Positions 1 through 64,000 of a DNA stretch of 64,000 nt are shown here, piece by piece. The notes below the pieces were generated by a model, which saw only the letters and a list, made by a program, of their open reading frames with translations, did not search any database and was not told the DNA's origin. The stretch is from an uncultured Planctomycetota bacterium (lineage in GTDB: Bacteria > Planctomycetota > Planctomycetia > Isosphaerales > Isosphaeraceae): NCBI GenBank assembly GCA_963823665.1, contig CAWGMQ010000004.1, positions 1,024,001 to 1,088,000 on the forward strand, written 5' to 3'. How positions within the stretch are numbered: position 1 is the first letter of the stretch; each line of letters opens with the position of its first letter. Both the position numbers and the translations under genes were made by a program.

Positions 1-317
1 AGCATCTGCGCCAGGATCGGATTGGTGCCGCGCCCGAAGGCGATTTCCAGCGAATACGAACCGTCGCGCCCGCATCGCGAGCGCAGTCGCTCGAGGTTTT
101 CGACGCCATTGATCTTCGCTTCGAGGGTGAACGCGACCCGCTCCTCGACCACCGAAGCCGGCATACCGGGAAACCGCGCCTCGACCGTAAAGGCGGGCAG
201 CTCCTGGGCGCCAGCGGCCCGCATGGAATTGATCAGGAGCCCGGCGCCCAGCCAGACGAGAAGCCCGGCGCCCAGGCAAATGACGGCGAGAGCTGCACGA
301 CGCCGCGTGCGGACCAT
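1..317 (-). CDS. RND efflux permease (AcrB family), N-terminal part, runs off the window edge
   Basis: Manual translation MVRTRRRAALAVICLGAGLLVWLG...FTVEARFPGMPASVVEERVAFTLEAKINGVENL...SLEIAFGRGTNP matches the TM1+PN1 pattern of AcrB-type proteins; no stop inside the window. Confidence 0.75.
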   Translation of the reverse strand, partial: MVRTRRRAALAVICLGAGLLVWLGAGLLINSMRAAGAQELPAFTVEARFPGMPASVVEERVAFTLEAKINGVENLERLRSRCGRDGSYSLEIAFGRGTNPILAQM

Positions 318-460
318 GGTCGATGCCTCGGGGTGACTACCCTCTGTGGGCGCAATTCTCTCTTGCGGACTCCATCCACGACAAGGGGCGACTGGCCGCC
401 CGCCGCCGGCCCCGGGTGGTGGGTCGCTCACCCGGGTTTTCGCTCGGTCGGCAGGGGAAG

Positions 461-588
461 CAAGACACCCACCCTTTCGTCGGGAATCAAAGATGAAACC
501 GTGCGGGGAAGAGCGCAGCCGGACACCCATTCTCGCCGTGTGATTCATCCAGGGCTGCCTCAAACTCGCCAGAACGCTGGGTGTCTTG
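461..588. mobile_element. 128-bp MITE-like element, copy 1
   Basis: 11-bp terminal inverted repeat CAAGACACCCA...TGGGTGTCTTG; a similar copy of equal length lies at 2027-2154. Confidence 0.7.
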
Positions 589-593
589 AATGC

Positions 594-851
594 CTCAGCC
601 GGCCCGCTGTGAAATGCCGTGGGCGTGAGTATCTGCGGATCATCTATGGTCCCGACTGCACCTCTGAAGAGGATCTCAGTCGCCTGCGTTCTCGTGGGCT
701 GGGTCGTAAGCGGTCAATCGCCCTGGGTGAGTTTGCGCTCGGAGTGGAGGGGCTGGGACGGTTCTTGCGTGGAGAGCCGCTAAGGAGGGTGCACGAGTGC
801 GTCTTCGGCGTGCTTGCCCTGGAGAGTGAACCGGTGGACTCGCGGCTATGA
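594..851 (+). pseudogene. pnkp: C-terminal remnant of bacterial polynucleotide kinase-phosphatase (Pnkp)
   Basis: PAVKCRGREYLRIIYGP...EFALGVEGL.RF...EPLRRVHECVFGVLALESEPVDSRL is the characteristic Pnkp C-terminus; everything upstream is missing. Confidence 0.8.
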
Positions 852-1251
852 TCTCGTTCGGCGCACTGAACGCGCAGCGGAAAAAACCAGATTTGCTCGC
901 GATTCACTTGCGTGTGAATTTTGGTATGTTAGCCTAAATGGGGCGACTCGGAAGAGTCATCTCGCAATGTCGACCCTTGAGAGCGAATTCACAGCCGGGG
1001 TCCGCGCGCCCTCAACTCCAAAGCTGTAACACTCGTTGCGGAATAGAAAACGTCACCAGGAATCCGGATTTTGCCGGGACGAGCGCTCATGGCATACCCA
1101 ATTGCTGTGGGCTAGCACCGTGGCCGCTGAAGATGGATCGAGCCCGGATCATTGGAGGGTCGTGTAGCAAAGCAAGAAAAGCGGCACCGCCTCTCCCCGG
1201 GAAGATCGATCTCCATCGCCACCAAGAGGTGCTGCCGTGCCACTGCGGAGA

Positions 1252-1686
1252 ATGACGTGGATAGGATGCGGAGTAGTGCCCGTCTTGCTGGCGACGTGTG
1301 CCATTGGAGTGCGCTACTTCCCCAGCCAAGTGGGAACTGGCAACAAGGCCGAAGATCCCGTGGGCGCCTGGAAACTGAGGTGCGTCTCACCGGACGGAAA
1401 GCAACGCGAGTGCGTTGTCACTGTGTACAGGGAAGGATCGGCCCTGAAAGGGGATTACGCCGCAGACGGTGTGACGCGGCCAGCCAAAAACGTGGTTTTC
1501 GACGATGGCGTACTGAGCGTTGACGTCGACGGTAAATTTGCCGGTCAGTCGTACGGGCTCACTTACAAGGGGGTACCACGGGGTGACGCCCTTCAGGGTT
1601 TGGTGCGCTGGTCGTTCGGTTGGGCGTCCGGTTCCTTCGCCTTCGAGGGCGAACGCATCAAGCAAGAGGTCGCCTCAAGCCGATAA
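1252..1686 (+). CDS. hypothetical exported beta-rich protein
   Basis: Hydrophobic N-terminus followed by a PVGAWKL beta-strand-rich domain. Confidence 0.65.
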   Translation: MTWIGCGVVPVLLATCAIGVRYFPSQVGTGNKAEDPVGAWKLRCVSPDGKQRECVVTVYREGSALKGDYAADGVTRPAKNVVFDDGVLSVDVDGKFAGQSYGLTYKGVPRGDALQGLVRWSFGWASGSFAFEGERIKQEVASSR

Positions 1687-2026
1687 CGATCCCCATGGTC
1701 CCCGGCGCCAGTATTACCAGCACTTCGAGAAACGTAAAGACAAGAAACCATGAGAACATGGGATCCATCCGGAGAACGGAGAAGGCCTGAGCCGCACGGG
1801 GAGATTATTGCGACCCGGAATAGACCGGGCGTCTTGACAGCCGTTTCACACGCGTGGGAATTTATACTGTGACTGGTGGCACAGTGCGGACCGGGAACAA
1901 ACCCTGACCGAGCCAATCTGGCGGAGAATTTTTTCCAGCGCGGCCTGAATCGCCGACCGACCAGGTCGAGCGACCCGGAGGCTACGCTGTTGACCTCGCC
2001 ATCCTTGCCTCCAGTCGCGTGGGAAG

Positions 2027-2183
2027 CAAGACACCCACACTTTCGTCGGCAACCAAAGATGAAACCGTACGGGGAGAGGAGCAGCCGGACACCCGGTCTC
2101 TCCGAGTGATCCATCCATGACGGCCTCAAACTCGCCAAATCGCTGGGTGTCTTGAGTCCCCGCCAAATCGCTGGGTGTCTTGA
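2027..2183. mobile_element. 128-bp MITE-like element, copy 2, with duplicated right end
   Basis: Same TIRs at 2027-2037 and 2144-2154; CGCCAAATCGCTGGGTGTCTTGA is repeated at 2133-2155 and 2161-2183. Confidence 0.7.
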
Positions 2184-2385
2184 ATCTCTGGTTCTTTCCG
2201 GAACTTGATTCGTGCGGATCACTCACGATGCACCCTGGCGGACCTCGCCTCAGGCTGCTGAAGATTTCAAGGTCTCACCACTGGCCTCCACGTCAGGGAT
2301 TCGTGAGACTGGCTCTTGGAGACAACGGGCCGTTAGGGCGAGAAGCGTCACGACTACACACCACCTGAGCGCCCTAGAGAACCCG

Positions 2386-3594
2386 ATGCAGCAAGTCGTC
2401 ATCGCCAAGCCGTATCAGTTCGCTCCGCCACATCATGGCACGTTTTGGCCGTGGGTCTTGCAAAAATGGCTGCCGGGTCACACTCGCCGCAAGTGGGGTA
2501 TCGAGGGACTGGAATTTCACGGCCTGGAGCGTCTCCAGGCGTCGCTGAAGGCCGGGCATGGCGTGATCCTGGCTCCGAACCATTGCCGGCCTTGTGACGC
2601 GTTCATTCTCTCGTTGCTCGGGGCCGAGCTGCGCCAGCCCTTTTATATCATGGCGAGCGCTCATTTATTCATGAAAACTCGCATTCAGCGTTGGCTCCTC
2701 TGCCGCGTGGGGGCCTTCAGTGTCTTTCGAGAAGGCCTGGATCGCGAAGCCCTCAAAACCGCGTCACAAATCTTGGTGGATGCTCGCAGGCCGCTGGTGA
2801 TATTTCCTGAGGGCGTGATCACTCGGGGGAACGACCGTCTGGGGTATGTCATGGACGGAGTCGCGTTCATCGCCCGGTCTGCGGCCAAGACCCGGGCCAA
2901 GGCGGAGCCAGCCGGTCAGGTCGTGATCCATCCGATCGCCTTGCGATATACCTTCGGCGGGGACCTACGACAGTCGATCGAACCGATTCTCGACATGATC
3001 GAAAAGCGCCTGGGCTGGAGGCCCCATTTCGGAACCAGCTTGGTCGAGCGGGTGCGCCGGCTCGGCGAAGCCCTTCTGACCGTGAAGGAAGTCGAGTACT
3101 TCGGCGCCGCGCAGATTGGATCGCGGGCCGAGCGGCTGCCTCTGCTGATTGACCAAGTGCTGGGCCCGCTCGAGAAGCAATACCTCTCCGGACAGCGCGA
3201 GGCGACAACCGTGGCGCGGATGAAGAAGCTGCGAGTGGCCATTCTGCCCGCATTGATCGAAGGGAAATGCACCGCCCTGGAACAAGCCACCCGATGGCGA
3301 CATCTGGCGGACTGCACGTTCGCCCAGGCGCTCGAATCTTATCCGCGTGGATATATCGATGGCGAGCCGACCACCGAGCGTCTTCTGGAAACCTTGGAAC
3401 GGTTCGAGGAAGACACCACGGACACGAGCCGGGTCCACCGTCCGATGCATTGCCGCATGGACATTGGCGAAGCCTTGCCCGTTACGACCGAGCGGCCGCG
3501 TGGTGAGGCCGACCCGCTCACTGTCCAACTCGAAGAGCGGTTGAAGACAATGCTGGCTGAGTCGGCCCATCTTTGTCACGCCTGGAAGGATTGA
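2386..3594 (+). CDS. phospholipid/glycerol acyltransferase (PlsC family)
   Basis: NHCRPCD (HxxxxD) and IFPEG motifs; ATG at 2386 chosen as the likely start. Confidence 0.85.
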   Translation: MQQVVIAKPYQFAPPHHGTFWPWVLQKWLPGHTRRKWGIEGLEFHGLERLQASLKAGHGVILAPNHCRPCDAFILSLLGAELRQPFYIMASAHLFMKTRIQRWLLCRVGAFSVFREGLDREALKTASQILVDARRPLVIFPEGVITRGNDRLGYVMDGVAFIARSAAKTRAKAEPAGQVVIHPIALRYTFGGDLRQSIEPILDMIEKRLGWRPHFGTSLVERVRRLGEALLTVKEVEYFGAAQIGSRAERLPLLIDQVLGPLEKQYLSGQREATTVARMKKLRVAILPALIEGKCTALEQATRWRHLADCTFAQALESYPRGYIDGEPTTERLLETLERFEEDTTDTSRVHRPMHCRMDIGEALPVTTERPRGEADPLTVQLEERLKTMLAESAHLCHAWKD

Positions 3595-3731
3595 ATCATG
3601 GCCGACTATTTGAGCGTCAAACCATGTGTTCTGGTCACATCGCGCCTCTGGCGTGATAACTGATCGGTTGGCGCGAAATGCACCTTGGCGGGATCGTGAC
3701 GGATACAAACCCCTTCCACCTCTGATGTACG

Positions 3732-4900
3732 CTAAGCCTCATTGTCTTCGGCGCACCTCTGGCCATCGGAGAATTGGGGGAAGGAAAACTTATAGACTCG
3801 TCCGGTATGGTCTCCCACTACAAGAACTGCATCATCGGATGAGAGGGCCATGCCGCGAAAATCACGGTTTCCATACAACCTGGCCAAGACTGACCCGTCA
3901 CGTAAGTTCCAGACTCGTAACGGGCTAAATTGCGAGGCAAACAAGGCGTTGTCACCCTCCGATGTGACACAAACACCAGTAACCATTGCGCCGGACCACT
4001 TGTGGGTGTGTGAACGTTGACCAGTGCTCAGGTCGACGACTACAAGGGTACGATCCTTTTGTGACCCGGAAATGGCCCTGTCTCCCTGGGGCGTCAGAAC
4101 TAATGGAAGTGCATTCCAATCATACTGTGGTGAAGCCGCCAGGCACTGGCCAGTGGTCAAATCCCAGATACGGAACCCGTCCGACGCCGAGGAGATCGCT
4201 CGATCTCCTGAGGGCACCATCGCTAACCCCCATACCCAGCCGAGTTCCAGCGCAAGCGGCAGCCCCCCGAGCATATGGCAGATGGCCAGGGCGTAGTGTT
4301 GCTCCGGGTGGGCCGGAGCAAGCGTGGGCCGCCGGCTATCGTATCGGAGCAATAGACGCAAGGCAGCGTCCTCGGGGAGGACCGTGACTTCGATTGATGG
4401 AGACCGGCCGAGCTCGCGTTGGCGAGTGGTGAAGAGGATTGGACATGGGAGGTTCAAGATAACGAAGCCGGGGGCAATTTCCCGATTCAACTTCGATGGG
4501 TCGTCCAAATTGTCGAGGATCAGAAGGGCGTCGGGTTTCCGCTTCATCTCCTCGATCGCGACACGGACATCCTTGGCCGGGTTTTCGCTCGATCGTGTCC
4601 GACCCCGTAACCGCACCGAGTCTTGCGAAGCTTAGCTCAAGTTCCTCGGCGGCGTTGACCCAGAAGACCCCACCGGGGTAGTCCTTTCGATACCGATATG
4701 CATATTCGACCGCCAATTGAGTCTTGCCGATGCCCCCCATGCCGGTGAGGCCTATGGGCCGGATGCCCGCGGGCTCTCGCCTCTTGAGAGTGGCGTGGAG
4801 TGATTCGAGCTCGTCGGAGCGGCCGACGAAGTCGAGGTTCCTGAGGAATGGCACGAAGAAAGGTGCCTGGCCCGCCGAGGTGTGACGTCCTGTCCCCGAC
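3732..4900 (-). pseudogene. NB-ARC/STAND NTPase fused to WD40 repeats, frameshifted and apparently internally deleted
   Basis: FVGR, Walker A GMGGIGKT, Walker B LLILDNLD, FTTR and GLPLAL, followed immediately by WD40 repeats; frame change near 4620. Confidence 0.8.
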
Positions 4901-4904
4901 GGGC

Positions 4905-5570
4905 CTATCGAAAACTTTCGAGGGCCCTCCGGACTGCGTCGAGTCCCGGGCCAGTTGCACTCTCCACCCAGCGGATGAGCTCGGCGACGTGTTCGGGGAC
5001 TGTGCCGTGGCGACTCACGTGAGACGCCGACCCTGGAATCGCGGTGACGAGTCGGGCCATGTCGGTGGGGTCGAACTGCTCCAAGGTTCGCACCAGTGAT
5101 GCGCGATCGGAAACGGGTAGCTCCCCGTGGAGGTCGTCGCTGTGCCCGCTGGGTGAATTGCGGGCGGGGGGGAATGCGATGCCTCAGACCCCAGACGCTT
5201 TACAGCCTCTCGAATCCCCTTGCGACGTCCGCGAATGCCTCGTCGCGGTTGGACCAAGTCGTCACCGCCTTACCGTCCTTCGGTAGGGCTTGGAGCTTCC
5301 CGAATGGTGCCTCTTGCCAAGCGTCAACAGGGCGCAGTATCACCGGGATGACGCGCGCCTCGCCCGCGTCGTTACGCTCAATGGCACGCTTCATTTCGAG
5401 GTCGTAGCAGTAGTCCGAGGCCACGAAGTCAGGGCTGACAAGCAGCAGGATCACTTCTGCCGAGTTGAGATGTTGGTCGATCTGCCCCGCCCACTCGGTC
5501 CCCGCCCCGATCATCCTGTCGTGCTACTCACGGATAGCCCCCTGACGCTTCAGTATCGACAGTTGCGCTG
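4905..5570 (-). pseudogene. TIR-domain protein with a small helical C-terminal (effector-associated-like) domain, 5' truncated
   Basis: LSILKRQGAIRE*HDRMIGAGTEW...ILLLVSPDFVASDYCYDLEM...VIPVILRP is TIR; TAG at 5524-5526 sits at the conserved Trp; two frameshifts precede the LIRWVESATGPGL domain. Confidence 0.75.
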
Positions 5571-5622
5571 TTCTGCGCCCAGGAATGCATCGCCAGGTCT
5601 TGGTCCAGAACGAAAAGCGAAA

Positions 5623-6468
5623 CTATCCGAAGTAGCTGCGCAAGCTGGGCACTGGCTCATTGCCGATCAGGTTAGGTCGCCGAGAACCAAGGCGGATAAG
5701 CTCGGCGACTGATCTCCCTACCCCGTCTATGCCGGGAAACAGAGCGTTCGCGGCAATATTCATCGAGCGGAGTCGCCGAAGAAAATCACTCTTGAACATT
5801 TGTGGTATTATTATTTTTTGGTAATTTACAAATTTCGATTTTTTTTGCTTTGAGAAAAGACCTGAGATGACTTCGCCGTGGTCGCTGAGTGGATCGCGAC
5901 AGATGGTAAAGCATCCTTGTTGAGCCACCATGCGATCGGTGTTGAAACCACGTCGAAATGCGAAGATCCGCTGGGCCGCTTTGGGCTTCTGCCAGTATTC
6001 ATCCGGAAGTAGATTCGGCTTCGAGTCTCTTGCGAAACGCTGAGCAGAGAGAGAAGCCAGTCGATCAGCATCGCAAATCCAGACGGCACCGTCCTTTTCC
6101 CAGTGATCTTCCACGGCAAAATAGGCCGCCACGTAGGGCGAATCACTCCAATCAAGAAGGCGGGTTGGAACTCGATAGTGCTGCATCAAACTCCAGAGCT
6201 CGATGTCCGAGAGATCAATAAGGTGAGGCGGAAGATATAAGTGAGCCTGAGTCATAAATTCGTTTATAGCTAAAGCCTCTACTTTCAGCATTTCAGAGGA
6301 AGTGTAACCGCCTTGAAGGCGTGACAGGGAAGGCTTTAATTCCCAGCTTTCATCGGCTTGGCCACGGTAGATATACCAGGGAGATGCGGTTGCCTCGATG
6401 CTTGAAAGCTTGTCGAGTCGGTCACGGAATTCGTCCCAGCTACCAACAGTTATCGAGGGCCAAGGCAT
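5623..6468 (-). CDS. FRG domain protein
   Basis: YRGQ and QHYRVPTRLLDWSDSPYVAAYFA, RMVAQQGCF, LFPGIDG; visibly more AT-rich than its neighbours. Confidence 0.9.
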   Translation of the reverse strand: MPWPSITVGSWDEFRDRLDKLSSIEATASPWYIYRGQADESWELKPSLSRLQGGYTSSEMLKVEALAINEFMTQAHLYLPPHLIDLSDIELWSLMQHYRVPTRLLDWSDSPYVAAYFAVEDHWEKDGAVWICDADRLASLSAQRFARDSKPNLLPDEYWQKPKAAQRIFAFRRGFNTDRMVAQQGCFTICRDPLSDHGEVISGLFSKQKKSKFVNYQKIIIPQMFKSDFLRRLRSMNIAANALFPGIDGVGRSVAELIRLGSRRPNLIGNEPVPSLRSYFG

Positions 6469-6829
6469 AATTCGGAGACTCGACTTAACTTCGGTAAAGG
6501 TAGAAGGCTTCGGTCATGAGAGACCTAAGGATTCAGCGTATAATACCTCCCTCGAAGCGGCAAGTATCCTGAACTTTGGGCGGCGATGTGTCAAACGCGT
6601 GATTGCGGCTGGTTCGCCTCGTCGTGTCCGCGATGCATCTTCCAGCGGGAACTTGAGACCGGAGGCCCGAGGCGTTAGGTTGATGACAGCGGTTCTGAAT
6701 ACGGCCCCAAGCGACTCCGTCCCAGCGGACCCGGCCCGACGGGGCGCATGCCGTACGCGTACGGCTCATCTCGCCGTGCAGAGTTCGCTGAACTTGGTCG
6801 GCAGCCGGGTCGAAATTCCCGGAACCAAC

Positions 6830-7996
6830 ATGGCCCGCCTGAAGAAGACTCCGAGTTCGCGCGGTCCGATGTGTCCTGTCGCGACGTCGCCGGAATCAGC
6901 CCGACCAATGACGGGGCACGTCGCGGTCGTCGCCGGCGCCACGCGTGGCGCCGGACGCGGTATCGCGCGTGCCTTGGGCGAAGCAGGTGCGATCGTGTAT
7001 TGCACGGGGCGCAGTGTTCGCGGCAATCTCTCCCCGTACGGGCGACCCGAGACGATCGACGAGACCGCAGCGATCATCAAGCAGAAGGGCGGCACAGCCA
7101 TCGCAGTCCGAGTCGATCACACCGTCGAATCCGAGGTCGAGTCCCTTTTCGCGCGGATCGATCGCGAGCACAATCGAGTGGATGTCCTGGTCAACAGCAT
7201 AGCCGGCGAGGAGCCGATGATGGCTCAGTGGAACTCGTTCTGGAAGGCGAACCTGAAAGACGGTGATGCCATCTTGCGGCAAGCCCTCCTCTCGCACATC
7301 ATCACTGCCAAGCACGCCGCGCCCCTCATGATCCGCCGTCGCCGTGGCCTGATCGTCGAGGTGACCGAGAACGACATCCTCATGGCGGGGGGGAACCCTC
7401 TGTCGCAGAGCGTGAAGCTCGCGATCAAGGGGCTCGCCCTCAACATGGCGGCCGAACTGAAGCCGCACGGAGTGGCGGCGATCGCGATCACGCCGGGCTT
7501 CCTGCGCTCGGAGGCAATGCTCGAAGGACTCAGGGTCTCCGAAGCCAATTGGCGTGATGCCGGCCATCAGGACAAGAACTTCCTGGAATCGGAATCGCCG
7601 CTGTTCGTGGGTCGGGCCGTCGCCGCCCTGGCACAGGACGGCCGCGTCCTCGAGCGGACCGGTCAACTCTACGGCTCGTGGGAACTGGGACGCGAGTATG
7701 GTTTCACCGACGCCGACGGCCAGCGCCCGGATTGGGGGTCGATCGAGATCGATTTCTCGGGTCACCCTCCGGCCCTACTCGAGTTGATGAGGACAGGCTC
7801 AGAGATCCAGCTTGCATGGCTGAAAGCGCTCGCGAAACGAACGGAGCGGTTTCTGGGACAGCTACCGCAAGCGCGCCGGCGCCGCGCCGACGTACTCGCC
7901 GATGAACGACCGGCAGGATCGCGACGGCCTGTCCAAGGAGCGGCTGCCCCTGCGGCGGCGACTGGAGCGGGTAGTTCTGAGCACGTCGCGCCGTGA
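6830..7996 (+). CDS. short-chain dehydrogenase/reductase
   Basis: AGATRGAGRGIA Rossmann motif, DVLVNS, ITPGFLRSE; exact start uncertain. Confidence 0.85.
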   Translation: MARLKKTPSSRGPMCPVATSPESARPMTGHVAVVAGATRGAGRGIARALGEAGAIVYCTGRSVRGNLSPYGRPETIDETAAIIKQKGGTAIAVRVDHTVESEVESLFARIDREHNRVDVLVNSIAGEEPMMAQWNSFWKANLKDGDAILRQALLSHIITAKHAAPLMIRRRRGLIVEVTENDILMAGGNPLSQSVKLAIKGLALNMAAELKPHGVAAIAITPGFLRSEAMLEGLRVSEANWRDAGHQDKNFLESESPLFVGRAVAALAQDGRVLERTGQLYGSWELGREYGFTDADGQRPDWGSIEIDFSGHPPALLELMRTGSEIQLAWLKALAKRTERFLGQLPQARRRRADVLADERPAGSRRPVQGAAAPAAATGAGSSEHVAP

Positions 7997-8002
7997 GCTC
8001 TC

Positions 8003-8392
8003 CTACCACAGATAGTCTTCAACAGGTAGTTTGCAACCGAGTTGTTTCGCAAGAAGGAAATAGTGTCTGCTTTTCTCGCGGTCGATCGGCACTCCGTAGT
8101 CCCCGCTACGGTGTAATGCACCCAGGCTGAAGGCCCCCGTATCGTGACCCCAAGATGCGGCAAGCTGCAGCAGTTCCATGCCTTTTCTAACGTCCTGCGA
8201 GACCGCTTCACCACGCAGGTACATCTGGGCCAGATAGGTTGCGGCGGGCGCGTAGTGCTCCTGGACTAGATCCACGAATCCGGTGTACGCTTCGTCAAAC
8301 TTACCGACTGTATATGCGTATGCCGCGTTCTCGAACCGGATTCTTTGTGCCACCTGCTCATCGTCCATATCGATCACCTGGCGAATCGTCAC
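8003..8392 (-). CDS. Sel1-repeat protein
   Basis: ATYLAQMYLRGEAVSQD and AFSLGALHRSGDYGVPID are Sel1-like repeats. Confidence 0.75.
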   Translation of the reverse strand: MTIRQVIDMDDEQVAQRIRFENAAYAYTVGKFDEAYTGFVDLVQEHYAPAATYLAQMYLRGEAVSQDVRKGMELLQLAASWGHDTGAFSLGALHRSGDYGVPIDREKSRHYFLLAKQLGCKLPVEDYLW

Positions 8393-8443
8393 GTTTCGTC
8401 TTTAGTTCAAGATTTACGTAACCTTTGATCTATGGAAGAGGTA

Positions 8444-8644
8444 TTACAGCTCGCATTCGCGTCCGGATGCGCCGCGATACGGCCTGAGAGCCACTTCCAT
8501 CCCCACATAGGTCGCGACTAGCACGATTAAAGGCCCCGTGTCAGACCACGATCTGACGTGCGGAAGGATGAGGAAGGGAAAGGCCAGTACCACGACTCTG
8601 GCCATGAAGCATCGCATCGTGAAACGCAATCGGGGTTGTCCCAT
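8444..8644 (-). CDS. small hypothetical membrane protein
   Basis: 66-aa ORF with two hydrophobic segments, co-oriented with its neighbours. Confidence 0.4.
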   Translation of the reverse strand: MGQPRLRFTMRCFMARVVVLAFPFLILPHVRSWSDTGPLIVLVATYVGMEVALRPYRGASGRECEL

Positions 8645-8700
8645 GGCCGGGGGCTCCAGGGGTCATCGTGAACGCTTCGACTACAGGTCAGGCGATGCGC

Positions 8701-9312
8701 CTATTTCTGCCTCGTTGTGCCGGTCGCGACGAGCGCGACGAGCCTCGGAGCGATCTGTTGGATCGGGAGCGATTCGCAGACAGCGTCGAGCCGGACGGCG
8801 AAGTCAGCCGTTCCATAGAGGATCGACGTGGACCTATCCTGCACGATCGTATATCCGCCCGCGTCGCGAACCTGTCTCATCCCCTCGACGCCGTCCTTGC
8901 CCATCCCCGGTAGGATCACGGCCAGAGCCCCAGACCCCTGGTCCCGCGCCATGGAACGGAACAGTGCGTTCTTGGGCCAGCGATCGCGGATGGAGACCGG
9001 GTCCCAGCGCTCAAGCCGGAGGCGGCCTTGTCGCACTGTGAGCAAGCATGAAACTCCCGACGCCAGGTAGACCGTGCCTGACTCAGGCACTTGCCCATCC
9101 TCGGCCACGATGACCTGGAGTCGACATTTCAGGTCGAGTCGCGCGGCGAACTGACTGAGATAGTAGTCATGAAAGCCTGGGACTACCAAGATGGGCACGG
9201 GGAACTCGTGCGGGAGCGTGCCCAAGATCTCCTTCAGGCCCTCGATGCCGCCCGACGCCGACACGATTCCTATCAGGCGGGGCGTGCCCGGCTCGCGTGA
9301 TGGCTGGTTCAT
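8701..9312 (-). CDS. stand-alone CheB methylesterase-like domain with degenerate motifs
   Basis: SASGGIEGL, LFRSMA, ILPGMGKDGVEG and GGYTIVQD; no receiver domain. Confidence 0.8.
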   Translation of the reverse strand: MNQPSREPGTPRLIGIVSASGGIEGLKEILGTLPHEFPVPILVVPGFHDYYLSQFAARLDLKCRLQVIVAEDGQVPESGTVYLASGVSCLLTVRQGRLRLERWDPVSIRDRWPKNALFRSMARDQGSGALAVILPGMGKDGVEGMRQVRDAGGYTIVQDRSTSILYGTADFAVRLDAVCESLPIQQIAPRLVALVATGTTRQK

Positions 9313-9602
9313 CTCATTCCCCTCGTGCTCCCCTGGGTACTGTAAACCGTCGTTTCTAGTCCAGGCTTTACACTGACAATTCGACGTAAGTCCTTATTCG
9401 AGGTACAAAACTCCATTGATCCGTCGGGCATATTCACCCGTTACATGTCGGGCACTTGTAAGGTGTCCCCTCTGGCGGTTGTCAGACGTTCATTGTTTGG
9501 GCGATCGCCATCCCCGAGGGCCCCAAAATGGCGATTGAAACAAACCCGGGGCAATCGAGGAGAATGGCTTCGGCCGATCCGATCGAAGCGCGGTTCGTCT
9601 GT

Positions 9603-10571
9603 TCAAGGTCCATTTGGCCCGTAGTAGCAGACGAGGATGTCGTTGGTTTCGATAACGCCGACCGACAACGTGTTGCCGCTACTGTCGACCAGGGTAAGCG
9701 ACGTCGCTGAACCGAGGTCGAGCTCCTGTTCTGGCGTGCCGGCGACTACGTCGCGGAAGAGCGTGGCGCCGTAGTTGGGGAAAGGGTCCAGGACGGTGCT
9801 CCCAATGGTTCCAGGATCCTCGACAATCCATTCGGCAACATTGCCGGAGAGCGTGACGCCGGAGGGCGGAGTGATGGGATAGCTTGCCGTCTGACCGGTC
9901 GTCTGATTGAGGAAGAATGCCGCGCCCTGCGTGTCGGTCGGCGCACACACCGTGCACAAGACCAGGTCGCCCGCGTTCACGGTGAGGTTGGACTCGGTGA
10001 TCCAGGCATTGCCAAACCACTCGATGATCGGCGTGAACGAAGTCCCCGATACCTGGCCGTTCGAGCCCACCGTTACCTGGGAAAGCGTGCCGGCCTGCAA
10101 CACATCGTTCGTGCCATTCCACCCATCAATCCCGACCCACACGAGACAACTGTAGGTGCCGGCGTTCCAACCCGATCCGTTCCACGCGGAAGGCGGCGGC
10201 GCGACATCCGGGACGATCCAGGCACCGCTCACGCTGTTAAGGGACTGGGATTGCGGCTGGTTCACGAACGCGCCGCTCCAGTTCGTGCTGGTGTTCGAAC
10301 CGGCGGACGACGAGAGATTCCTGCGTGGTCGGTGGACCATTCTGTGATCGACACGCGGGTTTGGAGTGATAAAGTGCAATGGACGAGCCAGCGATCGTTG
10401 CCACAATGCCGCGAGTTTGGGGTGCGTGCGCGGATCGGGACGTGAAGGAAATCCATACAATCTCAATTCTCGGTCCGCCGCAACCAACGGCTGAAAACCT
10501 TCCGGGGGCCGCTTCGCGATGCGGAAGTGACTCAGGACATCCTCATCGCTCCATGTCTTCGTCTCGCTCAT
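9603..10571 (-). CDS. peptidase G1 (eqolisin-type glutamic peptidase) with prosegment
   Basis: STNWSGA, WVGIDG, LQAGT and AEWIVEDP motifs (catalytic Q and E present). Confidence 0.9.
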   Translation of the reverse strand: MSETKTWSDEDVLSHFRIAKRPPEGFQPLVAADRELRLYGFPSRPDPRTHPKLAALWQRSLARPLHFITPNPRVDHRMVHRPRRNLSSSAGSNTSTNWSGAFVNQPQSQSLNSVSGAWIVPDVAPPPSAWNGSGWNAGTYSCLVWVGIDGWNGTNDVLQAGTLSQVTVGSNGQVSGTSFTPIIEWFGNAWITESNLTVNAGDLVLCTVCAPTDTQGAAFFLNQTTGQTASYPITPPSGVTLSGNVAEWIVEDPGTIGSTVLDPFPNYGATLFRDVVAGTPEQELDLGSATSLTLVDSSGNTLSVGVIETNDILVCYYGPNGP

Positions 10572-10889
10572 AAGGATTTCCTTTCGAGTTGGGCTAGACT
10601 GACGAGCGCCAGCATATGTGGCCAGGCTGATGGCCGTCTTGCGGCGACCGCCAAGGCGAGATTGTAACGCGCGGGAAACCGATCGCAACAAGCGGCCTTT
10701 CTGCTAGCATGAAGCTGAATGACGGTGCGATCGGGCTCCCCCGCAAGGGTATACGGAAGGCCCGATGCCCCGTCGCGGAGCGACGGGCGACAATGGGCGA
10801 AGTTCGGGGGGAAACGGCTCGATTGGTGCGCTCGGTGCCGCGTGGCACGGAATCTGGCTGGCGGCGCCTTTTTCTTGCGCCGGCCCTCC

Positions 10890-10994
10890 AAGCCGTAACT
10901 TGTCGAGTTGCAACCGTATTAAATGCGGCCGCGTGTTCACAATTAAGAAAGAAATCGCGCAAAGCCGTAACTCGTCGAGTTGCAACCGTATCAA
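10890..10994. repeat. two 33-bp direct repeats separated by 39 bp
   Basis: AAGCCGTAACTYGTCGAGTTGCAACCGTATYAA at 10890-10922 and 10962-10994. Confidence 0.85.
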
Positions 10995-11784
10995 TTGAGT
11001 GTTTGCAGTTTTTTTTGCAGCGTTTTATGGTCGAACGCAGGTAACCGGCGCATATTCTCTAATGGGAGAAAAAACGGGAGCGCGATGCGGGCGTGACCGG
11101 ACTCGTCCCAAGGCGATGCCTTGGGTTGATTTGTTTTGGCCTTGCGGGCCAAGGAGTGGAATGCGCAACGACCACAACTCGGGCCGAATATCGACCTTGT
11201 TATCACGCGCTGCGTGCGGCGTGCTTCCCTGCTCGGCTCCCCGTCGAGTCCGAGCTGAATCGAGCCGGTCTCGGCGTCGGCCCGAGACGGGCGATTCCGG
11301 ACCAAGCCCCGAGCTTGCTCGCCAGGAATTCACGCCGATGACCACGTCCACGTCGGCCGACGGCTCCGCTTCGATGGTCCGCGAGCGAAGCGAAGGACGA
11401 CACCCGCCGCTAGTCCGCGGTCCCGTAGGGCTCAGGCAGGCCGATGCGGGCGTAGGTAACCGAGAAATGTTGGGAGCAGACAGTCGTCGAAGATATCCCC
11501 TTGAGACAGGGGAACCGGTTGCCCTGGCGCCTGTTCCGTTCGAAGGGCCTCGGAGGTCTTGTACATGAAGTTACTCGCCGGGGAAGCGGTCCGGCAAGCG
11601 CGTTGCGTCAACTAGACACGAGCGAGCGATTTCCGAGCCCGGTCGGGGCAACGTCATCGGGGGTAGCACCATCCCATCCTCGACGAAGGGGCCTGGAGCG
11701 CGCTTTCGTCTCATGAAGAAACAGGCGTTTGCCCGCACCCGCACAACCGGCCTTTCGCTCGTACGATCATCGACCATATTGAAT

Positions 11785-12694
11785 TCAGCTTAGCGCGCCG
11801 CCGCGAGGCAGAGCTCCGTTTTCGAGGTACCACATCTTGTCGGGCCCGCGAACGAGGGCGATTGCCGCTGGAATCGAGTGGATGGCGCCTTCGGAGCGCC
11901 GGCCGCGAACTGACACGCGGATAGAATATGTCACATCGATGCGGGTTTTGCCCGCGCTCTTCTCGGACTTGAACTCGGTCACTTCGAAAACGAGCGGCGT
12001 CAGCGGCCCAGCGTGACCTTGCCGCAAGCGCGCCAGTTGCTCTTTCCAGTACCCTTGGAACCCTGCAAATGAACCGTACGAGCCGGAAATACGGCCCGCC
12101 GTGCTGAGCAACAGCCACATCCGGCGGAAGTGGGGGACGTGGTGCGATAACGCACCGTAATAATCGCGCAGGGCCTGCTCGGGTGTGATCCGAACCGGGC
12201 GCTCGAGCGTGATCAATATCGGATAGGAGAGCACGACAGCCACAATCGCGCCCACGAGGAGCAGAACAAACGCTAGCGCGTGGAACTCGGTGCCGAAGAC
12301 GAAATAAACGAGGAGCAACATCGCGGTCGACCAGGCCCCGACGACGATGAGGCTCGTGCCCCATTCGGACCATCGCGACCACGTTTCTTCGACCAAGGCC
12401 GACGGATCGAGGCGAGTTTCGTCGCGAGCGCGGGGGATGGTGGCGCCGGCTTCCGATAGACGCGCCGCGGGCTCCGTGGGCGCGCTTGGGCGCCGAAGGA
12501 CTCTGCGCAGGCGCCCAATCAGCGGCCCAGTCGGGTGCGTCCGCCAGGTCGAATACTTCGCCGGAAGCGGGCGCGGGCTGGGGTGCCGGCGCTGCGGGCT
12601 GAGCGGGCGACGTGTTCTGGAACAGCAGGCCGGCATCCCCCACCTGCGGCTGGGGCTCACCGTGACGGGCTGCTTCGGCTTTGTCGTCGGGCAT
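11785..12694 (-). CDS. hypothetical membrane protein (one frameshift near 12450)
   Basis: Pro/Ala-rich N-terminus MPDDKAE in one frame; two TM helices and a globular C-terminus in another. Confidence 0.6.
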
Positions 12695-12954
12695 CCGCCT
12701 CTCCTCTCAAGTGAAGCCTCGCCCAGGCCCTTCGTTGTGCCCGCCAGGCCAAGAGAGACTGAACGCAAACCTCGCGCCGGTCGAGACGGCGGATTGTACC
12801 GTCTCTCTGTCCAACTTGCGACAGGGTAGTGGGATACTGCATTCGCCGATCGGGAATGGTAACCTGAATCGACCCTGAACGAGAGAGAGTGCCGAGCCGG
12901 CAACCAAACCGCTATATACGAAAATCACATGATGAATTCTTGAAGGTGCCGTTC

Positions 12955-13170
12955 ATGGATCAGAAAGCTGTCAGCGCCCTCGAGGAAGACCTGGAAGGCG
13001 CCATTCTGAGCGTGATCATGAAGGCCGTGAAAGGCAGGCGAATTCCGCTGTTGCCCAGCCACCGAACCATCCACCTGATGGCGAAAGCGGCTGTTGTGGT
13101 CTATGAAACTGCGGTCGACGTTTCGGAATCCGAGTCGCGCAACGCGCCCGAGCGCCGCGGGTCGACATGA
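12955..13170 (+). CDS. small hypothetical protein
   Basis: 71-aa ORF MDQKAVSALEEDLEGAI...HLMAKAAVVVYE with protein-like composition. Confidence 0.55.
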   Translation: MDQKAVSALEEDLEGAILSVIMKAVKGRRIPLLPSHRTIHLMAKAAVVVYETAVDVSESESRNAPERRGST

Positions 13171-13189
13171 GACGGTGGTTGTCTCTGGC

Positions 13190-13956
13190 TCAGCCCCGAA
13201 AGCCCCCGTCCACCTCCAGGACATGCCCTGTGACGTAGCTCGCCAGGCCCGAGCACAGAAATAGAACCGCAGACGCAACCTCTTCAGGCTGGCCCATGCG
13301 GCCGAGGGCAATCGCGGAACTGAGCTGCTCGCGGGCTTTCTCGGCAACGGACGCCATCATCGCGGTGTCGATCGCGCCGGGGGCGACGGCGTTCACCCGA
13401 ATTCGTCGCTTGGCGCACTCGCGGGCCAGCACCCGCACCAGCGCCTGCACGCCGGCCTTGGCGGCAGCGTAGTTGGACTGGCCGTGTGCGCCGATCTTCG
13501 CTGCCAGGCTCCCGACGCAAACGATCGCACCGCCGTCGCGCATCACTTCCAGGCCGAACTTCGAACAGTGAAAGACACCGGTCAGGTTGACGTTGATCAC
13601 CGCTTGCCATTCATCGAGCGTCATCTTGGCGATCGAACGGTCGCGGAGGATGCCCGCGTTGTTCACCAGGATGTCGAGACCTCCCAGGCTGCGCCTGACG
13701 CGCTCCATCATCGCCTGCACAGCAGCCGCGTCGCTCACGTCGGCCGCCTCGGCAACCGCGCTTCCGGGCGCTCGTGATTGAGTTGATCGGAGAGCGCCAG
13801 GGAATCGTGCAGCGTCTTGCCGTCGGCGGAATCCGGGTGGTTGATCACCACGAGCGCTCCCGCGCCGTGCAGCGCCCGGGCAATCGCGGCCCCGATTCCC
13901 TGGCTGGCACCTGTCACCAGGGCAGTCTTGCCGGAAAGATCAATGATGGCGGGCAT
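13190..13956 (-). CDS. fabG: 3-oxoacyl-ACP reductase-like SDR (frameshift near 13770)
   Basis: [21 protein letters not shown] and NAVAPG motifs split across two frames. Confidence 0.75.
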
Positions 13957-13994
13957 GAGGTTTTTGCCTCTGACAGCAGACCACGAAGGAGACT

Positions 13995-14876
13995 TCAACC
14001 AAGTACAAGTCCTTGATCGTCGATTCGATAGGGGATGATTTCGTCGCTGCACGCGCTGCCGCGGTGCTTGGGAATCACCAACGCCCGGCCGAGCCGGCCC
14101 TCCTGGCGGGTCCGGCCCATCAGAATGATCGTGTTGGCCGTGGCGAACACGTTGCCCGATCCGATCGGATCCGTCATCAGGTCTTCAAGCATCACCTGCG
14201 GGGTCGTGTAGAGACAGAGACAACCGATCGAACGATGATCGTAACGGTGGCTCATCACCGATTCCTGGCGGGCGCGAAACTGCTCGCGAAGCCATTCGCG
14301 CGCGGCCCATTCGTCGTCCTGACGTAGAACGTGGTGGTACACGTATTCGAAGAATTCGAACTGGATCGATTCGCTCGATCGCTCGGCCGGCTCGATTCCG
14401 TCGAAAACCGCGCGGCGGGAGCCACGTGCGAAATGCTGATAGAAAAAACCGGTCGCACACCGAAGCACGCGTGAGAGGTCGCTTTTCCACTCGTGCCACT
14501 GTTCCTCATCCAGGTCGGCGCGGGTCACCCGGCGGCCGACGCGGTCCACCGGATGCACGTAGTCGCCGAGCGGCCGGGTGAAGTCCCATGCTTGCTCGAA
14601 GTCAGGCACGAGCGAAACCGTGTAATCGCGAAGCGGCCAGCCGAAAAGACGCATTGCATAAGGGGCGTGATTCTGGGAATCTCCTCGACTTGTCAAGTCG
14701 CAAAGCACGCCCCGGTGGCCTTCACCCGCCAACCCGGCGTTTGCCCATTGCAATCCCAACTGGGTCTTCCCCGCGCCGGTCGCGCCGGCGATCACCGTCA
14801 AGGTGCCCGGAAGCAATCCGCCGCCCAGACTACGATCCAGCTCTTCGATCTCGAAACTCTGTCGTCCCGTAGACAT
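13995..14876 (-). CDS. KaiC/RAD55-like RecA-superfamily ATPase
   Basis: [11 protein letters not shown], Walker [14 protein letters not shown] and KHRGS. Confidence 0.85.
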
Positions 14877-15210
14877 TGGATCCCCATGTGACGCGTCTCG
14901 AAGCGCTTTGCAGATAAGGGGTCGCGGTCGAGGAATTCGATTGTCGATGTTCGGCCGCAGAGGCGGCAAGAGCCAAAACTGTGACTCCAAGCGATAAAAG
15001 CTAAAGTCAGACGCACCCTGCGGCCGATGCCGTCCTACAACCGGTACAAACCGGAAAGTTTAACGTTTCTCTGCCTAAGAAGAGCGGGGCTAAAAGACCT
15101 CACAACTATAGAAGGAAACCGGCACATAAAGGATGCTATTGAAAGCGTTTACGATCAATCAATTCCGGATCCAGCTCTCCCTTCGCGGGCGATCGCGTCG
15201 CGTTGCTGAT

Positions 15211-17320
15211 ATGCGCCGTTCGCATCGATGCGTGCAAGCCATTCTGGTCGCTCTGGTCGGGATTTCTCTGGGCTTGCCGCTCCGCGCAGGTGCCGGAGAC
15301 GCCGGGCCAACCCGGCTCGACGGTTGCGTCCGGGCCAGAACGGGCAGCGCCGCGGCGGGACCTTTCTGCGATGATCGCCCGGGGCGCTCCGTCGGGTCGC
15401 TTCGCACCTTCGCAATCGTCGATCGAGATCACGCAATTGCCTGCGCCGCAGCCGAGCGTGCCGGCGGTTGATCCGATTCCGCGAGTTATTTCGCTCGAGC
15501 CGCAGGCGGGACCGGGTTCGGTACCCGGCAGCCCACCGCAACCGCACATCATTCGGTTTCCGACCGACAACACCGGGCTCAGACCGGAGCGCCCGCCGCT
15601 CGCCGGCCGCGAGAGGTCTCCGGCAGAAGTGACGAAGGACGTGGCGAACCTGGTCGAGCTGGTGCAAGACCCCGAAGCCGAAATCAGCCTGGTCGAGGGC
15701 CAGACGAAGATCATTCAGCTTCGGCGAACCGTCAGCCGCATCGTGATTGCAAACCCGAACGTCGCCGACGTCGAGATCTTCACGGATCAGCCGGATCCTC
15801 GCCAGGTGAACGCCGGGCGGCTCTTGAACCTCTCCGGCCGCGGCTTCGGTACGACGACGCTGACGATCTGGGATGACACGAACCGTCCGGTTACCTTTCT
15901 GGTGCGCGTTTCACTGGACACCAAGGATCTCGAGTCGCGGATTCGCCAGTCGTTTCCGGGAGCCGAGATCAAGGTACGCCAGGCCGGCCCGCAGCTCATT
16001 CTGGACGGGCAGGCGCCCGACTCGAAAACTCTCCACGACATCCTTCAGCTCGTCACCATGACCGTCGCGAGCAACCTGTCGTATCAGGCCGTGCTGCGCA
16101 GCTCGATCGGAGGCACCGGTGGAATGGGGGGTGCCGGAGGCATGGGCGCGGGTGGCGCCGGAGGCGGCGGCGCGGGTGCGGGTGGAGGAATGGGCGGCGG
16201 AATGGGCGGCGGGATGGGTGCTGGCGGCGGAATGGCGATGGGCGGGATGGGGGGAGGAGCAGGGGGCCTTCGCGGGTTCGTGCTCATCAACCGGGTGACC
16301 GTTCCCGGCCCTCGGCAGATTCTCCTGCACGTGAAGATTGCGGAGATCAACCGGACCGCGACCCGGAACGTCGGCGTGAGCTGGGTTTATAATCGCGGCA
16401 ACTCGATCTTCGGGTCGGTGCCGGGCGGCACGAACGCTAGCGCGACCGCGACCTTCGCGGCGACTTCATCATTGTCGCAGGCAACCAACAACGCGGGCTT
16501 CGTGAAGCCTGGGCAGTCGGCTGTGGGGGCTACGAACTCGGTCGTGCCGACCGGGAACACGCCGCTCTTCGGCGTCTTCGACTCGGGGCACTTCTCGCTT
16601 TTCGTCGAGGCGTTGCGCGTCAATGCCCTTGCCAAGATCCTCGCGGAGCCCAACCTGGTTGCCCTGGAGGGCCAACCCGCGCGGTTCCTGGTCGGCGGCT
16701 TGTTCCCGTTCCCGGTCCCTCAGAGCTCGTCGCTCCCAGGTGGAACCGCGGTCGTCACGGTGCAGTTCCAGCGGTTTGGCACGATCCTGACGTTTCTTCC
16801 CGAGATTCTGCCCAACGACGTGATCAGGCTGGATGTTGAGCCCGTCATCAGCAACCTCAATTTCGCGCAGTCCACGACCGTGAATGGCGGCACAGTTCCA
16901 TCCATCACCGAGCGAAGTGCCCGGACGGTCGTCGAATTGCGCGAGGGACAGACGCTGGCGATCGCGGGGTTGCTCCAATCGCTGACGAATGCCACGACGA
17001 CGCGAGTTCCCGGGCTTGGGGACCTGCCAATCGTCGGGCCCTGGTTCAGCGCCGTCCAGCACCAAGTGGTCGAGACCGAGACCGTTGTGCTCGTGACACC
17101 CGAGCTGGTCTCGCCGCTCGAAAAGCACGAAGTGACCGAAGCGCCCGGTGACCGGATCTATTCGCCGAACGATGCCGAATTCTATTTCCTCGGCCGCATC
17201 GAAGGAAAACTGGGCCGGGAGTTCCGCGCAAGCGTCGGCGAACAAGACCCGCTCAACCTGATGAAGCACTTCCAGAGCGAACAGCAGTGGGTCGTCGGGC
17301 CTCACGGGCATTCTGACTAG
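15211..17320 (+). CDS. cpaC: CpaC/RcpA-type secretin (frameshift after the signal peptide)
   Basis: IVIANPNVADV pilin-N domain, QILLHVKIAE, AKILAEPNL, TVVELREGQTLAIAGL, VPGLGDLP; signal-like MRRSHRCVQAILVALVGISLGLPL in the preceding frame. Confidence 0.85.
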
Positions 17321-17337
17321 AGGGGACATTTGCAGAG

Positions 17338-17988
17338 ATGGCAAGACCTGGAGTTCGAATCACGTGCCTGTGGAGCTTGGTTCTCGTCGTGGGCCCGGCG
17401 GCGAGCCAGTCGTTCGCTCAGACTAGCGATGACTCCGCCGTGCCGGCACCCGCACCGGCCGCGCCTCCGCCATGCCCGCGGCGTGGGCGAATTCACCGGA
17501 TGTTCCATCATGTGGCTCACACGGTCCAGGACAAGTTCGTCGGCTATCCGGACACGTTCGCCGAGCCGCCGCTGGGCTATTACGTCAATGAGCAAATGAC
17601 GGTGCAAGTCGCGAAAGCCAATACCCATCGCTTCACGTTCTACCGGAGCGATTTCCTGCCGGGCACGACCGAGTTCTCGCCCGCAGGCGCATCGCGGTTC
17701 AATGTCATGGCCGGCCGGATTCCCGGCTGGATGGGGCCGATCATGGTCGAGTGGATGCCAGATAACCCGGCGCTGGCCGAAGCGCGGCGCGTGGCCCTGG
17801 CCGAGACGTTCCAAAAAGTCGGCATGCCGCTCGTGGCCGACCGCGTCGTGATTGGCCCTTCGCCCTATCCTGGCGCGATGGGAGTCGAGGCCGTGAACCA
17901 TTCCGGAAACACGATCTTGCGAAACGGCGGCGCCGCTCCGATGTTCCCGTTGCCGCCGACCGCAACCGCCGACTCGGGGGTGCATTGA
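17338..17988 (+). CDS. hypothetical exported protein in the secretin operon
   Basis: Signal-peptide-like N-terminus; starts 17 bp after the secretin stop. Confidence 0.7.
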   Translation: MARPGVRITCLWSLVLVVGPAASQSFAQTSDDSAVPAPAPAAPPPCPRRGRIHRMFHHVAHTVQDKFVGYPDTFAEPPLGYYVNEQMTVQVAKANTHRFTFYRSDFLPGTTEFSPAGASRFNVMAGRIPGWMGPIMVEWMPDNPALAEARRVALAETFQKVGMPLVADRVVIGPSPYPGAMGVEAVNHSGNTILRNGGAAPMFPLPPTATADSGVH

Positions 17989-18052
17989 TGCCGACGCGCC
18001 CGCGCTGACTCGAGCGACTTGGAAACAGCGTCCTGCCGGCGCGCGCGCCCGG

Positions 18053-19767
18053 TTGATCGTCCTGGCGATTTCCTTTGCCGGTTGGGCCGCTCTGGGTTCC
18101 GGCTGCCTCCTGACACCGCTGCAAGCTCCCAGCGCTGCGCCGACAGCTCCTCCGCAGATACCCGAGGGCGCAAACGCCGAAATTGCTGCCCAGCTTCAGC
18201 AGTCGGGGCCGACGACGGATTTCCGTGCCGAGGCGACGGACCGGCAGGCGTTCCAGGTGCATATCGATTTCGGACGCGTCTTCGAATCGCAAGGCAACCT
18301 TGACGCGGCCGTGCTCGAATACCAGGAAGCCCTCACGGTCGTCGAAACCAAGCGGCGGGGCTCGCTCGGCCCAGCGGATGCGGCGCTGGCGCACCGGCGG
18401 ATGGGGGCGCGCTCGATCGTCTGGGGCGATTTGCCCAGGCCGAGTCTCACTATCAAAAATCGCTCAAACTTTCGCCGAGTGATTCCAAGGTCTGGAACGA
18501 CGTTGGCTACAGCTATTATCTCCAGGGGCGCTGGCCTGACGCCGAGCGCGCGCTCAAGACGGCGGCCAAGCTCGCGCCCGACGACGAGCGCGTTCGAATC
18601 AACCTGGGCTTGACGCTGGCCGCCGCGGGCAAGACAACCGAAGCACTTCCGCTTCTCTCGCGTTCAACCGGCGATGCAGCGGGCCATGCCAACCTTGGCT
18701 ACTTGCTGGCCGCGACCGGTCAATTCGACCTGGCTCGACAGCAATACGAGATCGCCCTGGCGCAGCGGCCCGACATGGAACTGGCACGGCGAGCCCTTGC
18801 CCGGCTCGACCGCCAGCAGCAAAACCCAACCATGCCCGACGGCGCCGGCGGATCGCTGGCGGCGAGGAATCGTGACGCGGCCGAGCCGCTAGATCGTCAC
18901 GGCGAGCCAGCGGCTGTAACCACGGCCACGATTCCGCCTGCGCCGAATCGCAGTGTCGAGCCGGCGGCTGTAACCGCGGCCGCAATTTCGCCTTCGCGAA
19001 ATCTCCATGTCGAGCCCGCGGCTCCAACCAAGGCCAAGATTCCGCCTTCGCGAAATCTCCAAGTTGAGCCTGCGGCTGTAATCACAGCCAAGATTCTGCC
19101 TCCGCGAAATCTCCCAGTCGAGCCGACGGCTGTACTCACAGCCAAGATTCCGCCGCCGCGAAATCTCCTAGTCGAACCCGCGGCTGTAACCACGGCCACA
19201 AATTCGCCGCCGCGAAATTTCCGAGTCGAGCCCGCGGCTCCAACCAAGGTCACGATTCCGCCTTCGCGAAATCTCCGAGTCGAGCCCGCGGCTGTGCTCA
19301 CGGCCAAGACTCCGCCGCCGCGAAATCTCCATGTCGAGCCCGCGGCTCCAACCAAGGCCACGATTCCGCCTTCGCGAAATCTCCGAGTCGAGCCCGCGGC
19401 TGTACTCACGGCCAAGACTCCGCCGCCGCGAAATCTCCATGTCGAGCCCGCGGCTCCAACCAAGGCCACGATTCCGCCTCCGCGAAGTCTCCATGTCGAG
19501 CCCGCGGCTCCAACCAAAGCCACGATTCCGCCTCCGCGAAATCTCCAAGTCGAGCCCGCGGCTGTAACCACGGCCACGATTCCGCCACCGCGAAGTCTCC
19601 ATGTCGAGCCCGCGGCTCCAACCAAGGCCGCGATTCCGCCACCGCGAAACTGGAGCGTTCCGCCGGCCTCTCGAGCGCCGAATGCGCTTGTCAATCCGAG
19701 CGGAACGCAGCCTGGCCGAACAGATGTCATCAACGTCTCGAATCCTCCGACCGTGCCGGATATCTGA
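18053..19767 (+). CDS. TPR lipoprotein (TadD-like) with Pro/Thr-rich repeat tail; frameshift at the G run near 18405
   Basis: Lipobox-like ALGSGC; TPR motifs (WNDVGYSYYLQG, INLGLTLA, HANLGYLLA); start uncertain. Confidence 0.75.
18904..19659 (+). repeat. 14 x 54-bp coding tandem repeat (18 aa, EPAAxTxAxIPPxRNLxV)
   Basis: Counted directly in the translation and DNA. Confidence 0.95.
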
Positions 19768-19808
19768 GGATCGAGACGATCCGATGGAGTCGTTCTTGTT
19801 CCAGTGCG

Positions 19809-21245
19809 TCACTGCGCGGCCTTGCCCGTGTTGGCTCCGGCCTCAGTGCCTCGGGCGCTGGCAGCGAGGATTTCGAGATTGCCCGTCATCACTCGCTCCG
19901 TGCCGTCGAACTCGGGCCAATCGACGGTGTTGGCCGCAGTGGAGAATTTCCTCAGCACTTCGGTGTGCGTGTCGTCGGACGGGCCGACGATGACCGGAGT
20001 GCGGACGGGCTTGCCGTCGACCTCGAAGAAGACGAAAGAGTTCTGCCCCTGCAATCCGATCGCGCTCGAGGGAAGCGTCCAGACCTGCTTGCGCTCGAGC
20101 GCGATGGTCACGGTCACATACCAGCCGGGGTGGAGGTTGTCATCCGAGTTGGCAACGTCGATTTCGGTCTGGAGCGTACGAGTGGCGGGATCGAGCGAGA
20201 AGGCCGTGCGCACAACTTTTCCCTGGCGGGTGGCGCCCGAGATCGCCTGCATGCGGATCGTGGCCGTGTCGTTGGGATGGATGAAGAACGAGTGCAGCTC
20301 GGGCACTCCGACGAAGACGCGCAGGGGGTCGGTTTGCTCAAGCACGAACAGAGGCCGGCCGCCTGAGCCGGTACCGGGCTGAAGGTAGTCACCGGGGCTG
20401 ACGTTGCGCTGGGTGATCACGCCGTCGTAGGGGGCCTTGATCATGCCGTATTCAACCAGAACACGCGCGTCGCGTTCGTCGGCCTGGGCGACCTCCCACT
20501 GGGCACTGGCCGACTCGACGTCCACCTCCGCACGGTCACGATCGGCGATGGCCTGATCGTAGGAGGAGAGGCTTTCGGACACCATGGCGTCGGCCTGGTC
20601 GCGTGCGGCGGCGGCCTCCTCGAACTGGCGGTACGTTTCGTCGCGAACCTGGACGTCCAGGACGCGCTGGGTGACGAGCGTCTCCAGCCGTTTGTACTCG
20701 GACTCCCAACGGGTGTAGCTGGCCTGGGCCCTCTTGACGCCGGCTTTGGCCGACGCGATTCTTGCCTTGGCCGTTCGCACCTTTGCTTCGGCCGCCTGGA
20801 GGGAGCTCTGGGCAACGCGGATCATGACCTCGGACTTCTTGACCTCCGCGACTTTCTCGGAGTGCTGTTCGACAAAGTCGGGAATCCACATCTCGATCAG
20901 CACATCGCCTTTCTTTACCCGGTCGCCAATGTTGTAGTTGTACTTTTGCACGTATCCCGAAATTCGCGAGTAGACCGGCGTGACCTCGAAGGCCTGCATC
21001 GTTCCGGGCTGAACGACGCGTGTCTTCAAATTGCGGCGCTCGGCGTGGATGACGGAGATTCCTGCGGTCGAGCCTGCCTCACTCTTGCCAGAAGCGCTTT
21101 TCGCCCCGGGAGAAGTCGCGCCTTCCCTGGAGTGATTGCAGCCGGCCGCCAGAATCAGCCCGAGCACGACGAGCGTGGAGACCACGCACGAAAGAGCGGG
21201 ACACATCACCGATGAGAGCCTCGAGACAACCGCGTGCTTCGGCAT
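19809..21245 (-). CDS. RND periplasmic adaptor (membrane fusion protein)
   Basis: VYSRISGYV, GDRVKKGDVL, long alpha-hairpin, IKAPYDGVITQR, LDPATRTL. Confidence 0.9.
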   Translation of the reverse strand: MPKHAVVSRLSSVMCPALSCVVSTLVVLGLILAAGCNHSREGATSPGAKSASGKSEAGSTAGISVIHAERRNLKTRVVQPGTMQAFEVTPVYSRISGYVQKYNYNIGDRVKKGDVLIEMWIPDFVEQHSEKVAEVKKSEVMIRVAQSSLQAAEAKVRTAKARIASAKAGVKRAQASYTRWESEYKRLETLVTQRVLDVQVRDETYRQFEEAAAARDQADAMVSESLSSYDQAIADRDRAEVDVESASAQWEVAQADERDARVLVEYGMIKAPYDGVITQRNVSPGDYLQPGTGSGGRPLFVLEQTDPLRVFVGVPELHSFFIHPNDTATIRMQAISGATRQGKVVRTAFSLDPATRTLQTEIDVANSDDNLHPGWYVTVTIALERKQVWTLPSSAIGLQGQNSFVFFEVDGKPVRTPVIVGPSDDTHTEVLRKFSTAANTVDWPEFDGTERVMTGNLEILAASARGTEAGANTGKAAQ

Positions 21246-21261
21246 GGCAGGTACCTCCGAA

Positions 21262-24200
21262 CTATGAATGCGGCTTCGGGCCGGCTGGGTCTTCATCATC
21301 GGGATCGACGCTGGCGGACTCTCCATCCGCGGGCGGGAACGCGGCGTGCGACCCTTCGCCGGTCGTCGATGGGATCGGGTCGAAGTGAGCGCTCGCCGGA
21401 TCATCGGGATCGAGCGATGGCGATTGGCTCGAAGCGCGCCGCAAGAACAGAGTGAACACCGCCGGCAGGACCAGCAATGTGGCGACGGTTGCCAGGGCCA
21501 TCCCTCCGATCACAGCCCGCGCGAGCGGGGCATTCTGCTCGCTTCCCTCTTCCAATCCGAGCGACATCGGGATCATACCGGCGATCATGGCGCAGCCGGT
21601 CATGATGATGGGACGAAGCCTTCCCTTGGCCGCAGTTATGGCCGCGCGGTCGGCCGGCATTCCTTCTTCGCGGCGATGGCGGTCGGCGAAGCTGACCAGC
21701 ATGATCGCATTCGAAACCGCGACACCCACTGCCATGATCGCCCCCATGAATGACTCGATGTTGAGCGTCGAGCGCGTCAGCGCGAGGGCCAACACCACAC
21801 CAGCGAGGACGGCCGGCACCGAAGCCACGGCGGCCAGGGCCAGCCGCGCTTCCTGGAAGTATGCGGTCAACATGATCAGGATCACGACCACGGCCACGAG
21901 GAGACCTCTCACGAGGGACCAGATCATATCTTCCATGGGCCCGACCTGGCCGCGGAGCTCGACCTCGGTTCCCTTGGGAGGCTGGCCGGCGCGGATGATG
22001 GCGGCGTGCAGACGATCGATCACCCGGCCCAGGTCCTGGCCTTCGATGTTGGCGGTGAGGCTCAAATAGCGTTTCATGTTGTAGCGGTCGACCTCACCGA
22101 TCATCTCGCCGCGCATGACGCGGGCGACGTCGCGGATCAAGAGCGGCGGCTTGGGGGTGGATGGGGTGCCCGCGGCTTGCTCGGCGTGATCGCGGCCGGC
22201 CTGGGGGAGGAGCGGCACGAGCTCGACATCGGTCGCGTCGGTCATTCTGGGCGGCGGCACCTGCACCTGCACCTGGTATGAGTTTCCGCTCACGTCGTCG
22301 CGCCAGAAGATTCGCGTGGTGTAGCGGCTCGAGTAGGTGGCGGCGATCAACGATTGGCCGATGTCGCGGGCGGTGACGCCGCTCAAGCCGGCTCGCTCGC
22401 GGTCGAGTGTAACCTGGACGGTCGGGTAATGCAGCGACTGCTGGAGCTGGACGTCTCGCAGGGATTCGATCCGGTCGAATTGTTCCCGCAGCCTATCCAT
22501 ATAGGTACTTGCCTCGGCGAGGTTTCGGCCGGTCACCACGACCTCGATCGGCGCAGGTGCCCCCAGGCTCATCGTTTCGGAGATCAAGTCGCCCGGCTCG
22601 AAGGCGAAGACCATGTCGGCCACTCGCTGGTCGGCCTGTTCGGCCGTGAGCCCCAGTTGGAGCAGCTCCTGACGGAACCAGGCGCCGACCTTCGTCGGCA
22701 GGGCCTTGCGCAGCCGCTCTTGAAGCTCGAATATGTCGACCTTGCTGCCTTCGCGCAAGGCGACCCGCAGCAGGCTGTCGTCGGAACCACGGCTCCAAAT
22801 GTAGGCCGTGTTGATCGCGAAGTTCGGCGGGTTGCCGCCGGCGTAGCCCATCGTGACCTTGACCTTGTCGGGCCCGGCTTCCTCGGCGATGACGTCGAGG
22901 GTCTTTTGCGCCATCCGCGTGGTGAGCTCGTAGTGGGTTCCCTGCGGCGGCCGAGCGCGAAGCTGGAACTGGCCGGTGTCGACTCTGGGGAAAAGCTCGC
23001 GGCCGAGCCTGCTGCCGACGAGGACCACCACGGCGCCGGTCGCGAGCAAGTAAGCCAGAGCGACGATGAACCCATGCGCGACCGTCCATGAAACCAGCCG
23101 CTGGTAGTGATTCAGCATCCGCTCAAAGAACCCCGGGGGCCCAGACGCCGCGTGCGCGCCGTGGCGGTTCTCGAGCAGCCAGACGGAGAGGACCGGCACG
23201 AACGTGCTCGAAAGCAGGTACGATGTGACCATCGCTCCGCCGACGGCCAGCGAGAGTGGCACAAACAGCGCGCGCACGGCGCCATGCATGATGAACGAAG
23301 GAATGAACACCGAGAGGATGCAGAGGAGCGCCAGCAGACGCGGGACCGCAGTCTCCATGTTCCCCTGGCGTACGGCGCGCGACATCGACTTGGTGTGTTC
23401 CATCTGGGTGTGAATGTTCTCGATCTCGACGGTCGCTTCGTCGACCAGGATGCCAATCGCGAGGGCAAGACCACCGAGCGTCATGATGTTGATCGTGTTG
23501 CCGGTCAAGTTGAGCACGATGATCGAGCCCAGGAGCGCCAGGGGAATATTCAGCACCACGACAATCACGGCCCGCAGGTCGCGGAGGAACAACAGCACCA
23601 TGAGTCCGGTCAACCCGGCGCCCAGGGCCCCCTCGACACCCACGCTCTCAATCGCGCGATAAACGATGGGCGACTCATCGAACTGGAACGAGATCTTCAC
23701 GTCGTCAGGAAGCGCAGCCTGGAAGCGTCCCATGTTCTCCTTGATCGCATTGACGACTGAAAGCGTCGAGGCTGAGGCTTGCTTCACGACCGGCAGGAAG
23801 ACCGACTTGCGTCCGTTGACGAGCGAGTATCCGACCGGAACATCGGTCGCGTCAGATACAGTTCCCACGTCTCGCACGTACACGTTCTCTCCGAGTTTGA
23901 GCGGGACGTTGCGCAGCTCCTGGGGGTCGACGACCATCGTGTTCGAGGGCACGATTGTCAACTGGTCCTTGATTGCCACATTGCCGGACGGGCTGATGAA
24001 GGTGCCGCGGTCGATCGCGTCGACCACGTCCTGCGGCGACAGGTTGTAGGAGCGCAGCCGGTCGGGATCGACGTTGACGACGATCGATCGGATATTGCCA
24101 CCAAAGGGCGGAGGCGACGAGATGCCTGCCAGTCCGGAAAACATCGTCCGGACCCGGAATAGGGCGAGGTCGTTGAGCTGCCCTACAGAGCGAGTTTCAC

Positions 24201-24633
24201 TTTCGAAGACGAGGTATCCGACGGGCAAGCTTCCGGCATCGAGGCGAATGACGTACGGAGGCAGCGACCCGGTCGGCATGATCGAGAGAGCGCGGTTGCA
24301 GTAGGCGACGGTCTGGGCGGTCGCTTCGGCCATGTCGGTGCCGGGCTGGAAGAAGAGCTTGAGCATCACCATGCTCTGGATCGAACGAGACTCGACGTGC
24401 TCGAGGTTGTTGATGTACTGAAAGAAGAGCTCGTACTGGTTGGTGATCAAGCCCTCGATCTGCTTGGGATCCATGCCGCCGTAGTTGTGAATCACGTACA
24501 GGATCGGCTGGTTGAGCGCAGGGAAGATGTCCTTCTGCATCTGGAAGATGCTGTACACGCCGCCCAAGCCCAGGGCCAGCACGAGCATCATCACGGTTAC
24601 CGGGCGGCGGAGCGCGAAGACAATCGGGTTCAT
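21262..24633 (-). CDS. RND efflux permease (AcrB/CusA superfamily)
   Basis: 1123 aa; TM4 GILVDEATVEIENI, RLRPIIMT, PLARAVIGG. Confidence 0.95.
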   Translation of the reverse strand: MNPIVFALRRPVTVMMLVLALGLGGVYSIFQMQKDIFPALNQPILYVIHNYGGMDPKQIEGLITNQYELFFQYINNLEHVESRSIQSMVMLKLFFQPGTDMAEATAQTVAYCNRALSIMPTGSLPPYVIRLDAGSLPVGYLVFESETRSVGQLNDLALFRVRTMFSGLAGISSPPPFGGNIRSIVVNVDPDRLRSYNLSPQDVVDAIDRGTFISPSGNVAIKDQLTIVPSNTMVVDPQELRNVPLKLGENVYVRDVGTVSDATDVPVGYSLVNGRKSVFLPVVKQASASTLSVVNAIKENMGRFQAALPDDVKISFQFDESPIVYRAIESVGVEGALGAGLTGLMVLLFLRDLRAVIVVVLNIPLALLGSIIVLNLTGNTINIMTLGGLALAIGILVDEATVEIENIHTQMEHTKSMSRAVRQGNMETAVPRLLALLCILSVFIPSFIMHGAVRALFVPLSLAVGGAMVTSYLLSSTFVPVLSVWLLENRHGAHAASGPPGFFERMLNHYQRLVSWTVAHGFIVALAYLLATGAVVVLVGSRLGRELFPRVDTGQFQLRARPPQGTHYELTTRMAQKTLDVIAEEAGPDKVKVTMGYAGGNPPNFAINTAYIWSRGSDDSLLRVALREGSKVDIFELQERLRKALPTKVGAWFRQELLQLGLTAEQADQRVADMVFAFEPGDLISETMSLGAPAPIEVVVTGRNLAEASTYMDRLREQFDRIESLRDVQLQQSLHYPTVQVTLDRERAGLSGVTARDIGQSLIAATYSSRYTTRIFWRDDVSGNSYQVQVQVPPPRMTDATDVELVPLLPQAGRDHAEQAAGTPSTPKPPLLIRDVARVMRGEMIGEVDRYNMKRYLSLTANIEGQDLGRVIDRLHAAIIRAGQPPKGTEVELRGQVGPMEDMIWSLVRGLLVAVVVILIMLTAYFQEARLALAAVASVPAVLAGVVLALALTRSTLNIESFMGAIMAVGVAVSNAIMLVSFADRHRREEGMPADRAAITAAKGRLRPIIMTGCAMIAGMIPMSLGLEEGSEQNAPLARAVIGGMALATVATLLVLPAVFTLFLRRASSQSPSLDPDDPASAHFDPIPSTTGEGSHAAFPPADGESASVDPDDEDPAGPKPHS

Positions 24634-24780
24634 TCAGATTCTGCCCGCGGGACGATGGAACCAAAACGGGAGCGGATCGCTCTATCAGGGGTCTCACTTT
24701 AGCAGAAGGAGTGCCGGTTCTCACGCATCGCTTTTCGCGCCGGACGGGCGCGTGCGTTCAATCGAGGAAATACTCCGACG

Positions 24781-26430
24781 TCAGGGCGATGGCGGCCGCG
24801 GTGGGGCCGCACCCTCCGGCGGCGGGGTCGATCCAGCCGGGCCGTGAGCGATCGGGGGCTGAGGCGGGTGCCACTGGAGGGACGTGACCCACTGCGCCGG
24901 CTGGCCGAGCGCCCGGTAGAGATCGAACTGGGCCGTGTTGTACTCGTTCACGGCCTGCGCGTATTGTTCATACGCCGTCTCGAGCGCGATGATGGCGGCG
25001 ACGACTTCTTGAGGACGGATGATCAACCGCAGCAGCTCGCCCGCCGGACGCGCCGTTTCGCGCAGCCCGATGAAGTTCTTGTCGGCCGATTCGATCGCCT
25101 GGCGCACGCCCTCGGCCGTTTCCACGACCCGCACCCGCGCGGTCTGTAATCGGGCCACGGCCTGCGCGACGTCGGCCTTCACTCGGAAGATGGTGCGCGT
25201 GAACTCGATCGCGGCGAGGTCGCGATCGGCCCGCTGCTCGCGAATCCGGCCGATGTTCCCGATCCCCAAGTTCTGCAACTGCCAGACTGCGGACAGATCG
25301 ATGGATTGGCCGGACCCGCTGGTGTTGATCTGCGCATTCGGGCCGGCTGAGAGGTTGCCCGCCGCCAGCAGCCCGGTCGTTGTCGTCGGGCTGGTGATCA
25401 CGAGGTTTGGGAGGAAGGGACGCTTCTGCTCGCGCCGCAAGAGGTCGGCGGCCGCGGCGACGAGCTCGCGGCGCGATGTGATTTCGGGCCGGTTATTGAC
25501 GGCGACGGGCACCAGCTCCTTGGCCGACTGGTCGCAAGAGATGAGGTTGATCTGCAAGAAGGGCGGTTCCATGGGCTCGAGCAATGTGTCGGGCTCGAGC
25601 AACAGAACCTCAGCCAGGCGGGCGCTCGCCACTCGCCAGTCCCGAATGGCGACCTGCTGGGTTTGCCGCAAGCTTTGAAGCTCGGCCTGGGCGCGGTTGA
25701 TTTCCAGCGGGGCGATCAGGGCCGGCGCGAGCCCCTTGGTGAAATTGACCAGCAGCTCGGCCCGCGCAATCGTTGCCACCACGCCCAATAGCCGCCCGCG
25801 CGCTGACTGGAGGTCGAAGAACGTTTGCGAGACGGTGAACAAGATGTCGTTCCGAGCGGTCTGTACATCGGCCTGGCGTGCGGCGACCACGCGCCGAGCC
25901 GCCAGCGGATTGAAGATCGCATCCGTGAGCCCGACGAACAGGCTTGGCCCTCCGCCCACAAATATGGACTGGCGATCTTTCTGGAACAGATTACCTTGAA
26001 AGAGGTTCTGCGCGACGCCGTCGTGCCTGAAATAATCCATGCCTGCATTTAAAGTTGGAATCAAGAGTGCTCTGGCCTGAAGCTGCAGGGCCAGGGATTG
26101 CCGCACCTGGACGATCGCTGCTTCGATGTCGAGCGGGCGCACCCCTGCAAGCTGCATGGCCGTCGCCAGGTTGATCGGCAGTCCCCGCGGGGTTTGGGCA
26201 TCCATGCCTCCCACGGGCAAGCCCACCTCGGCCGGGCCGGGGATGGGTTGCGGAGCGAACGGCATCTGCTGCTCGAGACTGCCCGCCGGCTGTCCGGCGG
26301 GGGCGATCGCTTGCGACCGGAATTCCAGGGGCGGCGGCAATGGCGCGGTCTGAGCGTGGACGTTTCCGCCGGCGAGCACCGCCGCGAGAACAATCTGCAA
26401 AAGCCAGCGCCCAAACGCGTTCCCCCGCAT
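24781..26430 (-). CDS. TolC-family outer membrane efflux protein
   Basis: Signal peptide, two OEP-like helical repeats (AVNNRPEI), position upstream of RND and MFP. Confidence 0.85.
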   Translation of the reverse strand: MRGNAFGRWLLQIVLAAVLAGGNVHAQTAPLPPPLEFRSQAIAPAGQPAGSLEQQMPFAPQPIPGPAEVGLPVGGMDAQTPRGLPINLATAMQLAGVRPLDIEAAIVQVRQSLALQLQARALLIPTLNAGMDYFRHDGVAQNLFQGNLFQKDRQSIFVGGGPSLFVGLTDAIFNPLAARRVVAARQADVQTARNDILFTVSQTFFDLQSARGRLLGVVATIARAELLVNFTKGLAPALIAPLEINRAQAELQSLRQTQQVAIRDWRVASARLAEVLLLEPDTLLEPMEPPFLQINLISCDQSAKELVPVAVNNRPEITSRRELVAAAADLLRREQKRPFLPNLVITSPTTTTGLLAAGNLSAGPNAQINTSGSGQSIDLSAVWQLQNLGIGNIGRIREQRADRDLAAIEFTRTIFRVKADVAQAVARLQTARVRVVETAEGVRQAIESADKNFIGLRETARPAGELLRLIIRPQEVVAAIIALETAYEQYAQAVNEYNTAQFDLYRALGQPAQWVTSLQWHPPQPPIAHGPAGSTPPPEGAAPPRPPSP

Positions 26431-26914
26431 TATCTCCTCCGGGTCGTTACGATCGGGATACTCGCCAGTTGTGTGACTTTTCCGTTCAGGCTGAGTTTGC
26501 CGATGCACGCGAAGCGAAAGGCAATGCCGGATAATCCGCCATCATTATCGGCCGGTGGCAAGCACACGGCTTGAGAGTATTCGTGCAGACACGGCGCAAG
26601 TCTCAAGCGGCGAGCTCAAAGAGCCCTCAACCGGCAAGACAAACTTCGTGCGCCGCGCCCTTGTTAGATTGGATTGCCGGCCCGCCGGGACGAGGAGAAC
26701 TGTTTGTCGGATGCGAGCCTCTGCTTGCTTGCGTGCCTGACAGCTTTTTCGGAGACTGACGGTTACTCGAAAGCCCGGTTGGCTTGTCATTGTGAGGGTT
26801 TTCTCTCACGTAGTTTATTCCAGAACATCGGGGAGTTTTCGAGCTATTTCTGAAGATTAGACTTTCGGGCTCCCACAGATCATTCTGGTGCCCATCACTG
26901 GATCGTAGGCCGAG

Positions 26915-29900
26915 ATGAGCGAGCACGTCTTGGTGGACGAGAGTTTGGTCGGCCGGCTACCCCTTCCCTTGGCCCAGCTTGCGCGGCGGGTCCCGAACGC
27001 GAAAACTGCACTGGAGCGACACCTCGCGGCTTACCTCCTCTGGGAAGCGGGGCTAAAGCTGCTGGCCTCTGTCGCCATCGTGGAATATGCCGAGCGCCAG
27101 GACCCCGACGCCGCGCTGGCCGAACGTCTGCAGCACCTGGCGCGGCCGTCGCTCGGCCACTGGTGGGAGTTCGCGCGGCGGCTCCTTCCGGTGCTGGCTG
27201 AAGGGGATGACGAGGGCTTCCGAGCAGTCCGGGACCTGCTGCTGGGACGTACCCGCGACGATCTGCCTCGCGCCGCCGGGCTGGACGCGGCATTACTGGG
27301 AGCACTTGGAGAACGCGGCACCGCGCGTAGCACGGTTCGTCTGACCGAATTGTTCGATCGGATGGTCAGCTACCGCAACCGCGAGCTTGGCCACGGCGCG
27401 GCTGGGCAGCGGGCACCGGATTTCTACGATCGCATGGCTCGTGCGCTCTTGGCCGGGGTGTCGGAGGTGTTTGATCGACTGGATGTTCTGGCCGGTCGCC
27501 AGCTCGTCTATGTCGATGACGTCCGCCGGCTCGCGTCAGGTGACTGGCTCGTCGACCGTTACGAGTTGATCGGCGAATCGGCGAGACGGATCGAGTCGAT
27601 AACGGTGCCGGACGCGCAGTCCGCCACGTTGCCGTGTCCGCACCGAGTCTACCTCGAGCACCGGGGCGGGGCGTCCAGCACGCGTCGCTCGCTCCATCCT
27701 CTCGTTTGCTACCAGCTCGAAACCGGAAAAGTTTTCTTCTTGAACGGCCGCCGCGGCAAGCAGCGCGCTGAGTACCTCTGCTACGACGACGGAGACTTGC
27801 TGCGCCTTGATCTCGGTGCGGACCACCGGTCGCTGCTCGCCGGCGTACTCGGCCGGCCAGTCGACAGCGAGCTCGCCGCCCGATGGGCGACCGAGAGTAC
27901 GGCGGAGGACCCGCCCGAGGACCTCCCGCGGGCTCCACTTACCGAACGCACAGTCGGCGAGTTCGAGCTGCTGAGCCGGCTCGGCCGAGGAGGGATGGGC
28001 GTCGTGTACCGCGCCTGGCAGCCCTCGCTTTGCCGGCAGGTGGCGATCAAGTGCATGCTCCGGAGCGGCGACCCCAAGGCCGAGGCCCGGTTCGCCCGCG
28101 AGATCAGGGCGCTGGGGCGGGTCGAGCACGCCAACCTCGTGAAAGTTTTTACGTCCGGCTCGGAGGGCGACCAGTGGTTCTATGCCATGGAGCTGGTTGA
28201 GGGCGCCGAGCTTTCCGGCATCTGCGAACAGCTCGCCGGTCGCGAAGCCTCGGCCGTCGACGAATCGACCTGGCGCGATGCCTTGTCGTCGGCCCACGCC
28301 AAGGCCCGCTCGGGCGAGACCCCCCTGAGCGACGAACGGCGCGGTGCTTCTTCCGCTCTCGCTGACGAACCGCCACCCGCCGATTCCCCAGGCGCCGCCT
28401 CGCTCAATCTGCCCGCTCCCGGCGGCCGAGGCTATGTCCGCCGCGTCGTCGAGATCGTCGAGCGGGTTGCCGACGCTGCCCACGCCCTGCACGAGGCGGG
28501 TGTCGTTCACCGTGACATCAAGCCCGGAAATGTGATGATCACGGCCGACGGGCACACGCCGGTACTCATGGACCTCGGGCTGGCGCAGGTCGCCGACGAG
28601 ACCGAGGGCCGGATCACGCGCACCCGCCAGTTCATCGGCACGCTCCGATATGCCAGCCCTGAACAGATCCTTGCTGCCGGACAGGTGGACCGCCGCTCGG
28701 ATGTCTACAGCCTGGGCGCGACGCTCTGGGAGCTGCTCACTTTGAGGCCGCTTTTTGGAGCGACCGACGAAACACCCAGCCCTAACCTCATGCTCGACAT
28801 CCAGTCGAAGACTCCTGAGAGTCTCCGGAAGTACAACCCCCAGGTGCCCCGTGACCTTGAAGCCTGCGTGCTCAAGTGCCTCGAGAAGGACCGCGGCCGC
28901 CGCTATGCGACCGCCGCCGATCTCGCGGCCGACCTGAACAGGTTCCTCCGCGGCGAGCCGGTCGCTGCGCAACCGCCGAGCCTCGGCTACCTGGCGACCA
29001 AGTTCGTCAAGCGTCACAAGCTGCCGCTGGCCTCTGCGGCGGCAGTCGTCTTCATGCTTGCAGCCGGCGGCGCGATCGCTTTCTACCGGATTAACGAGGA
29101 GCGGAAAGACGCATTACGCGCCCGCAACAGCGAGGCAAACGCCAGGATCGAGGCCCAGAACCGCGCCAGGGAATCGAGCGCGCTGGCCGTCAAGAATAAA
29201 GACCTGGCCGAGCAGGAAAGCAAGGCGCGGCAAAGCGCCGTTCATCAGCTTCGCCTCTCCCGGCTGACCGCCTATGACATGCAGCTCGACCGCGCCGGAA
29301 AACTCCTGACAACCGACCCGGCGGCCGCGGCCCGATTGCTCATCGACAATGAGCAGTGCCCCCCCGATCTTCGGGACTTCGCCTGGGGACGGCTGTTGTC
29401 GCTGGCCCGGTGCTCGACCTGGGTCATCCGCGCCGACGACTCCCCCGTCAATCGCGTCGCTTGTGCGCCCCACGGGTTTCTCTTTGCTTCCGCCGGCGCC
29501 GACGGGACCGTTCGCCTCTGGAGCCCCGCAGAATCTTTGCACAAAGCGACGAAGACCTTCTCAGGCCATGAAGGGGCCGTCTGGTCCGTCGCCATCTCGC
29601 CGGATGCCCGGACTGCCGCCTCTGCGGGTCGCGACGGCACTGTCCGCCTCTGGGATTTGATCAAGGGGCACGCCGGCGCCGTTCTGCGTGGTCACGTGGG
29701 GGACGTAGCCGACGTGGTGTTCAGCCCTGACGGCAAGTCCCTCGCATCGGGCGGGCGTGACGGCACCGTGCGCGTGTGGGACGTCAATCGCGGTGTGCCA
29801 GTTGTGACCTTGCGGAATGATGGGGCGCCGATCCTCGGCATCGCATTTTCCCCAGCCGGCGGGTCGCTGGCAGCCTCAGGAGCCGACCGGGTCGTTCGGA

Positions 29901-32900
29901 TCTGGGACGCCGTGCGCAGAATAACGGGCGCCCCCCCTCAACGAGGGGAGCCCGAGGCCGCCAGCGGAATCGACGGTGGATCTGGCGGAGACCGGCCAGG
30001 CCGACCGGCGGCCCAGGTCGTCCGCGACTGGAAGCTGGACGATACTCGTGAGCGGTTAACAATCGCGGTCGAGGGTGCGCCGGTCGGGCCGCTTGCGTTC
30101 GCGCCGGACGGCTTTTTCTTGGCTGGCGGGGGCGTCGACCACGTTGTCCGGGTCTGGGAGTCGAGGACTGGTCGCGAGGCCGCAAAGTTGTCCGGACACG
30201 ACGGGCCGGTGACCGCACTTGCGTTCGCGCCCGACGCGGTGACGCTCGCCTCCTCAGGCGCCAGCGGCATCAAGCTTTGGAATACGGAGGGATGGCGCGA
30301 GATTGCGGTTCTGCGATCTTCGTCCGGCGAGAATCCGACGGCGCTGGCGTTCTCTGGCGATGGCGGGACGCTTCTTGCCGGCCACCGATCGGGCGGGTTT
30401 TCACTCTGGGACATCCCCGAACGGCGAGAGTGGCCGGGGTTCAGAGGCCACAAGAAGGAATTTCGGCGGGCCGTCTTCTCGCCCAACGGCGCGCTCCTGG
30501 CCGCGGGCCAATCCGACGGCGGAATTCGGCTCTGGGACTGCACGACCGGCGCCCCGATTCGGTCACTGAACGGACACACGCTGGCCGTGAGCGGACTCGC
30601 ATTTTCACCCGACGGCAAGGCTCTCGCATCGGCGTCTTACGACGGCACAGTCAGGCTTTGGGACGTGGATTCCGGCCGAGAACGCGCTTCATTGGTGATC
30701 ATTCCCTCGACCGCGAATGGCGAATCCTCGGCGCTTGCGGTTGCGTTTGCGCCCAACGGCAAGACACTGTCGGTCGCGGGCCAGGATGCGAAGATCCACG
30801 TGTTCGACGTGGAGACCGGTCGGGAAAGGGTTGCATTTCCAAAGAACCCGGGGGAGCAAGCGACCACGAAGCCACCCGCAAGCGAGGCCGCGCAGCCGCC
30901 CACTCCGTTACCTGCTCTCCCGGGCACAAGTCCGGCCTCGGTGAAACCAACTGCGGACTCTGAAGAGACCTTACGGCCTGAACAATTGTCGTCAGACCAG
31001 TTGCTTGAACACTTCAGAAAGCGCCGAGATGAGTCCCGCGACAGCCGCGACGACGCCATCGGCATTCTTCGACGGTTGCAGAACGTGATTCGCTCCGCCG
31101 CGCGAGTTGACGAGAGGTACCGCAACACTCTCGCCACCATTATCGGGTCTGAAATCCTTAACACTCAACGCTTACTCGTGAGTCGATGTCTGGGTTATGC
31201 TCCCGACGGCGGCGCCCTTGCTTCGGCGGACGGCAGGGGATTCATTCGGGTTTGGGCGTCAACCGGCGAATTGCTCGCTCAAGTTGGGCGCCAGCCTCAC
31301 GCAGCCGATCGGTTGGAATACTCGCCCGACGGCCGGCTCATCGCCGTTGGTGGTGATGATGGGGCCATTGTCCTCTGGAACCCGTTGGGGACAGGCGAGC
31401 AATTCCGGCTTCCGGGACGCTCTGGAGTGCAACCTTGTTTTTCGTTTGCACCCGATGGGCAGGCTTTCGCGTACCAGGCCGCCGATTCAGTGCGGGTGAT
31501 TGACGTTCAAACCAGGAACATCCTGTCCGTATTCACTGATCTAAACTGGGTCCGGGACCTGGCATTCGCACCCGACGGAACAACTCTTGTGGGGACGAGT
31601 GCGGCCCGCATCTTGGCCTGGAACCTCAAGGCGTCAACCGGAGAATCCACGCTCGCCGGTCACGTGGACGATGTTCGGGCGGTCGCGGCGTCGCCCAACG
31701 GCTGGATTGCAAGCGGCGACATCCGCGGGCGCATTCTGCTGTGGAGCGATTCGGGAGGTCTTGGAGCCGAGCTGACCAGTGGGCCGGACCTGTCGGGCAG
31801 CGATTCCGCGAGGGATGGGGTCGCCGGTTTGACGTTCTCGCCCTCCGGAAGTCTCATCGCGTCGAAGACTGAAAAAGGTGTGATCACGGTTTGGGACGTC
31901 GTCACCGGGCGCGCGTGCGCCAGGCTCGGTACGCTTTCTGACGAGCGTCTGGCACGAAACGATAGCGGCGCTTACCTGCGAAAACCCGCGCAGAGCACCC
32001 TTGTGTTCTCAGCAGACAGCCGACTTTTTGCCGCGACGAGCGGGGCAGGTCGAGTCTCTGTCTGGGACACGGCGACCTGGCGAGAGGTTAGCCTGGTAGG
32101 ACCACAATCGCGTCCTTTAGCTCTGAGCTTCGGCGCGGGAGCCACGACGCTCGTGGGCGCGTACGAAACGGGAGAGATCAACCGCTGGGACATTCCATCG
32201 CGCGAGCGCGCCAAGCTCCCATCCGGCCGGCCGGCCGGCGTCGCGGTCATCTCGCCTGACGGGAAGACATTGGCCGCGGGCCGAGACTCGTACGACGACA
32301 CGGCGGACGCCGTAACAGGTGTGCCAGGCGCATCAAAAGAGCTTGCGCCCCTTTTTCGGTGCGCGACCTGGCAACTGGCCGCGTGCTCGCCGAGGTCAAG
32401 CGTGCCGGTTGGGGTGAAGACGCACAAGCTCTTGCTTTCTCACCCGACGGCCGGCGGATCGTCGCCGCCTTGTCGAGTGGCGCGGTGGCGGTCTGGGATG
32501 CCGCGAACGGGGAAAAGGTGCTGAACGTTTCGATCGACCCGTTGACCGGTCGTGTGAGCTCGGTTGCGTTCGCGCCGGATGGGTCCACGATCATCACGGC
32601 CGGCCCGCTCAGCTCGGTCTATCGATGGGACGCCGCAACTGGAGAACAGCGGAGAAGCCTGCAGGGGCATACCGCCGCGGTGACTGCCGTTGCGTTTGCC
32701 CCGGACGGCGCCACTCTGGCCACAGCGGGATACGACTGGACGGCGCGGCTCTGGGACACCGCGACCGGCAGCCACCTTGCCACGCTCGCTTCGCACAACG
32801 CTCCGATCCGGGCGGTCGCCTTTTCGCGCGACGGCCTGTCTCTGGCGACATGCGGCGACGACGACCGGGTTCTCTTGTGGGATACTTCAACCGGCCGCGG

Positions 32901-34758
32901 CCGCGGCTCACTTCCCCCTGCGACCGGCGAGGCCAGGCCCAAAACCCTGGCCTTCTCCCCCGACGGCAAGACTCTGGTGACTGGCGCCGCCGATGGGATG
33001 GTGCGTCTGTGGAACTCGGCAACCCTACAGCCGCTCACGGGGTTCAAGGGGCGAAGCGCGATCAATGCCGTGGCATTCAACCCCGACGGCAGCACCCTGT
33101 TTGCTGCCGAACCTCAAGGCTCCGTGCACGCGTGGTCGATTCCCTCAGGTGAGCCGGTTGCCGGCCCAGCCTGGCCCAACACCACGCCCCAAGCGATGGT
33201 TCTCGACCCCTCGGGCCGATCGCTTGCCGTCGCACTTGCGGACGCAACTGTCCGACTCTGGGACGTCGCCGGCCGCGCGGAGATGCACACGCTTCGTGGC
33301 CACTCCGGTGCCGTCCTCGCTCTGGCGTTTTCGCCCGACGGGAAGAGCCTCGCGACTGCCGCCGCCGACCGCACAGTTCGGATCTGGGATGCTCTAGCGG
33401 GCCAGCTCCGCGGAACGCTGGAAGGCCATTCCGCTGCCGTGCTTGGTGTCGCATTCTCGCCCGACGGCCGCACTCTCGCTTCGGTCGGCGCCGATCGTGT
33501 TGTCAAGCTCTGGCGAGGCGTGCCAGGCCCGCAGCCGGCGATGTCGCTCGAGCACTCCGCGGGGGTAAACGCAGTCGCATACGCCCCCGACGGCCAAACC
33601 GTCGCCTCGGCCGGCTCCGACAAAGGCGTCATGCTCTGGGAGATCGCCCGGTTCAAGCCGCACGGCCCGGAGAACCCGCTCGCCCGGTCGCTCATGAACC
33701 CCTCCCACCGCCGGCACCGCGACCTACTCGCTGAGCGGACACGCGACTCCCGTCGCATCCTCGAAAAGCTCGAAGAGCCGATCTCGATGTCGTTCGTCGA
33801 AGAAACCCCGCTCGAGGACATTCTCAGGTACATCACGCAGGCGACTACAACCCCGACCTACAGCGGTATCCCGATCTATGTCGATCCAGCCGGGCTGGAG
33901 GAGGCTGAGAAGACAATGGCTTCGGCGGTACGCCAACTAGACATTGAAGACAGCCCGTTGAAAAGAACGCTGCAGTTGCTCCTCAGTCAGCTCGGTCTGA
34001 CATACCGCGTTGCCGACGGCCGGCTGACGATCACGTCCCAGAATCGGGGCGAGAAGATGTTCGGAGCGACCATCGAGGCTCCACGTCAAAGCGTCAACCT
34101 CGATAACCCGAGAGCTCGCAGAGTCATTAGCGTTCTAGAGCAACCAATCGAGATGAAGTTCGGATCAGGAGTTTCGCTTGAGGATCTTCTCAAGTACATC
34201 AAAACGGCGACGATAACCCCGACCTACAGGGGTATCCCGATCTACGTCGATCCAATCGGTCTGCAGGAGGCGCAGAAGACGATGAGGTCAGAGATCAAAT
34301 ACGACGCAGAAGGGGTGCCACTTCGTCAGTCGCTCTACGAGATACTCAAGCAGCTTCGCATGAGATACGTCGTTGGCGAGGAATTCGTCACGATCACTTC
34401 GGAGGAATCGGAACCGAATCGGAGAATACTTTCGGCCAGCAGCACAAACTGGATCCTCGATCAGCCAATCGAGTTGTCTTTCGTTGAACCGACAGCCCTC
34501 GGGGACGTCATCGAGGTCATCCGGGCCGCAACGAAAGGTCCAGACAGCGACGGGCTGGGCATTCTTTATTTTGGAGAGGTCGGCTCGCAAACCACCAAGG
34601 GCAGCTATGAATCAAAAGGCAAACCTTTGCGCGAGTCGCTCAAGGAGATACTCACGCCGCTGGGGTTGAAATACGTGGTTGAGGGCGCGAGCGTGCTGAT
34701 CGTTTCCGAGGAACAGGCAGGAGTGGTCGGCGCCCGTGGCAATTCGACGCCCAAGTAA
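26915..34758 (+). CDS. giant membrane Ser/Thr kinase: HEPN-like N-domain, kinase, TM, many WD40 repeats, 3 STN-like domains (frameshift near 32350)
   Basis: GRGGMG, VAIK, HRDIKPGN, DLG, SPEQ; TM LASAAAVVFMLAAGGAIAFY; GH...WD repeats continue across the frame change at a C4T5 run. Confidence 0.9.
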
Positions 34759-34848
34759 TACGTAGGTACCGTGTGGGGGCCGCGAGACGGTTTGCGACAC
34801 ACTCCCAGCGAAGGAGCTGTTGACGCTCGGCCCGCTCAAGCAGACGAA

Positions 34849-35706
34849 TCAGCCTCGGCCGTTCGGCTCGGTCAAGACCGTGTAAAACCCCGGTCGCCGG
34901 TCGGCGATTCGGTTGATCTCGTGCCGCCCCGGCACGCGGACCAGCCGTTTCTTTCGAGCGAGTGCCGGGTCGATCTCGGCGAAGAGTGTCTCCTCGGAAT
35001 CGGGCCCGGCCTGGGCCAATCGGCGGCCCGTCGGGTCAACGATCGAGCTCAAACCGATGAACCGGAACCCGCTTTCTTCGCCGACGCGATTCACGGCCAT
35101 CACGTAGACGGTGTTTTCCATCGCGCGGGTGGGGATCATGTGCTCGGCCGCGCATTCGGAATGCGTGGGCCAGTTTGTGGGCAGCACCAGGAGATCGGCA
35201 CCCAGCAGCGACATGACGCGAGCAGGCTCGGGAAAGGCGCCGTCATAACAGATGTGCATACCCACCTTGATGCCGCCGGCGTCGTGAACGGCAAAGGGTG
35301 AGTCGCCGGGGTCGGCGAACATGTCGATCCCGAGATACGGCAGGTGAACCTTGCGGTAGGTGGCGACCACACCCTCCGGGCCCATCAGTATGCACGCGTT
35401 GAACAACCGGCTGCCGTCGCGTTCGAGCAGACCGAAAATGCAGTAACAATCGCGCTTCCGGCAGGCGGCTGCCACACGCGCCACGGGCGCGCTATCGAGG
35501 GTTACGGCATGTGCCATGCCTTCCTCGCGCGACGCGAAGCCGTAGCCGGCCAGGGCGCATTCCGGGAAGACGACAAGACGAGCGCCCTCGCGCGCGGCAT
35601 GCTCGATGCGATCGAGAATTCGCTCAAGATTGACTTCGATCCGCCCGAGCTTCGGCTCCATTTGAACCGCCGCCACGCGGACCCTGGCAGGGCGCTCGTC
35701 CTCCAA
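34849..35706 (-). CDS. carbon-nitrogen hydrolase (nitrilase superfamily)
   Basis: FPE, YRKVHL and ICYD give the Glu-Lys-Cys triad. Confidence 0.92.
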   Translation of the reverse strand: MEDERPARVRVAAVQMEPKLGRIEVNLERILDRIEHAAREGARLVVFPECALAGYGFASREEGMAHAVTLDSAPVARVAAACRKRDCYCIFGLLERDGSRLFNACILMGPEGVVATYRKVHLPYLGIDMFADPGDSPFAVHDAGGIKVGMHICYDGAFPEPARVMSLLGADLLVLPTNWPTHSECAAEHMIPTRAMENTVYVMAVNRVGEESGFRFIGLSSIVDPTGRRLAQAGPDSEETLFAEIDPALARKKRLVRVPGRHEINRIADRRPGFYTVLTEPNGRG

Positions 35707-35723
35707 GATAGCACCTCGATCTT

Positions 35724-37202
35724 TCAGTCCAGCTTGATCGTGACGGTTTTGAGCTCGGTGTAGCGCTCGAGAGCGGCCTCGCCGTTCTCGCGGCCCTGAC
35801 CCGACATCTTGAAGCCGCCAAACGGGGTCGTCGTATCGACAACATGGTAGCAGTTCACCCAGACAGTGCCGGCCTTCACCTTCCTGGCGTAGAGGTGCGC
35901 CTTGTTGATGTCCTTGGTCCAGATGGCCGCCGCCAGTCCGTATTGGGTGCGATTGGAGCGATCAATGACTTCATCGACGCCCTTGAACGGAAGCACACTC
36001 ACGACCGGGCCGAAGATCTCGTCCTTGGCGATCGCCATGTCGTCCTTGACGTTGTCGAAAATCGTGGGCTGCACAAAGAAGCCCTTGGATCCGACGCGCT
36101 CGCCGCCGGTGAGGAGCGTTGCTCCTTGTTTTTCGCCGAGCCGGACGTAGTGCAGGATCTTGTCGAGCTGTTCCTCGGAGACCTGTGGGCCCTGCTGGGT
36201 CTTGGGATCGAGCGGGTCACCGACCTTGCGGCTCTTGGCCTTCTCGGCGAGGCGTTCGACAAACTCGTCGTGGATTTTGTTCTCGACGAAGAGCCGGCTG
36301 CCGGCCGTGCAGCACTGGCCGCCGTGGAAGTAGATCGCGTGGAACGCGCCCTCGACTGCGGCGTTCAGATCCGCGTCGGCGAACACGACGTTGGGGCTCT
36401 TGCCGCCCAGCTCAAAGCTTGTTCGCTTGAGTGTGTCGGCGGCGGCTTTCTGGATGATCTTGGCCGTATCCACGTGCCCGGTAAATGCGATCTTGTCGAC
36501 GTCGGGGTGGGTGACGATGGCGGCGCCGGTTGTTTCACCCATGCCGTTGACGATGTTGAGCACGCCGGGCGGGAAGCCTGCTTCGCGGGCCAGCTCGGCC
36601 ATGCAGAGGGCCGTCAGCGGAGTTTGCTCGGCCGGCTTCATGACGACCGTGTTGCCGCAAGCCACGGCCGGGCCCCACTTCCACGCGAGCATCAAGAGCG
36701 GGAAGTTCCAGGGGATGATCTGGCCGACGACGCCGACCGGCTGGCGCAGGGTATAAGAAAGGAAGTTGCCGCGAACCGGCACGGTGCGGCCCTCGACCTT
36801 GTCGGCCCAGCCGGCGTAGTAGCGCAGGGTGTTGGCGACGCCGACCATGTCGCCCTTCGAGTCGTTGATTGTTTTGCCGCAGTTGAGGGACTCAAGCGCC
36901 GCCAGCTCTTCGGCCTTCTGATCGACGAGATCGGCGAGCTTGAAAAGCAGCCGGCCGCGGTCGGCGGCGTCCATGGTGCTCCAGGGACCGGATTCCAGGG
37001 CCTTCCGCGCGGCCTTCACGGCTTTGTCGACGTCGGCTTTCTCGGCCGCGGCAACCTTCGCCAGCACCTCGCCTGTGGCGGGATTGATCGTCTCGAAGTC
37101 ACCACCGTCGACCGGGTCAACCCACTTGTTGTCTATGAAGAGCTTCGTGAAAGGAATCTTGGTCTTGGGCTTGCTCGGAGCGGCCGCAGTTTTGGTGGGC
37201 AT
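35724..37202 (-). CDS. NAD(P)-dependent aldehyde dehydrogenase
   Basis: PWNFP, KPAEQT, FTG, ELGGKS, GQCCTAG and EIFGP. Confidence 0.97.
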   Translation of the reverse strand: MPTKTAAAPSKPKTKIPFTKLFIDNKWVDPVDGGDFETINPATGEVLAKVAAAEKADVDKAVKAARKALESGPWSTMDAADRGRLLFKLADLVDQKAEELAALESLNCGKTINDSKGDMVGVANTLRYYAGWADKVEGRTVPVRGNFLSYTLRQPVGVVGQIIPWNFPLLMLAWKWGPAVACGNTVVMKPAEQTPLTALCMAELAREAGFPPGVLNIVNGMGETTGAAIVTHPDVDKIAFTGHVDTAKIIQKAAADTLKRTSFELGGKSPNVVFADADLNAAVEGAFHAIYFHGGQCCTAGSRLFVENKIHDEFVERLAEKAKSRKVGDPLDPKTQQGPQVSEEQLDKILHYVRLGEKQGATLLTGGERVGSKGFFVQPTIFDNVKDDMAIAKDEIFGPVVSVLPFKGVDEVIDRSNRTQYGLAAAIWTKDINKAHLYARKVKAGTVWVNCYHVVDTTTPFGGFKMSGQGRENGEAALERYTELKTVTIKLD

Positions 37203-37374
37203 GATCGTTCCTCATCATGGTTTCGGAGAGGTTACGCGATTGAAAACGATCGTCGTCCGCGAGCGGGCGGATGTCAAGTGGCTGGCAGCAAGGCCGGTCT
37301 GCGTGCGCAAACCTTCCTCGCCAGCATGCTCAACTGCCTGGAACTTGACCGTTAGCACTATCGTCCGCATCATC

Positions 37375-37436
37375 GATGCGCAGCCGCGGCAAATCCTTGA
37401 GGTGATCGAGGCCCTCGTCGGTGATCTTCTTCTCGG
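37375..37436 (-). pseudogene. short LRR gene remnant
   Basis: Translates KITDEGLDHLKDLPRL, similar to VSDEGLEHLKELPRL of the LRR gene at 39760-40620. Confidence 0.5.
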
Positions 37437-38186
37437 TCAATGAAGCACGCGGCCCGAGAGCCAGAACGATCCGTGCAAGAGCCCACCTGGAATGGGCTGC
37501 ACCTCGACCAGTTCGGGGTCAGCGACGACGTCGAACTGGCCGCCCAAGGTGTCGACGAGTATCCATTGGAACGGCCTGTTCGACAATTCGTTCGTCCTCA
37601 TCTCCACGTCAAGAATGTGGCCCGTGAAGATTCCATGTGCTTCGGGCGGATTCACGGCATCAACGTCAGGTCCGAACAAGCCAGACGGTATGAACGAACG
37701 CGACGCGAACTTGCAGTCTTCCGGCTGTGAGGCCAGATACTCCGCTTCGGAGCGGAATACCGACAGCTCGTGAGCAAACGCGACAATCTGAGCCTCCGCA
37801 ATGCTGGGCAACTGAAGGCCGCTGTGGCATTGAAAATCCGGCGCGTCGAATACAAAGGGATAGATGCCGCTTGCGGGCTCGTCGCCGTGTGGATCGGCCC
37901 ACGCGTTGAAGGCACCGTCGAACTGACTTCCGCCCGGACGTTCGATGCGATAGGTCAGTCCGACGCGGAGGCGCGACTCCCCGAAAAAATGAGGATTCAA
38001 GCCGACTAAATCATTTTCCTCGTCAACCTGGAGCCACAACTGCGCACCGCTTGACGACGTCCAGCAGAGATAATAGCCGCCCGGCACCTCGATTGCCTCG
38101 GATTCCGCGGCAACCTCGTTCGCCAGGGCAAGGAACTCCTCTTTAGATCTCAATGCGAATCCGATGCTCGACAAGTGGCTGGGCAT
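37437..38186 (-). CDS. hypothetical protein
   Basis: 249-aa acidic ORF ending HGSFWLSGR; no family assigned with confidence. Confidence 0.7.
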   Translation of the reverse strand: MPSHLSSIGFALRSKEEFLALANEVAAESEAIEVPGGYYLCWTSSSGAQLWLQVDEENDLVGLNPHFFGESRLRVGLTYRIERPGGSQFDGAFNAWADPHGDEPASGIYPFVFDAPDFQCHSGLQLPSIAEAQIVAFAHELSVFRSEAEYLASQPEDCKFASRSFIPSGLFGPDVDAVNPPEAHGIFTGHILDVEMRTNELSNRPFQWILVDTLGGQFDVVADPELVEVQPIPGGLLHGSFWLSGRVLH

Positions 38187-38309
38187 AAAAGTGGTCCGTA
38201 AGGATCTTGCGCATGGTGCCCACCTGGCAAACGAGTTGCCACGATCGTACCGTGCTGTGAAAAGGAATGTGAACGGATCATTCTCGGTTCTACTTGGACG
38301 GACTGGACG

Positions 38310-39714
38310 ATGATGAGTGGCACTTCGACCATCGTGTGGTGGCGGAATCGGCGTTTGGTGACGATTTGCTCGGTGATCGGGGGATTGATCGCTGTGTGGC
38401 TGGCCTATGACTTCTGGACCAGGCGATCCACCGAACAGCTTTACCGTGACGCAGTGGCGGCAGCCGGCCGACTCGACCCCAATTGGAGAGCAGGAATCCT
38501 TGGGGAGGCGCCCGCGGAAATACCGGACGACGAGAATTCGGCTCTCTTGGTGTTATCGTCGTACGAGAAGATCCCGGGCGGCTGGCAAGCGCTCAAGGGT
38601 AAGTGGCCGCCGCTCCCGCTTAAACTGCGGCAGCCACTGGCGCCCGACTTGCTGATCGCGCTCAAGAAATCGCGCGAGGAGGCCAAGGCTGGCCTCGCCG
38701 ATGCGCAGTGCGCTCGTGAATCGGCCGCGCGGCAAGTTTCCAGACTGGCGGGTCGAAATGCCGTGGGGGGTGCCGTTGTCGCGCCGAAAGGTCGAGACGG
38801 TGTCAGAGTTGCTCTATGTGGATGCACTCGTCCGCATCGACGAGAGTGATCTCGCGGGGGCGGCCGACGAGATCAAAGCCATCGTGAACGCCGGCCGCGC
38901 GCTCGGGAATGAACCGATGCTGGCGGTGCAGGCCGGGCGGGTGACCGCGGTCGTGACGGCCGTGGCGACGCTCGAACGGCTGCTGGCTCGCGGCGAGCTG
39001 CCGGCGGCTGTCCTCGTCGACTTGCAGAAGCTGTTCGAGGACGAGGCAAGGCACCCCGTGGCCCTGGTCTCGCTGCAAGGCAACCGGGCCGCGGCCGAAA
39101 AGCTCTTCGAAGACGTGCGCACTGGCCGCGCCGGCGTCCCAGCACTGTTTGAATCTCCGTCGCGCGGCTTCCCAGCGATCATTTATACGTGGCGCAGCAT
39201 CCGTGAGAATCAGACCCTTCACCTCACCCACGCAACGCGGATGGTCGAACTCGCCAAGCGGCCCGCTCCCGAACAAGGGCCCGCACTGGAGCAGTACGCT
39301 GACGGCGTTTCCGAACAGAACCTGGGCCTGATCAATCGGATCTACTTGGCTCCGTTTCACGAGAATTTCCGGTTGTCGCTGAACGTCGGCGGCTGGCAAT
39401 CGCGACACCATACCGCCGTGAATCTGGCCGTGCTGGCCCTCGCAAGCGAGCGGTTTCGGCTCGATCACGGGCGCTGGCCCAAATCGGCTGCCGATCTGCT
39501 GCCGGCTTACCTCGAGGCGGTCCCTTACGATCCGTACACCGGCGGGTCGCTCCACTGGAAGCCACTGGGAAAGCGGCTTCTGATTTATTCGGGCAGCGGG
39601 GATCGCGTCGACGGCATGGCTGAGGTGTATACTGCGCGAGGTGTTGGCAAGGATTTCGGATTCGTGCTGGAGCCTCAAGAGGGTCGGCGTGCGGAAGCAG
39701 AATCGGCGCCTTGA
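38310..39714 (+). CDS. membrane-anchored hypothetical protein with pseudopilin-like C-terminal motif (frameshift near 38705)
   Basis: N-terminal TM; C-terminal LASERFRLDHGRWP...VPYDPYTG motif. Confidence 0.65.
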
Positions 39715-39759
39715 AGTGGGCTACGTGCCGTCGAGAGGTCTTGACCCCTGGCCAGCCTA

Positions 39760-40620
39760 TCAGCGTGAGGGATAGATGGCGAGCTCGGGCAATCTGCTCT
39801 TAATCCTCCGGACGCCCGAGGACGTCACCCGTGTCTGCTGCGCGGTCACGTACGAAAGCCGTGGCAATTCTTTGAGATGCTCGAGGCCTTCGTCGCTGAC
39901 GAGGGTGCGGTCGAGGTAAAGCATCCGTAGTTGCGGCAGATCTCTCAGATTTTTCAAACCGGCATCGCCGATGGTCGTGTCGGAAAGCCGGAGCGTCTCG
40001 AGCGCGGTCAAACGACTGATGCTCCGTGCGCCAGCGTCTGTCACGAGCGTGCCTTCGAGTTCAAGGTTCTTCAGCCGAGTCAGACGCTCCACGTAGACCA
40101 GCCCGCCGTCGGTCACGGCTGTGTTTGCCAGGCCGAGAATCGAAAGATTGCTCAATCCCGAGATGTGGCGCAGCCCTTCGTCGGTGATATCGGTCCCTGA
40201 CAGATCGAGCGACCTGAGGTTCTGCAGCCCGTGCAGGTGAACCAGCCCCGAATCCGTCACGTCTGATCCGCCGAGAAGAAGGTACTCGAGCCCGGACAGA
40301 TCGCCGACGTAGGCCAGGACAGGATCGGTGGCGTTCCCACAAAACGAAACGTTGACAACGTGGTCGAGATAGTCGATCCCCATAAAATCGACCAGCCATC
40401 TCGGGCCCGGCTTTTGCCCCAAGACCGTTCCCTCATAGTCATAGCCCACGACCCCACCTGCCCGGAGGATCCCAGCCACGGCTTCACGCTGGATGCGCGC
40501 GCCCCGAACAATCAATCCCAGCCAGGCGCCCAGGATCAGTACGACGACCATCAATCCGCGCACACCGAAATGCAGATAGCTCCACCATGGTCTCGCACTC
40601 GACTTGCCTGACGTGCGCAT
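39760..40620 (-). CDS. leucine-rich repeat protein with N-terminal TM
   Basis: Multiple 24-aa LxxLxLxxTxVTDxGLxxL repeats. Confidence 0.92.
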   Translation of the reverse strand: MRTSGKSSARPWWSYLHFGVRGLMVVVLILGAWLGLIVRGARIQREAVAGILRAGGVVGYDYEGTVLGQKPGPRWLVDFMGIDYLDHVVNVSFCGNATDPVLAYVGDLSGLEYLLLGGSDVTDSGLVHLHGLQNLRSLDLSGTDITDEGLRHISGLSNLSILGLANTAVTDGGLVYVERLTRLKNLELEGTLVTDAGARSISRLTALETLRLSDTTIGDAGLKNLRDLPQLRMLYLDRTLVSDEGLEHLKELPRLSYVTAQQTRVTSSGVRRIKSRLPELAIYPSR

Positions 40621-40632
40621 TGCACCACCGAT

Positions 40633-41532
40633 TTAACGATTGATCTCGTCCCTTCCCGCGAGCTCAACCACTAGCAGGCCGTTATCGCCTCCCAAGAATG
40701 CTTCACTTTTCTTCGGTGCTCGAAAGCGAATGAATTCTTCATCACCGACCTGCATCGTGTGCCCCGGGGCGAGTTGTGCGTGCGAATCGGCCATGTAACG
40801 GAGGATGCTCTCAAACATATCGAAATACCGCTGACCCTCATGGTGTCCATCAGCATGAGCCGCGAAATCGGTCAATCCGAGGAGCGGCGCCCCGTAAGTT
40901 CGCATCCAGACGCCGTCGACTGCCGCAACATCATATTTCACGAACCCACAAAAGAGCATCAACAGGGGGAATTCCCGAAGCTGCTCCATGATATCACCCT
41001 CAGGCTCCCCTCCCGAGAGGGCTTCCGCGGGAAACGATGTCCGGGCCGATTCATTCAACATGGCAATCGCGCCAAACTGCGATAGGACACCGCCTATCGC
41101 CGCCATCGCCAGATACTGCTCATAAGGCGAGCTGTCGTTGCCCGCGTAATACAGAAGCAAGTGGCTGGCGTGCTGGCGAATCTGTGCTTTCAATTCCTGG
41201 CCGTAGTGCGAAGGCGCCAAACATCGTTCCACTGCATCAGCAGGCATCGGCCCGTCAAAGCCGACAAGCTGCACGACGTGCTTCCCCCAGCCAGCCAGTC
41301 CGAACACCGTTCCGCGCTCGAGAAGCCCGGGATCGATCTCGAACCGAGCCCGCTTCATCGAGATGTGATAAGACTGCATTGCCTCGGTCAAGCGCCCCGC
41401 GTCCGGGGTGAACTTCTCTTTGAAAAGCACTTGCAAACCGAGCCGGTTTTGCGTCTTGCGGTTCGCGACGAGGTCACCACCGCGATCGTCCGCCTGAGGT
41501 TCTTTGCCGAAGAATCGCGTCAGGATCCCCAT
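40633..41532 (-). CDS. DUF4261-like protein
   Basis: QHASHLLL and C-terminal WMRTYG..LGLTDF...YM......PGHTM pattern. Confidence 0.6.
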   Translation of the reverse strand: MGILTRFFGKEPQADDRGGDLVANRKTQNRLGLQVLFKEKFTPDAGRLTEAMQSYHISMKRARFEIDPGLLERGTVFGLAGWGKHVVQLVGFDGPMPADAVERCLAPSHYGQELKAQIRQHASHLLLYYAGNDSSPYEQYLAMAAIGGVLSQFGAIAMLNESARTSFPAEALSGGEPEGDIMEQLREFPLLMLFCGFVKYDVAAVDGVWMRTYGAPLLGLTDFAAHADGHHEGQRYFDMFESILRYMADSHAQLAPGHTMQVGDEEFIRFRAPKKSEAFLGGDNGLLVVELAGRDEINR

Positions 41533-41583
41533 TCTCTCACCGATTAAGTCCGCCTTGCCCGGGCTGGACGGCCGGACCACAAT

Positions 41584-41686
41584 GGTCCTCCTATCACCTG
41601 TGATTCTTGTCAGCACGGTCCCATTTCCTCAAGGCGAAACCAGATGAACCGGCAAGTCATTCGAGTGGTTCTTCTTGCGGCGATCA
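41584..41686 (+). repeat. diverged copy of the upstream region and first codons of the BNR gene (42533-42634)
   Basis: GGTCCTC..CACCTGTGATTCTTG.CAGC.CGGTCC.TTTCCTCA..ATG.ACCGGCAA.TCATTCGAG.GGTT occurs at both sites; MNRQVIRVVLLAAI vs MHRQLIRAVVLATI. Confidence 0.85.
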
Positions 41687-41750
41687 TGCGACCAGCATGA
41701 TCGGCACGCAGTTGGTGATCATGATGATGGGTCCGGGAGACTAAAACGGT

Positions 41751-42000
41751 ATGCCTTGGTATGATATCACTTGGAACATTTGAGCCTGGCGGCAATGTCG
41801 AGCACATCGCCGAACATGGCTTAAGCCCGGAGGATGTCGAAGCGGTAATATGCGATCCTTTGGACACGACGGTTAGCCGGAGTTCTGGCCGGCCCGTTGT
41901 TACGGGCTACACCCCAGAAGGTCGACTCATTCTCGTCGTGTACGAACAAGTTGATGACGTTTCGGTCTACCCCGTGAGCGCTTACGAACTAGACGATTGA
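41751..42000 (+). CDS. BrnT/DUF4258-like toxin (frameshift near 41780)
   Basis: MPWYDITWN / EPGGNVEHIAEHGLSPEDVE...SRSSGRP...GYT.EGRLILVVYE...YPVSAY. Confidence 0.7.
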
Positions 42001-42023
42001 AATTCTGTTACGTGGACAATTCG

Positions 42024-42320
42024 ATGACCCACCAAATTCGCAATCGCATCATTCGCGACGCCACGACCGAGGAGAAAGAGCGGCACGGCATGATACGGGC
42101 GGAAATCGATCAAGAACTTCCATCCCTGAAAGAATGGGCTCGAGCGACGGCGACCCGGCACCGTGATCGAATCCCGGTTGGAACTGTGTTCTCGGCTGGC
42201 GAGACGGAAGTGGTTCAAGCGATTGACAGCTACGCTGCATCGCACTCCCTGGCCGGTCGAAGCGCAGTCGTGCGCGAGGCTTTGTCCAAACTCTTGGGCG
42301 TTGAGATCGCGCCGCAGTGA
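42024..42320 (+). CDS. putative antitoxin with C-terminal ribbon-helix-helix
   Basis: Directly follows the toxin; AIDSYAASHSLAGRSAVVREAL is RHH-like. Confidence 0.65.
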   Translation: MTHQIRNRIIRDATTEEKERHGMIRAEIDQELPSLKEWARATATRHRDRIPVGTVFSAGETEVVQAIDSYAASHSLAGRSAVVREALSKLLGVEIAPQ

Positions 42321-42530
42321 GCGATACGCCAGGAGCTGAGCGCTGGCGTTCCCACGAAACCAAAACTGGAAAACGTGGTCGAGACAGTCGATGCCGATGC
42401 AATCCACCAGCCATCACGGCCCCTTCATTCGGCCGGAGGCCGTGCGCTCATAGTCATAGGTCACGACACCGCCCGCCCGGCGGATCGCAGCTACGCCTTC
42501 GCGCTGCTGCCTCAAAACGGCCACACCACA
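42321..42530 (-). pseudogene. N-terminal remnant of an LRR gene paralog
   Basis: QREGVAAIRRAGGVVTYDYE...GP*WLVDCIGIDCLDHV aligns with QREAVAGILRAGGVVGYDYE...GPRWLVDFMGIDYLDHV. Confidence 0.8.
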
Positions 42531-42591
42531 AAGGTCCTCGCGACACCTGTGATTCTTGCCAGCCCGGTCCATTTTCCTCAGGCGGCACCCG

Positions 42592-43668
42592 ATGCACCGG
42601 CAACTCATTCGAGCGGTTGTTCTCGCGACGATCGCGTTCACGCATGTTTCCTCGATCCGCGCCGGCGACCTCACGATCACCCGTGTCTTCGGCCCGGAAA
42701 TCCCCACCGGCCCCTACAAGCACCCCGCCAGCATGACCGAGCTCGCGAACGGCGACCTCTACCTGGTGTACTACGGCGGAGAAGGCGAATACGCGATCGA
42801 AACGGCCGTCTTCGGCTCCCGGCTCAAGAAGGGCGAAGCAAAGTGGAGCGATCCCAAGCCGATCGCTCGCGACCCGTTTCGCTCGGTCGGCAACGGCGTG
42901 ATCTGGGAAGCTCCCGACGGCGGCGTCTGGCTCTTTTACGTCGTTCGGTTCGGCGAGACCTGGTCGAACTCGCGCGTGCAGGTCAAGATCTCACGCGACG
43001 GTGCAGAAACCTGGTCCGACGCGTCCGTGCTCTCGCTCGAAGAAGGAACCATGGTGCGCAACCGGCCCATCGTCCTCTCAGGCGGCGATTACCTGCTGCC
43101 GGTCTACCACGAAACCGGGCACGATCCCGAAAAGGTCGGTGCCGACAGCACGTCGCTCTTCTTACGCTATCAGCCTGCGAAGCGGGCCTGGACCAGAACC
43201 GGCCAGATCCGTTCGCCCAAAGGCAACATCCAGCCCGCTGTCGTTGAGCTCCAAGCCAACCACTTGATCGCCTACTGCCGCCGCGGCGGAGACTACGATC
43301 CAAAGACCATCGGCTACATCGTCCGGGCTGAGTCCTCGGACGGGGGGCTCACGTGGAGCGAAGGCAAGGATTCCGCTTTTCCCAACCCGAACGCGGCCGT
43401 CGAATTCCTCAAGCTCAAGAGCGGCCGGCTGCTGCTCATCTTCAACGACAGCATGACCCGGCGCACGCCGCTCGCCGCCGCGATCTCGGAGGATCAGGAC
43501 CGCACCTGGACGTCGCGCCGGAATATCCGCGAAGGTGAAGGCGACTTCGGATATCCGAGCGCGTTTCAAGCGCGCGACGGGCGGATTCACCTTGTGTTCA
43601 CGTCCGAGAGACGCACCGTCGTCAATCATGCCTTGTTTGATGAAGAGTGGGTCATTCACGGTCATTGA
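42592..43668 (+). CDS. exported BNR/Asp-box (sialidase-like) protein
   Basis: Signal peptide; SRDGAETW, SSDGGLTW, SEDQDRTW and GYPS. Confidence 0.88.
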   Translation: MHRQLIRAVVLATIAFTHVSSIRAGDLTITRVFGPEIPTGPYKHPASMTELANGDLYLVYYGGEGEYAIETAVFGSRLKKGEAKWSDPKPIARDPFRSVGNGVIWEAPDGGVWLFYVVRFGETWSNSRVQVKISRDGAETWSDASVLSLEEGTMVRNRPIVLSGGDYLLPVYHETGHDPEKVGADSTSLFLRYQPAKRAWTRTGQIRSPKGNIQPAVVELQANHLIAYCRRGGDYDPKTIGYIVRAESSDGGLTWSEGKDSAFPNPNAAVEFLKLKSGRLLLIFNDSMTRRTPLAAAISEDQDRTWTSRRNIREGEGDFGYPSAFQARDGRIHLVFTSERRTVVNHALFDEEWVIHGH

Positions 43669-43682
43669 GACGAACAGGACCG

Positions 43683-44005
43683 ATGCGAAATCAGACCTAT
43701 TTTGCGATTCTGGTCGTGGCAACCGGCGGCCTCATCGACGGTTGGGCGGTCGATACCTCTGCGCAAGCGGCGCGCGAGGCGCCCGAGATCAAAGCGGGCT
43801 GGCGATTCGCGCGGTGTGGACCGCGATCTCCGGCATGCAAGACGTCTCCGGCGGCGTCTTGTGGTCGTGGGCCGATTACAACCACAGGCTACCATTCAGG
43901 TCGCTGGGACCGTTCGGGGCCTTCGGCGCGGTCACAATCGACCGCAAGCCAAAGGCGGCTTTGAAGGCCCTGTCTGCGATGTACGGCGGTGCGCTCGAAA
44001 ACTGA
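43683..44005 (+). pseudogene. GH2-like glycoside hydrolase remnant with large internal deletion
   Basis: Signal peptide plus GWRF joined out of frame to the GH2-type C-terminus GGVLWSWADY...FGAVTIDRKPKAA. Confidence 0.6.
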
Positions 44006-44110
44006 CAGAAAAACGAGATTTCGAGCTCATGAACCGTGAGTTGCTGCGTCTTGTGCCGTGTTCGACGAAGATTGGGTGCTTCGCGGCCGCTGAGCGGTGT
44101 TCCAGGTAGA

Positions 44111-45763
44111 TCATTTGCGTTTCAGAGCGATGCGTCGGATCTGGACCTCTTCGTAGGGGCGGGTCTGGAGCCGGAATTCCTTGATTTGATCGGGGGGCTG
44201 ACCGAACTCGACTACAAGCTGCTGGAAGTTCATCACACCCGAACCCGACCGGATCTCCGCCGGGAGCTCGTTGCCGTCCAAGTCGACCGCGACGATTCGC
44301 ACTGGCTTGTCCTGAACGTTATGAGTCACCGCTATCAGCGTTCCCTTCTCGGTTGCGATTGCCCGACTGAAGATGTAGCTCGGACCGACGCTGCGGCCGA
44401 CAGCGCCTTGATTCTTCCCCCAGGTCCGCTCGGTCTTCCAGGGACCGGCCGCGACCTTGAAAAGAACCGTGCAATCGGCTGCATCAGCCGGGAGCAGGGC
44501 GGTCATCTCGGTCAGACCGGGTAAGGGTTGGCCGTTTCGCGTCGCAGGCCCCCAGGCTGCTCCCTGGGACTCGGTGATCGACCATGTATGGTCTGCTCCG
44601 TCGGGAATGCGGGCCAGACGCACGACAACCAACATACGCACGGCATTCTCGCCGGAGATTCTCGGCTCGCTCGGGTCGCATGGTGCTTGATGGAGCGGCG
44701 TTCCATCGGGACGCCACCAGGTATCGGGGCCGGAGGGGAACGTGGAAATACCGACGACCTCGATGATTGCTCCGTTGGGCAAGCTCCGGACCCAGCGGCG
44801 ATCGCCTGCTGGCTTATCGTTCGGTTTTTCGGCTGGCTGAACGGCAGTCTGCGGAGACTGCGGCGTCTGAATTCCCCCGGGCACAGCCTGCTGCGACACG
44901 GCCTGGGCCGTCACGCCCGCGACGACCAGAGCGCCCGCCGCGGCCAGCTTGAGCTTTTTCCACATCATCATCTTGAGGACTCCTTCGGTGAGATCGGTCA
45001 CTGCCGCCGGGAACGCACCGGTGGCGCACGCTGTTGCCGCGCGGGCCGTGGCTTGAGCAAGCTCCAGTGGAACAGCAGCCCGGGATTGGGCGGTGAGGGC
45101 AGTGGCCATGCCGACTGCGACTGCGCCCGGCGCGAGGCCACGCTGCGCCAGTCTCTGCCGCAGCCTGAGCCGGCCCCTGGTCAGGCGGCTCTTGACTGTG
45201 GCGACCGGCCATTTGAGCTGGCGCGCCGCAAGGTCGTACGTCATGCCCTGAAGGTGACAGAGCTCGACCGGGCATCGGTATTTTGCCGGCAGCCGTTCAA
45301 GCTCCTCACCGACGGCGCGGCGGAGGTCGCTGAGCTCCAGCTCGACCGAGGGATCGCCGGCCGACGCAGGCGGAACCCGGCCGATCCCGGACTTTCGTCG
45401 CTCGGCCCGGGACCGTGCTCGAAGCGCGACGCGGTGGGCGACGCCGTAAAGCCAGCGGCCGAGGGAGCCGTCCACGCGCACCGATCCTGCCTTACGGACA
45501 AGTACGAGGAAGGTGGCCTGGAAGGCGTCCTCCGCCTCGTGGGCATCTGCCAGCACGCGGTGGCACACTCCCCAGACCATCGCTCCGTGACGATCCACCA
45601 AGGCCTCGAACGCCATCTCCGCCGCTGCCACAACTTCAGCCGACTCGGCGCGCCTGGCCTTGTACTGCTCGAGGAGCTCGCTGTCGGTGAGCCCGGTCGC
45701 CGTCCCACCCGCAAACAGGGCTCGCAATTGCCGTAACGCGGAGCCGGGTTGGCCTTTTCCCAT
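44111..45763 (-). CDS. ECF sigma-70 factor with TM and C-terminal extension
   Basis: FEALVDRHG, AEDAFQATFLVL, WLYGVA (region 2); LPAKYR...TVKSRLTRGR (region 4). Confidence 0.92.
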   Translation of the reverse strand: MGKGQPGSALRQLRALFAGGTATGLTDSELLEQYKARRAESAEVVAAAEMAFEALVDRHGAMVWGVCHRVLADAHEAEDAFQATFLVLVRKAGSVRVDGSLGRWLYGVAHRVALRARSRAERRKSGIGRVPPASAGDPSVELELSDLRRAVGEELERLPAKYRCPVELCHLQGMTYDLAARQLKWPVATVKSRLTRGRLRLRQRLAQRGLAPGAVAVGMATALTAQSRAAVPLELAQATARAATACATGAFPAAVTDLTEGVLKMMMWKKLKLAAAGALVVAGVTAQAVSQQAVPGGIQTPQSPQTAVQPAEKPNDKPAGDRRWVRSLPNGAIIEVVGISTFPSGPDTWWRPDGTPLHQAPCDPSEPRISGENAVRMLVVVRLARIPDGADHTWSITESQGAAWGPATRNGQPLPGLTEMTALLPADAADCTVLFKVAAGPWKTERTWGKNQGAVGRSVGPSYIFSRAIATEKGTLIAVTHNVQDKPVRIVAVDLDGNELPAEIRSGSGVMNFQQLVVEFGQPPDQIKEFRLQTRPYEEVQIRRIALKRK

Positions 45764-45941
45764 AGTCGTGCGTCCCGCCGTGATGTTCGATGCCATCCTC
45801 ACTACTATGCACGAAGTCACGCTGACGGACCTGATTTTTTTCCAGCGTCCCCGAAACCCTTCGGCCCGGCGGCCTCGTAGAAACTTCCATCAGGGCGCGG
45901 TGTTTAATCCTTCAGATGAGCTTCATGCCGAGGAGAACGTC

Positions 45942-46607
45942 ATGCGTACCATCGGAATGCTACTGCGGGCGATTGGGAATACATCGTTGATCCTGGCGGC
46001 CCTGGCTTTGCCGGCCGGCTTGGCCCAGGCCAAGGGAGGCCATGGCGGAGGACACCACGGCGGGGGTGGACACCATGGCGGTGGCGGCGGACATCGCGGC
46101 GGGGGTGGGCACCATGGCGGCGGTGGCGGACATCACGGCGCTGGGCACTCGGGACGCGCCGCCCACCGTGGAGGCGGTGCCCATCACTCTTCAGCCGGTC
46201 ATCGCGCCGCCGCCGCACACCACTCAAGTAATCGTCGCGGCTCAGCTCAAATCGCGAGGACGAGCTCTAACCACAATAATGGCAACTCTGCGTCGCGATC
46301 GCACACCTTCAACAACTTTGGCGGCACGAGCAACTCGGCGAGCGTGAACTTGTCGCGCAACAATCGGGCACATGCCGGCGGCGGATTCGGAGCACCGGGC
46401 ATTGGAGCCCTTGGCTCGAATCTTGGTGAGGCAGGGGGCTATAGAGGCTCCGGCTATGGATATGGTAACGGCGGGGGCTACGGCTACGGCAACCGGGGGT
46501 ATGGCTACGGTGGGGGATATGGAAATCGAAACTCCGGGTACGTGAGGGCGTACATCCCGGGAGTCGGGTGGGTGATGGTTCCGATTCGGGCCATCCGGCG
46601 GTTTTGA
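45942..46607 (+). CDS. exported Gly/His-rich low-complexity protein
   Basis: Signal peptide ending AQA, GGHHGGGG repeats, GYGYG repeats. Confidence 0.7.
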   Translation: MRTIGMLLRAIGNTSLILAALALPAGLAQAKGGHGGGHHGGGGHHGGGGGHRGGGGHHGGGGGHHGAGHSGRAAHRGGGAHHSSAGHRAAAAHHSSNRRGSAQIARTSSNHNNGNSASRSHTFNNFGGTSNSASVNLSRNNRAHAGGGFGAPGIGALGSNLGEAGGYRGSGYGYGNGGGYGYGNRGYGYGGGYGNRNSGYVRAYIPGVGWVMVPIRAIRRF

Positions 46608-46895
46608 GATTGTTAAGGTCTTCCACCGCAGGGTCTCTGGGCCGGGCGCGCGTCTCGGAGAACCTGCGCCCGACATTCAGGATCTCTGGGCCGTGCGTGC
46701 AAGCGGATCGCCGGGCGGAGCCGGCTCCAACAGGCATGGGCGTGGGGCAGTCGTCCTTGTTGGAGGGGGCTCTGTCCCCCGATCTTCGCGGTTGGGGCTC
46801 AGGCGCGCTGGGGATAGCGTAAACCGCCGAATTCTGCTCGCCGCTGCCCAGTTGTGTTCCCAGAGCGCCGGATCGTGTCCGGTCGCGGGCGATTC

Positions 46896-49800
46896 TCACG
46901 GCCTCTTTTCGTCCTGAACGGCTTGAAGCTCGGTTTCGGGAACGACCCGGTCCTCCAACGTCGCCTGGAACAGTCCGGGAGCGATCCGGAAGGTTAGGAG
47001 CTTACCATTCCGGAGGATGATGAGCTCCTTCGGCTTTTCGGCAGGGCTTTGACGGCGTCTTGCGTCGATGAATCTGGACGCATTGATGACGTCCTTCTTG
47101 TCATACGTCATCAGGATGTCGCCTCCCTTCAACCCGATCCGCTCTCCCCGACCGCCCGGGTTGACCTCGGTGATAATCGCCCTGCACCGAACGGGCTTGC
47201 CTTCTTGATCGAAGTAGGTCGAATCTGTTCGATTGCCGTGGTCATCGTACATGTTGACGACCTTGGCGTAGCCATGCTTATGCCGCGCCGGCTTGCCTGC
47301 CTCGTCGAAGTAGGCTGTTTCGATCAGGTTGCCGCGGTCGTCGTACTCGTTGGCGACCTTGGCGCAGCCGTTCTTGCTACGCATGGGTTTGCCTGATTCG
47401 TCGAAGTAGGCCCTCTCGATCAGGTGGCCGCGAGCATTGTACTGGGAGGTGACCTTGGCATAGCCATCGTTGGTGCGCGCCGGCTTGCCCGATTCGTCAA
47501 GGTAGGCTTGCTCGACCACATTCCCTCGACCGTCGAGAGTTTGGGTGATGGCAGAGTAACCCCGAACGCCCGCTTCGTACCCAAAAATCGCCTGCCGGAC
47601 TTTTCGGCCCTTTTCATCATAGGCCATCGTCACCCGCGTGAACTCGTTTCTGAACCGCACCGGCTTGCCCGTTTCGTCGAAGTAGGCCTGCTCGATCTGG
47701 TGATCCTGGTGATCGTATTCGGCGGCGAACTTGGTGTAGCCGTCTTTGTGTCGAGTGGGGCGGCCAGCCGCGTCGAAGTATACTTCTTCGATCCGGTTAT
47801 CGCGGTCGTCGTACCGGATGGTGAACCTGGCGAAGCCGTCCTTGAGCTGCACCGGCTTGCCCGCTACGTCGAAGTAAGCTGTGTCGATGAAGTTGCCGCG
47901 GTCATCGTACTTGTTGGTGATCTTGGCGAAGCCGTCCTTGACCTGCACCGGCATGCCCGACTCGTCGAAGAACGACGTCTCCGTTCGGTTGCCGCGTGCG
48001 TCGTAGCTGGCAGTGGACTTGGCGAAGCCGCTGTCAGTCTCGACCGGCTTGCCCGACTCGTCGAAGTAGGCCTCCTGAATCCGGTTGCCGCGCTCGTCGT
48101 ACCGGAGGGTGAACTTGGCGTAGCCGCCCTTGATCTGGACCGGCTTGCCCGACTCGTCAAAGTAGGCTTCCTCGATCCGGTTGCCTTGGTCGTCATACTT
48201 GGCTGTGAATTTGGCGTAGCCGCCCTCGATCTGGACCGGCTTGCCCGCCTCGTCGAAGTAGGCCTCCTCGATCCGGTTGCCTCGGCCGTCAAACTTGGCT
48301 GTGAACTTGGCGTAGCCGCCCTTGATCTGGACCGGCTTGCCCGCCTCGTTGAAGTAGGCCTCCTCGATCCGGTTGCCTTGGTCGTCATACTTGGCTGTGA
48401 ACTTGGCGCAGCCGTCCTTGATCTGCAGCGGCTTGCCCGCCTCGTCGAAGTGGGCCTCCTCGATCCGGTTGCCACGGTCGTCATACTTGGCTGTGAGCTT
48501 TGCGTAGCCATTCTTGTGCCGAGTGGGCCGGCCTGATTCGTCGAAGTAGGCGGCCTCGTCCGCTTGACCACGCTCGTTGTACCTGGCGGTGAATTTGGCG
48601 TGGCCATCCTTGTGCCGAGTGGGCCGGCCTGATTCGTCGAAGTAGGCAGTCTGGTCCGCTTGACCACGCTCGTTGTACCTGGCGGTGGATTTGGCGTAGC
48701 CATCCTTGTGCCGAGCGGGCCGGCCGAATTTGTCAAAGTAGGCAAATTCGATGGCGTTGCCGCATTCATCGTACTGCGCGGTGACCTTGGCGTACCCGCC
48801 CTTGGTCAGCGTCGGTTGGCCGGCCCCATCGAAATACTTTTCCTCGACCAGGTGGCCACGGTCATCGTACCGGGCAGTGATCTTGGCATAGCCGTCTTTG
48901 TTCCGCGTAGCCTCGCCCGCGTCGTCCAGGTACGCCGTCTCGATCCGGTTGCCCCAGTCGTCGTACAGGATGGTGAGCTTGGCGTAGCCGTACTTGCTGC
49001 GAACCGGCTGGCCCGACTCATTCAAGTAGGCCTGTTCGATCAGGTTGCCAGCGTCATCGTACTTGGCGGTCAACCCGGCGAAGCCGTCCCTGCTCAGAAC
49101 CGGCTGGTCATGCGGCCCGAGAAACGTCATTCGCACCCACCAACCATGGGCATCAAATTCCTGATGCTTCCCGTAGATCCCGTCCCGATTCGGTCGACGA
49201 GCATTTCCATTGATATCATAGAATTTAATCTCTTTCGCGAGCCCCCGATCGGAGAGTTCGAATCTCACAAAGCTTGCCTCAGAGCCGGGTACGGCGAACG
49301 TCGATCCCCGCGCGTCGGTGAAATGAGCCGAATCTTCTGAAGTGTAGATAAATTTGAATACAATTCCTCCGGACCGATCCAGGGCTCTTTCCTCGGTCAA
49401 CTGACCTTTCTCGTCGAATCGGTAAATATACGAGCATTCACGCTTGGCCTGCGTCGCATCGTCCCGACTGCCGATATACGTGTCGACCGGGTGCCGCGTT
49501 GTCAACTGGCCGTGTCCGTTGACGACGTCGACCCGCTCCACGCGGCCAGCGCGACGATGAAACTGCAGGGTGTACTGACGGTGGTGGGCCTGTTCCGCGG
49601 TCAGGCGGCCGATCCCAACCGGAATACCCCAGCGTTTCTCAAAGTCCCGGTAGTACTCGATTCGCTCGCGATGAAAATCCCAGTAGGCAAAACCAGCCCC
49701 CAGGACCAGGGAGACGAGCAGGCAGCCCAGCGTCGCCATCGCCGCTGGCAACGGCCGTCGCCGTGCCCATCTCAGGGTGCGACCGAGCGAGCCGACCGGC

Positions 49801-51932
49801 CGCGCCTTGACCGGCTCGCCGACGAGGAAATGACGCAGATCGCCGGCCAGATCGGCGGCGGTGGCGTAGCGGTGGTCCGGTTTCTTTTCCAGGCACTTCG
49901 CGACGATCGCTTCCAGGTCCCGCGGGATCCCCGGGTGAAAAGTGCGCACCCGCTTGGGCTCTTCCAGGACAATCTGTCTCTGCAGCAGGTAGTCCGGCGT
50001 GGACTCCGACGCGCCGTAGAGAGCTCGAAGCGTCAGCAGCTCCCAGAGCACGGCTCCCAGACTATAGACGTCGGTGCGGCGATCGACCTTGGCGGAATCC
50101 AGGATCTGCTCCGGGCTCGAGTACCGCAATGTGCCGACAAACTTGGTGGTCAGGTTCGGTTTGTTCTGCTTGTCGAGCTCGTCGACGAGCTGGGCCAGGC
50201 CCAAGTCCATCAGAACCGCCTGCGTGCCGTCGGCCGTCACCACCACGTTGCCCGGCTTGATGTCGCGGTGAATCACGCCGGCCTGATGCAGCGCATGGGC
50301 CGCCTGGGCGACCTGGCGGACCAGCTCGGCGACCTCTTTGACGTAACCCTGCCGGGCAGGGGCTTGGGTCGGGACGGATGGATGCAGAGAGTCGGCACGC
50401 GACGGGGCCGGCCTGGTGGCGGTCGCCTGGTGATCGCTCAGGGACTGCTCCTCCTTCCGCGAATCCTCGCACGCCTTGCTCAGCGACTCTCGCCAAGTGC
50501 CCAGGTCGAGTCCGGCCGCGCTCGCGCTGCGGGAGTGGAGCGCCCGGCAGAGGGCGGCCAGCGTCGCCCCTTCGGCCAACTCCATCGCGTAGAACCACTG
50601 GTCTCCGTCCACGCCCGAAGTGAAGACCTTGACCACGCTCGGGTGCTCGACCTTGCCCAGAGCGTGGATCTCACGGTCGAACCGCGCCTCGGCCTTGGGG
50701 TCGCCGACTCGGAGCAGGCACTTCAGCGCCACCTGCCGGCCCAAGGACGGCTGCCAGGCTCGATAGACCTTCCCCATGCCCCCGCGGCCCAAGACGCTGA
50801 GCAACTCGAACTCGCCCAGCCGGCGCGGCGGCGGCTCATCCGTGTTCGGGGACGGCGATCCCTGCGGCTCTCCAGCCACCGACTGGTCGGCCCACGCCGC
50901 GACCTGGTCGCTGGCGATAGCGCAGCCCAGAACCCGCGCCAGCAGCGCGCGGTGTTCGGCGCCCAGGTCCGGGCGATCGATTATCGCGCCCGAGATGTAT
51001 CCCAGGTATTCGATTCTTGACCGGCCGCGCCGCGCGTTCAGGAAGAACATCTCCTCCTTGGCGGGATCATATTTCACCATTGGGTGAACGGACCGCAGCG
51101 CCAGAACGTCGGGGCGAGCGGGGAGGCTGGATTTCCCGGGATCCTCGGGTGGTGGGGGATCCTCCACGGAATCGCGGAGAACCGGTGCGTCGAGGTAGAC
51201 ACGCTTGGGCAGCGGCAGTAGGTGAGCCTCCCGCTCGGGCCGCTCAACGGGTTTCAGGGAACGTGGGGCCTCTCCGGTCAGGGCGAGTCGTTCGATGACC
51301 CACGCTCCATCCTCGGCGCGCTCGACAGCCGACACGTACACAAGGCGATACCCTGCCAGCACGTCCAGATGCCCGAGCAACTCGCCCACTCCGGCGAGGA
51401 TCGCTCTACCCATCTGCTCGTCCGACTCCGACGGTCTTACTCCCATGACACCATGGCCGGTCGTCTTGTTTCGGTATTGCACCAATCGCTCGAACAAATC
51501 GCTGACGCGGACTGTACTGTGGGCACCCGCTGCGCCGCCCAGGAATTCGCGCAAGGCCGCATCGAGTGCGGCAGCCCGTGGCAGGTTGCTCCGTGAGCTG
51601 CCCAGGACCAGGTCGCGGACCGCTCGGAACGGCTCGTCGCCGGCGTCGGCGAGGGCAGGGACAAGCAGCCGAACGTACTCCCACCAGTTTCCCAGGGCGG
51701 GACGCGCCAGGCTCGTGAGCCGTTCGGTCAAGACCGGATCGTGCTCGCTTCGCTCGGCATAGGCCACGATCGCCACCGAGCCCAGTAGCTTGAGGGACGC
51801 TTCCCAGAGGTAGTAGGCCACCAGGACTCGCTCGAGCGGCGTCTTGGCATCGTGGGCGCGGCGATGAAGCTGCGCCAGCGGCAACGGGAGGCGCCGGACC
51901 AGTTCTTCATCGGGAGTCAGGTAGCCACTCAT
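46896..51932 (-). CDS. membrane Ser/Thr kinase: HEPN-like N-domain, kinase, TM, ~21 YD-type repeats, PDZ
   Basis: GRGGMG, VALK, HRDIKPGN, DLG, SPEQ; TM ATLGCLLVSLVLGAGFAYW; PDZ-like VNPGGRGERIGLKGGDILMTYD. Confidence 0.92.
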   Translation of the reverse strand: MSGYLTPDEELVRRLPLPLAQLHRRAHDAKTPLERVLVAYYLWEASLKLLGSVAIVAYAERSEHDPVLTERLTSLARPALGNWWEYVRLLVPALADAGDEPFRAVRDLVLGSSRSNLPRAAALDAALREFLGGAAGAHSTVRVSDLFERLVQYRNKTTGHGVMGVRPSESDEQMGRAILAGVGELLGHLDVLAGYRLVYVSAVERAEDGAWVIERLALTGEAPRSLKPVERPEREAHLLPLPKRVYLDAPVLRDSVEDPPPPEDPGKSSLPARPDVLALRSVHPMVKYDPAKEEMFFLNARRGRSRIEYLGYISGAIIDRPDLGAEHRALLARVLGCAIASDQVAAWADQSVAGEPQGSPSPNTDEPPPRRLGEFELLSVLGRGGMGKVYRAWQPSLGRQVALKCLLRVGDPKAEARFDREIHALGKVEHPSVVKVFTSGVDGDQWFYAMELAEGATLAALCRALHSRSASAAGLDLGTWRESLSKACEDSRKEEQSLSDHQATATRPAPSRADSLHPSVPTQAPARQGYVKEVAELVRQVAQAAHALHQAGVIHRDIKPGNVVVTADGTQAVLMDLGLAQLVDELDKQNKPNLTTKFVGTLRYSSPEQILDSAKVDRRTDVYSLGAVLWELLTLRALYGASESTPDYLLQRQIVLEEPKRVRTFHPGIPRDLEAIVAKCLEKKPDHRYATAADLAGDLRHFLVGEPVKARPVGSLGRTLRWARRRPLPAAMATLGCLLVSLVLGAGFAYWDFHRERIEYYRDFEKRWGIPVGIGRLTAEQAHHRQYTLQFHRRAGRVERVDVVNGHGQLTTRHPVDTYIGSRDDATQAKRECSYIYRFDEKGQLTEERALDRSGGIVFKFIYTSEDSAHFTDARGSTFAVPGSEASFVRFELSDRGLAKEIKFYDINGNARRPNRDGIYGKHQEFDAHGWWVRMTFLGPHDQPVLSRDGFAGLTAKYDDAGNLIEQAYLNESGQPVRSKYGYAKLTILYDDWGNRIETAYLDDAGEATRNKDGYAKITARYDDRGHLVEEKYFDGAGQPTLTKGGYAKVTAQYDECGNAIEFAYFDKFGRPARHKDGYAKSTARYNERGQADQTAYFDESGRPTRHKDGHAKFTARYNERGQADEAAYFDESGRPTRHKNGYAKLTAKYDDRGNRIEEAHFDEAGKPLQIKDGCAKFTAKYDDQGNRIEEAYFNEAGKPVQIKGGYAKFTAKFDGRGNRIEEAYFDEAGKPVQIEGGYAKFTAKYDDQGNRIEEAYFDESGKPVQIKGGYAKFTLRYDERGNRIQEAYFDESGKPVETDSGFAKSTASYDARGNRTETSFFDESGMPVQVKDGFAKITNKYDDRGNFIDTAYFDVAGKPVQLKDGFARFTIRYDDRDNRIEEVYFDAAGRPTRHKDGYTKFAAEYDHQDHQIEQAYFDETGKPVRFRNEFTRVTMAYDEKGRKVRQAIFGYEAGVRGYSAITQTLDGRGNVVEQAYLDESGKPARTNDGYAKVTSQYNARGHLIERAYFDESGKPMRSKNGCAKVANEYDDRGNLIETAYFDEAGKPARHKHGYAKVVNMYDDHGNRTDSTYFDQEGKPVRCRAIITEVNPGGRGERIGLKGGDILMTYDKKDVINASRFIDARRRQSPAEKPKELIILRNGKLLTFRIAPGLFQATLEDRVVPETELQAVQDEKRP
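47187..49185 (-). repeat. ~21 x 96-bp coding repeat (32 aa, GYAKxTxxYDxxGNxIExAYFDExGKP)
   Basis: Counted in the translation; 96-bp period visible, e.g. 48205 and 48301. Confidence 0.93.
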
Positions 51933-52052
51933 GGCGCCACCATCGAAGATCGGGATCGGGGATCTTCACCAACCGGCTCAATCGTGATCAGTGTAAGAGG
52001 CAATTGGCCGGCGTGTCCACGAGCGAGTGGGGTGGGTGATCTGGGGTTGCGT

Positions 52053-52118
52053 CCCGGGGCGGGGTCGGAGACACGCGCCCTACCGCGGGCCCCGGGGCGG
52101 GGTCGGAGACCCTCGCCC
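52053..52118. repeat. two REP-like 28-bp direct repeats
   Basis: CCCGGGGCGGGGTCGGAGAC.C.CGCCC at 52053-52080 and 52091-52118. Confidence 0.75.
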
Positions 52119-52346
52119 AACAGGAAAAATCCAAAACTCTTGCTAATGAACCGTGGCTTGCTGCGTCTAAAGCTGATAGAGACGCCCCGGATGCCCGAGA
52201 TCGGCCTCGGGGTGATCTGACCGTCGGGAACTTGCGTGCAATCACCAGGTCGGATGGCGAGGCGGCTCGCCCCGCTTGCGCACTATCCCGGAATTCGCGA
52301 GCCAGGCGAAGTGCGCCGCGGGTGGAAGCCGTCGGGAGGAACGACG

Positions 52347-54734
52347 ATGTGGACAAATCGCGGTCGGTGGATCGGCTTCCTCGCGGCCCTCGTTTTCTCG
52401 AGCCAGTTTGTCGCCGCGGCCAGATCGCAGGGGATCATCATCGATCGTCGCCCGACGATTCCGATCAGCCATTTTTATGAGATCCGAGAGGTCAGCATCG
52501 ATGGGCGGGTGCGCGATCAAGTCGCGGAAGTTCAAGTTTCCCAGACCTTCCACAACCCCGGGTCGACTCAGCTCGAAGCCGAATTCCTGTTCCCGCTTCC
52601 CGAGGAAGGGGCCATTCAGAACTTCGTGCTGATGGTCGATGGCAAAGAGCTGCCCGGCAGGCTCGTCCCCAAGGACGAAGCCAGGCGCATTTACGAAGAG
52701 ATCGTCCGCACGAAGCGAGACCCTGCGCTGCTCGAATACATGGGTCGCGGGCTTTACCGCACGAGCGTCTTTCCCATTCCCGCAGGGGCGGACCGCAAGG
52801 TGACCATGCGCTACACGCAGCTTTGCAAGCGCGAGCGCGACCTTGTCGAGTTTACCTATCCTCTCAGCACGCAGAAGTTCACGAGCAAGCCCATTCAGCG
52901 GCTGGCTGTCAGCATTTCGATCCAGAGCAAGGAACCGATCAAATCGATTTACTGCCCGAGCGACGACGTGAAGATCGACCGCTTTGGTGATCGTGACGTC
53001 AAGGTTGCCATGGAATACCGGGATGTGGTGCCGAGCCGCGATTTTCGTCTGGTTTACACGCTCGCGAGCGGTGCGTTCTCAGCCAACATCATGAGCATTC
53101 GCCCGAGCGAATCCGAGGACGGCTATTTCCTGCTGCTGGCGAGCCCGGAGGTGAAGCCGGCCGACGCACGCCCGCTGCCCAAGACGGTCATCTTCGTGAT
53201 CGACCGGTCGGGCTCGATGGCGGGCAAGAAAATCGAGCAGGCGCGGAAGGCGCTCAAGTCCGTGCTCAACAACCTCCGCGAGGACGACCTGTTCAACATC
53301 GTCGCCTATGACGATCGGGTCGAAAGCTTCAAGCCCGAGCTCGAGCGATATAGCTCGCGAGTGCGCGAGGAAGCCGAGCGGTTTGTCGACAACATCCGCG
53401 AGGGGGGAAGCACCAACATCGACGCCGCCCTCAAGACCTCTCTGGCGATGATCCACGATTCGTCGCGCCCGAGCTACGTGCTGTTCCTGACCGACGGACT
53501 GCCCACAGCCGGCGAAACTCGTGAGCTGCCGATCGCCGAGAACTGCCGCTCGGCCAACTCGCGGCGATCGCGGGTCTTTTGCTTCGGAGTCGGCTACGAC
53601 GTCAACGCCCGGTTGCTCGATCGATTGAGCGGCGGCAACAGCGGAACGAGTGAATACGTCAAGCCCGACGAAGACATCGAGAGCCACGTCGCGGCGTTTT
53701 ATTCGAAGATGACACGGCCGGCGCTATCGGACATTCGCATTGAACTGTCGGGGGTCGACGTCAACCGCAGCTACCCGCGCGACGTTCCTGACCTCTTCGA
53801 GGGGGGGCAGATTGTCTGGGTGGGCCGGTACCGGCAATCCGGCCGAACCACGATCCGGGTGACAGGCAAGGTCGCAGGCGAGAGCCGAAGCCTGGAATTC
53901 CCCGCTGAGCTCGCCGGCTCCTCGGGCGGAAGCAACTACGATTTCGTCGAGAGGCTGTGGGCCGTTCGCCGGCTCGGTGACTTGATCGATCAGATCGACC
54001 TGCATGGGCAGAACCGTGAGCTGATCGACGAGCTAGTGTCACTCAGCACCAGGTACGGGATCTTGACGCCTTATACGTCATTCCTGGCTGATGAGCGCGT
54101 GCCGCTACAAGCGATGGGCAACGCCACTCGGGCTGAACGCGCGCTGAGCGAGCTGCAGGTGGTAACCGGCGTGCAAGGCGTCGAGCAGCGGCGCGGCAAG
54201 CAACGCATGCTGGGAGCCGAGCGCGAAGCGGCCAGCGATTCCGCGTACGAGGGTCTCGCGAATGCGAATTCGGTCGATCGCGGAGCGCAACTCGCCACGC
54301 CGAGCGCGAGTGCACCGGCGGAGGAACGTGCCGATCGGCGTGCGCGGAACAAATCCGCAGCCACGAGGGGCTTCGGCGGGATGATGGCCGGCGGATCAGG
54401 TCCAACCGGCGGCGCCGGTGGTATCGCTGCCGTCACGCCGACGTCCCGCGCGGCTGACGGAGAGGCCAAGAGAGGCGATGCGCAGTCCAAGGTGCGCCGC
54501 ATCGGGTCGAAGACGTTCTACTGGAAGAAAGAGCGCTGGATCGACGCCGCGGTCACCGAGGAAGAAGCCGAAAAAGCGACGGTGATCACCCAGTTGAGCG
54601 ACGAGTACTTCAGTCTCGCCCGCACTCAGAAAGCCGGAGACAACCAGTACCTGAGCCTCGACGAGCCGATCACCGTCAAGCTTGGCGGCAAGGTTTACCG
54701 CATCGAGCCAGACAAGAAACACGCCTCGAAGTGA
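52347..54734 (+). CDS. exported VIT + vWA domain protein (inter-alpha-trypsin inhibitor-like)
   Basis: Signal peptide, QTFHNP...EFLFPLPE (VIT), MIDAS DRSGS, FLTDG, GILTPYTSF. Confidence 0.92.
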   Translation: MWTNRGRWIGFLAALVFSSQFVAAARSQGIIIDRRPTIPISHFYEIREVSIDGRVRDQVAEVQVSQTFHNPGSTQLEAEFLFPLPEEGAIQNFVLMVDGKELPGRLVPKDEARRIYEEIVRTKRDPALLEYMGRGLYRTSVFPIPAGADRKVTMRYTQLCKRERDLVEFTYPLSTQKFTSKPIQRLAVSISIQSKEPIKSIYCPSDDVKIDRFGDRDVKVAMEYRDVVPSRDFRLVYTLASGAFSANIMSIRPSESEDGYFLLLASPEVKPADARPLPKTVIFVIDRSGSMAGKKIEQARKALKSVLNNLREDDLFNIVAYDDRVESFKPELERYSSRVREEAERFVDNIREGGSTNIDAALKTSLAMIHDSSRPSYVLFLTDGLPTAGETRELPIAENCRSANSRRSRVFCFGVGYDVNARLLDRLSGGNSGTSEYVKPDEDIESHVAAFYSKMTRPALSDIRIELSGVDVNRSYPRDVPDLFEGGQIVWVGRYRQSGRTTIRVTGKVAGESRSLEFPAELAGSSGGSNYDFVERLWAVRRLGDLIDQIDLHGQNRELIDELVSLSTRYGILTPYTSFLADERVPLQAMGNATRAERALSELQVVTGVQGVEQRRGKQRMLGAEREAASDSAYEGLANANSVDRGAQLATPSASAPAEERADRRARNKSAATRGFGGMMAGGSGPTGGAGGIAAVTPTSRAADGEAKRGDAQSKVRRIGSKTFYWKKERWIDAAVTEEEAEKATVITQLSDEYFSLARTQKAGDNQYLSLDEPITVKLGGKVYRIEPDKKHASK

Positions 54735-54742
54735 GGGCAGTT

Positions 54743-56134
54743 TCACAGCTCGATGCGGTAGTCGATCCAGTCTGGGGTGACGTCGGTTCGCGCGAGGAAG
54801 CTGTCCCACTCGCGAGCGTTCGACTGGTCGTCGGGCCTGGGCGGTAGTCCGGTCTCCAGGTCGAGAAGTCGGCCGGCGGTTTTCTCGTGGAGGCGGCGGT
54901 AGAGTGTCGGGAAGGGCATGTTCCAGTCCATCTTCTTGGCGGTTGTCCGGTCTACGGGCAACATGGCTGCGAGCTCGCGGCTGGTCATTAGCTCGAGGCC
55001 CAGCTCGCGGAGGGTGGCGTTGTGGCTGCCGTGATGGCCGACCTTGTAGAGCACGGTCCGGGCGAGCAGATCCTCGGCCGTCACCCTGCGCGATCCGGAT
55101 CCGGTCTTCAGGTTCCACTCCCTTCCAGCCCAGCTCATCCAGTTGCCCACCTGGGCATCGCCGGGGAACAGGAGCACGCGGCGGGAGGGCTCGAGCTCGA
55201 ACGCGAGTGCGAGGCTGGTGTTATTTGTGTTCGAGTCGAGCTGGAGCGCCAGCCGGCCGGCTGGTCCGAGCCAGTCGCTCTCGATGCGGCGCCACCCCTG
55301 GTCGTCCTCTCCCTCAAACCCATAGTGTTCACCGAAGAAGTCGTCGTCCCACGCCTCCGCGTCGGAGATCCGGAACCATTTGTCGAACGGCATTCCGGCG
55401 GTGTCTCCTTCATCGGGGGATGAGTCGAGGGCCGCGAGGAACCCCAGGTCTTCACCGCTCATCCCGGCGAGCTCGTAGACCTCGCTCGACCGCGTGCTCG
55501 GGTCGCTTCTCCGGAGCAGCTTGACGTCGCGCGGGGGACCGAGCACGTATACCCGCACGTCATCCACGCCGGGAATGGTCACTGGATCGCAGCCGGGCGT
55601 GAAGTAGCGCAGGCGGGCGTTCTCACGCGCTTTCACCCACTCGATCGCCTTGGCGGTCGTCGCGGGGCCGCTGGCGCCCATCTCGCCCTGGAACGCGAGC
55701 AGGCCGTTCAGAGACGCGAGGTTGTGCTGCGCACTCGCCTCGGCGAGGCCCGAGAGTCTGGTGACGGCATTTTCGACGGCGGCGACGGCCTTCCGCCGGC
55801 GATGGGCTAATTCAGAGGCCAGGTCGTCTCCAGGATCCTCGGTCCAGGCGAGCCAGACCTCGCCCACGGCCAGCCGGTTGAAGATGTCTTCGGCCTGGAG
55901 GAACCCGGAGACATGGTCCCAATGCTGGTGAGTGACGACCAGGGCGTCGAGCCGTCCGCCGGTTGTTGTGAGGATCGATTCGGCCACGCGTCTGATGCGG
56001 GCCGTGGCGTCTCCCGTGCCTTTGAGCACGCCGCAGTCGATCAGCACGTGGGACTCGCCGGCCGGCCGGGGGAACGAAAGGAGGAAGCAATCCCCGAGCC
56101 CCTGGCGGTACATCCGCACCCGAACGGTTTTCAT
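54743..56134 (-). CDS. metallo-beta-lactamase fold hydrolase (ComEC-like class)
   Basis: GLGDCFLL, IDCG, THQHWDH, NNTSL, FPGDAQ and YKVGHHGSHNAT. Confidence 0.9.
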   Translation of the reverse strand: MKTVRVRMYRQGLGDCFLLSFPRPAGESHVLIDCGVLKGTGDATARIRRVAESILTTTGGRLDALVVTHQHWDHVSGFLQAEDIFNRLAVGEVWLAWTEDPGDDLASELAHRRRKAVAAVENAVTRLSGLAEASAQHNLASLNGLLAFQGEMGASGPATTAKAIEWVKARENARLRYFTPGCDPVTIPGVDDVRVYVLGPPRDVKLLRRSDPSTRSSEVYELAGMSGEDLGFLAALDSSPDEGDTAGMPFDKWFRISDAEAWDDDFFGEHYGFEGEDDQGWRRIESDWLGPAGRLALQLDSNTNNTSLALAFELEPSRRVLLFPGDAQVGNWMSWAGREWNLKTGSGSRRVTAEDLLARTVLYKVGHHGSHNATLRELGLELMTSRELAAMLPVDRTTAKKMDWNMPFPTLYRRLHEKTAGRLLDLETGLPPRPDDQSNAREWDSFLARTDVTPDWIDYRIEL

Positions 56135-56156
56135 GCGAATTGCTCCATGCGGCCCC

Positions 56157-59100
56157 TCACAGTCGATGCAGCATTGCGAATGGCTCACTGCGCTGCCGGC
56201 CCACACCGCCGAAGTATGTGGCGGCCAGGTTTTCGTTGCCGTCTTCCAGCAAGTACCGGCGCTGGCGCTCTCGCCGGGCGTCGTCGAGTTTCTTTCGGAT
56301 GCTGTACCGAACCTTCCCGGTCTCTGCGTCCACCACCAGGGTGCATCCGCCGCGGAACCAGAATTCGGCCTCGCCGTCCGGAACTATCCAACCTTCCGGA
56401 TCGGTGATCTTTCCGTCGCGCTGGGTCAGCTCGATTACCCATTGAAACCGCGGCCGGCCTTCCCAGTCGCTGCGGAAGGATGGTCGAATGGAATGCACCT
56501 CAACCGGCAACTCAAAGTTGATTCCACTGATGCCGCACCCGTGCTTCTTCAGTCGCGCTTGCAAGTAGCTATGCAGGGCGGCGCGTTTACTTTTCATGAG
56601 CTTATAGAGCTTCTCTCGGCCCCTGGTCAGGCTCCACGAGGCGATGTCGGGGGCCCATTTCTGGACCTCGCTCAGCACCGCGTTCTCATCTTCATCCGGG
56701 GCGTCGGCGCTGCCGCGCCACAGCAGCCCGTCGACGGAGACGGTGCGCACGCCCTCCGGCACGATCCCATGCCGGCGAAACGCCTCGACGAATGCCACCC
56801 GACAATTCGTTTCATCCACCGGGTCGAATTCATAGTCGGCGGTCACGATTGCCCGCAGATAGTCGCCGAAGGTCAGGTCAACCGGCGGGCAGTAATCCAG
56901 CGCGCGGAAGCACATGTTGAGCACGTGCCCGGCCGATCGCGCGGCCTCGTCGGCCAGGCGGTTCACCAGATCGGGATGGAGATGGCCCGCCGGCAGAACT
57001 CCGGTTCCATCGGTGGCGATCCGGAGCAGGTCGGCCACCGCCGCCTTAAAAATCGTCAGGAACGCGTCGAATACGGCAGCCACGAGCAGGCGCCTCGATC
57101 ATGGGGTTCTTTGAGACGGCGGTAGGCGTCGGGATCGGGCTTGGCCCGTTCCCACTGGCCGGTCAACCGATTGACCGCGCCCAGGGCGCTTCGCAGCGCC
57201 CCGCGATTGCCCGTGGCCTGACCGAACTGCTGCGCCAGCTCACCCAGTTGGTTCTGGCTCTCGAGGTCGCCGCGGGTGCGGGCCACCTGGTGCCGCAGAA
57301 CATCGGGCAGCGAAAAGTGCTGGAACAGAGCCACGATGTCGGCAAACGCTTCGTGGAAGGCGAGCACGTCGGGATTGCTGGGCTCGTTGAACCGGCGGTG
57401 CATGCCGTCGAGCAGCGCATGGGTTGTCTCGTGCGCGATGATGTCGTGGGACAGGCACGTGAAGACGATCATCGCGTCCTCGCGCGCCCGGCCCGGGAAT
57501 CCCGGATCGGGAAAGTATCCGAAGAGGAGGGCCTTCTTGACGGGGCTGTAGTAGGCGTTAGCCTCTCGCAGCGCGTGCGGGTAAACCCTCAACCGCTGGA
57601 CGTATTGTTCGCTCTTCCAGTTGTCGCCGGTCTCGTCCAGACGCACCGCCGGCCGCGGCGACCAGAGGGCGAGCCGGCCAAGCGCCCGCTCGAACGTGCG
57701 AATCGTGCGCATCGCAACGGCGTAGACCATCTGCTGGTGAAACTGCGGGTTCGATTCGGACGGCGCCAGTCCTTGCTGAGCCAAGAGCCGCGGGTCATCG
57801 AGGTCGATCGGGGCATAGAAGGCCTTGCTTGCGGGATCACGGTCCACGATCTCGAGGTACTCGCCCACCGGGCCGGGCCCGAGCGCATCGCCGCCGGAAG
57901 AGGTGCGCTCCCAGGGTACCCGCAGCACGACCTCGTTGATCACGGCGGTCTCGGATGCGATTCCCATGGTTGGATCGAACGCGAACGTGCGGAGCCGCCG
58001 CTCAAGAGCGGCGGCGGCAGCGCCACCGCTGGGAGCGGACAGCAGGGTCCCGGCAAGGGCCGCGGCGTCCCCGTCGGAGGGCCGCGCGGGACGGCGCTTG
58101 TCGATCTGGTAGCGGACCATTCCCGAATCGGCCTCGACCAGCAACGTGCAACCGATCTGGTTGGAGCCCGGCGACTGGTTCGGGGGGGTGGGCGGCTGGA
58201 GCAGCTTGATGACCCACTGCGACTGGAGCGCGCCCGGCTCACCGGCCCGCTGGCGCGGATGGATCGCTTGCACCTCGAACGGTTTGCGGAGGTCGATCGC
58301 GCCGAGCCGGCGCGGGACCTTGAGTCTGCTCAAGTACTCGTGCAGATCGATCTTCGTCTCCTCGAGCACATACCAGAGCTCACTTCGCTCCGGGGGCAGG
58401 TTCCAGTACGCGAGTCGCTTCGAGAGTTTCTGCACGAAGGGCACGAGCGCCAGGGCGACCTCGTCGCTCTCGGGTCCCGGCCAGAGCAGCGTGCGCGCCG
58501 AGACGGTTCCGACCTCCTGAGGAGAAATCCCGTACTCGCGAAACGCTTGCATGAAAGCCTGGCGGTGGCATGCCGGGTCTTGGGGGTTCACGTCATGATC
58601 GGCGGTGATCACCGCCCTCAAGAAGTCGCCGAAGGTCACGCCCACGGGCGGCATGTAATCGAGAGCGCGAATGCACATATCCAGCACGACGCCTGCCAAC
58701 CGCGAGACCTCGTGCACGAGCCGGTTCACCAGGTCGGGATGCAGGCTTCCCGCGGGCAGCTCGCCGGTTCCCCGACTGGCGATCCGCCGGAGGTCAGCAA
58801 CCTGAGATTCGTACATCTTGCGGAGTGCCTCGAACACAGCGGCGACGAGCAAGTCGCCGCGCGCGTGGGGCTCCTGCTCGGTGCGGGCCGCTTTCGGGTC
58901 CGGCCGCCGCGGCTGCCAGGTTTCGCCCTCCGTCTTGCCGAAGGCATTCCGGAGGCCGTCCGGATTACCCAGGGCTTGCCCGAACTGAAGGGCGACGGCC
59001 CCGAGTGGGCCCGGCTCGTTAAGCACTCCGCGTGCCCTCGCGATCTCGGCCCGCAGAATGTCACACTCCCAGAAGTGCAGGAAGAGCGCGACCAGATCGG

Positions 59101-60093
59101 CGAACGCCTCGTGGAATGCCAGCTCGTCGGGATCACCCGCCTGGTTCACGTCGTAGTCAACGATCGACGTCACCAGTGCGAGAATCTCGGCGGTCTCTGA
59201 ATCGGTCGGGTTCGGCGGCTGCGTCAAGCGTGCCAGCTTCCGCTTGAGAGCGGCGATCGCCGGCGCTTGCTTTTTGAGGCGCCGCTCGTCCGTGTTGACT
59301 GCGACTTTGCCACCCGCGTCGAAGATGCGGAAGCAGAGCGTGCGATTCACGCGTGCTACCACGATCAGATTCGTGCCCTTGCTCGGAAGTGCGCTTCGGT
59401 TGCGCACCGAGCCAAGCCACTTCAGGTCGTACCACGCCGTACGGAACCGGTAGTTCATGCCCCAGAGCACCGCGTGCATCATCTCGTGGGTGATGACGTC
59501 CTGCGATAAGCAAGAGTAAACATGCGTGCCGTCAAACAGCGTTCCGGCGAGGCCGATGAAATGACCGAAGCGGATGGCGGCGGTTCCGATCGAGTAATAG
59601 GCGTTCGGCTCCGGCATGAAGTGGGGATGAAGCTTGAGCTGCGCTTCGTACTTCACGTTGCGCGGCTTGCCGTTGGCCGGCGCTGCGCCCAGTGGACGGG
59701 CCGGCCCAGAGCACGCTCAAAGATACGAATCGTGCGCATGGCGACCGCGTAGACCATCTGCTGATGAAACTGCGGATCGCCATCCGATGGGCTCTTGCCG
59801 TCGTGGGCCAGCAACTCGCGCCGATTCAGGTCCACCGGGTCGTACAATTGCGTGCCGTGTTCGTCGATATCCTGAACCGACACGTATTCGCCCGAGGGGC
59901 CGGGCTCGAGTTTCTCCCAGGGAATGTCGAGCGTTGCCTCGTTGACGACCGCCGTCTCGAAACGGGCCGTCAAGCCGGGGTCGAGGGCGAAGACTCGAAG
60001 CTTGCGGAAGACGGGGTCTGGGATCCTCTGCCGCGCCGGCTTCGCCGCGGGAAAATTGGATTCGTGGTCTGCTGGTTGAGAACGAGGGGGCAT
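56157..60093 (-). CDS. tandemly duplicated M4-like (gluzincin) metallopeptidase, frameshifts near 59660 and 57090
   Basis: Two copies of LRxFAxDP / PGPxGEY / QFHQQMVYAVAM / NAYYS / HExxH...HEAFAD / EPHxRG / TFGDxLRA; start uncertain. Confidence 0.85.
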
Positions 60094-60220
60094 CGGTGCG
60101 GCGCTCGTGATTGAGTTGGGCGAATCCAGGAGCGGTGATTCCCGCTGGGGGGGGACTGTCACCCGCGTGGCGCAGTCGGCTGCACACTCGACTTCCGAAT
60201 GGGTCAGAGGCACTTCCTGA

Positions 60221-60426
60221 AGTTGACGTTAAGCGCGCCGCGGAGCGGCACGACGGACGTTCCCACGCAGAGCGTGGGAACGAGGGGCACAATTGGCGTT
60301 AAGCGCGCCGCGGAGCGGCACAGCGGACGTTCCCACGCAGAGCGTGGGAACGAGGGGCACAATTGACGTTAAGCGCGCCGCGGAGCGGCACAGCGGACGT
60401 TCCCACGCAGAGCGTGGGAACGAGGG
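60221..60426. repeat. 3 x 70-bp tandem REP-like repeat
   Basis: Each unit holds the hairpin GTTCCCACGC-AGA-GCGTGGGAAC; units are nearly identical. Confidence 0.95.
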
Positions 60427-60472
60427 TTTTACGGCTTGAACTGAGATCGGGACGTTAATCCCGGTCTGTTTT

Positions 60473-60802
60473 TCAGTCGTCGATCGTGATGTGCAGGGTC
60501 GTGGTTCTGCGGCTGTGGAACGGGTCGCCCGTGAACAACTCGAGCGTTGCCTGCCCCGGCCCGCGAGCCCGCACAAGCACCGCGTTGGGAGAACCCATCG
60601 GGGCGAGAACAGCCCCGTTGGAGCCGACCACGGCCGATACGAAGGGACCGAAGATCTCCAGAGCCGATTCGCCGTCACTGATCCGGGCCCCCGTTGCCTG
60701 AAACACGAGCACGTCGCCCACGCGAACCGCCAGCGGCGCCCTTAAGTGGTCCGTTTGCTGCACCTCGATCAATCGGGCCATCGGGGCGGTACTCCGTTTC
60801 AT
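60473..60802 (-). CDS. small beta-sandwich protein (chagasin-like pattern)
   Basis: 109 aa; AVRVGDVLVF, VRARGPGQATLEL, LHITI; starts 45 bp after the M12 peptidase stop. Confidence 0.6.
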   Translation of the reverse strand: MKRSTAPMARLIEVQQTDHLRAPLAVRVGDVLVFQATGARISDGESALEIFGPFVSAVVGSNGAVLAPMGSPNAVLVRARGPGQATLELFTGDPFHSRRTTTLHITIDD

Positions 60803-60847
60803 TCCGCTCGCCGGATCGCGACGGCATGGCCTGGGTGAATCGTCGGC

Positions 60848-61798
60848 TCAAACGTCCTCCGATGGATCCCAATCTCCGGTCGAATTACCGGTGGGGATAG
60901 CGGCAGCACCAGCCGTGGCCCCGGCCCTGGGATAAATCCGGCCGGCAAAGGCGAAGTCGGTGGGGTTGATGTCGGTTCCCCCGATGATCGGCTTGCCGTC
61001 CTTGGTAATCGTTGCCGGCAACTGGTAGCACATGATCGAGGTCTGGTCTTCGGGCGTTCCCATGATCGATGCGTCGTCGAGCGGGGTGAGCACCTGGGCG
61101 TCGACTTCGGCCTTGTCCCAACCCTGGTCGGCAAGAAAGTACGGGTAGGCTTTCTTGGGATCGATGCGGGCGATCAGGCCTTTGCGCATGTGCTCGTGGG
61201 GGAAACCCAGGGTGTGCCCGGTCTCGTGGCGAACCACGCGCCGGTATTCCGATTCCGGGGTGCTCATGGAAAAATCCTGCAAGTTCATGGTCGGCCGGTT
61301 CTTGGGAATCATCTGGACGTCCGTGCCGAGATACGACCAGTAACCGCTGCCCTCGAACGAGATCCGCACATCGCCGGTCCCACCGGTCTCGACGAACGAG
61401 ATGCATGCGGTTTGCGTCCACGCGTTCATGTGCTGGAGAATCCGGCTCCGCAAGTCAGCCTGAGTGCTTTCCATGAAGCTGACCGAGAGCGTACGGGGAG
61501 TCGGGCCCCAGTATTTTGCAGTCAGGACGGCGATCTGCATCGGCTCCATCACCCCCATGCCCATCCCGCGTGCGACCGGGGCACGCATCGGCGCGTTCAC
61601 CGGGTTGATCCGCATCGCATGGGTCGCCGCCTTCACCAGCAACCGCTTGGGAAGCGACTTGACCGAGCAGCCGGGAACATCCGCGGGCGCGGTGTAGGCA
61701 CTCTCGACCGTCGTGGCTGTCCCCAGCTTCCTACTCAGATCAGTGAATACATCGGCGATCTTCGCGAACGCCTCTTTCAACTCCTCGATCTCGGTCAT
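60848..61798 (-). CDS. astacin-like (M12) zinc metallopeptidase
   Basis: WSYLG, HETGHTLGFPHEH (HExxHxxGxxH) and Met-turn SIMCY; no obvious signal peptide. Confidence 0.9.
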   Translation of the reverse strand: MTEIEELKEAFAKIADVFTDLSRKLGTATTVESAYTAPADVPGCSVKSLPKRLLVKAATHAMRINPVNAPMRAPVARGMGMGVMEPMQIAVLTAKYWGPTPRTLSVSFMESTQADLRSRILQHMNAWTQTACISFVETGGTGDVRISFEGSGYWSYLGTDVQMIPKNRPTMNLQDFSMSTPESEYRRVVRHETGHTLGFPHEHMRKGLIARIDPKKAYPYFLADQGWDKAEVDAQVLTPLDDASIMGTPEDQTSIMCYQLPATITKDGKPIIGGTDINPTDFAFAGRIYPRAGATAGAAAIPTGNSTGDWDPSEDV

Positions 61799-61974
61799 CA
61801 GACCATCTCCAAAAAATCGTGGTGATTTGCCTGAGAATGCAATCAAGATTCGCTGTAAACACCCGAAGCGCCACAATCTAGAGTCAGGTTCCGCACAATT
61901 TACCTAAAATATGCAATCTATCCAAACTCCTCAGACGGTGCGTGTCAAGGAAAAACCATCGGCTGAAGCCTGAC

Positions 61975-64000
61975 CTACGGGAGAATCTGGCTGGCGATTG
62001 CACGGTCGGTGATCGACAGGTCGTCCGCAAGCATCAGGGCCTTGCTCAGAATGACCGAGAGACGCGTGTCGCCTTCGAAGGGGAGGAACACTGCGCTGTC
62101 AGGCTTGGCTTGCTGCGCGGGGACGATGCAGAGATACCTGTTATCAGGATCCATCATGATGTTGCCGCTGCCGAGATGAATCCGGTAGGTGCGCAACTGG
62201 CCGCGAACTACCAGAAATCGGTCGCTGATCGTGCAGCGATCCGCGATCTTCGACTGCGGTACGATGCGCTCGAGCGCGGCCCTGCGGGAGAGGGCCGTTT
62301 CGGAAAGCTCGCCGAAGGCATAGTCGTGCCAGTACTGGGCATGTCGGCCCTCGGGGCCGCCGTCAGCCCAGGTGGGATCGTTGCCGACGCCAGCGACACC
62401 CACAAACAGGTCAACGTCGCGCATGACCTCGGAGAAGACGAGCGGCGGCACCTGGTCCAGTGGCAGCGGGTCGCGCGAGCCCATCGGGCAGAATCGAACT
62501 TGATCGGTCGAGAGATATGTGAAGCCGCCCGCGTGTGCGTATTCGTCGCCGGCGCCATGCGTCCAGAGTTCCGCGCGGAGAGCCCAGTCCGGTAGCTCGC
62601 GCTCGGCGAATTCGTCGTCGACTGAGCTCCAGTGCCCGAGGTACCTGGTTTTCCACCGGCGTGTCTTCGCGAGGGCGCGAAACTGACTTTGTCTGAGGAT
62701 GTGAGCAGCAAAGCGGTTGGAGTAGGTTGCCGAGGAGCGTTCCGCGTCGGTCAGCAGGTAGACCTCGCGATGTGCTTGTTTGAACGGCTGGGTCACGTTG
62801 CTGTCTGCAAGAAGTTGCCGCCAGTGCAGCACATCAGCGACGGGCGAGCCGAGGGGATGCCAGACCGAGACGCGAGCTGCATCGGACAACGCGAGCGGAC
62901 GGCCTTCGTTATTCACGAGCGAACGGCCATCAAAAGCGCCGATGGTCACGGCGCCCTCGTGATCGAACGCCCACAGGATTCTCCGGCCGATTGTGCCGGC
63001 TACCGGATGGTCGAAGTATTTGTGCCGCCAGTCAGCCACACTCCATGATCGCCGTTCGAGCGGCGCGAACTCGAGCTGCTGCCGCACGGTTGCCAGCGTG
63101 CTTTCCACTTCCTTCACGGCCGCTTTCAGGCTCCGAAGTTCGGCTTCATGGGCACGCTTGACCTACGCCGGAATGCTCTTCTGCTCTTCGCCGCTCGGTT
63201 TGAACCAGCGAAGGTCGATGGCTCCGGAAGCCGTCACGACGAGCTCGGCCTTGAAGCTGGAGAGCACTTCGACGCGTCTGCCGATCTCGCTGAAGCTCGA
63301 CGTCGGGAGGGGCACATCACTCCGCGCCTCGAGCGGCACGCCAGCGCGGCCTGCAACGACCGCCCGGGCCGCCTCGATCAGCTCTTTCTGGATCTCGGCT
63401 TTCACCTGGTTTTGTAGAAACGCCAGCTCTTCCAGAGCGGTTGGGGCAGGTATCCGTGCGAGAACCCAGACGGCGAATCGACCGAGCGGGGAATTGTTTC
63501 GAAAGAAGAATTCGGCGGCGATACGCACGGCGCGGGCCAGCTCCGCATCGCTCGAATGCTCGTAGGTACATAGTATCCCGCGCAGGATTTCCCGGTTGAC
63601 GGAGAACTGCGATAGCGTGCTCGGCTTCGAATCGGGAACGGCGAGGAGCCATTTGAGGCGCAGCGATTGAAACGGCTCGGCTCCGATCGCCGCGATCTGC
63701 TCGCTGCTCGCCCGGGACCAGGCGTCCGACGCGCTTCGCAGGAAAAAGAGCCGCAAGCGCTCCCGGTGAAATGCCTCGAGATCCGGGATGTCGAGCTGGA
63801 TTTCGCCTGATTCGATATCCCAGTCGGTGGCGGGCGGTTCCGGTAAGGCCGCGCTCGCGTGGCTCAGAAACGCATTCCATTTCTGACGATCCGCATCGTT
63901 CATGCGGGCGAGGTCCTGCGACATCAAATCAGCCCAGCCGTCGTCGGGTTTCAGCCGCGCGGCGACCGAGTCGCTTGAGAGCCGGCTGATAGGATGATTC
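61975..64000 (-). CDS. DUF4132-type protein, partial, with an in-frame TAG at 63163-63165
   Basis: GEEQKSIPA*VKR, HPVAG..GRRILW, WHPL, QPFKQAHREVY, VFSEVMRDVDL; the two ORF-track pieces share a frame and it stays open to the window edge. Confidence 0.8.

Follow-up and report, generated by a model that had tools for sequence, protein, structure and literature searches.

A HEPN-like N-terminal module on two neighbouring membrane kinases of a soil planctomycete: candidate receptor kinase-RNases

A soil planctomycete encodes, 12 kb apart and on opposite strands, two neighbouring giant membrane protein kinases (A and B), both headed by the same module of ~340 residues, which in the AF2 model is made up of a helical domain (residues 1–190) and a small beta-barrel (195–290). 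Identification of the helical part as HEPN-like is fairly well supported, and we lean towards regarding A and B as receptor kinase-RNases with a HEPN-barrel head, an interpretation in which the anatomy has been computed and the RNase function is what we infer from it. If the head is an active RNase, there would be a large class of transmembrane kinase-RNases in Planctomycetota, through which a signal from outside the cytoplasm could lead directly to RNA cleavage. To our knowledge, such a route is so far known only from the eukaryotic Ire1 and, in soluble form, from RNase L. An active head would also tell what the unannotated N-terminal third does in many planctomycete kinases, a very numerous group, add to the HEPN superfamily a new family with the barrel as its fixed partner, and tie receptor-kinase signalling to the TIR/STAND conflict-system toolkit.

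Layout of the two kinases

Across residues 1–769 the two proteins share 407 identical positions out of 769 (53%, E = 0, BLASTP), and they are unrelated beyond this point. The common N-terminal domain that had been predicted for them is borne out by this identity, and the stretches RLPLPLAQL, WEAxLKLL, and LARPxLGxWWE on which it was based are found in both. Each one has a clear Pkinase match (A, E 9e-38; B, E 3e-38; Pfam), and the motifs GxGxxG, VAxK (VAIK/VALK), HRDIKPGN, DLG, and SPE are present in A and B, both Hanks kinases looking catalytically intact by these sequence features. There is one strong hydrophobic segment per protein, located directly after the kinase (Table 1). With a single TM segment in this position, the N-terminal ~700 residues are predicted to face the cytoplasm, with the repeats on the other side of the membrane. 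An intact Hanks kinase, one TM helix, and an extracytoplasmic region in both proteins, all part of the original prediction, thus agree with the Pfam, motif, and hydrophobicity results. The C-terminal parts are of different kinds, with many WD40 propellers in A and RHS/YD-type repeats in B, the latter ending in a sub-threshold PDZ-like match (Pfam).

Table 1. Positions of the features of genes A and B (numbering of the window; residues are those of each protein)
Feature	Positions	Strand	Basis
Gene A, first open frame, 1869 aa: N-module, kinase, TM, WD40 propellers	26915..32524	+	ORF, Pfam
Gene A, continuation in different frame, 799 aa: more WD40 blades and three ~100-aa C-terminal repeats	32359..34758	+	ORF, Pfam
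A, HEPN-like helical domain, residues 1–190	26915..27484	+	AF2 model (pLDDT 93.3), VIA matches, hhalign
A, Ex3K motif W43-E44-A-G-L-K48, helix 2	27041..27058	+	Alignment; definition in PMC3710099
A, Rx5H motif Y153-R154-N155-R-E-L-G-H160-G161, end of helix 3	27371..27397	+	AF2 model, alignment
A, small beta-barrel domain, residues 195–300	27497..27814	+	
A, two helices (301–329) and linker to kinase	27815..27934	+	AF2 model
A, Hanks-type kinase, residues 351–666 (K379, D534), ~90-aa insert	27965..28912	+	Pfam, motifs
A, single TM segment, residues 703–726	29021..29092	+	Hydrophobicity
Gene B, 1678 aa: N-module, kinase, TM, YD/RHS-like repeats, weak PDZ-like end	46896..51932	-	ORF, Pfam
B, HEPN-like helical domain, residues 1–190	51363..51932	-	BLASTP vs A, homolog alignment
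B, Ex3K motif WEASLK	51789..51806	-	
B, Rx5H motif YRNKTTGHG, residues 153–161	51450..51476	-	
B, beta-barrel part of module, ~22-aa insert relative to A	50958..51350	-	
B, Hanks-type kinase, residues 376–690 (K404, D557)	49863..50807	-	Pfam, motifs
B, single TM segment, residues 726–753	49674..49757	-	Hydrophobicity
B, array of ~32-aa YD/RHS-like repeats, predicted extracytoplasmic	47253..49565	-	Pfam RHS_repeat E 4.7e-6, repeat positions

Gene A had been taken as one frame covering 26915–34758. Its first frame closes at 32524, the final ~55 residues being no longer WD40-like, and the WD40 sequence picks up again in a different frame (second row of Table 1), with the switch at or near the CCCCTTTTT run at ~32345–32358. 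Either an assembly error at the homopolymer or a genuine frameshift could account for this. An intact gene A would encode one protein of ~2610 aa; otherwise it would be a frameshifted pseudogene. Short contigs of the stretch were present in four soil-metagenome runs from two studies (X1–X4), none of them spanning 32322–32383, and no RNA datasets with the gene A stretch were listed. Neither the frame change nor the beta-barrel half of the module formed part of the original prediction.

Within the window (the whole stretch of 64,000 nucleotides analysed) the neighbours of A and B are an RND efflux pair, a nitrilase, an aldehyde dehydrogenase, LRR and BNR proteins, and a VIT-VWA protein, with no evident defence-island context. 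A gene for a membrane-anchored ECF sigma factor is located ~1.1 kb downstream of gene B; an operon link between the two was considered and not retained, with a gap of this length between them. The open frames 46309–46899 and 34771–35301 were discarded as genes, their translations being low-complexity or antisense-like and free of family matches.

Fold and motifs of the N-terminal module

In the sections of Anantharaman et al., 2013 (PMC3710099) that define the superfamily, HEPN domains are four-helix up-down bundles, in which an insert often separates helices 2 and 3. They carry an Rx4-6H motif at the end of helix 3, reaching into the loop before helix 4, in which the residue following the R is usually N, D, or H, and helix 2 contributes a further conserved residue, an acidic one that mostly forms part of an Ex3[KR] motif. 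The module shows this topology and both the helix 3 R...H and the helix 2 Ex3[KR] motifs, in the predicted model as well as in the alignment. AF2 modelling with 84 homologs reached a pLDDT of 93.3 and a pTM of 0.93 (pLDDT 38.8 from the single sequence). In the model of A, helices are found between residues 9 and 188 and strands between 195 and 290, followed by a closing helix pair (301–329). The helical domain comprises helices 17–28, 32–59 (helix 2), 143–161 (helix 3), and 168–188 (helix 4), while residues 60–142, with four helices, form the insert between helices 2 and 3. E44-x3-K48 ('WEAGLK') lies inside helix 32–59 and R154-N155-x4-H160 at the C-terminal end of helix 143–161. A helical bundle with HEPN layout is thus what the model gives, in line with what had been predicted, and the R...H motif is kept in both paralogs at the expected positions (YRNRELGHG in A and YRNKTTGHG in B); the conserved Glu, which had been assigned to an N-terminal helix, is actually in helix 2. 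Homodimer prediction with two copies of module residues 1–335 and the homolog alignment gave an ipSAE of 0.02 against a mark of 0.42, which speaks neither for nor against a dimer.

E44, K48, R154, N155, and H160 are the most conserved polar positions among 169 homologs, R154 being the first, E44 the fourth, H160 the sixth, N155 the eighth, and K48 the eighteenth most conserved of the 340 alignment columns. Counts were made in 145 representatives from the family search described below (the 150 listed minus five with a best matched stretch of <250 model positions) and in 22 divergent ORFs encoded by other genomes of the phylum. The latter derive from 29 scanned loci, from which one was left out (L039), two were dropped as spurious or fragmentary (L034 and L038), and four as extra loci of the same genome (L040, L042, L043, and L044). 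R154 is retained in 145/145 representatives and 21/22 divergent ORFs, H160 in 143/145 and 21/22, N155 in 141/145 and 20/22, and E44 in 142/145 (two of the three misses are N-terminal truncations) and 22/22; at position 48 there are 138 K and two R among the 145, and K or R in 21 of the 22. The E, R, N, and H that had been put forward as a catalytic signature are therefore conserved in closer and in divergent relatives alike.

Structural comparison of the module with PDB and BFVD by Foldseek gave no match at E ≤ 1e-3. A Foldseek-independent VIA search against 48,161 PDB representatives listed 50 matches, 15 of them spanning the helical part, and 7 of these 15 are HEPN proteins among the matches listed, with modest Z. 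The best structural match among those listed is Roquin, whose HEPN domain is known as an RNA-binding scaffold and not as an RNase. As for the HEPN-like head of the original prediction, the helical fold, the motifs, their conservation, and these structural matches speak for it, the last ones only to the degree that their Z values allow.

At the level of sequence families, Pfam, NCBIfam, and PADLOC searches with the module of A and B returned no match at E ≤ 10. None of 44 module members scored above the gathering cut-off of Pfam HEPN_MAE_28990 (PF18737) or HEPN_RiboL-PSP (PF18735). A single one of them matched both on the RN..H segment (E 0.052 and 0.064, Pfam), with 14.2 and 13.6 bits vs cut-offs of 26.8 and 28.4 (hmmscan). 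Judged by these profiles, the module falls outside the Pfam HEPN families. Within the superfamily, this MAE_28990/RiboL-PSP group is the nearest to the module. Both have a core of four helices interrupted by an insert after helix 2, an aromatic-E-x3-K in helix 2 ('WEAxLK' in the module, 'hWEGxxK' in the proteins of the group from this phylum), and a similar end of helix 3 ('RNxxxGHG' vs 'RNxxAHG'). The module differs in its Rx5H spacing (Rx4H in the group), in a much longer insert (~80 aa, four helices), and in having a fixed C-terminal beta-barrel and being almost always found on a membrane Hanks kinase.

Members of these two families gathered from genomes of the same phylum were used as the comparison set in hhalign. 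Against 19 HEPN proteins the helical part scored 35.0 (P 1.7e-4, probability 49%), in an alignment of 136 columns going from E44 through helix 4 with both motifs paired, and the maximum among 30 column shuffles was 12.6. The score against eight HEPN proteins was 20.7 (P 0.033; maximum of 30 column shuffles 18.2), removal of three motif-less rows from the larger set left 16 proteins and a P of 1.2e-3, and a broader query alignment brought no improvement (P 0.015–0.041). Negative controls with the reversed HEPN alignment (P 0.26) and with the beta part (P 0.73) or the kinase (P 0.33) as query, like all the hhalign controls together, gave P of at least 0.24. The signal between the module and HEPN is, as far as such profile comparisons go, real yet weak and alignment-dependent (P 1.7e-4 to 0.041).

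Sequence searches of the PDB with the module gave only 3r5y_A by phmmer (E 0.038) and, with a profile, only a designed Kelch-like protein (E 0.19). Alignment A1 retrieved kinases only, because this query includes kinase columns. In the ESM Atlas the clusters nearest to the module are unnamed hypotheticals of ~300 aa (0.95), with EAD11 and SAM at 0.80, and residues 1–195 compared with named clusters only gave nothing informative. One cluster with RnlA-toxin_DBD on 11% of its members scored 0.77 against residues 1–195, a lead only.

Distribution and architectures of the module family

With the N-module alone as query, a full HMMER search against 1.84 billion cluster representatives recovered 1051 representatives at E ≤ 1e-3, of which 730 pass E ≤ 1e-10 and 301 pass E ≤ 1e-30. 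Among the 150 that were listed, 146 have the start of the module within their first 35 residues and 130 contain the Hanks catalytic-loop motif. Pfam detected a kinase in six of the other 20, and 13 of these 20 belonged to the set of 16 proteins scanned. Where a source is named, it is Planctomycetes, Gemmataceae, or Isosphaeraceae. The family consists mostly of Planctomycetota kinases. Among 301 genomes from 238 genera, sampled evenly across the phylum, the module was detected in 23 (19 genera), with no match in the 15 genomes that represent one family (f2) of the same class. The 16.5-Mb genome of A and B holds two intact copies together with degraded relics, one of them frameshifted and with an internal deletion (C5:1578274-1578960), another a fragment (C3:1590515-1590979), and a third matching only the first 46 residues in an open frame of 60 aa (C5:689132-689278). 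Paralogs tend to cluster, with three in tandem on G229:C292 and three on G150:C4.

The same module is found in other contexts (all by Pfam), namely with TIR_2 (P0142), with an AAA_35 STAND-type ATPase (P0119), with both TIR and AAA_35 (P0125), between TIR and a kinase (P0129), after DUF4062 (P0144, with the His replaced), before FHA and a kinase (P0117), and in the order kinase, module, kinase, PDZ (P0114). The E, R, and H of the module are retained in P0119, P0125, and P0142. The combinations with TIR or STAND are typical of conflict-system effectors; the part of PMC8195603 on conflict systems places effectors, HEPN included, N-terminal to TIR and STAND ATPases. In P0004, three modules follow one another in tandem and there is a fourth, very divergent one; the motifs of its copies read YRTNEIATG, YRSRVLHGAG, YRNQGIVHG, and LRNDLIKRT, and a search from the divergent fourth copy gave one match (P0263, without annotation).

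Candidate mechanism and alternative readings

In the reading that we favour, A and B would be single-pass membrane receptor kinases with a cytoplasmic N-terminus and a repeat-rich C-terminus outside the cytoplasm. The module, as a HEPN-superfamily helical domain with both active-site motifs intact plus a small beta-barrel, would serve as a metal-independent endoribonuclease effector. A periplasmic ligand would cluster the WD40 (A) or YD-repeat (B) sensors, the clustered Hanks kinases would trans-phosphorylate, and the N-terminal HEPN heads, brought together and active as dimers, would cleave cytoplasmic RNA, possibly held by the beta-barrel. In this way, both the neighbouring Hanks kinase and the clustering of the sensor by its ligand would gate RNase activity, and the outcome might be growth arrest, defence, or a stress response.

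As in Ire1 and RNase L, where a kinase or pseudokinase is joined to KEN, a HEPN RNase, a protein kinase and a HEPN-type domain are here on one polypeptide, and, as in Ire1, the protein is single-pass with the sensor across the membrane. Unlike both, the order is reversed, the module being N-terminal to the kinase with the barrel and a linker between. KEN is a circularly permuted HEPN listed as eukaryotic in the relevant section of PMC3710099, whereas the module has no permutation, and similarity to Pfam Ribonuc_2-5A (KEN) is absent from it at E ≤ 10. The module is not a KEN domain. Lacking Ribonuc_2-5A similarity and permutation, and lying on the opposite side of the kinase, it can be called 'Ire1-like' only as a functional analogy with a mirrored architecture, and the Ire1/RNase L-like label of the original prediction likewise does not denote family membership. 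It is possible, and we offer it tentatively, that the family is a bacterial, independently assembled counterpart of Ire1. It would then consist of >1000 receptor kinase-RNases in which an envelope or periplasmic ligand, acting via WD40, YD, or TPR arrays, leads to clustering, kinase activation, and HEPN RNA cleavage, the same head being also used on TIR and STAND immune-type proteins.

The main alternative, which we consider doubtful but serious, is a head derived from HEPN that is non-catalytic, binding RNA, a nucleotide, or a protein, or acting as a homotypic adaptor (the 'EAD principle'). Its task would be to control the kinase or to connect kinases with TIR/STAND proteins that have the same head, with phosphorylation as the only output. 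Roquin as best structural match would suit an RNA-binding head, and the clustering of paralogs (both trios mentioned above and the pair described here) and the ECF sigma factor gene downstream of gene B also speak for this alternative. On the other side, E, K, R, N, and H are near-invariant across divergent members, which is more typical of an enzyme, and the motif decay in some tandem copies of P0004 is as expected if one active copy suffices. A head common to kinases, TIR proteins, and STAND ATPases also follows the adaptor-domain pattern in the corresponding part of PMC8195603, although the adaptors covered there are small modules fused to separate effectors vs 340 aa in the present case.

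It seems unlikely that the module is a lineage-specific four-helix-bundle-plus-barrel outside HEPN, using R-N-x4-H and Ex3K for kinase regulation, ligand binding, or other chemistry. Both motifs, the helices in which they lie, the insert that follows helix 2, and the last helix agree with the published HEPN description, HEPN proteins make up nearly half of the helical matches among those listed by VIA, and the hhalign score is above all 30 shuffles and the three negative controls. Short R...H motifs are common by chance, and one might have appeared in an ordinary conserved linker of two recent paralogs; against a family of >1000 representatives, a confident fold, and motif residues that are the most conserved polar columns, this reading is exceedingly improbable, and a chance origin of the motif is excluded.

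Considered as receptor kinases with a candidate RNase head, A and B resemble the planctomycete WD40/TPR Ser/Thr kinases in the portion of PMC11032199 that deals with them, which likewise have a Pkinase in the cytoplasm and a single TM helix, their long WD40 arrays being predicted to lie in the periplasm. The available text of that Pfam-based survey has no mention of an N-terminal module, 'RNase', or 'novel domain', and no published description of the module family was found in literature searches. Similarity to effector-STAND conflict proteins is found in the use of the same head before AAA_35 STAND-type ATPases and beside TIR, HEPN RNases being listed as effectors of inactive-STAND systems in the pertinent sections of PMC8195603 and PMC7159879; unlike in those proteins, the head of A and B is on receptor kinases.

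Paralogs of the kinase family

Elsewhere in the phylum, genomes contain tandem or clustered paralogs of the family defined by the N-module, the HEPN-like and beta-barrel head common to kinase genes A and B, namely loci L018, L041 and their neighbours (genome G229, contig C292, 11183-19938), G150 (contig C4) and G168 (contig C1), with three consecutive family genes of ~1270-1290 aa on one of these contigs. This arrangement suggests a lineage-specific expansion of the family. A degraded third member (L005, see table) was found in the window's own genome; residues ~45-100 of its N-module are deleted, the motif YRNDVIGHG is kept, and the rest of its kinase is encoded in other frames. Next to L005, on the opposite strand, is an FGE-sulfatase-like ORF.

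The module itself can also be repeated within a single protein. The metagenomic representative P0004 (1412 aa) consists of N-modules only: three in tandem and a fourth that has diverged strongly. Copies 1, 2 and 4 have a decayed RN..H motif. The protein is reminiscent of those with paired HEPN domains.

Gene A and its frame change

In the interval 32340-32360, gene A switches reading frame at or near a CCCCTTTTT run; the terminal part of its ORF (26915-32524) is non-WD40 sequence, and the WD40 array is resumed in the ORF 32359-34758. The change may be an assembly error in a homopolymer; otherwise it is a genuine frameshift or the gene is a pseudogene. The C-terminal end of the gene (33700-34758) encodes three ~100-aa repeats (LE.PI...F...L.D.L..I), for which the match to Amuc_1098, a family of type IV pilus outer-membrane proteins, was weak and sub-threshold (E 1.8e-5; 23 bits, where the cut-off is 750).

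Three soil-metagenome runs from one study (X1-X3) contain short contigs that match window positions 31800-32900 with an identity of at least 99%, and therefore the source organism, or a near-identical strain, is present in soil samples.

Gene B and its neighbours

The repeat unit of gene B reads GYAKxTxxYDxRGNxIExAYFDExGKPV. About 1.1 kb downstream, on the same strand, lies an ECF sigma factor gene; in its product the sigma factor is joined with a hydrophobic segment and a C-terminal domain of ~260 aa.

Features of the window and of its own genome
Feature	Position	Strand	Remarks
ECF sigma factor fusion gene	44111-45820	-	sigma70 r2 and r4, residues ~70-225
YD/RHS-like array on kinase gene B	47253-49565	-	~two dozen ~32-aa repeats
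VIT-VWA protein, 832 aa	52236-54734	+	divergent transcription relative to gene B
L005, degraded third family member	own genome, C5:1576954-1580451

Follow-up and report, generated by a model that had tools for sequence, protein, structure and literature searches.

The four genes between positions 54743 and 61798 of the analysed stretch of planctomycete DNA (64,000 nucleotides, hereafter the window) contain a conserved unit of two genes, a horizontally mobile pair in which a zinc peptidase gene is followed by the gene of an MBL-fold hydrolase. By analogy with the trypsin-MBL and Canu systems, this pair is likely a metalloprotease-activated MBL nuclease defence module and a variant of these known systems. 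The original prediction envisaged a protease-activated MBL nuclease driven by zinc metallopeptidases, and the peptidase-MBL half of this idea is supported by the linkage of the two genes, their co-inheritance in gene trees, the ComEC fold and two insertions of the hydrolase, the catalytic motifs and genomic settings of the defence-island type, whereas the astacin and small genes do not hold up as parts of the conserved unit.

The linkage between peptidase and MBL, for which a neighbourhood analysis of MBL homologues had been proposed, is conserved when approached from either gene; a lack of conservation had been named in the original prediction as refuting it, and the outcome thus favours the prediction. 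A scan of GTDB genomes yields at least 579 stretches encoding a relative of the peptidase, and among the best 80 of these, which were kept as loci, an MBL homologue lies directly 3′ of the peptidase in 78, from 12 named phyla; in the two loci without MBL the contigs end within 1.2 kb of the peptidase match. The peptidase query matches 67 plasmid records, and in all 35 of the records matched by the MBL, from which plasmid linkage was counted and many of which are related rhizobial plasmids, the peptidase lies within about 1.6 kb upstream of the MBL. The MBL is distributed patchily in the planctomycete sample (11 of 301 genomes) and has the peptidase directly upstream in 11/11 planctomycete loci, comprising 10 other genomes and a second copy in the source genome. 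Within a set of 61 related genomes the same eight have both genes, and two more have short peptidase matches only. Distances in the peptidase and MBL trees are correlated (rho 0.79, 64 loci with both genes whole), with none of 999 within-phylum permutations reaching as high a value, and the two trees have 33 of 61 splits in common, 12 of which are cross-phylum. Taken together, the trees show that peptidase and MBL have been transferred jointly, an outcome that adjacency alone could also produce. The four-gene cascade fares differently as a conserved unit, as the astacin and small gene accompany the pair in only 2 of these best 80 of at least 579 stretches (L013 and L055; at least 3.5 kb of upstream sequence is present in 57 of the 80) and also occur unlinked. 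MBL homologues up to an E of 1e-30 fall into at least 1,890 clusters when grouped at 50% identity. Apparent peptidase-MBL gene fusions suggested by a separate clustering are shadow ORFs, with no real fusion among them. The second copy of the pair in the source genome (G000:C5:1518839-1522509; L115:8840-12510) is distant, at about 30% identity.

In the window all four genes are on the minus strand, co-oriented as described in the original prediction, in the order astacin-family (M12A) zinc peptidase (61798-60848, 316 aa), small gene (60802/60781-60473, 102 aa from the ATG at 60781, no known family), double gluzincin peptidase (60213/60093-56157, about 1,310 aa when read through, with two HExxH units) and ComEC-like MBL-fold hydrolase (56134-54743, 463 aa). 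The tight junctions noted earlier are present between astacin and small gene and between peptidase and MBL, but not in the middle, where a gap of 259-379 bp holds a repeat array. The outer distances are as claimed: 22 bp separate peptidase and MBL, and 45 bp separate astacin and small gene if the latter starts at 60802, or 66 bp with the ATG at 60781, which is favoured because most of the 38 homologues of the small protein are 101-102 aa long. The earlier remark that no signal peptide is evident agrees with a crude hydropathy scan, in which none of the four genes has a signal-like start (0.85-1.87), the reference being the neighbouring VIT gene, whose start is signal-like and scores 2.14, a positive control missed at a cut-off of 2.2. 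A GGAG stretch lies 5′ of the astacin gene, and promoter and terminator scans of the locus give results at chance level. The flanks of the pair in the window are ordinary (VIT-vWA, kinase, ECF sigma, DUF4132 and efflux genes) and do not form a defence island.

The double peptidase appears in the window as three ORFs of 186, 866 and 308 aa through two one-base frameshifts, near 59678 and 57089. Each frameshift is spanned by one short-read contig (two soil runs, depth 3-3.5) that has one extra base and is otherwise identical, and a database protein of 1,299 aa matches all three pieces co-linearly at 85-86% identity. With intact double peptidases also found at loci L013-L016, L018 and L019, the breaks are most likely assembly errors; a pseudogene reading is rejected in view of the extra-base contigs and the co-linear relative. 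Read through, both units retain the HExxH and third-ligand motif (HExxH...E), and the architecture is that of two tandem M36/M4-fold units, each with a C-terminal domain of about 190 aa. The zinc site, of HExxH-x21-HEAFAD type, is intact in 70 of 73 aligned peptidase units.

The peptidase is predicted to have a thermolysin-type (M36/M4-like) fold while lying outside the M4 and M36 sequence profiles. As the gene is broken in the window, the model was built for its orthologue at locus L013, from unit 2 (pLDDT 87). The model matches the M36 fungalysin 7qp3 with Z 20.2 (rmsd 4.1, 321 residues aligned, 11% identity) and M4 enzymes with lower values of Z 15.2-15.8; the match spans residues 1-427, the C-terminal 190 or so residues being barely covered by the fold search. 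Alignment to mature M4/M36 enzymes begins at residue 1-4, so that no propeptide is present. In a Pfam scan of the window pieces and two intact units neither the M4 nor the M36 profile is matched, PDB sequence searches with the peptidase return nothing significant, and Foldseek returns no match at E up to 0.001. Of the "double M4-like peptidase" first described, the duplication and the HExxH motifs thus stand and the assignment to family M4 does not, given the lack of a Pfam match and the best fold match to M36. The fungalysin and thermolysin gluzincins share with this peptidase the predicted fold and a zinc site of HExxH plus downstream Glu; unlike them, it matches no Pfam profile, has no signal or propeptide, carries an extra C-terminal domain, and is tandemly duplicated with an obligate MBL neighbour.

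The identity of the MBL hydrolase is borne out by its PF00753 match, its modelled fold and its intact metal ligands (H69, H71, D73, H74, N305, D326, H367 and H368), each of which is conserved in 100% (rounded) of 148 diverse homologues. The model (pLDDT 87) is best matched by the beta-lactamase-like domain of ComEC (9ic4; Z 24.3, rmsd 2.9, 255 of 266 residues) and next by the phosphorylcholine esterase Pce (Z 20.4), and with Pce as the next match the fold does not fix DNA as the substrate. About 200 residues without a counterpart in ComEC lie in two insertions, at about residues 98-176 and 202-303, which are present in 148/148 homologues with lengths of 66-118 and 88-185 aa, respectively. Compared by eye with the published table, they come after the two core motifs that also precede the gating insertions of PflHamM. 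Matches to the PADLOC/NCBIfam profiles LmuA, Avs1a and 6A-MBL are confined to the N-terminal core, those to LmuA and Avs1a to the first 80-95 residues; the LmuA match is restricted to residues 3-95, and the NCBIfam profiles score far below cut-off, with 40 bits against 420 for the Avs1a equivalog NF041809. A homologue with 32% identity over 81% of the query is found in an unannotated 9.5-kb record from a phage collection (MT836994.1:3078-4091).

The acidic region within the MBL (SSPDEGDT...EGEDDQG) had been proposed as an auto-inhibitory cleavage segment, a role disfavoured by the poor conservation of the named residues among the 148 homologues and by low confidence in the model. Residues 237-243 and 273-277 agree with the window MBL in 0-34% of homologues, and a D/E content of at least 25% is reached by segment 220-249 in only 9% and by segment 250-281 in only 17%; such low identity and acidity exclude the segment as a conserved gate. 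Other positions of this second insertion, namely P249-F250, Y271, W281-R282, I284, W288 and A296-L297, are conserved in 88-99% of homologues. As thermolysin-type enzymes cleave before hydrophobic residues, conserved hydrophobic motifs are better cut candidates than the acidic stretch, and the best candidate sites are those around W281-L289 and L145-G150. By a count made by eye, the NxxS motif follows I284 at a distance of 20 residues, a spacing close to that of the mapped cut of HamM at I218 (23).

Comparison with known systems draws on the accessible portions of two reports, in which MBL DNases are activated by trypsin and caspase encoded by an adjacent gene (PMC12799240; bioRxiv 2025.09.03.673762). 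One of the closest layouts is that of the caspase-nuclease system Canu (KaeCanABC; Tuck et al. 2025, PMC12799240), in which, as described in the available text, a stand-alone protease gene likewise precedes that of a ComEC-like MBL bearing two insertions, the accessory genes vary and the settings are those of defence islands. In Canu, however, the activating protease is a caspase, whereas here it would be an HExxH gluzincin of predicted M36/M4 fold, and no CanB-like gene is conserved. The trypsin-MBL modules of HamMAB, Avs1a/b, Lamassu and DRT systems resemble the pair in their ComEC-like MBL, insertions after the same core motifs and a co-evolving adjacent protease (PMC12799240; bioRxiv 10.1101/2025.09.03.673762), but in the portions available the MBL gene is typically upstream, the reverse of the order here, and trypsin domain and sensor (helicase partner, STAND or SMC) share one protein, whereas no sensor is conserved with the pair. 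The four genes and the scanned flanking genes contain no STAND or trypsin domain that would place them in Avs1, and no SMC ATPase that would place them in the Lamassu hydrolase-protease type. The literature searched, in the form available, describes no metallopeptidase-MBL system, and the unnamed further protease families in Fig. 4A and fig. S2 of Tuck et al. may include this clade.

On this analogy the pair would act as a cytoplasmic two-gene defence module consisting of a peptidase and a gated MBL. The MBL insertions would block the active site; on infection, the presumed trigger, the peptidase would cut these inserted loops, and the cut MBL, presumably a DNase, would kill or arrest the infected cell. 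That the peptidase cleaves the MBL insertions and thereby frees a DNase, as trypsin and caspase partners do, is on balance the probable reading. No sensor gene is conserved with the pair, and sensing may therefore reside in the C-terminal domain of the peptidase or in variable additions such as the duplicated unit, the S8 fusion or the astacin.

The astacin is the expected enzyme, with a PF01400 match of 42.1 bits (cut-off 22.5; E 1e-10), an HExxHxxGxxH motif at residue 191 and a Met-turn at 254, both invariant in 68 aligned sequences. Its usual partner is the small protein, possibly its inhibitor. The small gene adjoins an astacin at L013, L055, L095, L098, L099 and L102; of 11 metagenome loci, several too short to tell, 4 have the two side by side, as do the two plasmid records that carry the small gene, both of them Paraburkholderia replicons. 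The small protein is not found in 400 planctomycete genomes by single-sequence or profile search, one of the searches having scored 12 candidates per genome. Its earlier description as Ig-like finds no significant Pfam or PDB match, the weak matches being the ICP structure 2c34 (E 1.6) and Big_2 (E 0.084, in 1 of 35 members); it may resemble chagasin/ICP-like or other inhibitors of Ig fold. A further analogy is the protealysin-emfourin operon (available part of PMC9505478), in which an intracellular zinc metalloprotease of a family other than astacin is likewise co-encoded with a small protein. The astacin and small protein are likely a separate module of a peptidase plus a regulator or inhibitor, which in some planctomycetes is docked upstream of the peptidase-MBL pair. 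Related astacins elsewhere precede caspase and trypsin genes. In a second copy in the source genome (L114:8430-12347) and on a microbial-mat contig (L100:442-4257), an astacin fused to a CHAT domain precedes a GDSL-type hydrolase gene, possibly as another protease-effector module.

A clade-specific cascade would bring these genes back into a single pathway, with the astacin, checked by the small protein, activating the double peptidase and the latter then activating the MBL, and with S8 peptidases or the duplicated unit serving likewise elsewhere. Consistent with it, the window, G401 and L013 all have the astacin immediately 5′ of the double peptidase, and L097 has one directly behind a related MBL; 5 of the best 80 loci of at least 579 stretches (L042, L043, L045, L061 and L066) encode the peptidase with an S8 peptidase at its N-terminus whose D/H/S motifs are intact, an S8 subtilase is fused to the C-terminus of the MBL in protein P0237, and unit 1 has lost its catalytic Glu at L015 and L016. 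The rarity of the astacin beside the pair implies, however, that most pairs work without it; the same-genus genome G401 (83% DNA identity) has astacin, peptidase and MBL at the same site but neither small gene nor repeat, one Paraburkholderia replicon carries astacin and small gene 635 kb from its peptidase-MBL pair, and in the window a hairpin array stands between the two gene pairs. This cascade is accordingly rated unlikely.

Two other readings concern the MBL itself. Its fold similarity to Pce, together with the co-oriented patatin gene next to the pair at 16 of the best 80 loci (of at least 579) and the PLD, DUF2235 and S1/P1 genes beside some pairs, would suit a protease-regulated or independent phosphoesterase acting on something other than DNA (lipid head groups or nucleotides) alongside patatin- or PLD-type enzymes in a hydrolytic or conflict cassette. 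This appears improbable, with ComEC 4 Z units above Pce, 64 of the 80 loci free of patatin, and the protease-partnered MBLs tested in the available part of one report being DNases that are inactive on choline substrates (bioRxiv 2025.09.03.673762). The relation between the two proteins could also be the reverse, as in toxin-antitoxin systems, with the peptidase destroying or holding the MBL until, in an infected cell, the peptidase is lost or inhibited and the nuclease set free. A peptidase with neither propeptide nor sensor might be constitutively active, and among close homologues neither gene is found alone where the contig permitted a check; yet the two conserved insertions fit self-inhibition of the MBL, and the protease is the activator in all protease-MBL pairs tested in the accessible portions of the two reports (PMC12799240; bioRxiv 2025.09.03.673762), making such inverted control distinctly improbable.

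Activation of a gated DNase by the peptidase is thus the preferred reading, and a broader version of it is offered tentatively: the pair may represent a large and so far undescribed class of bacterial immune modules. In these, a zinc protease of fungalysin/thermolysin fold that lacks a propeptide would activate the DNase, and interchangeable upstream proteases (astacin with its small inhibitor, a fused subtilisin, a duplicated or inactive unit) would make up a cytoplasmic metalloprotease cascade together with co-effectors such as patatin. In the accessible literature, all proteases tested so far as partners of gated MBL nucleases are trypsin-like or caspases, and if the reading is true, zinc metallopeptidases would be a third catalytic class of MBL-nuclease activator, in a large family (at least 579 GTDB stretches). 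The unit is easily tested, being compact, at two genes, and offering clear mutants as well as candidate sites of cleavage, and it raises the question of how a thermolysin-fold protease without propeptide or fused sensor stays off in the cytoplasm.

The settings of the pair are variable. The peptidase unit is duplicated in 6 of the best 80 loci of at least 579 stretches; this duplication, the patatin gene (16) and the S8 fusion (5) are all commoner additions than astacin plus small gene (2). All eight plasmid regions opened, which were hand-picked and have no control set, contain defence-type or mobile genes within 10 kb, including DUF1837 with a helicase, SIR2, restriction and PD-(D/E)XK nucleases, MoxR-MBL, ThiF/JAB, integrases and transposases. 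At L013, the closest four-gene relative among the loci examined, the genes are located after VMAP-C, AAA and EAD1 genes, which the available part of Kaur et al. (PMC7159879) lists among the Pfam families of ternary conflict systems. The patatins of the 16 loci (among L013-L092) all have a DGG motif, and 14 of the 16 lack a strict GxSxG by regular expression.

Two repeated elements interrupt the locus in the window. The array at 60223-60426, which separates the small gene from the peptidase, consists of 2.9 tandem copies of a 70-bp repeat (TRF score 387) with a palindromic core and is a dispersed REP-like element; exact matches to the core number 10 across the genome, three here and seven as single copies elsewhere, compared with none for a control pattern, and the repeat folds with a z of -7.2 against shuffles. 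The second element, an in-frame insert of about 100 aa (59123-59446, minus strand), falls within peptidase unit 1, after its HExxH and ahead of its third zinc ligand. The domain is also present in proteins of unrelated kinds; it has no Pfam match, recurs in six further copies in ORFs of the source genome (G000 C2, C3, C8 and C10), one of them an AcrB-type transporter, and in genome G414 (C24, L150) lies inside the second insertion of the MBL, between profile positions 275 and 277. It looks like a mobile protein-coding insert of the source planctomycete family.

Elsewhere in the window, the DUF4132/DUF7737 gene (61975-63999, minus strand) and a kinase-WD40 gene (26915-34755, plus strand) are apparently split across frames, which fits further one-base assembly errors in both. 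A Ser/Thr kinase of 1,678 aa (46896-51932, minus strand) carries an extended region of YD/RHS-like repeats as well as a PDZ-like domain at its C-terminus, and its N-terminal stretch is similar to that of the kinase at 26915. A gene of the peptidase A4/G1 family (PF01828, E 6e-38) lies at 9606-10691 on the minus strand.
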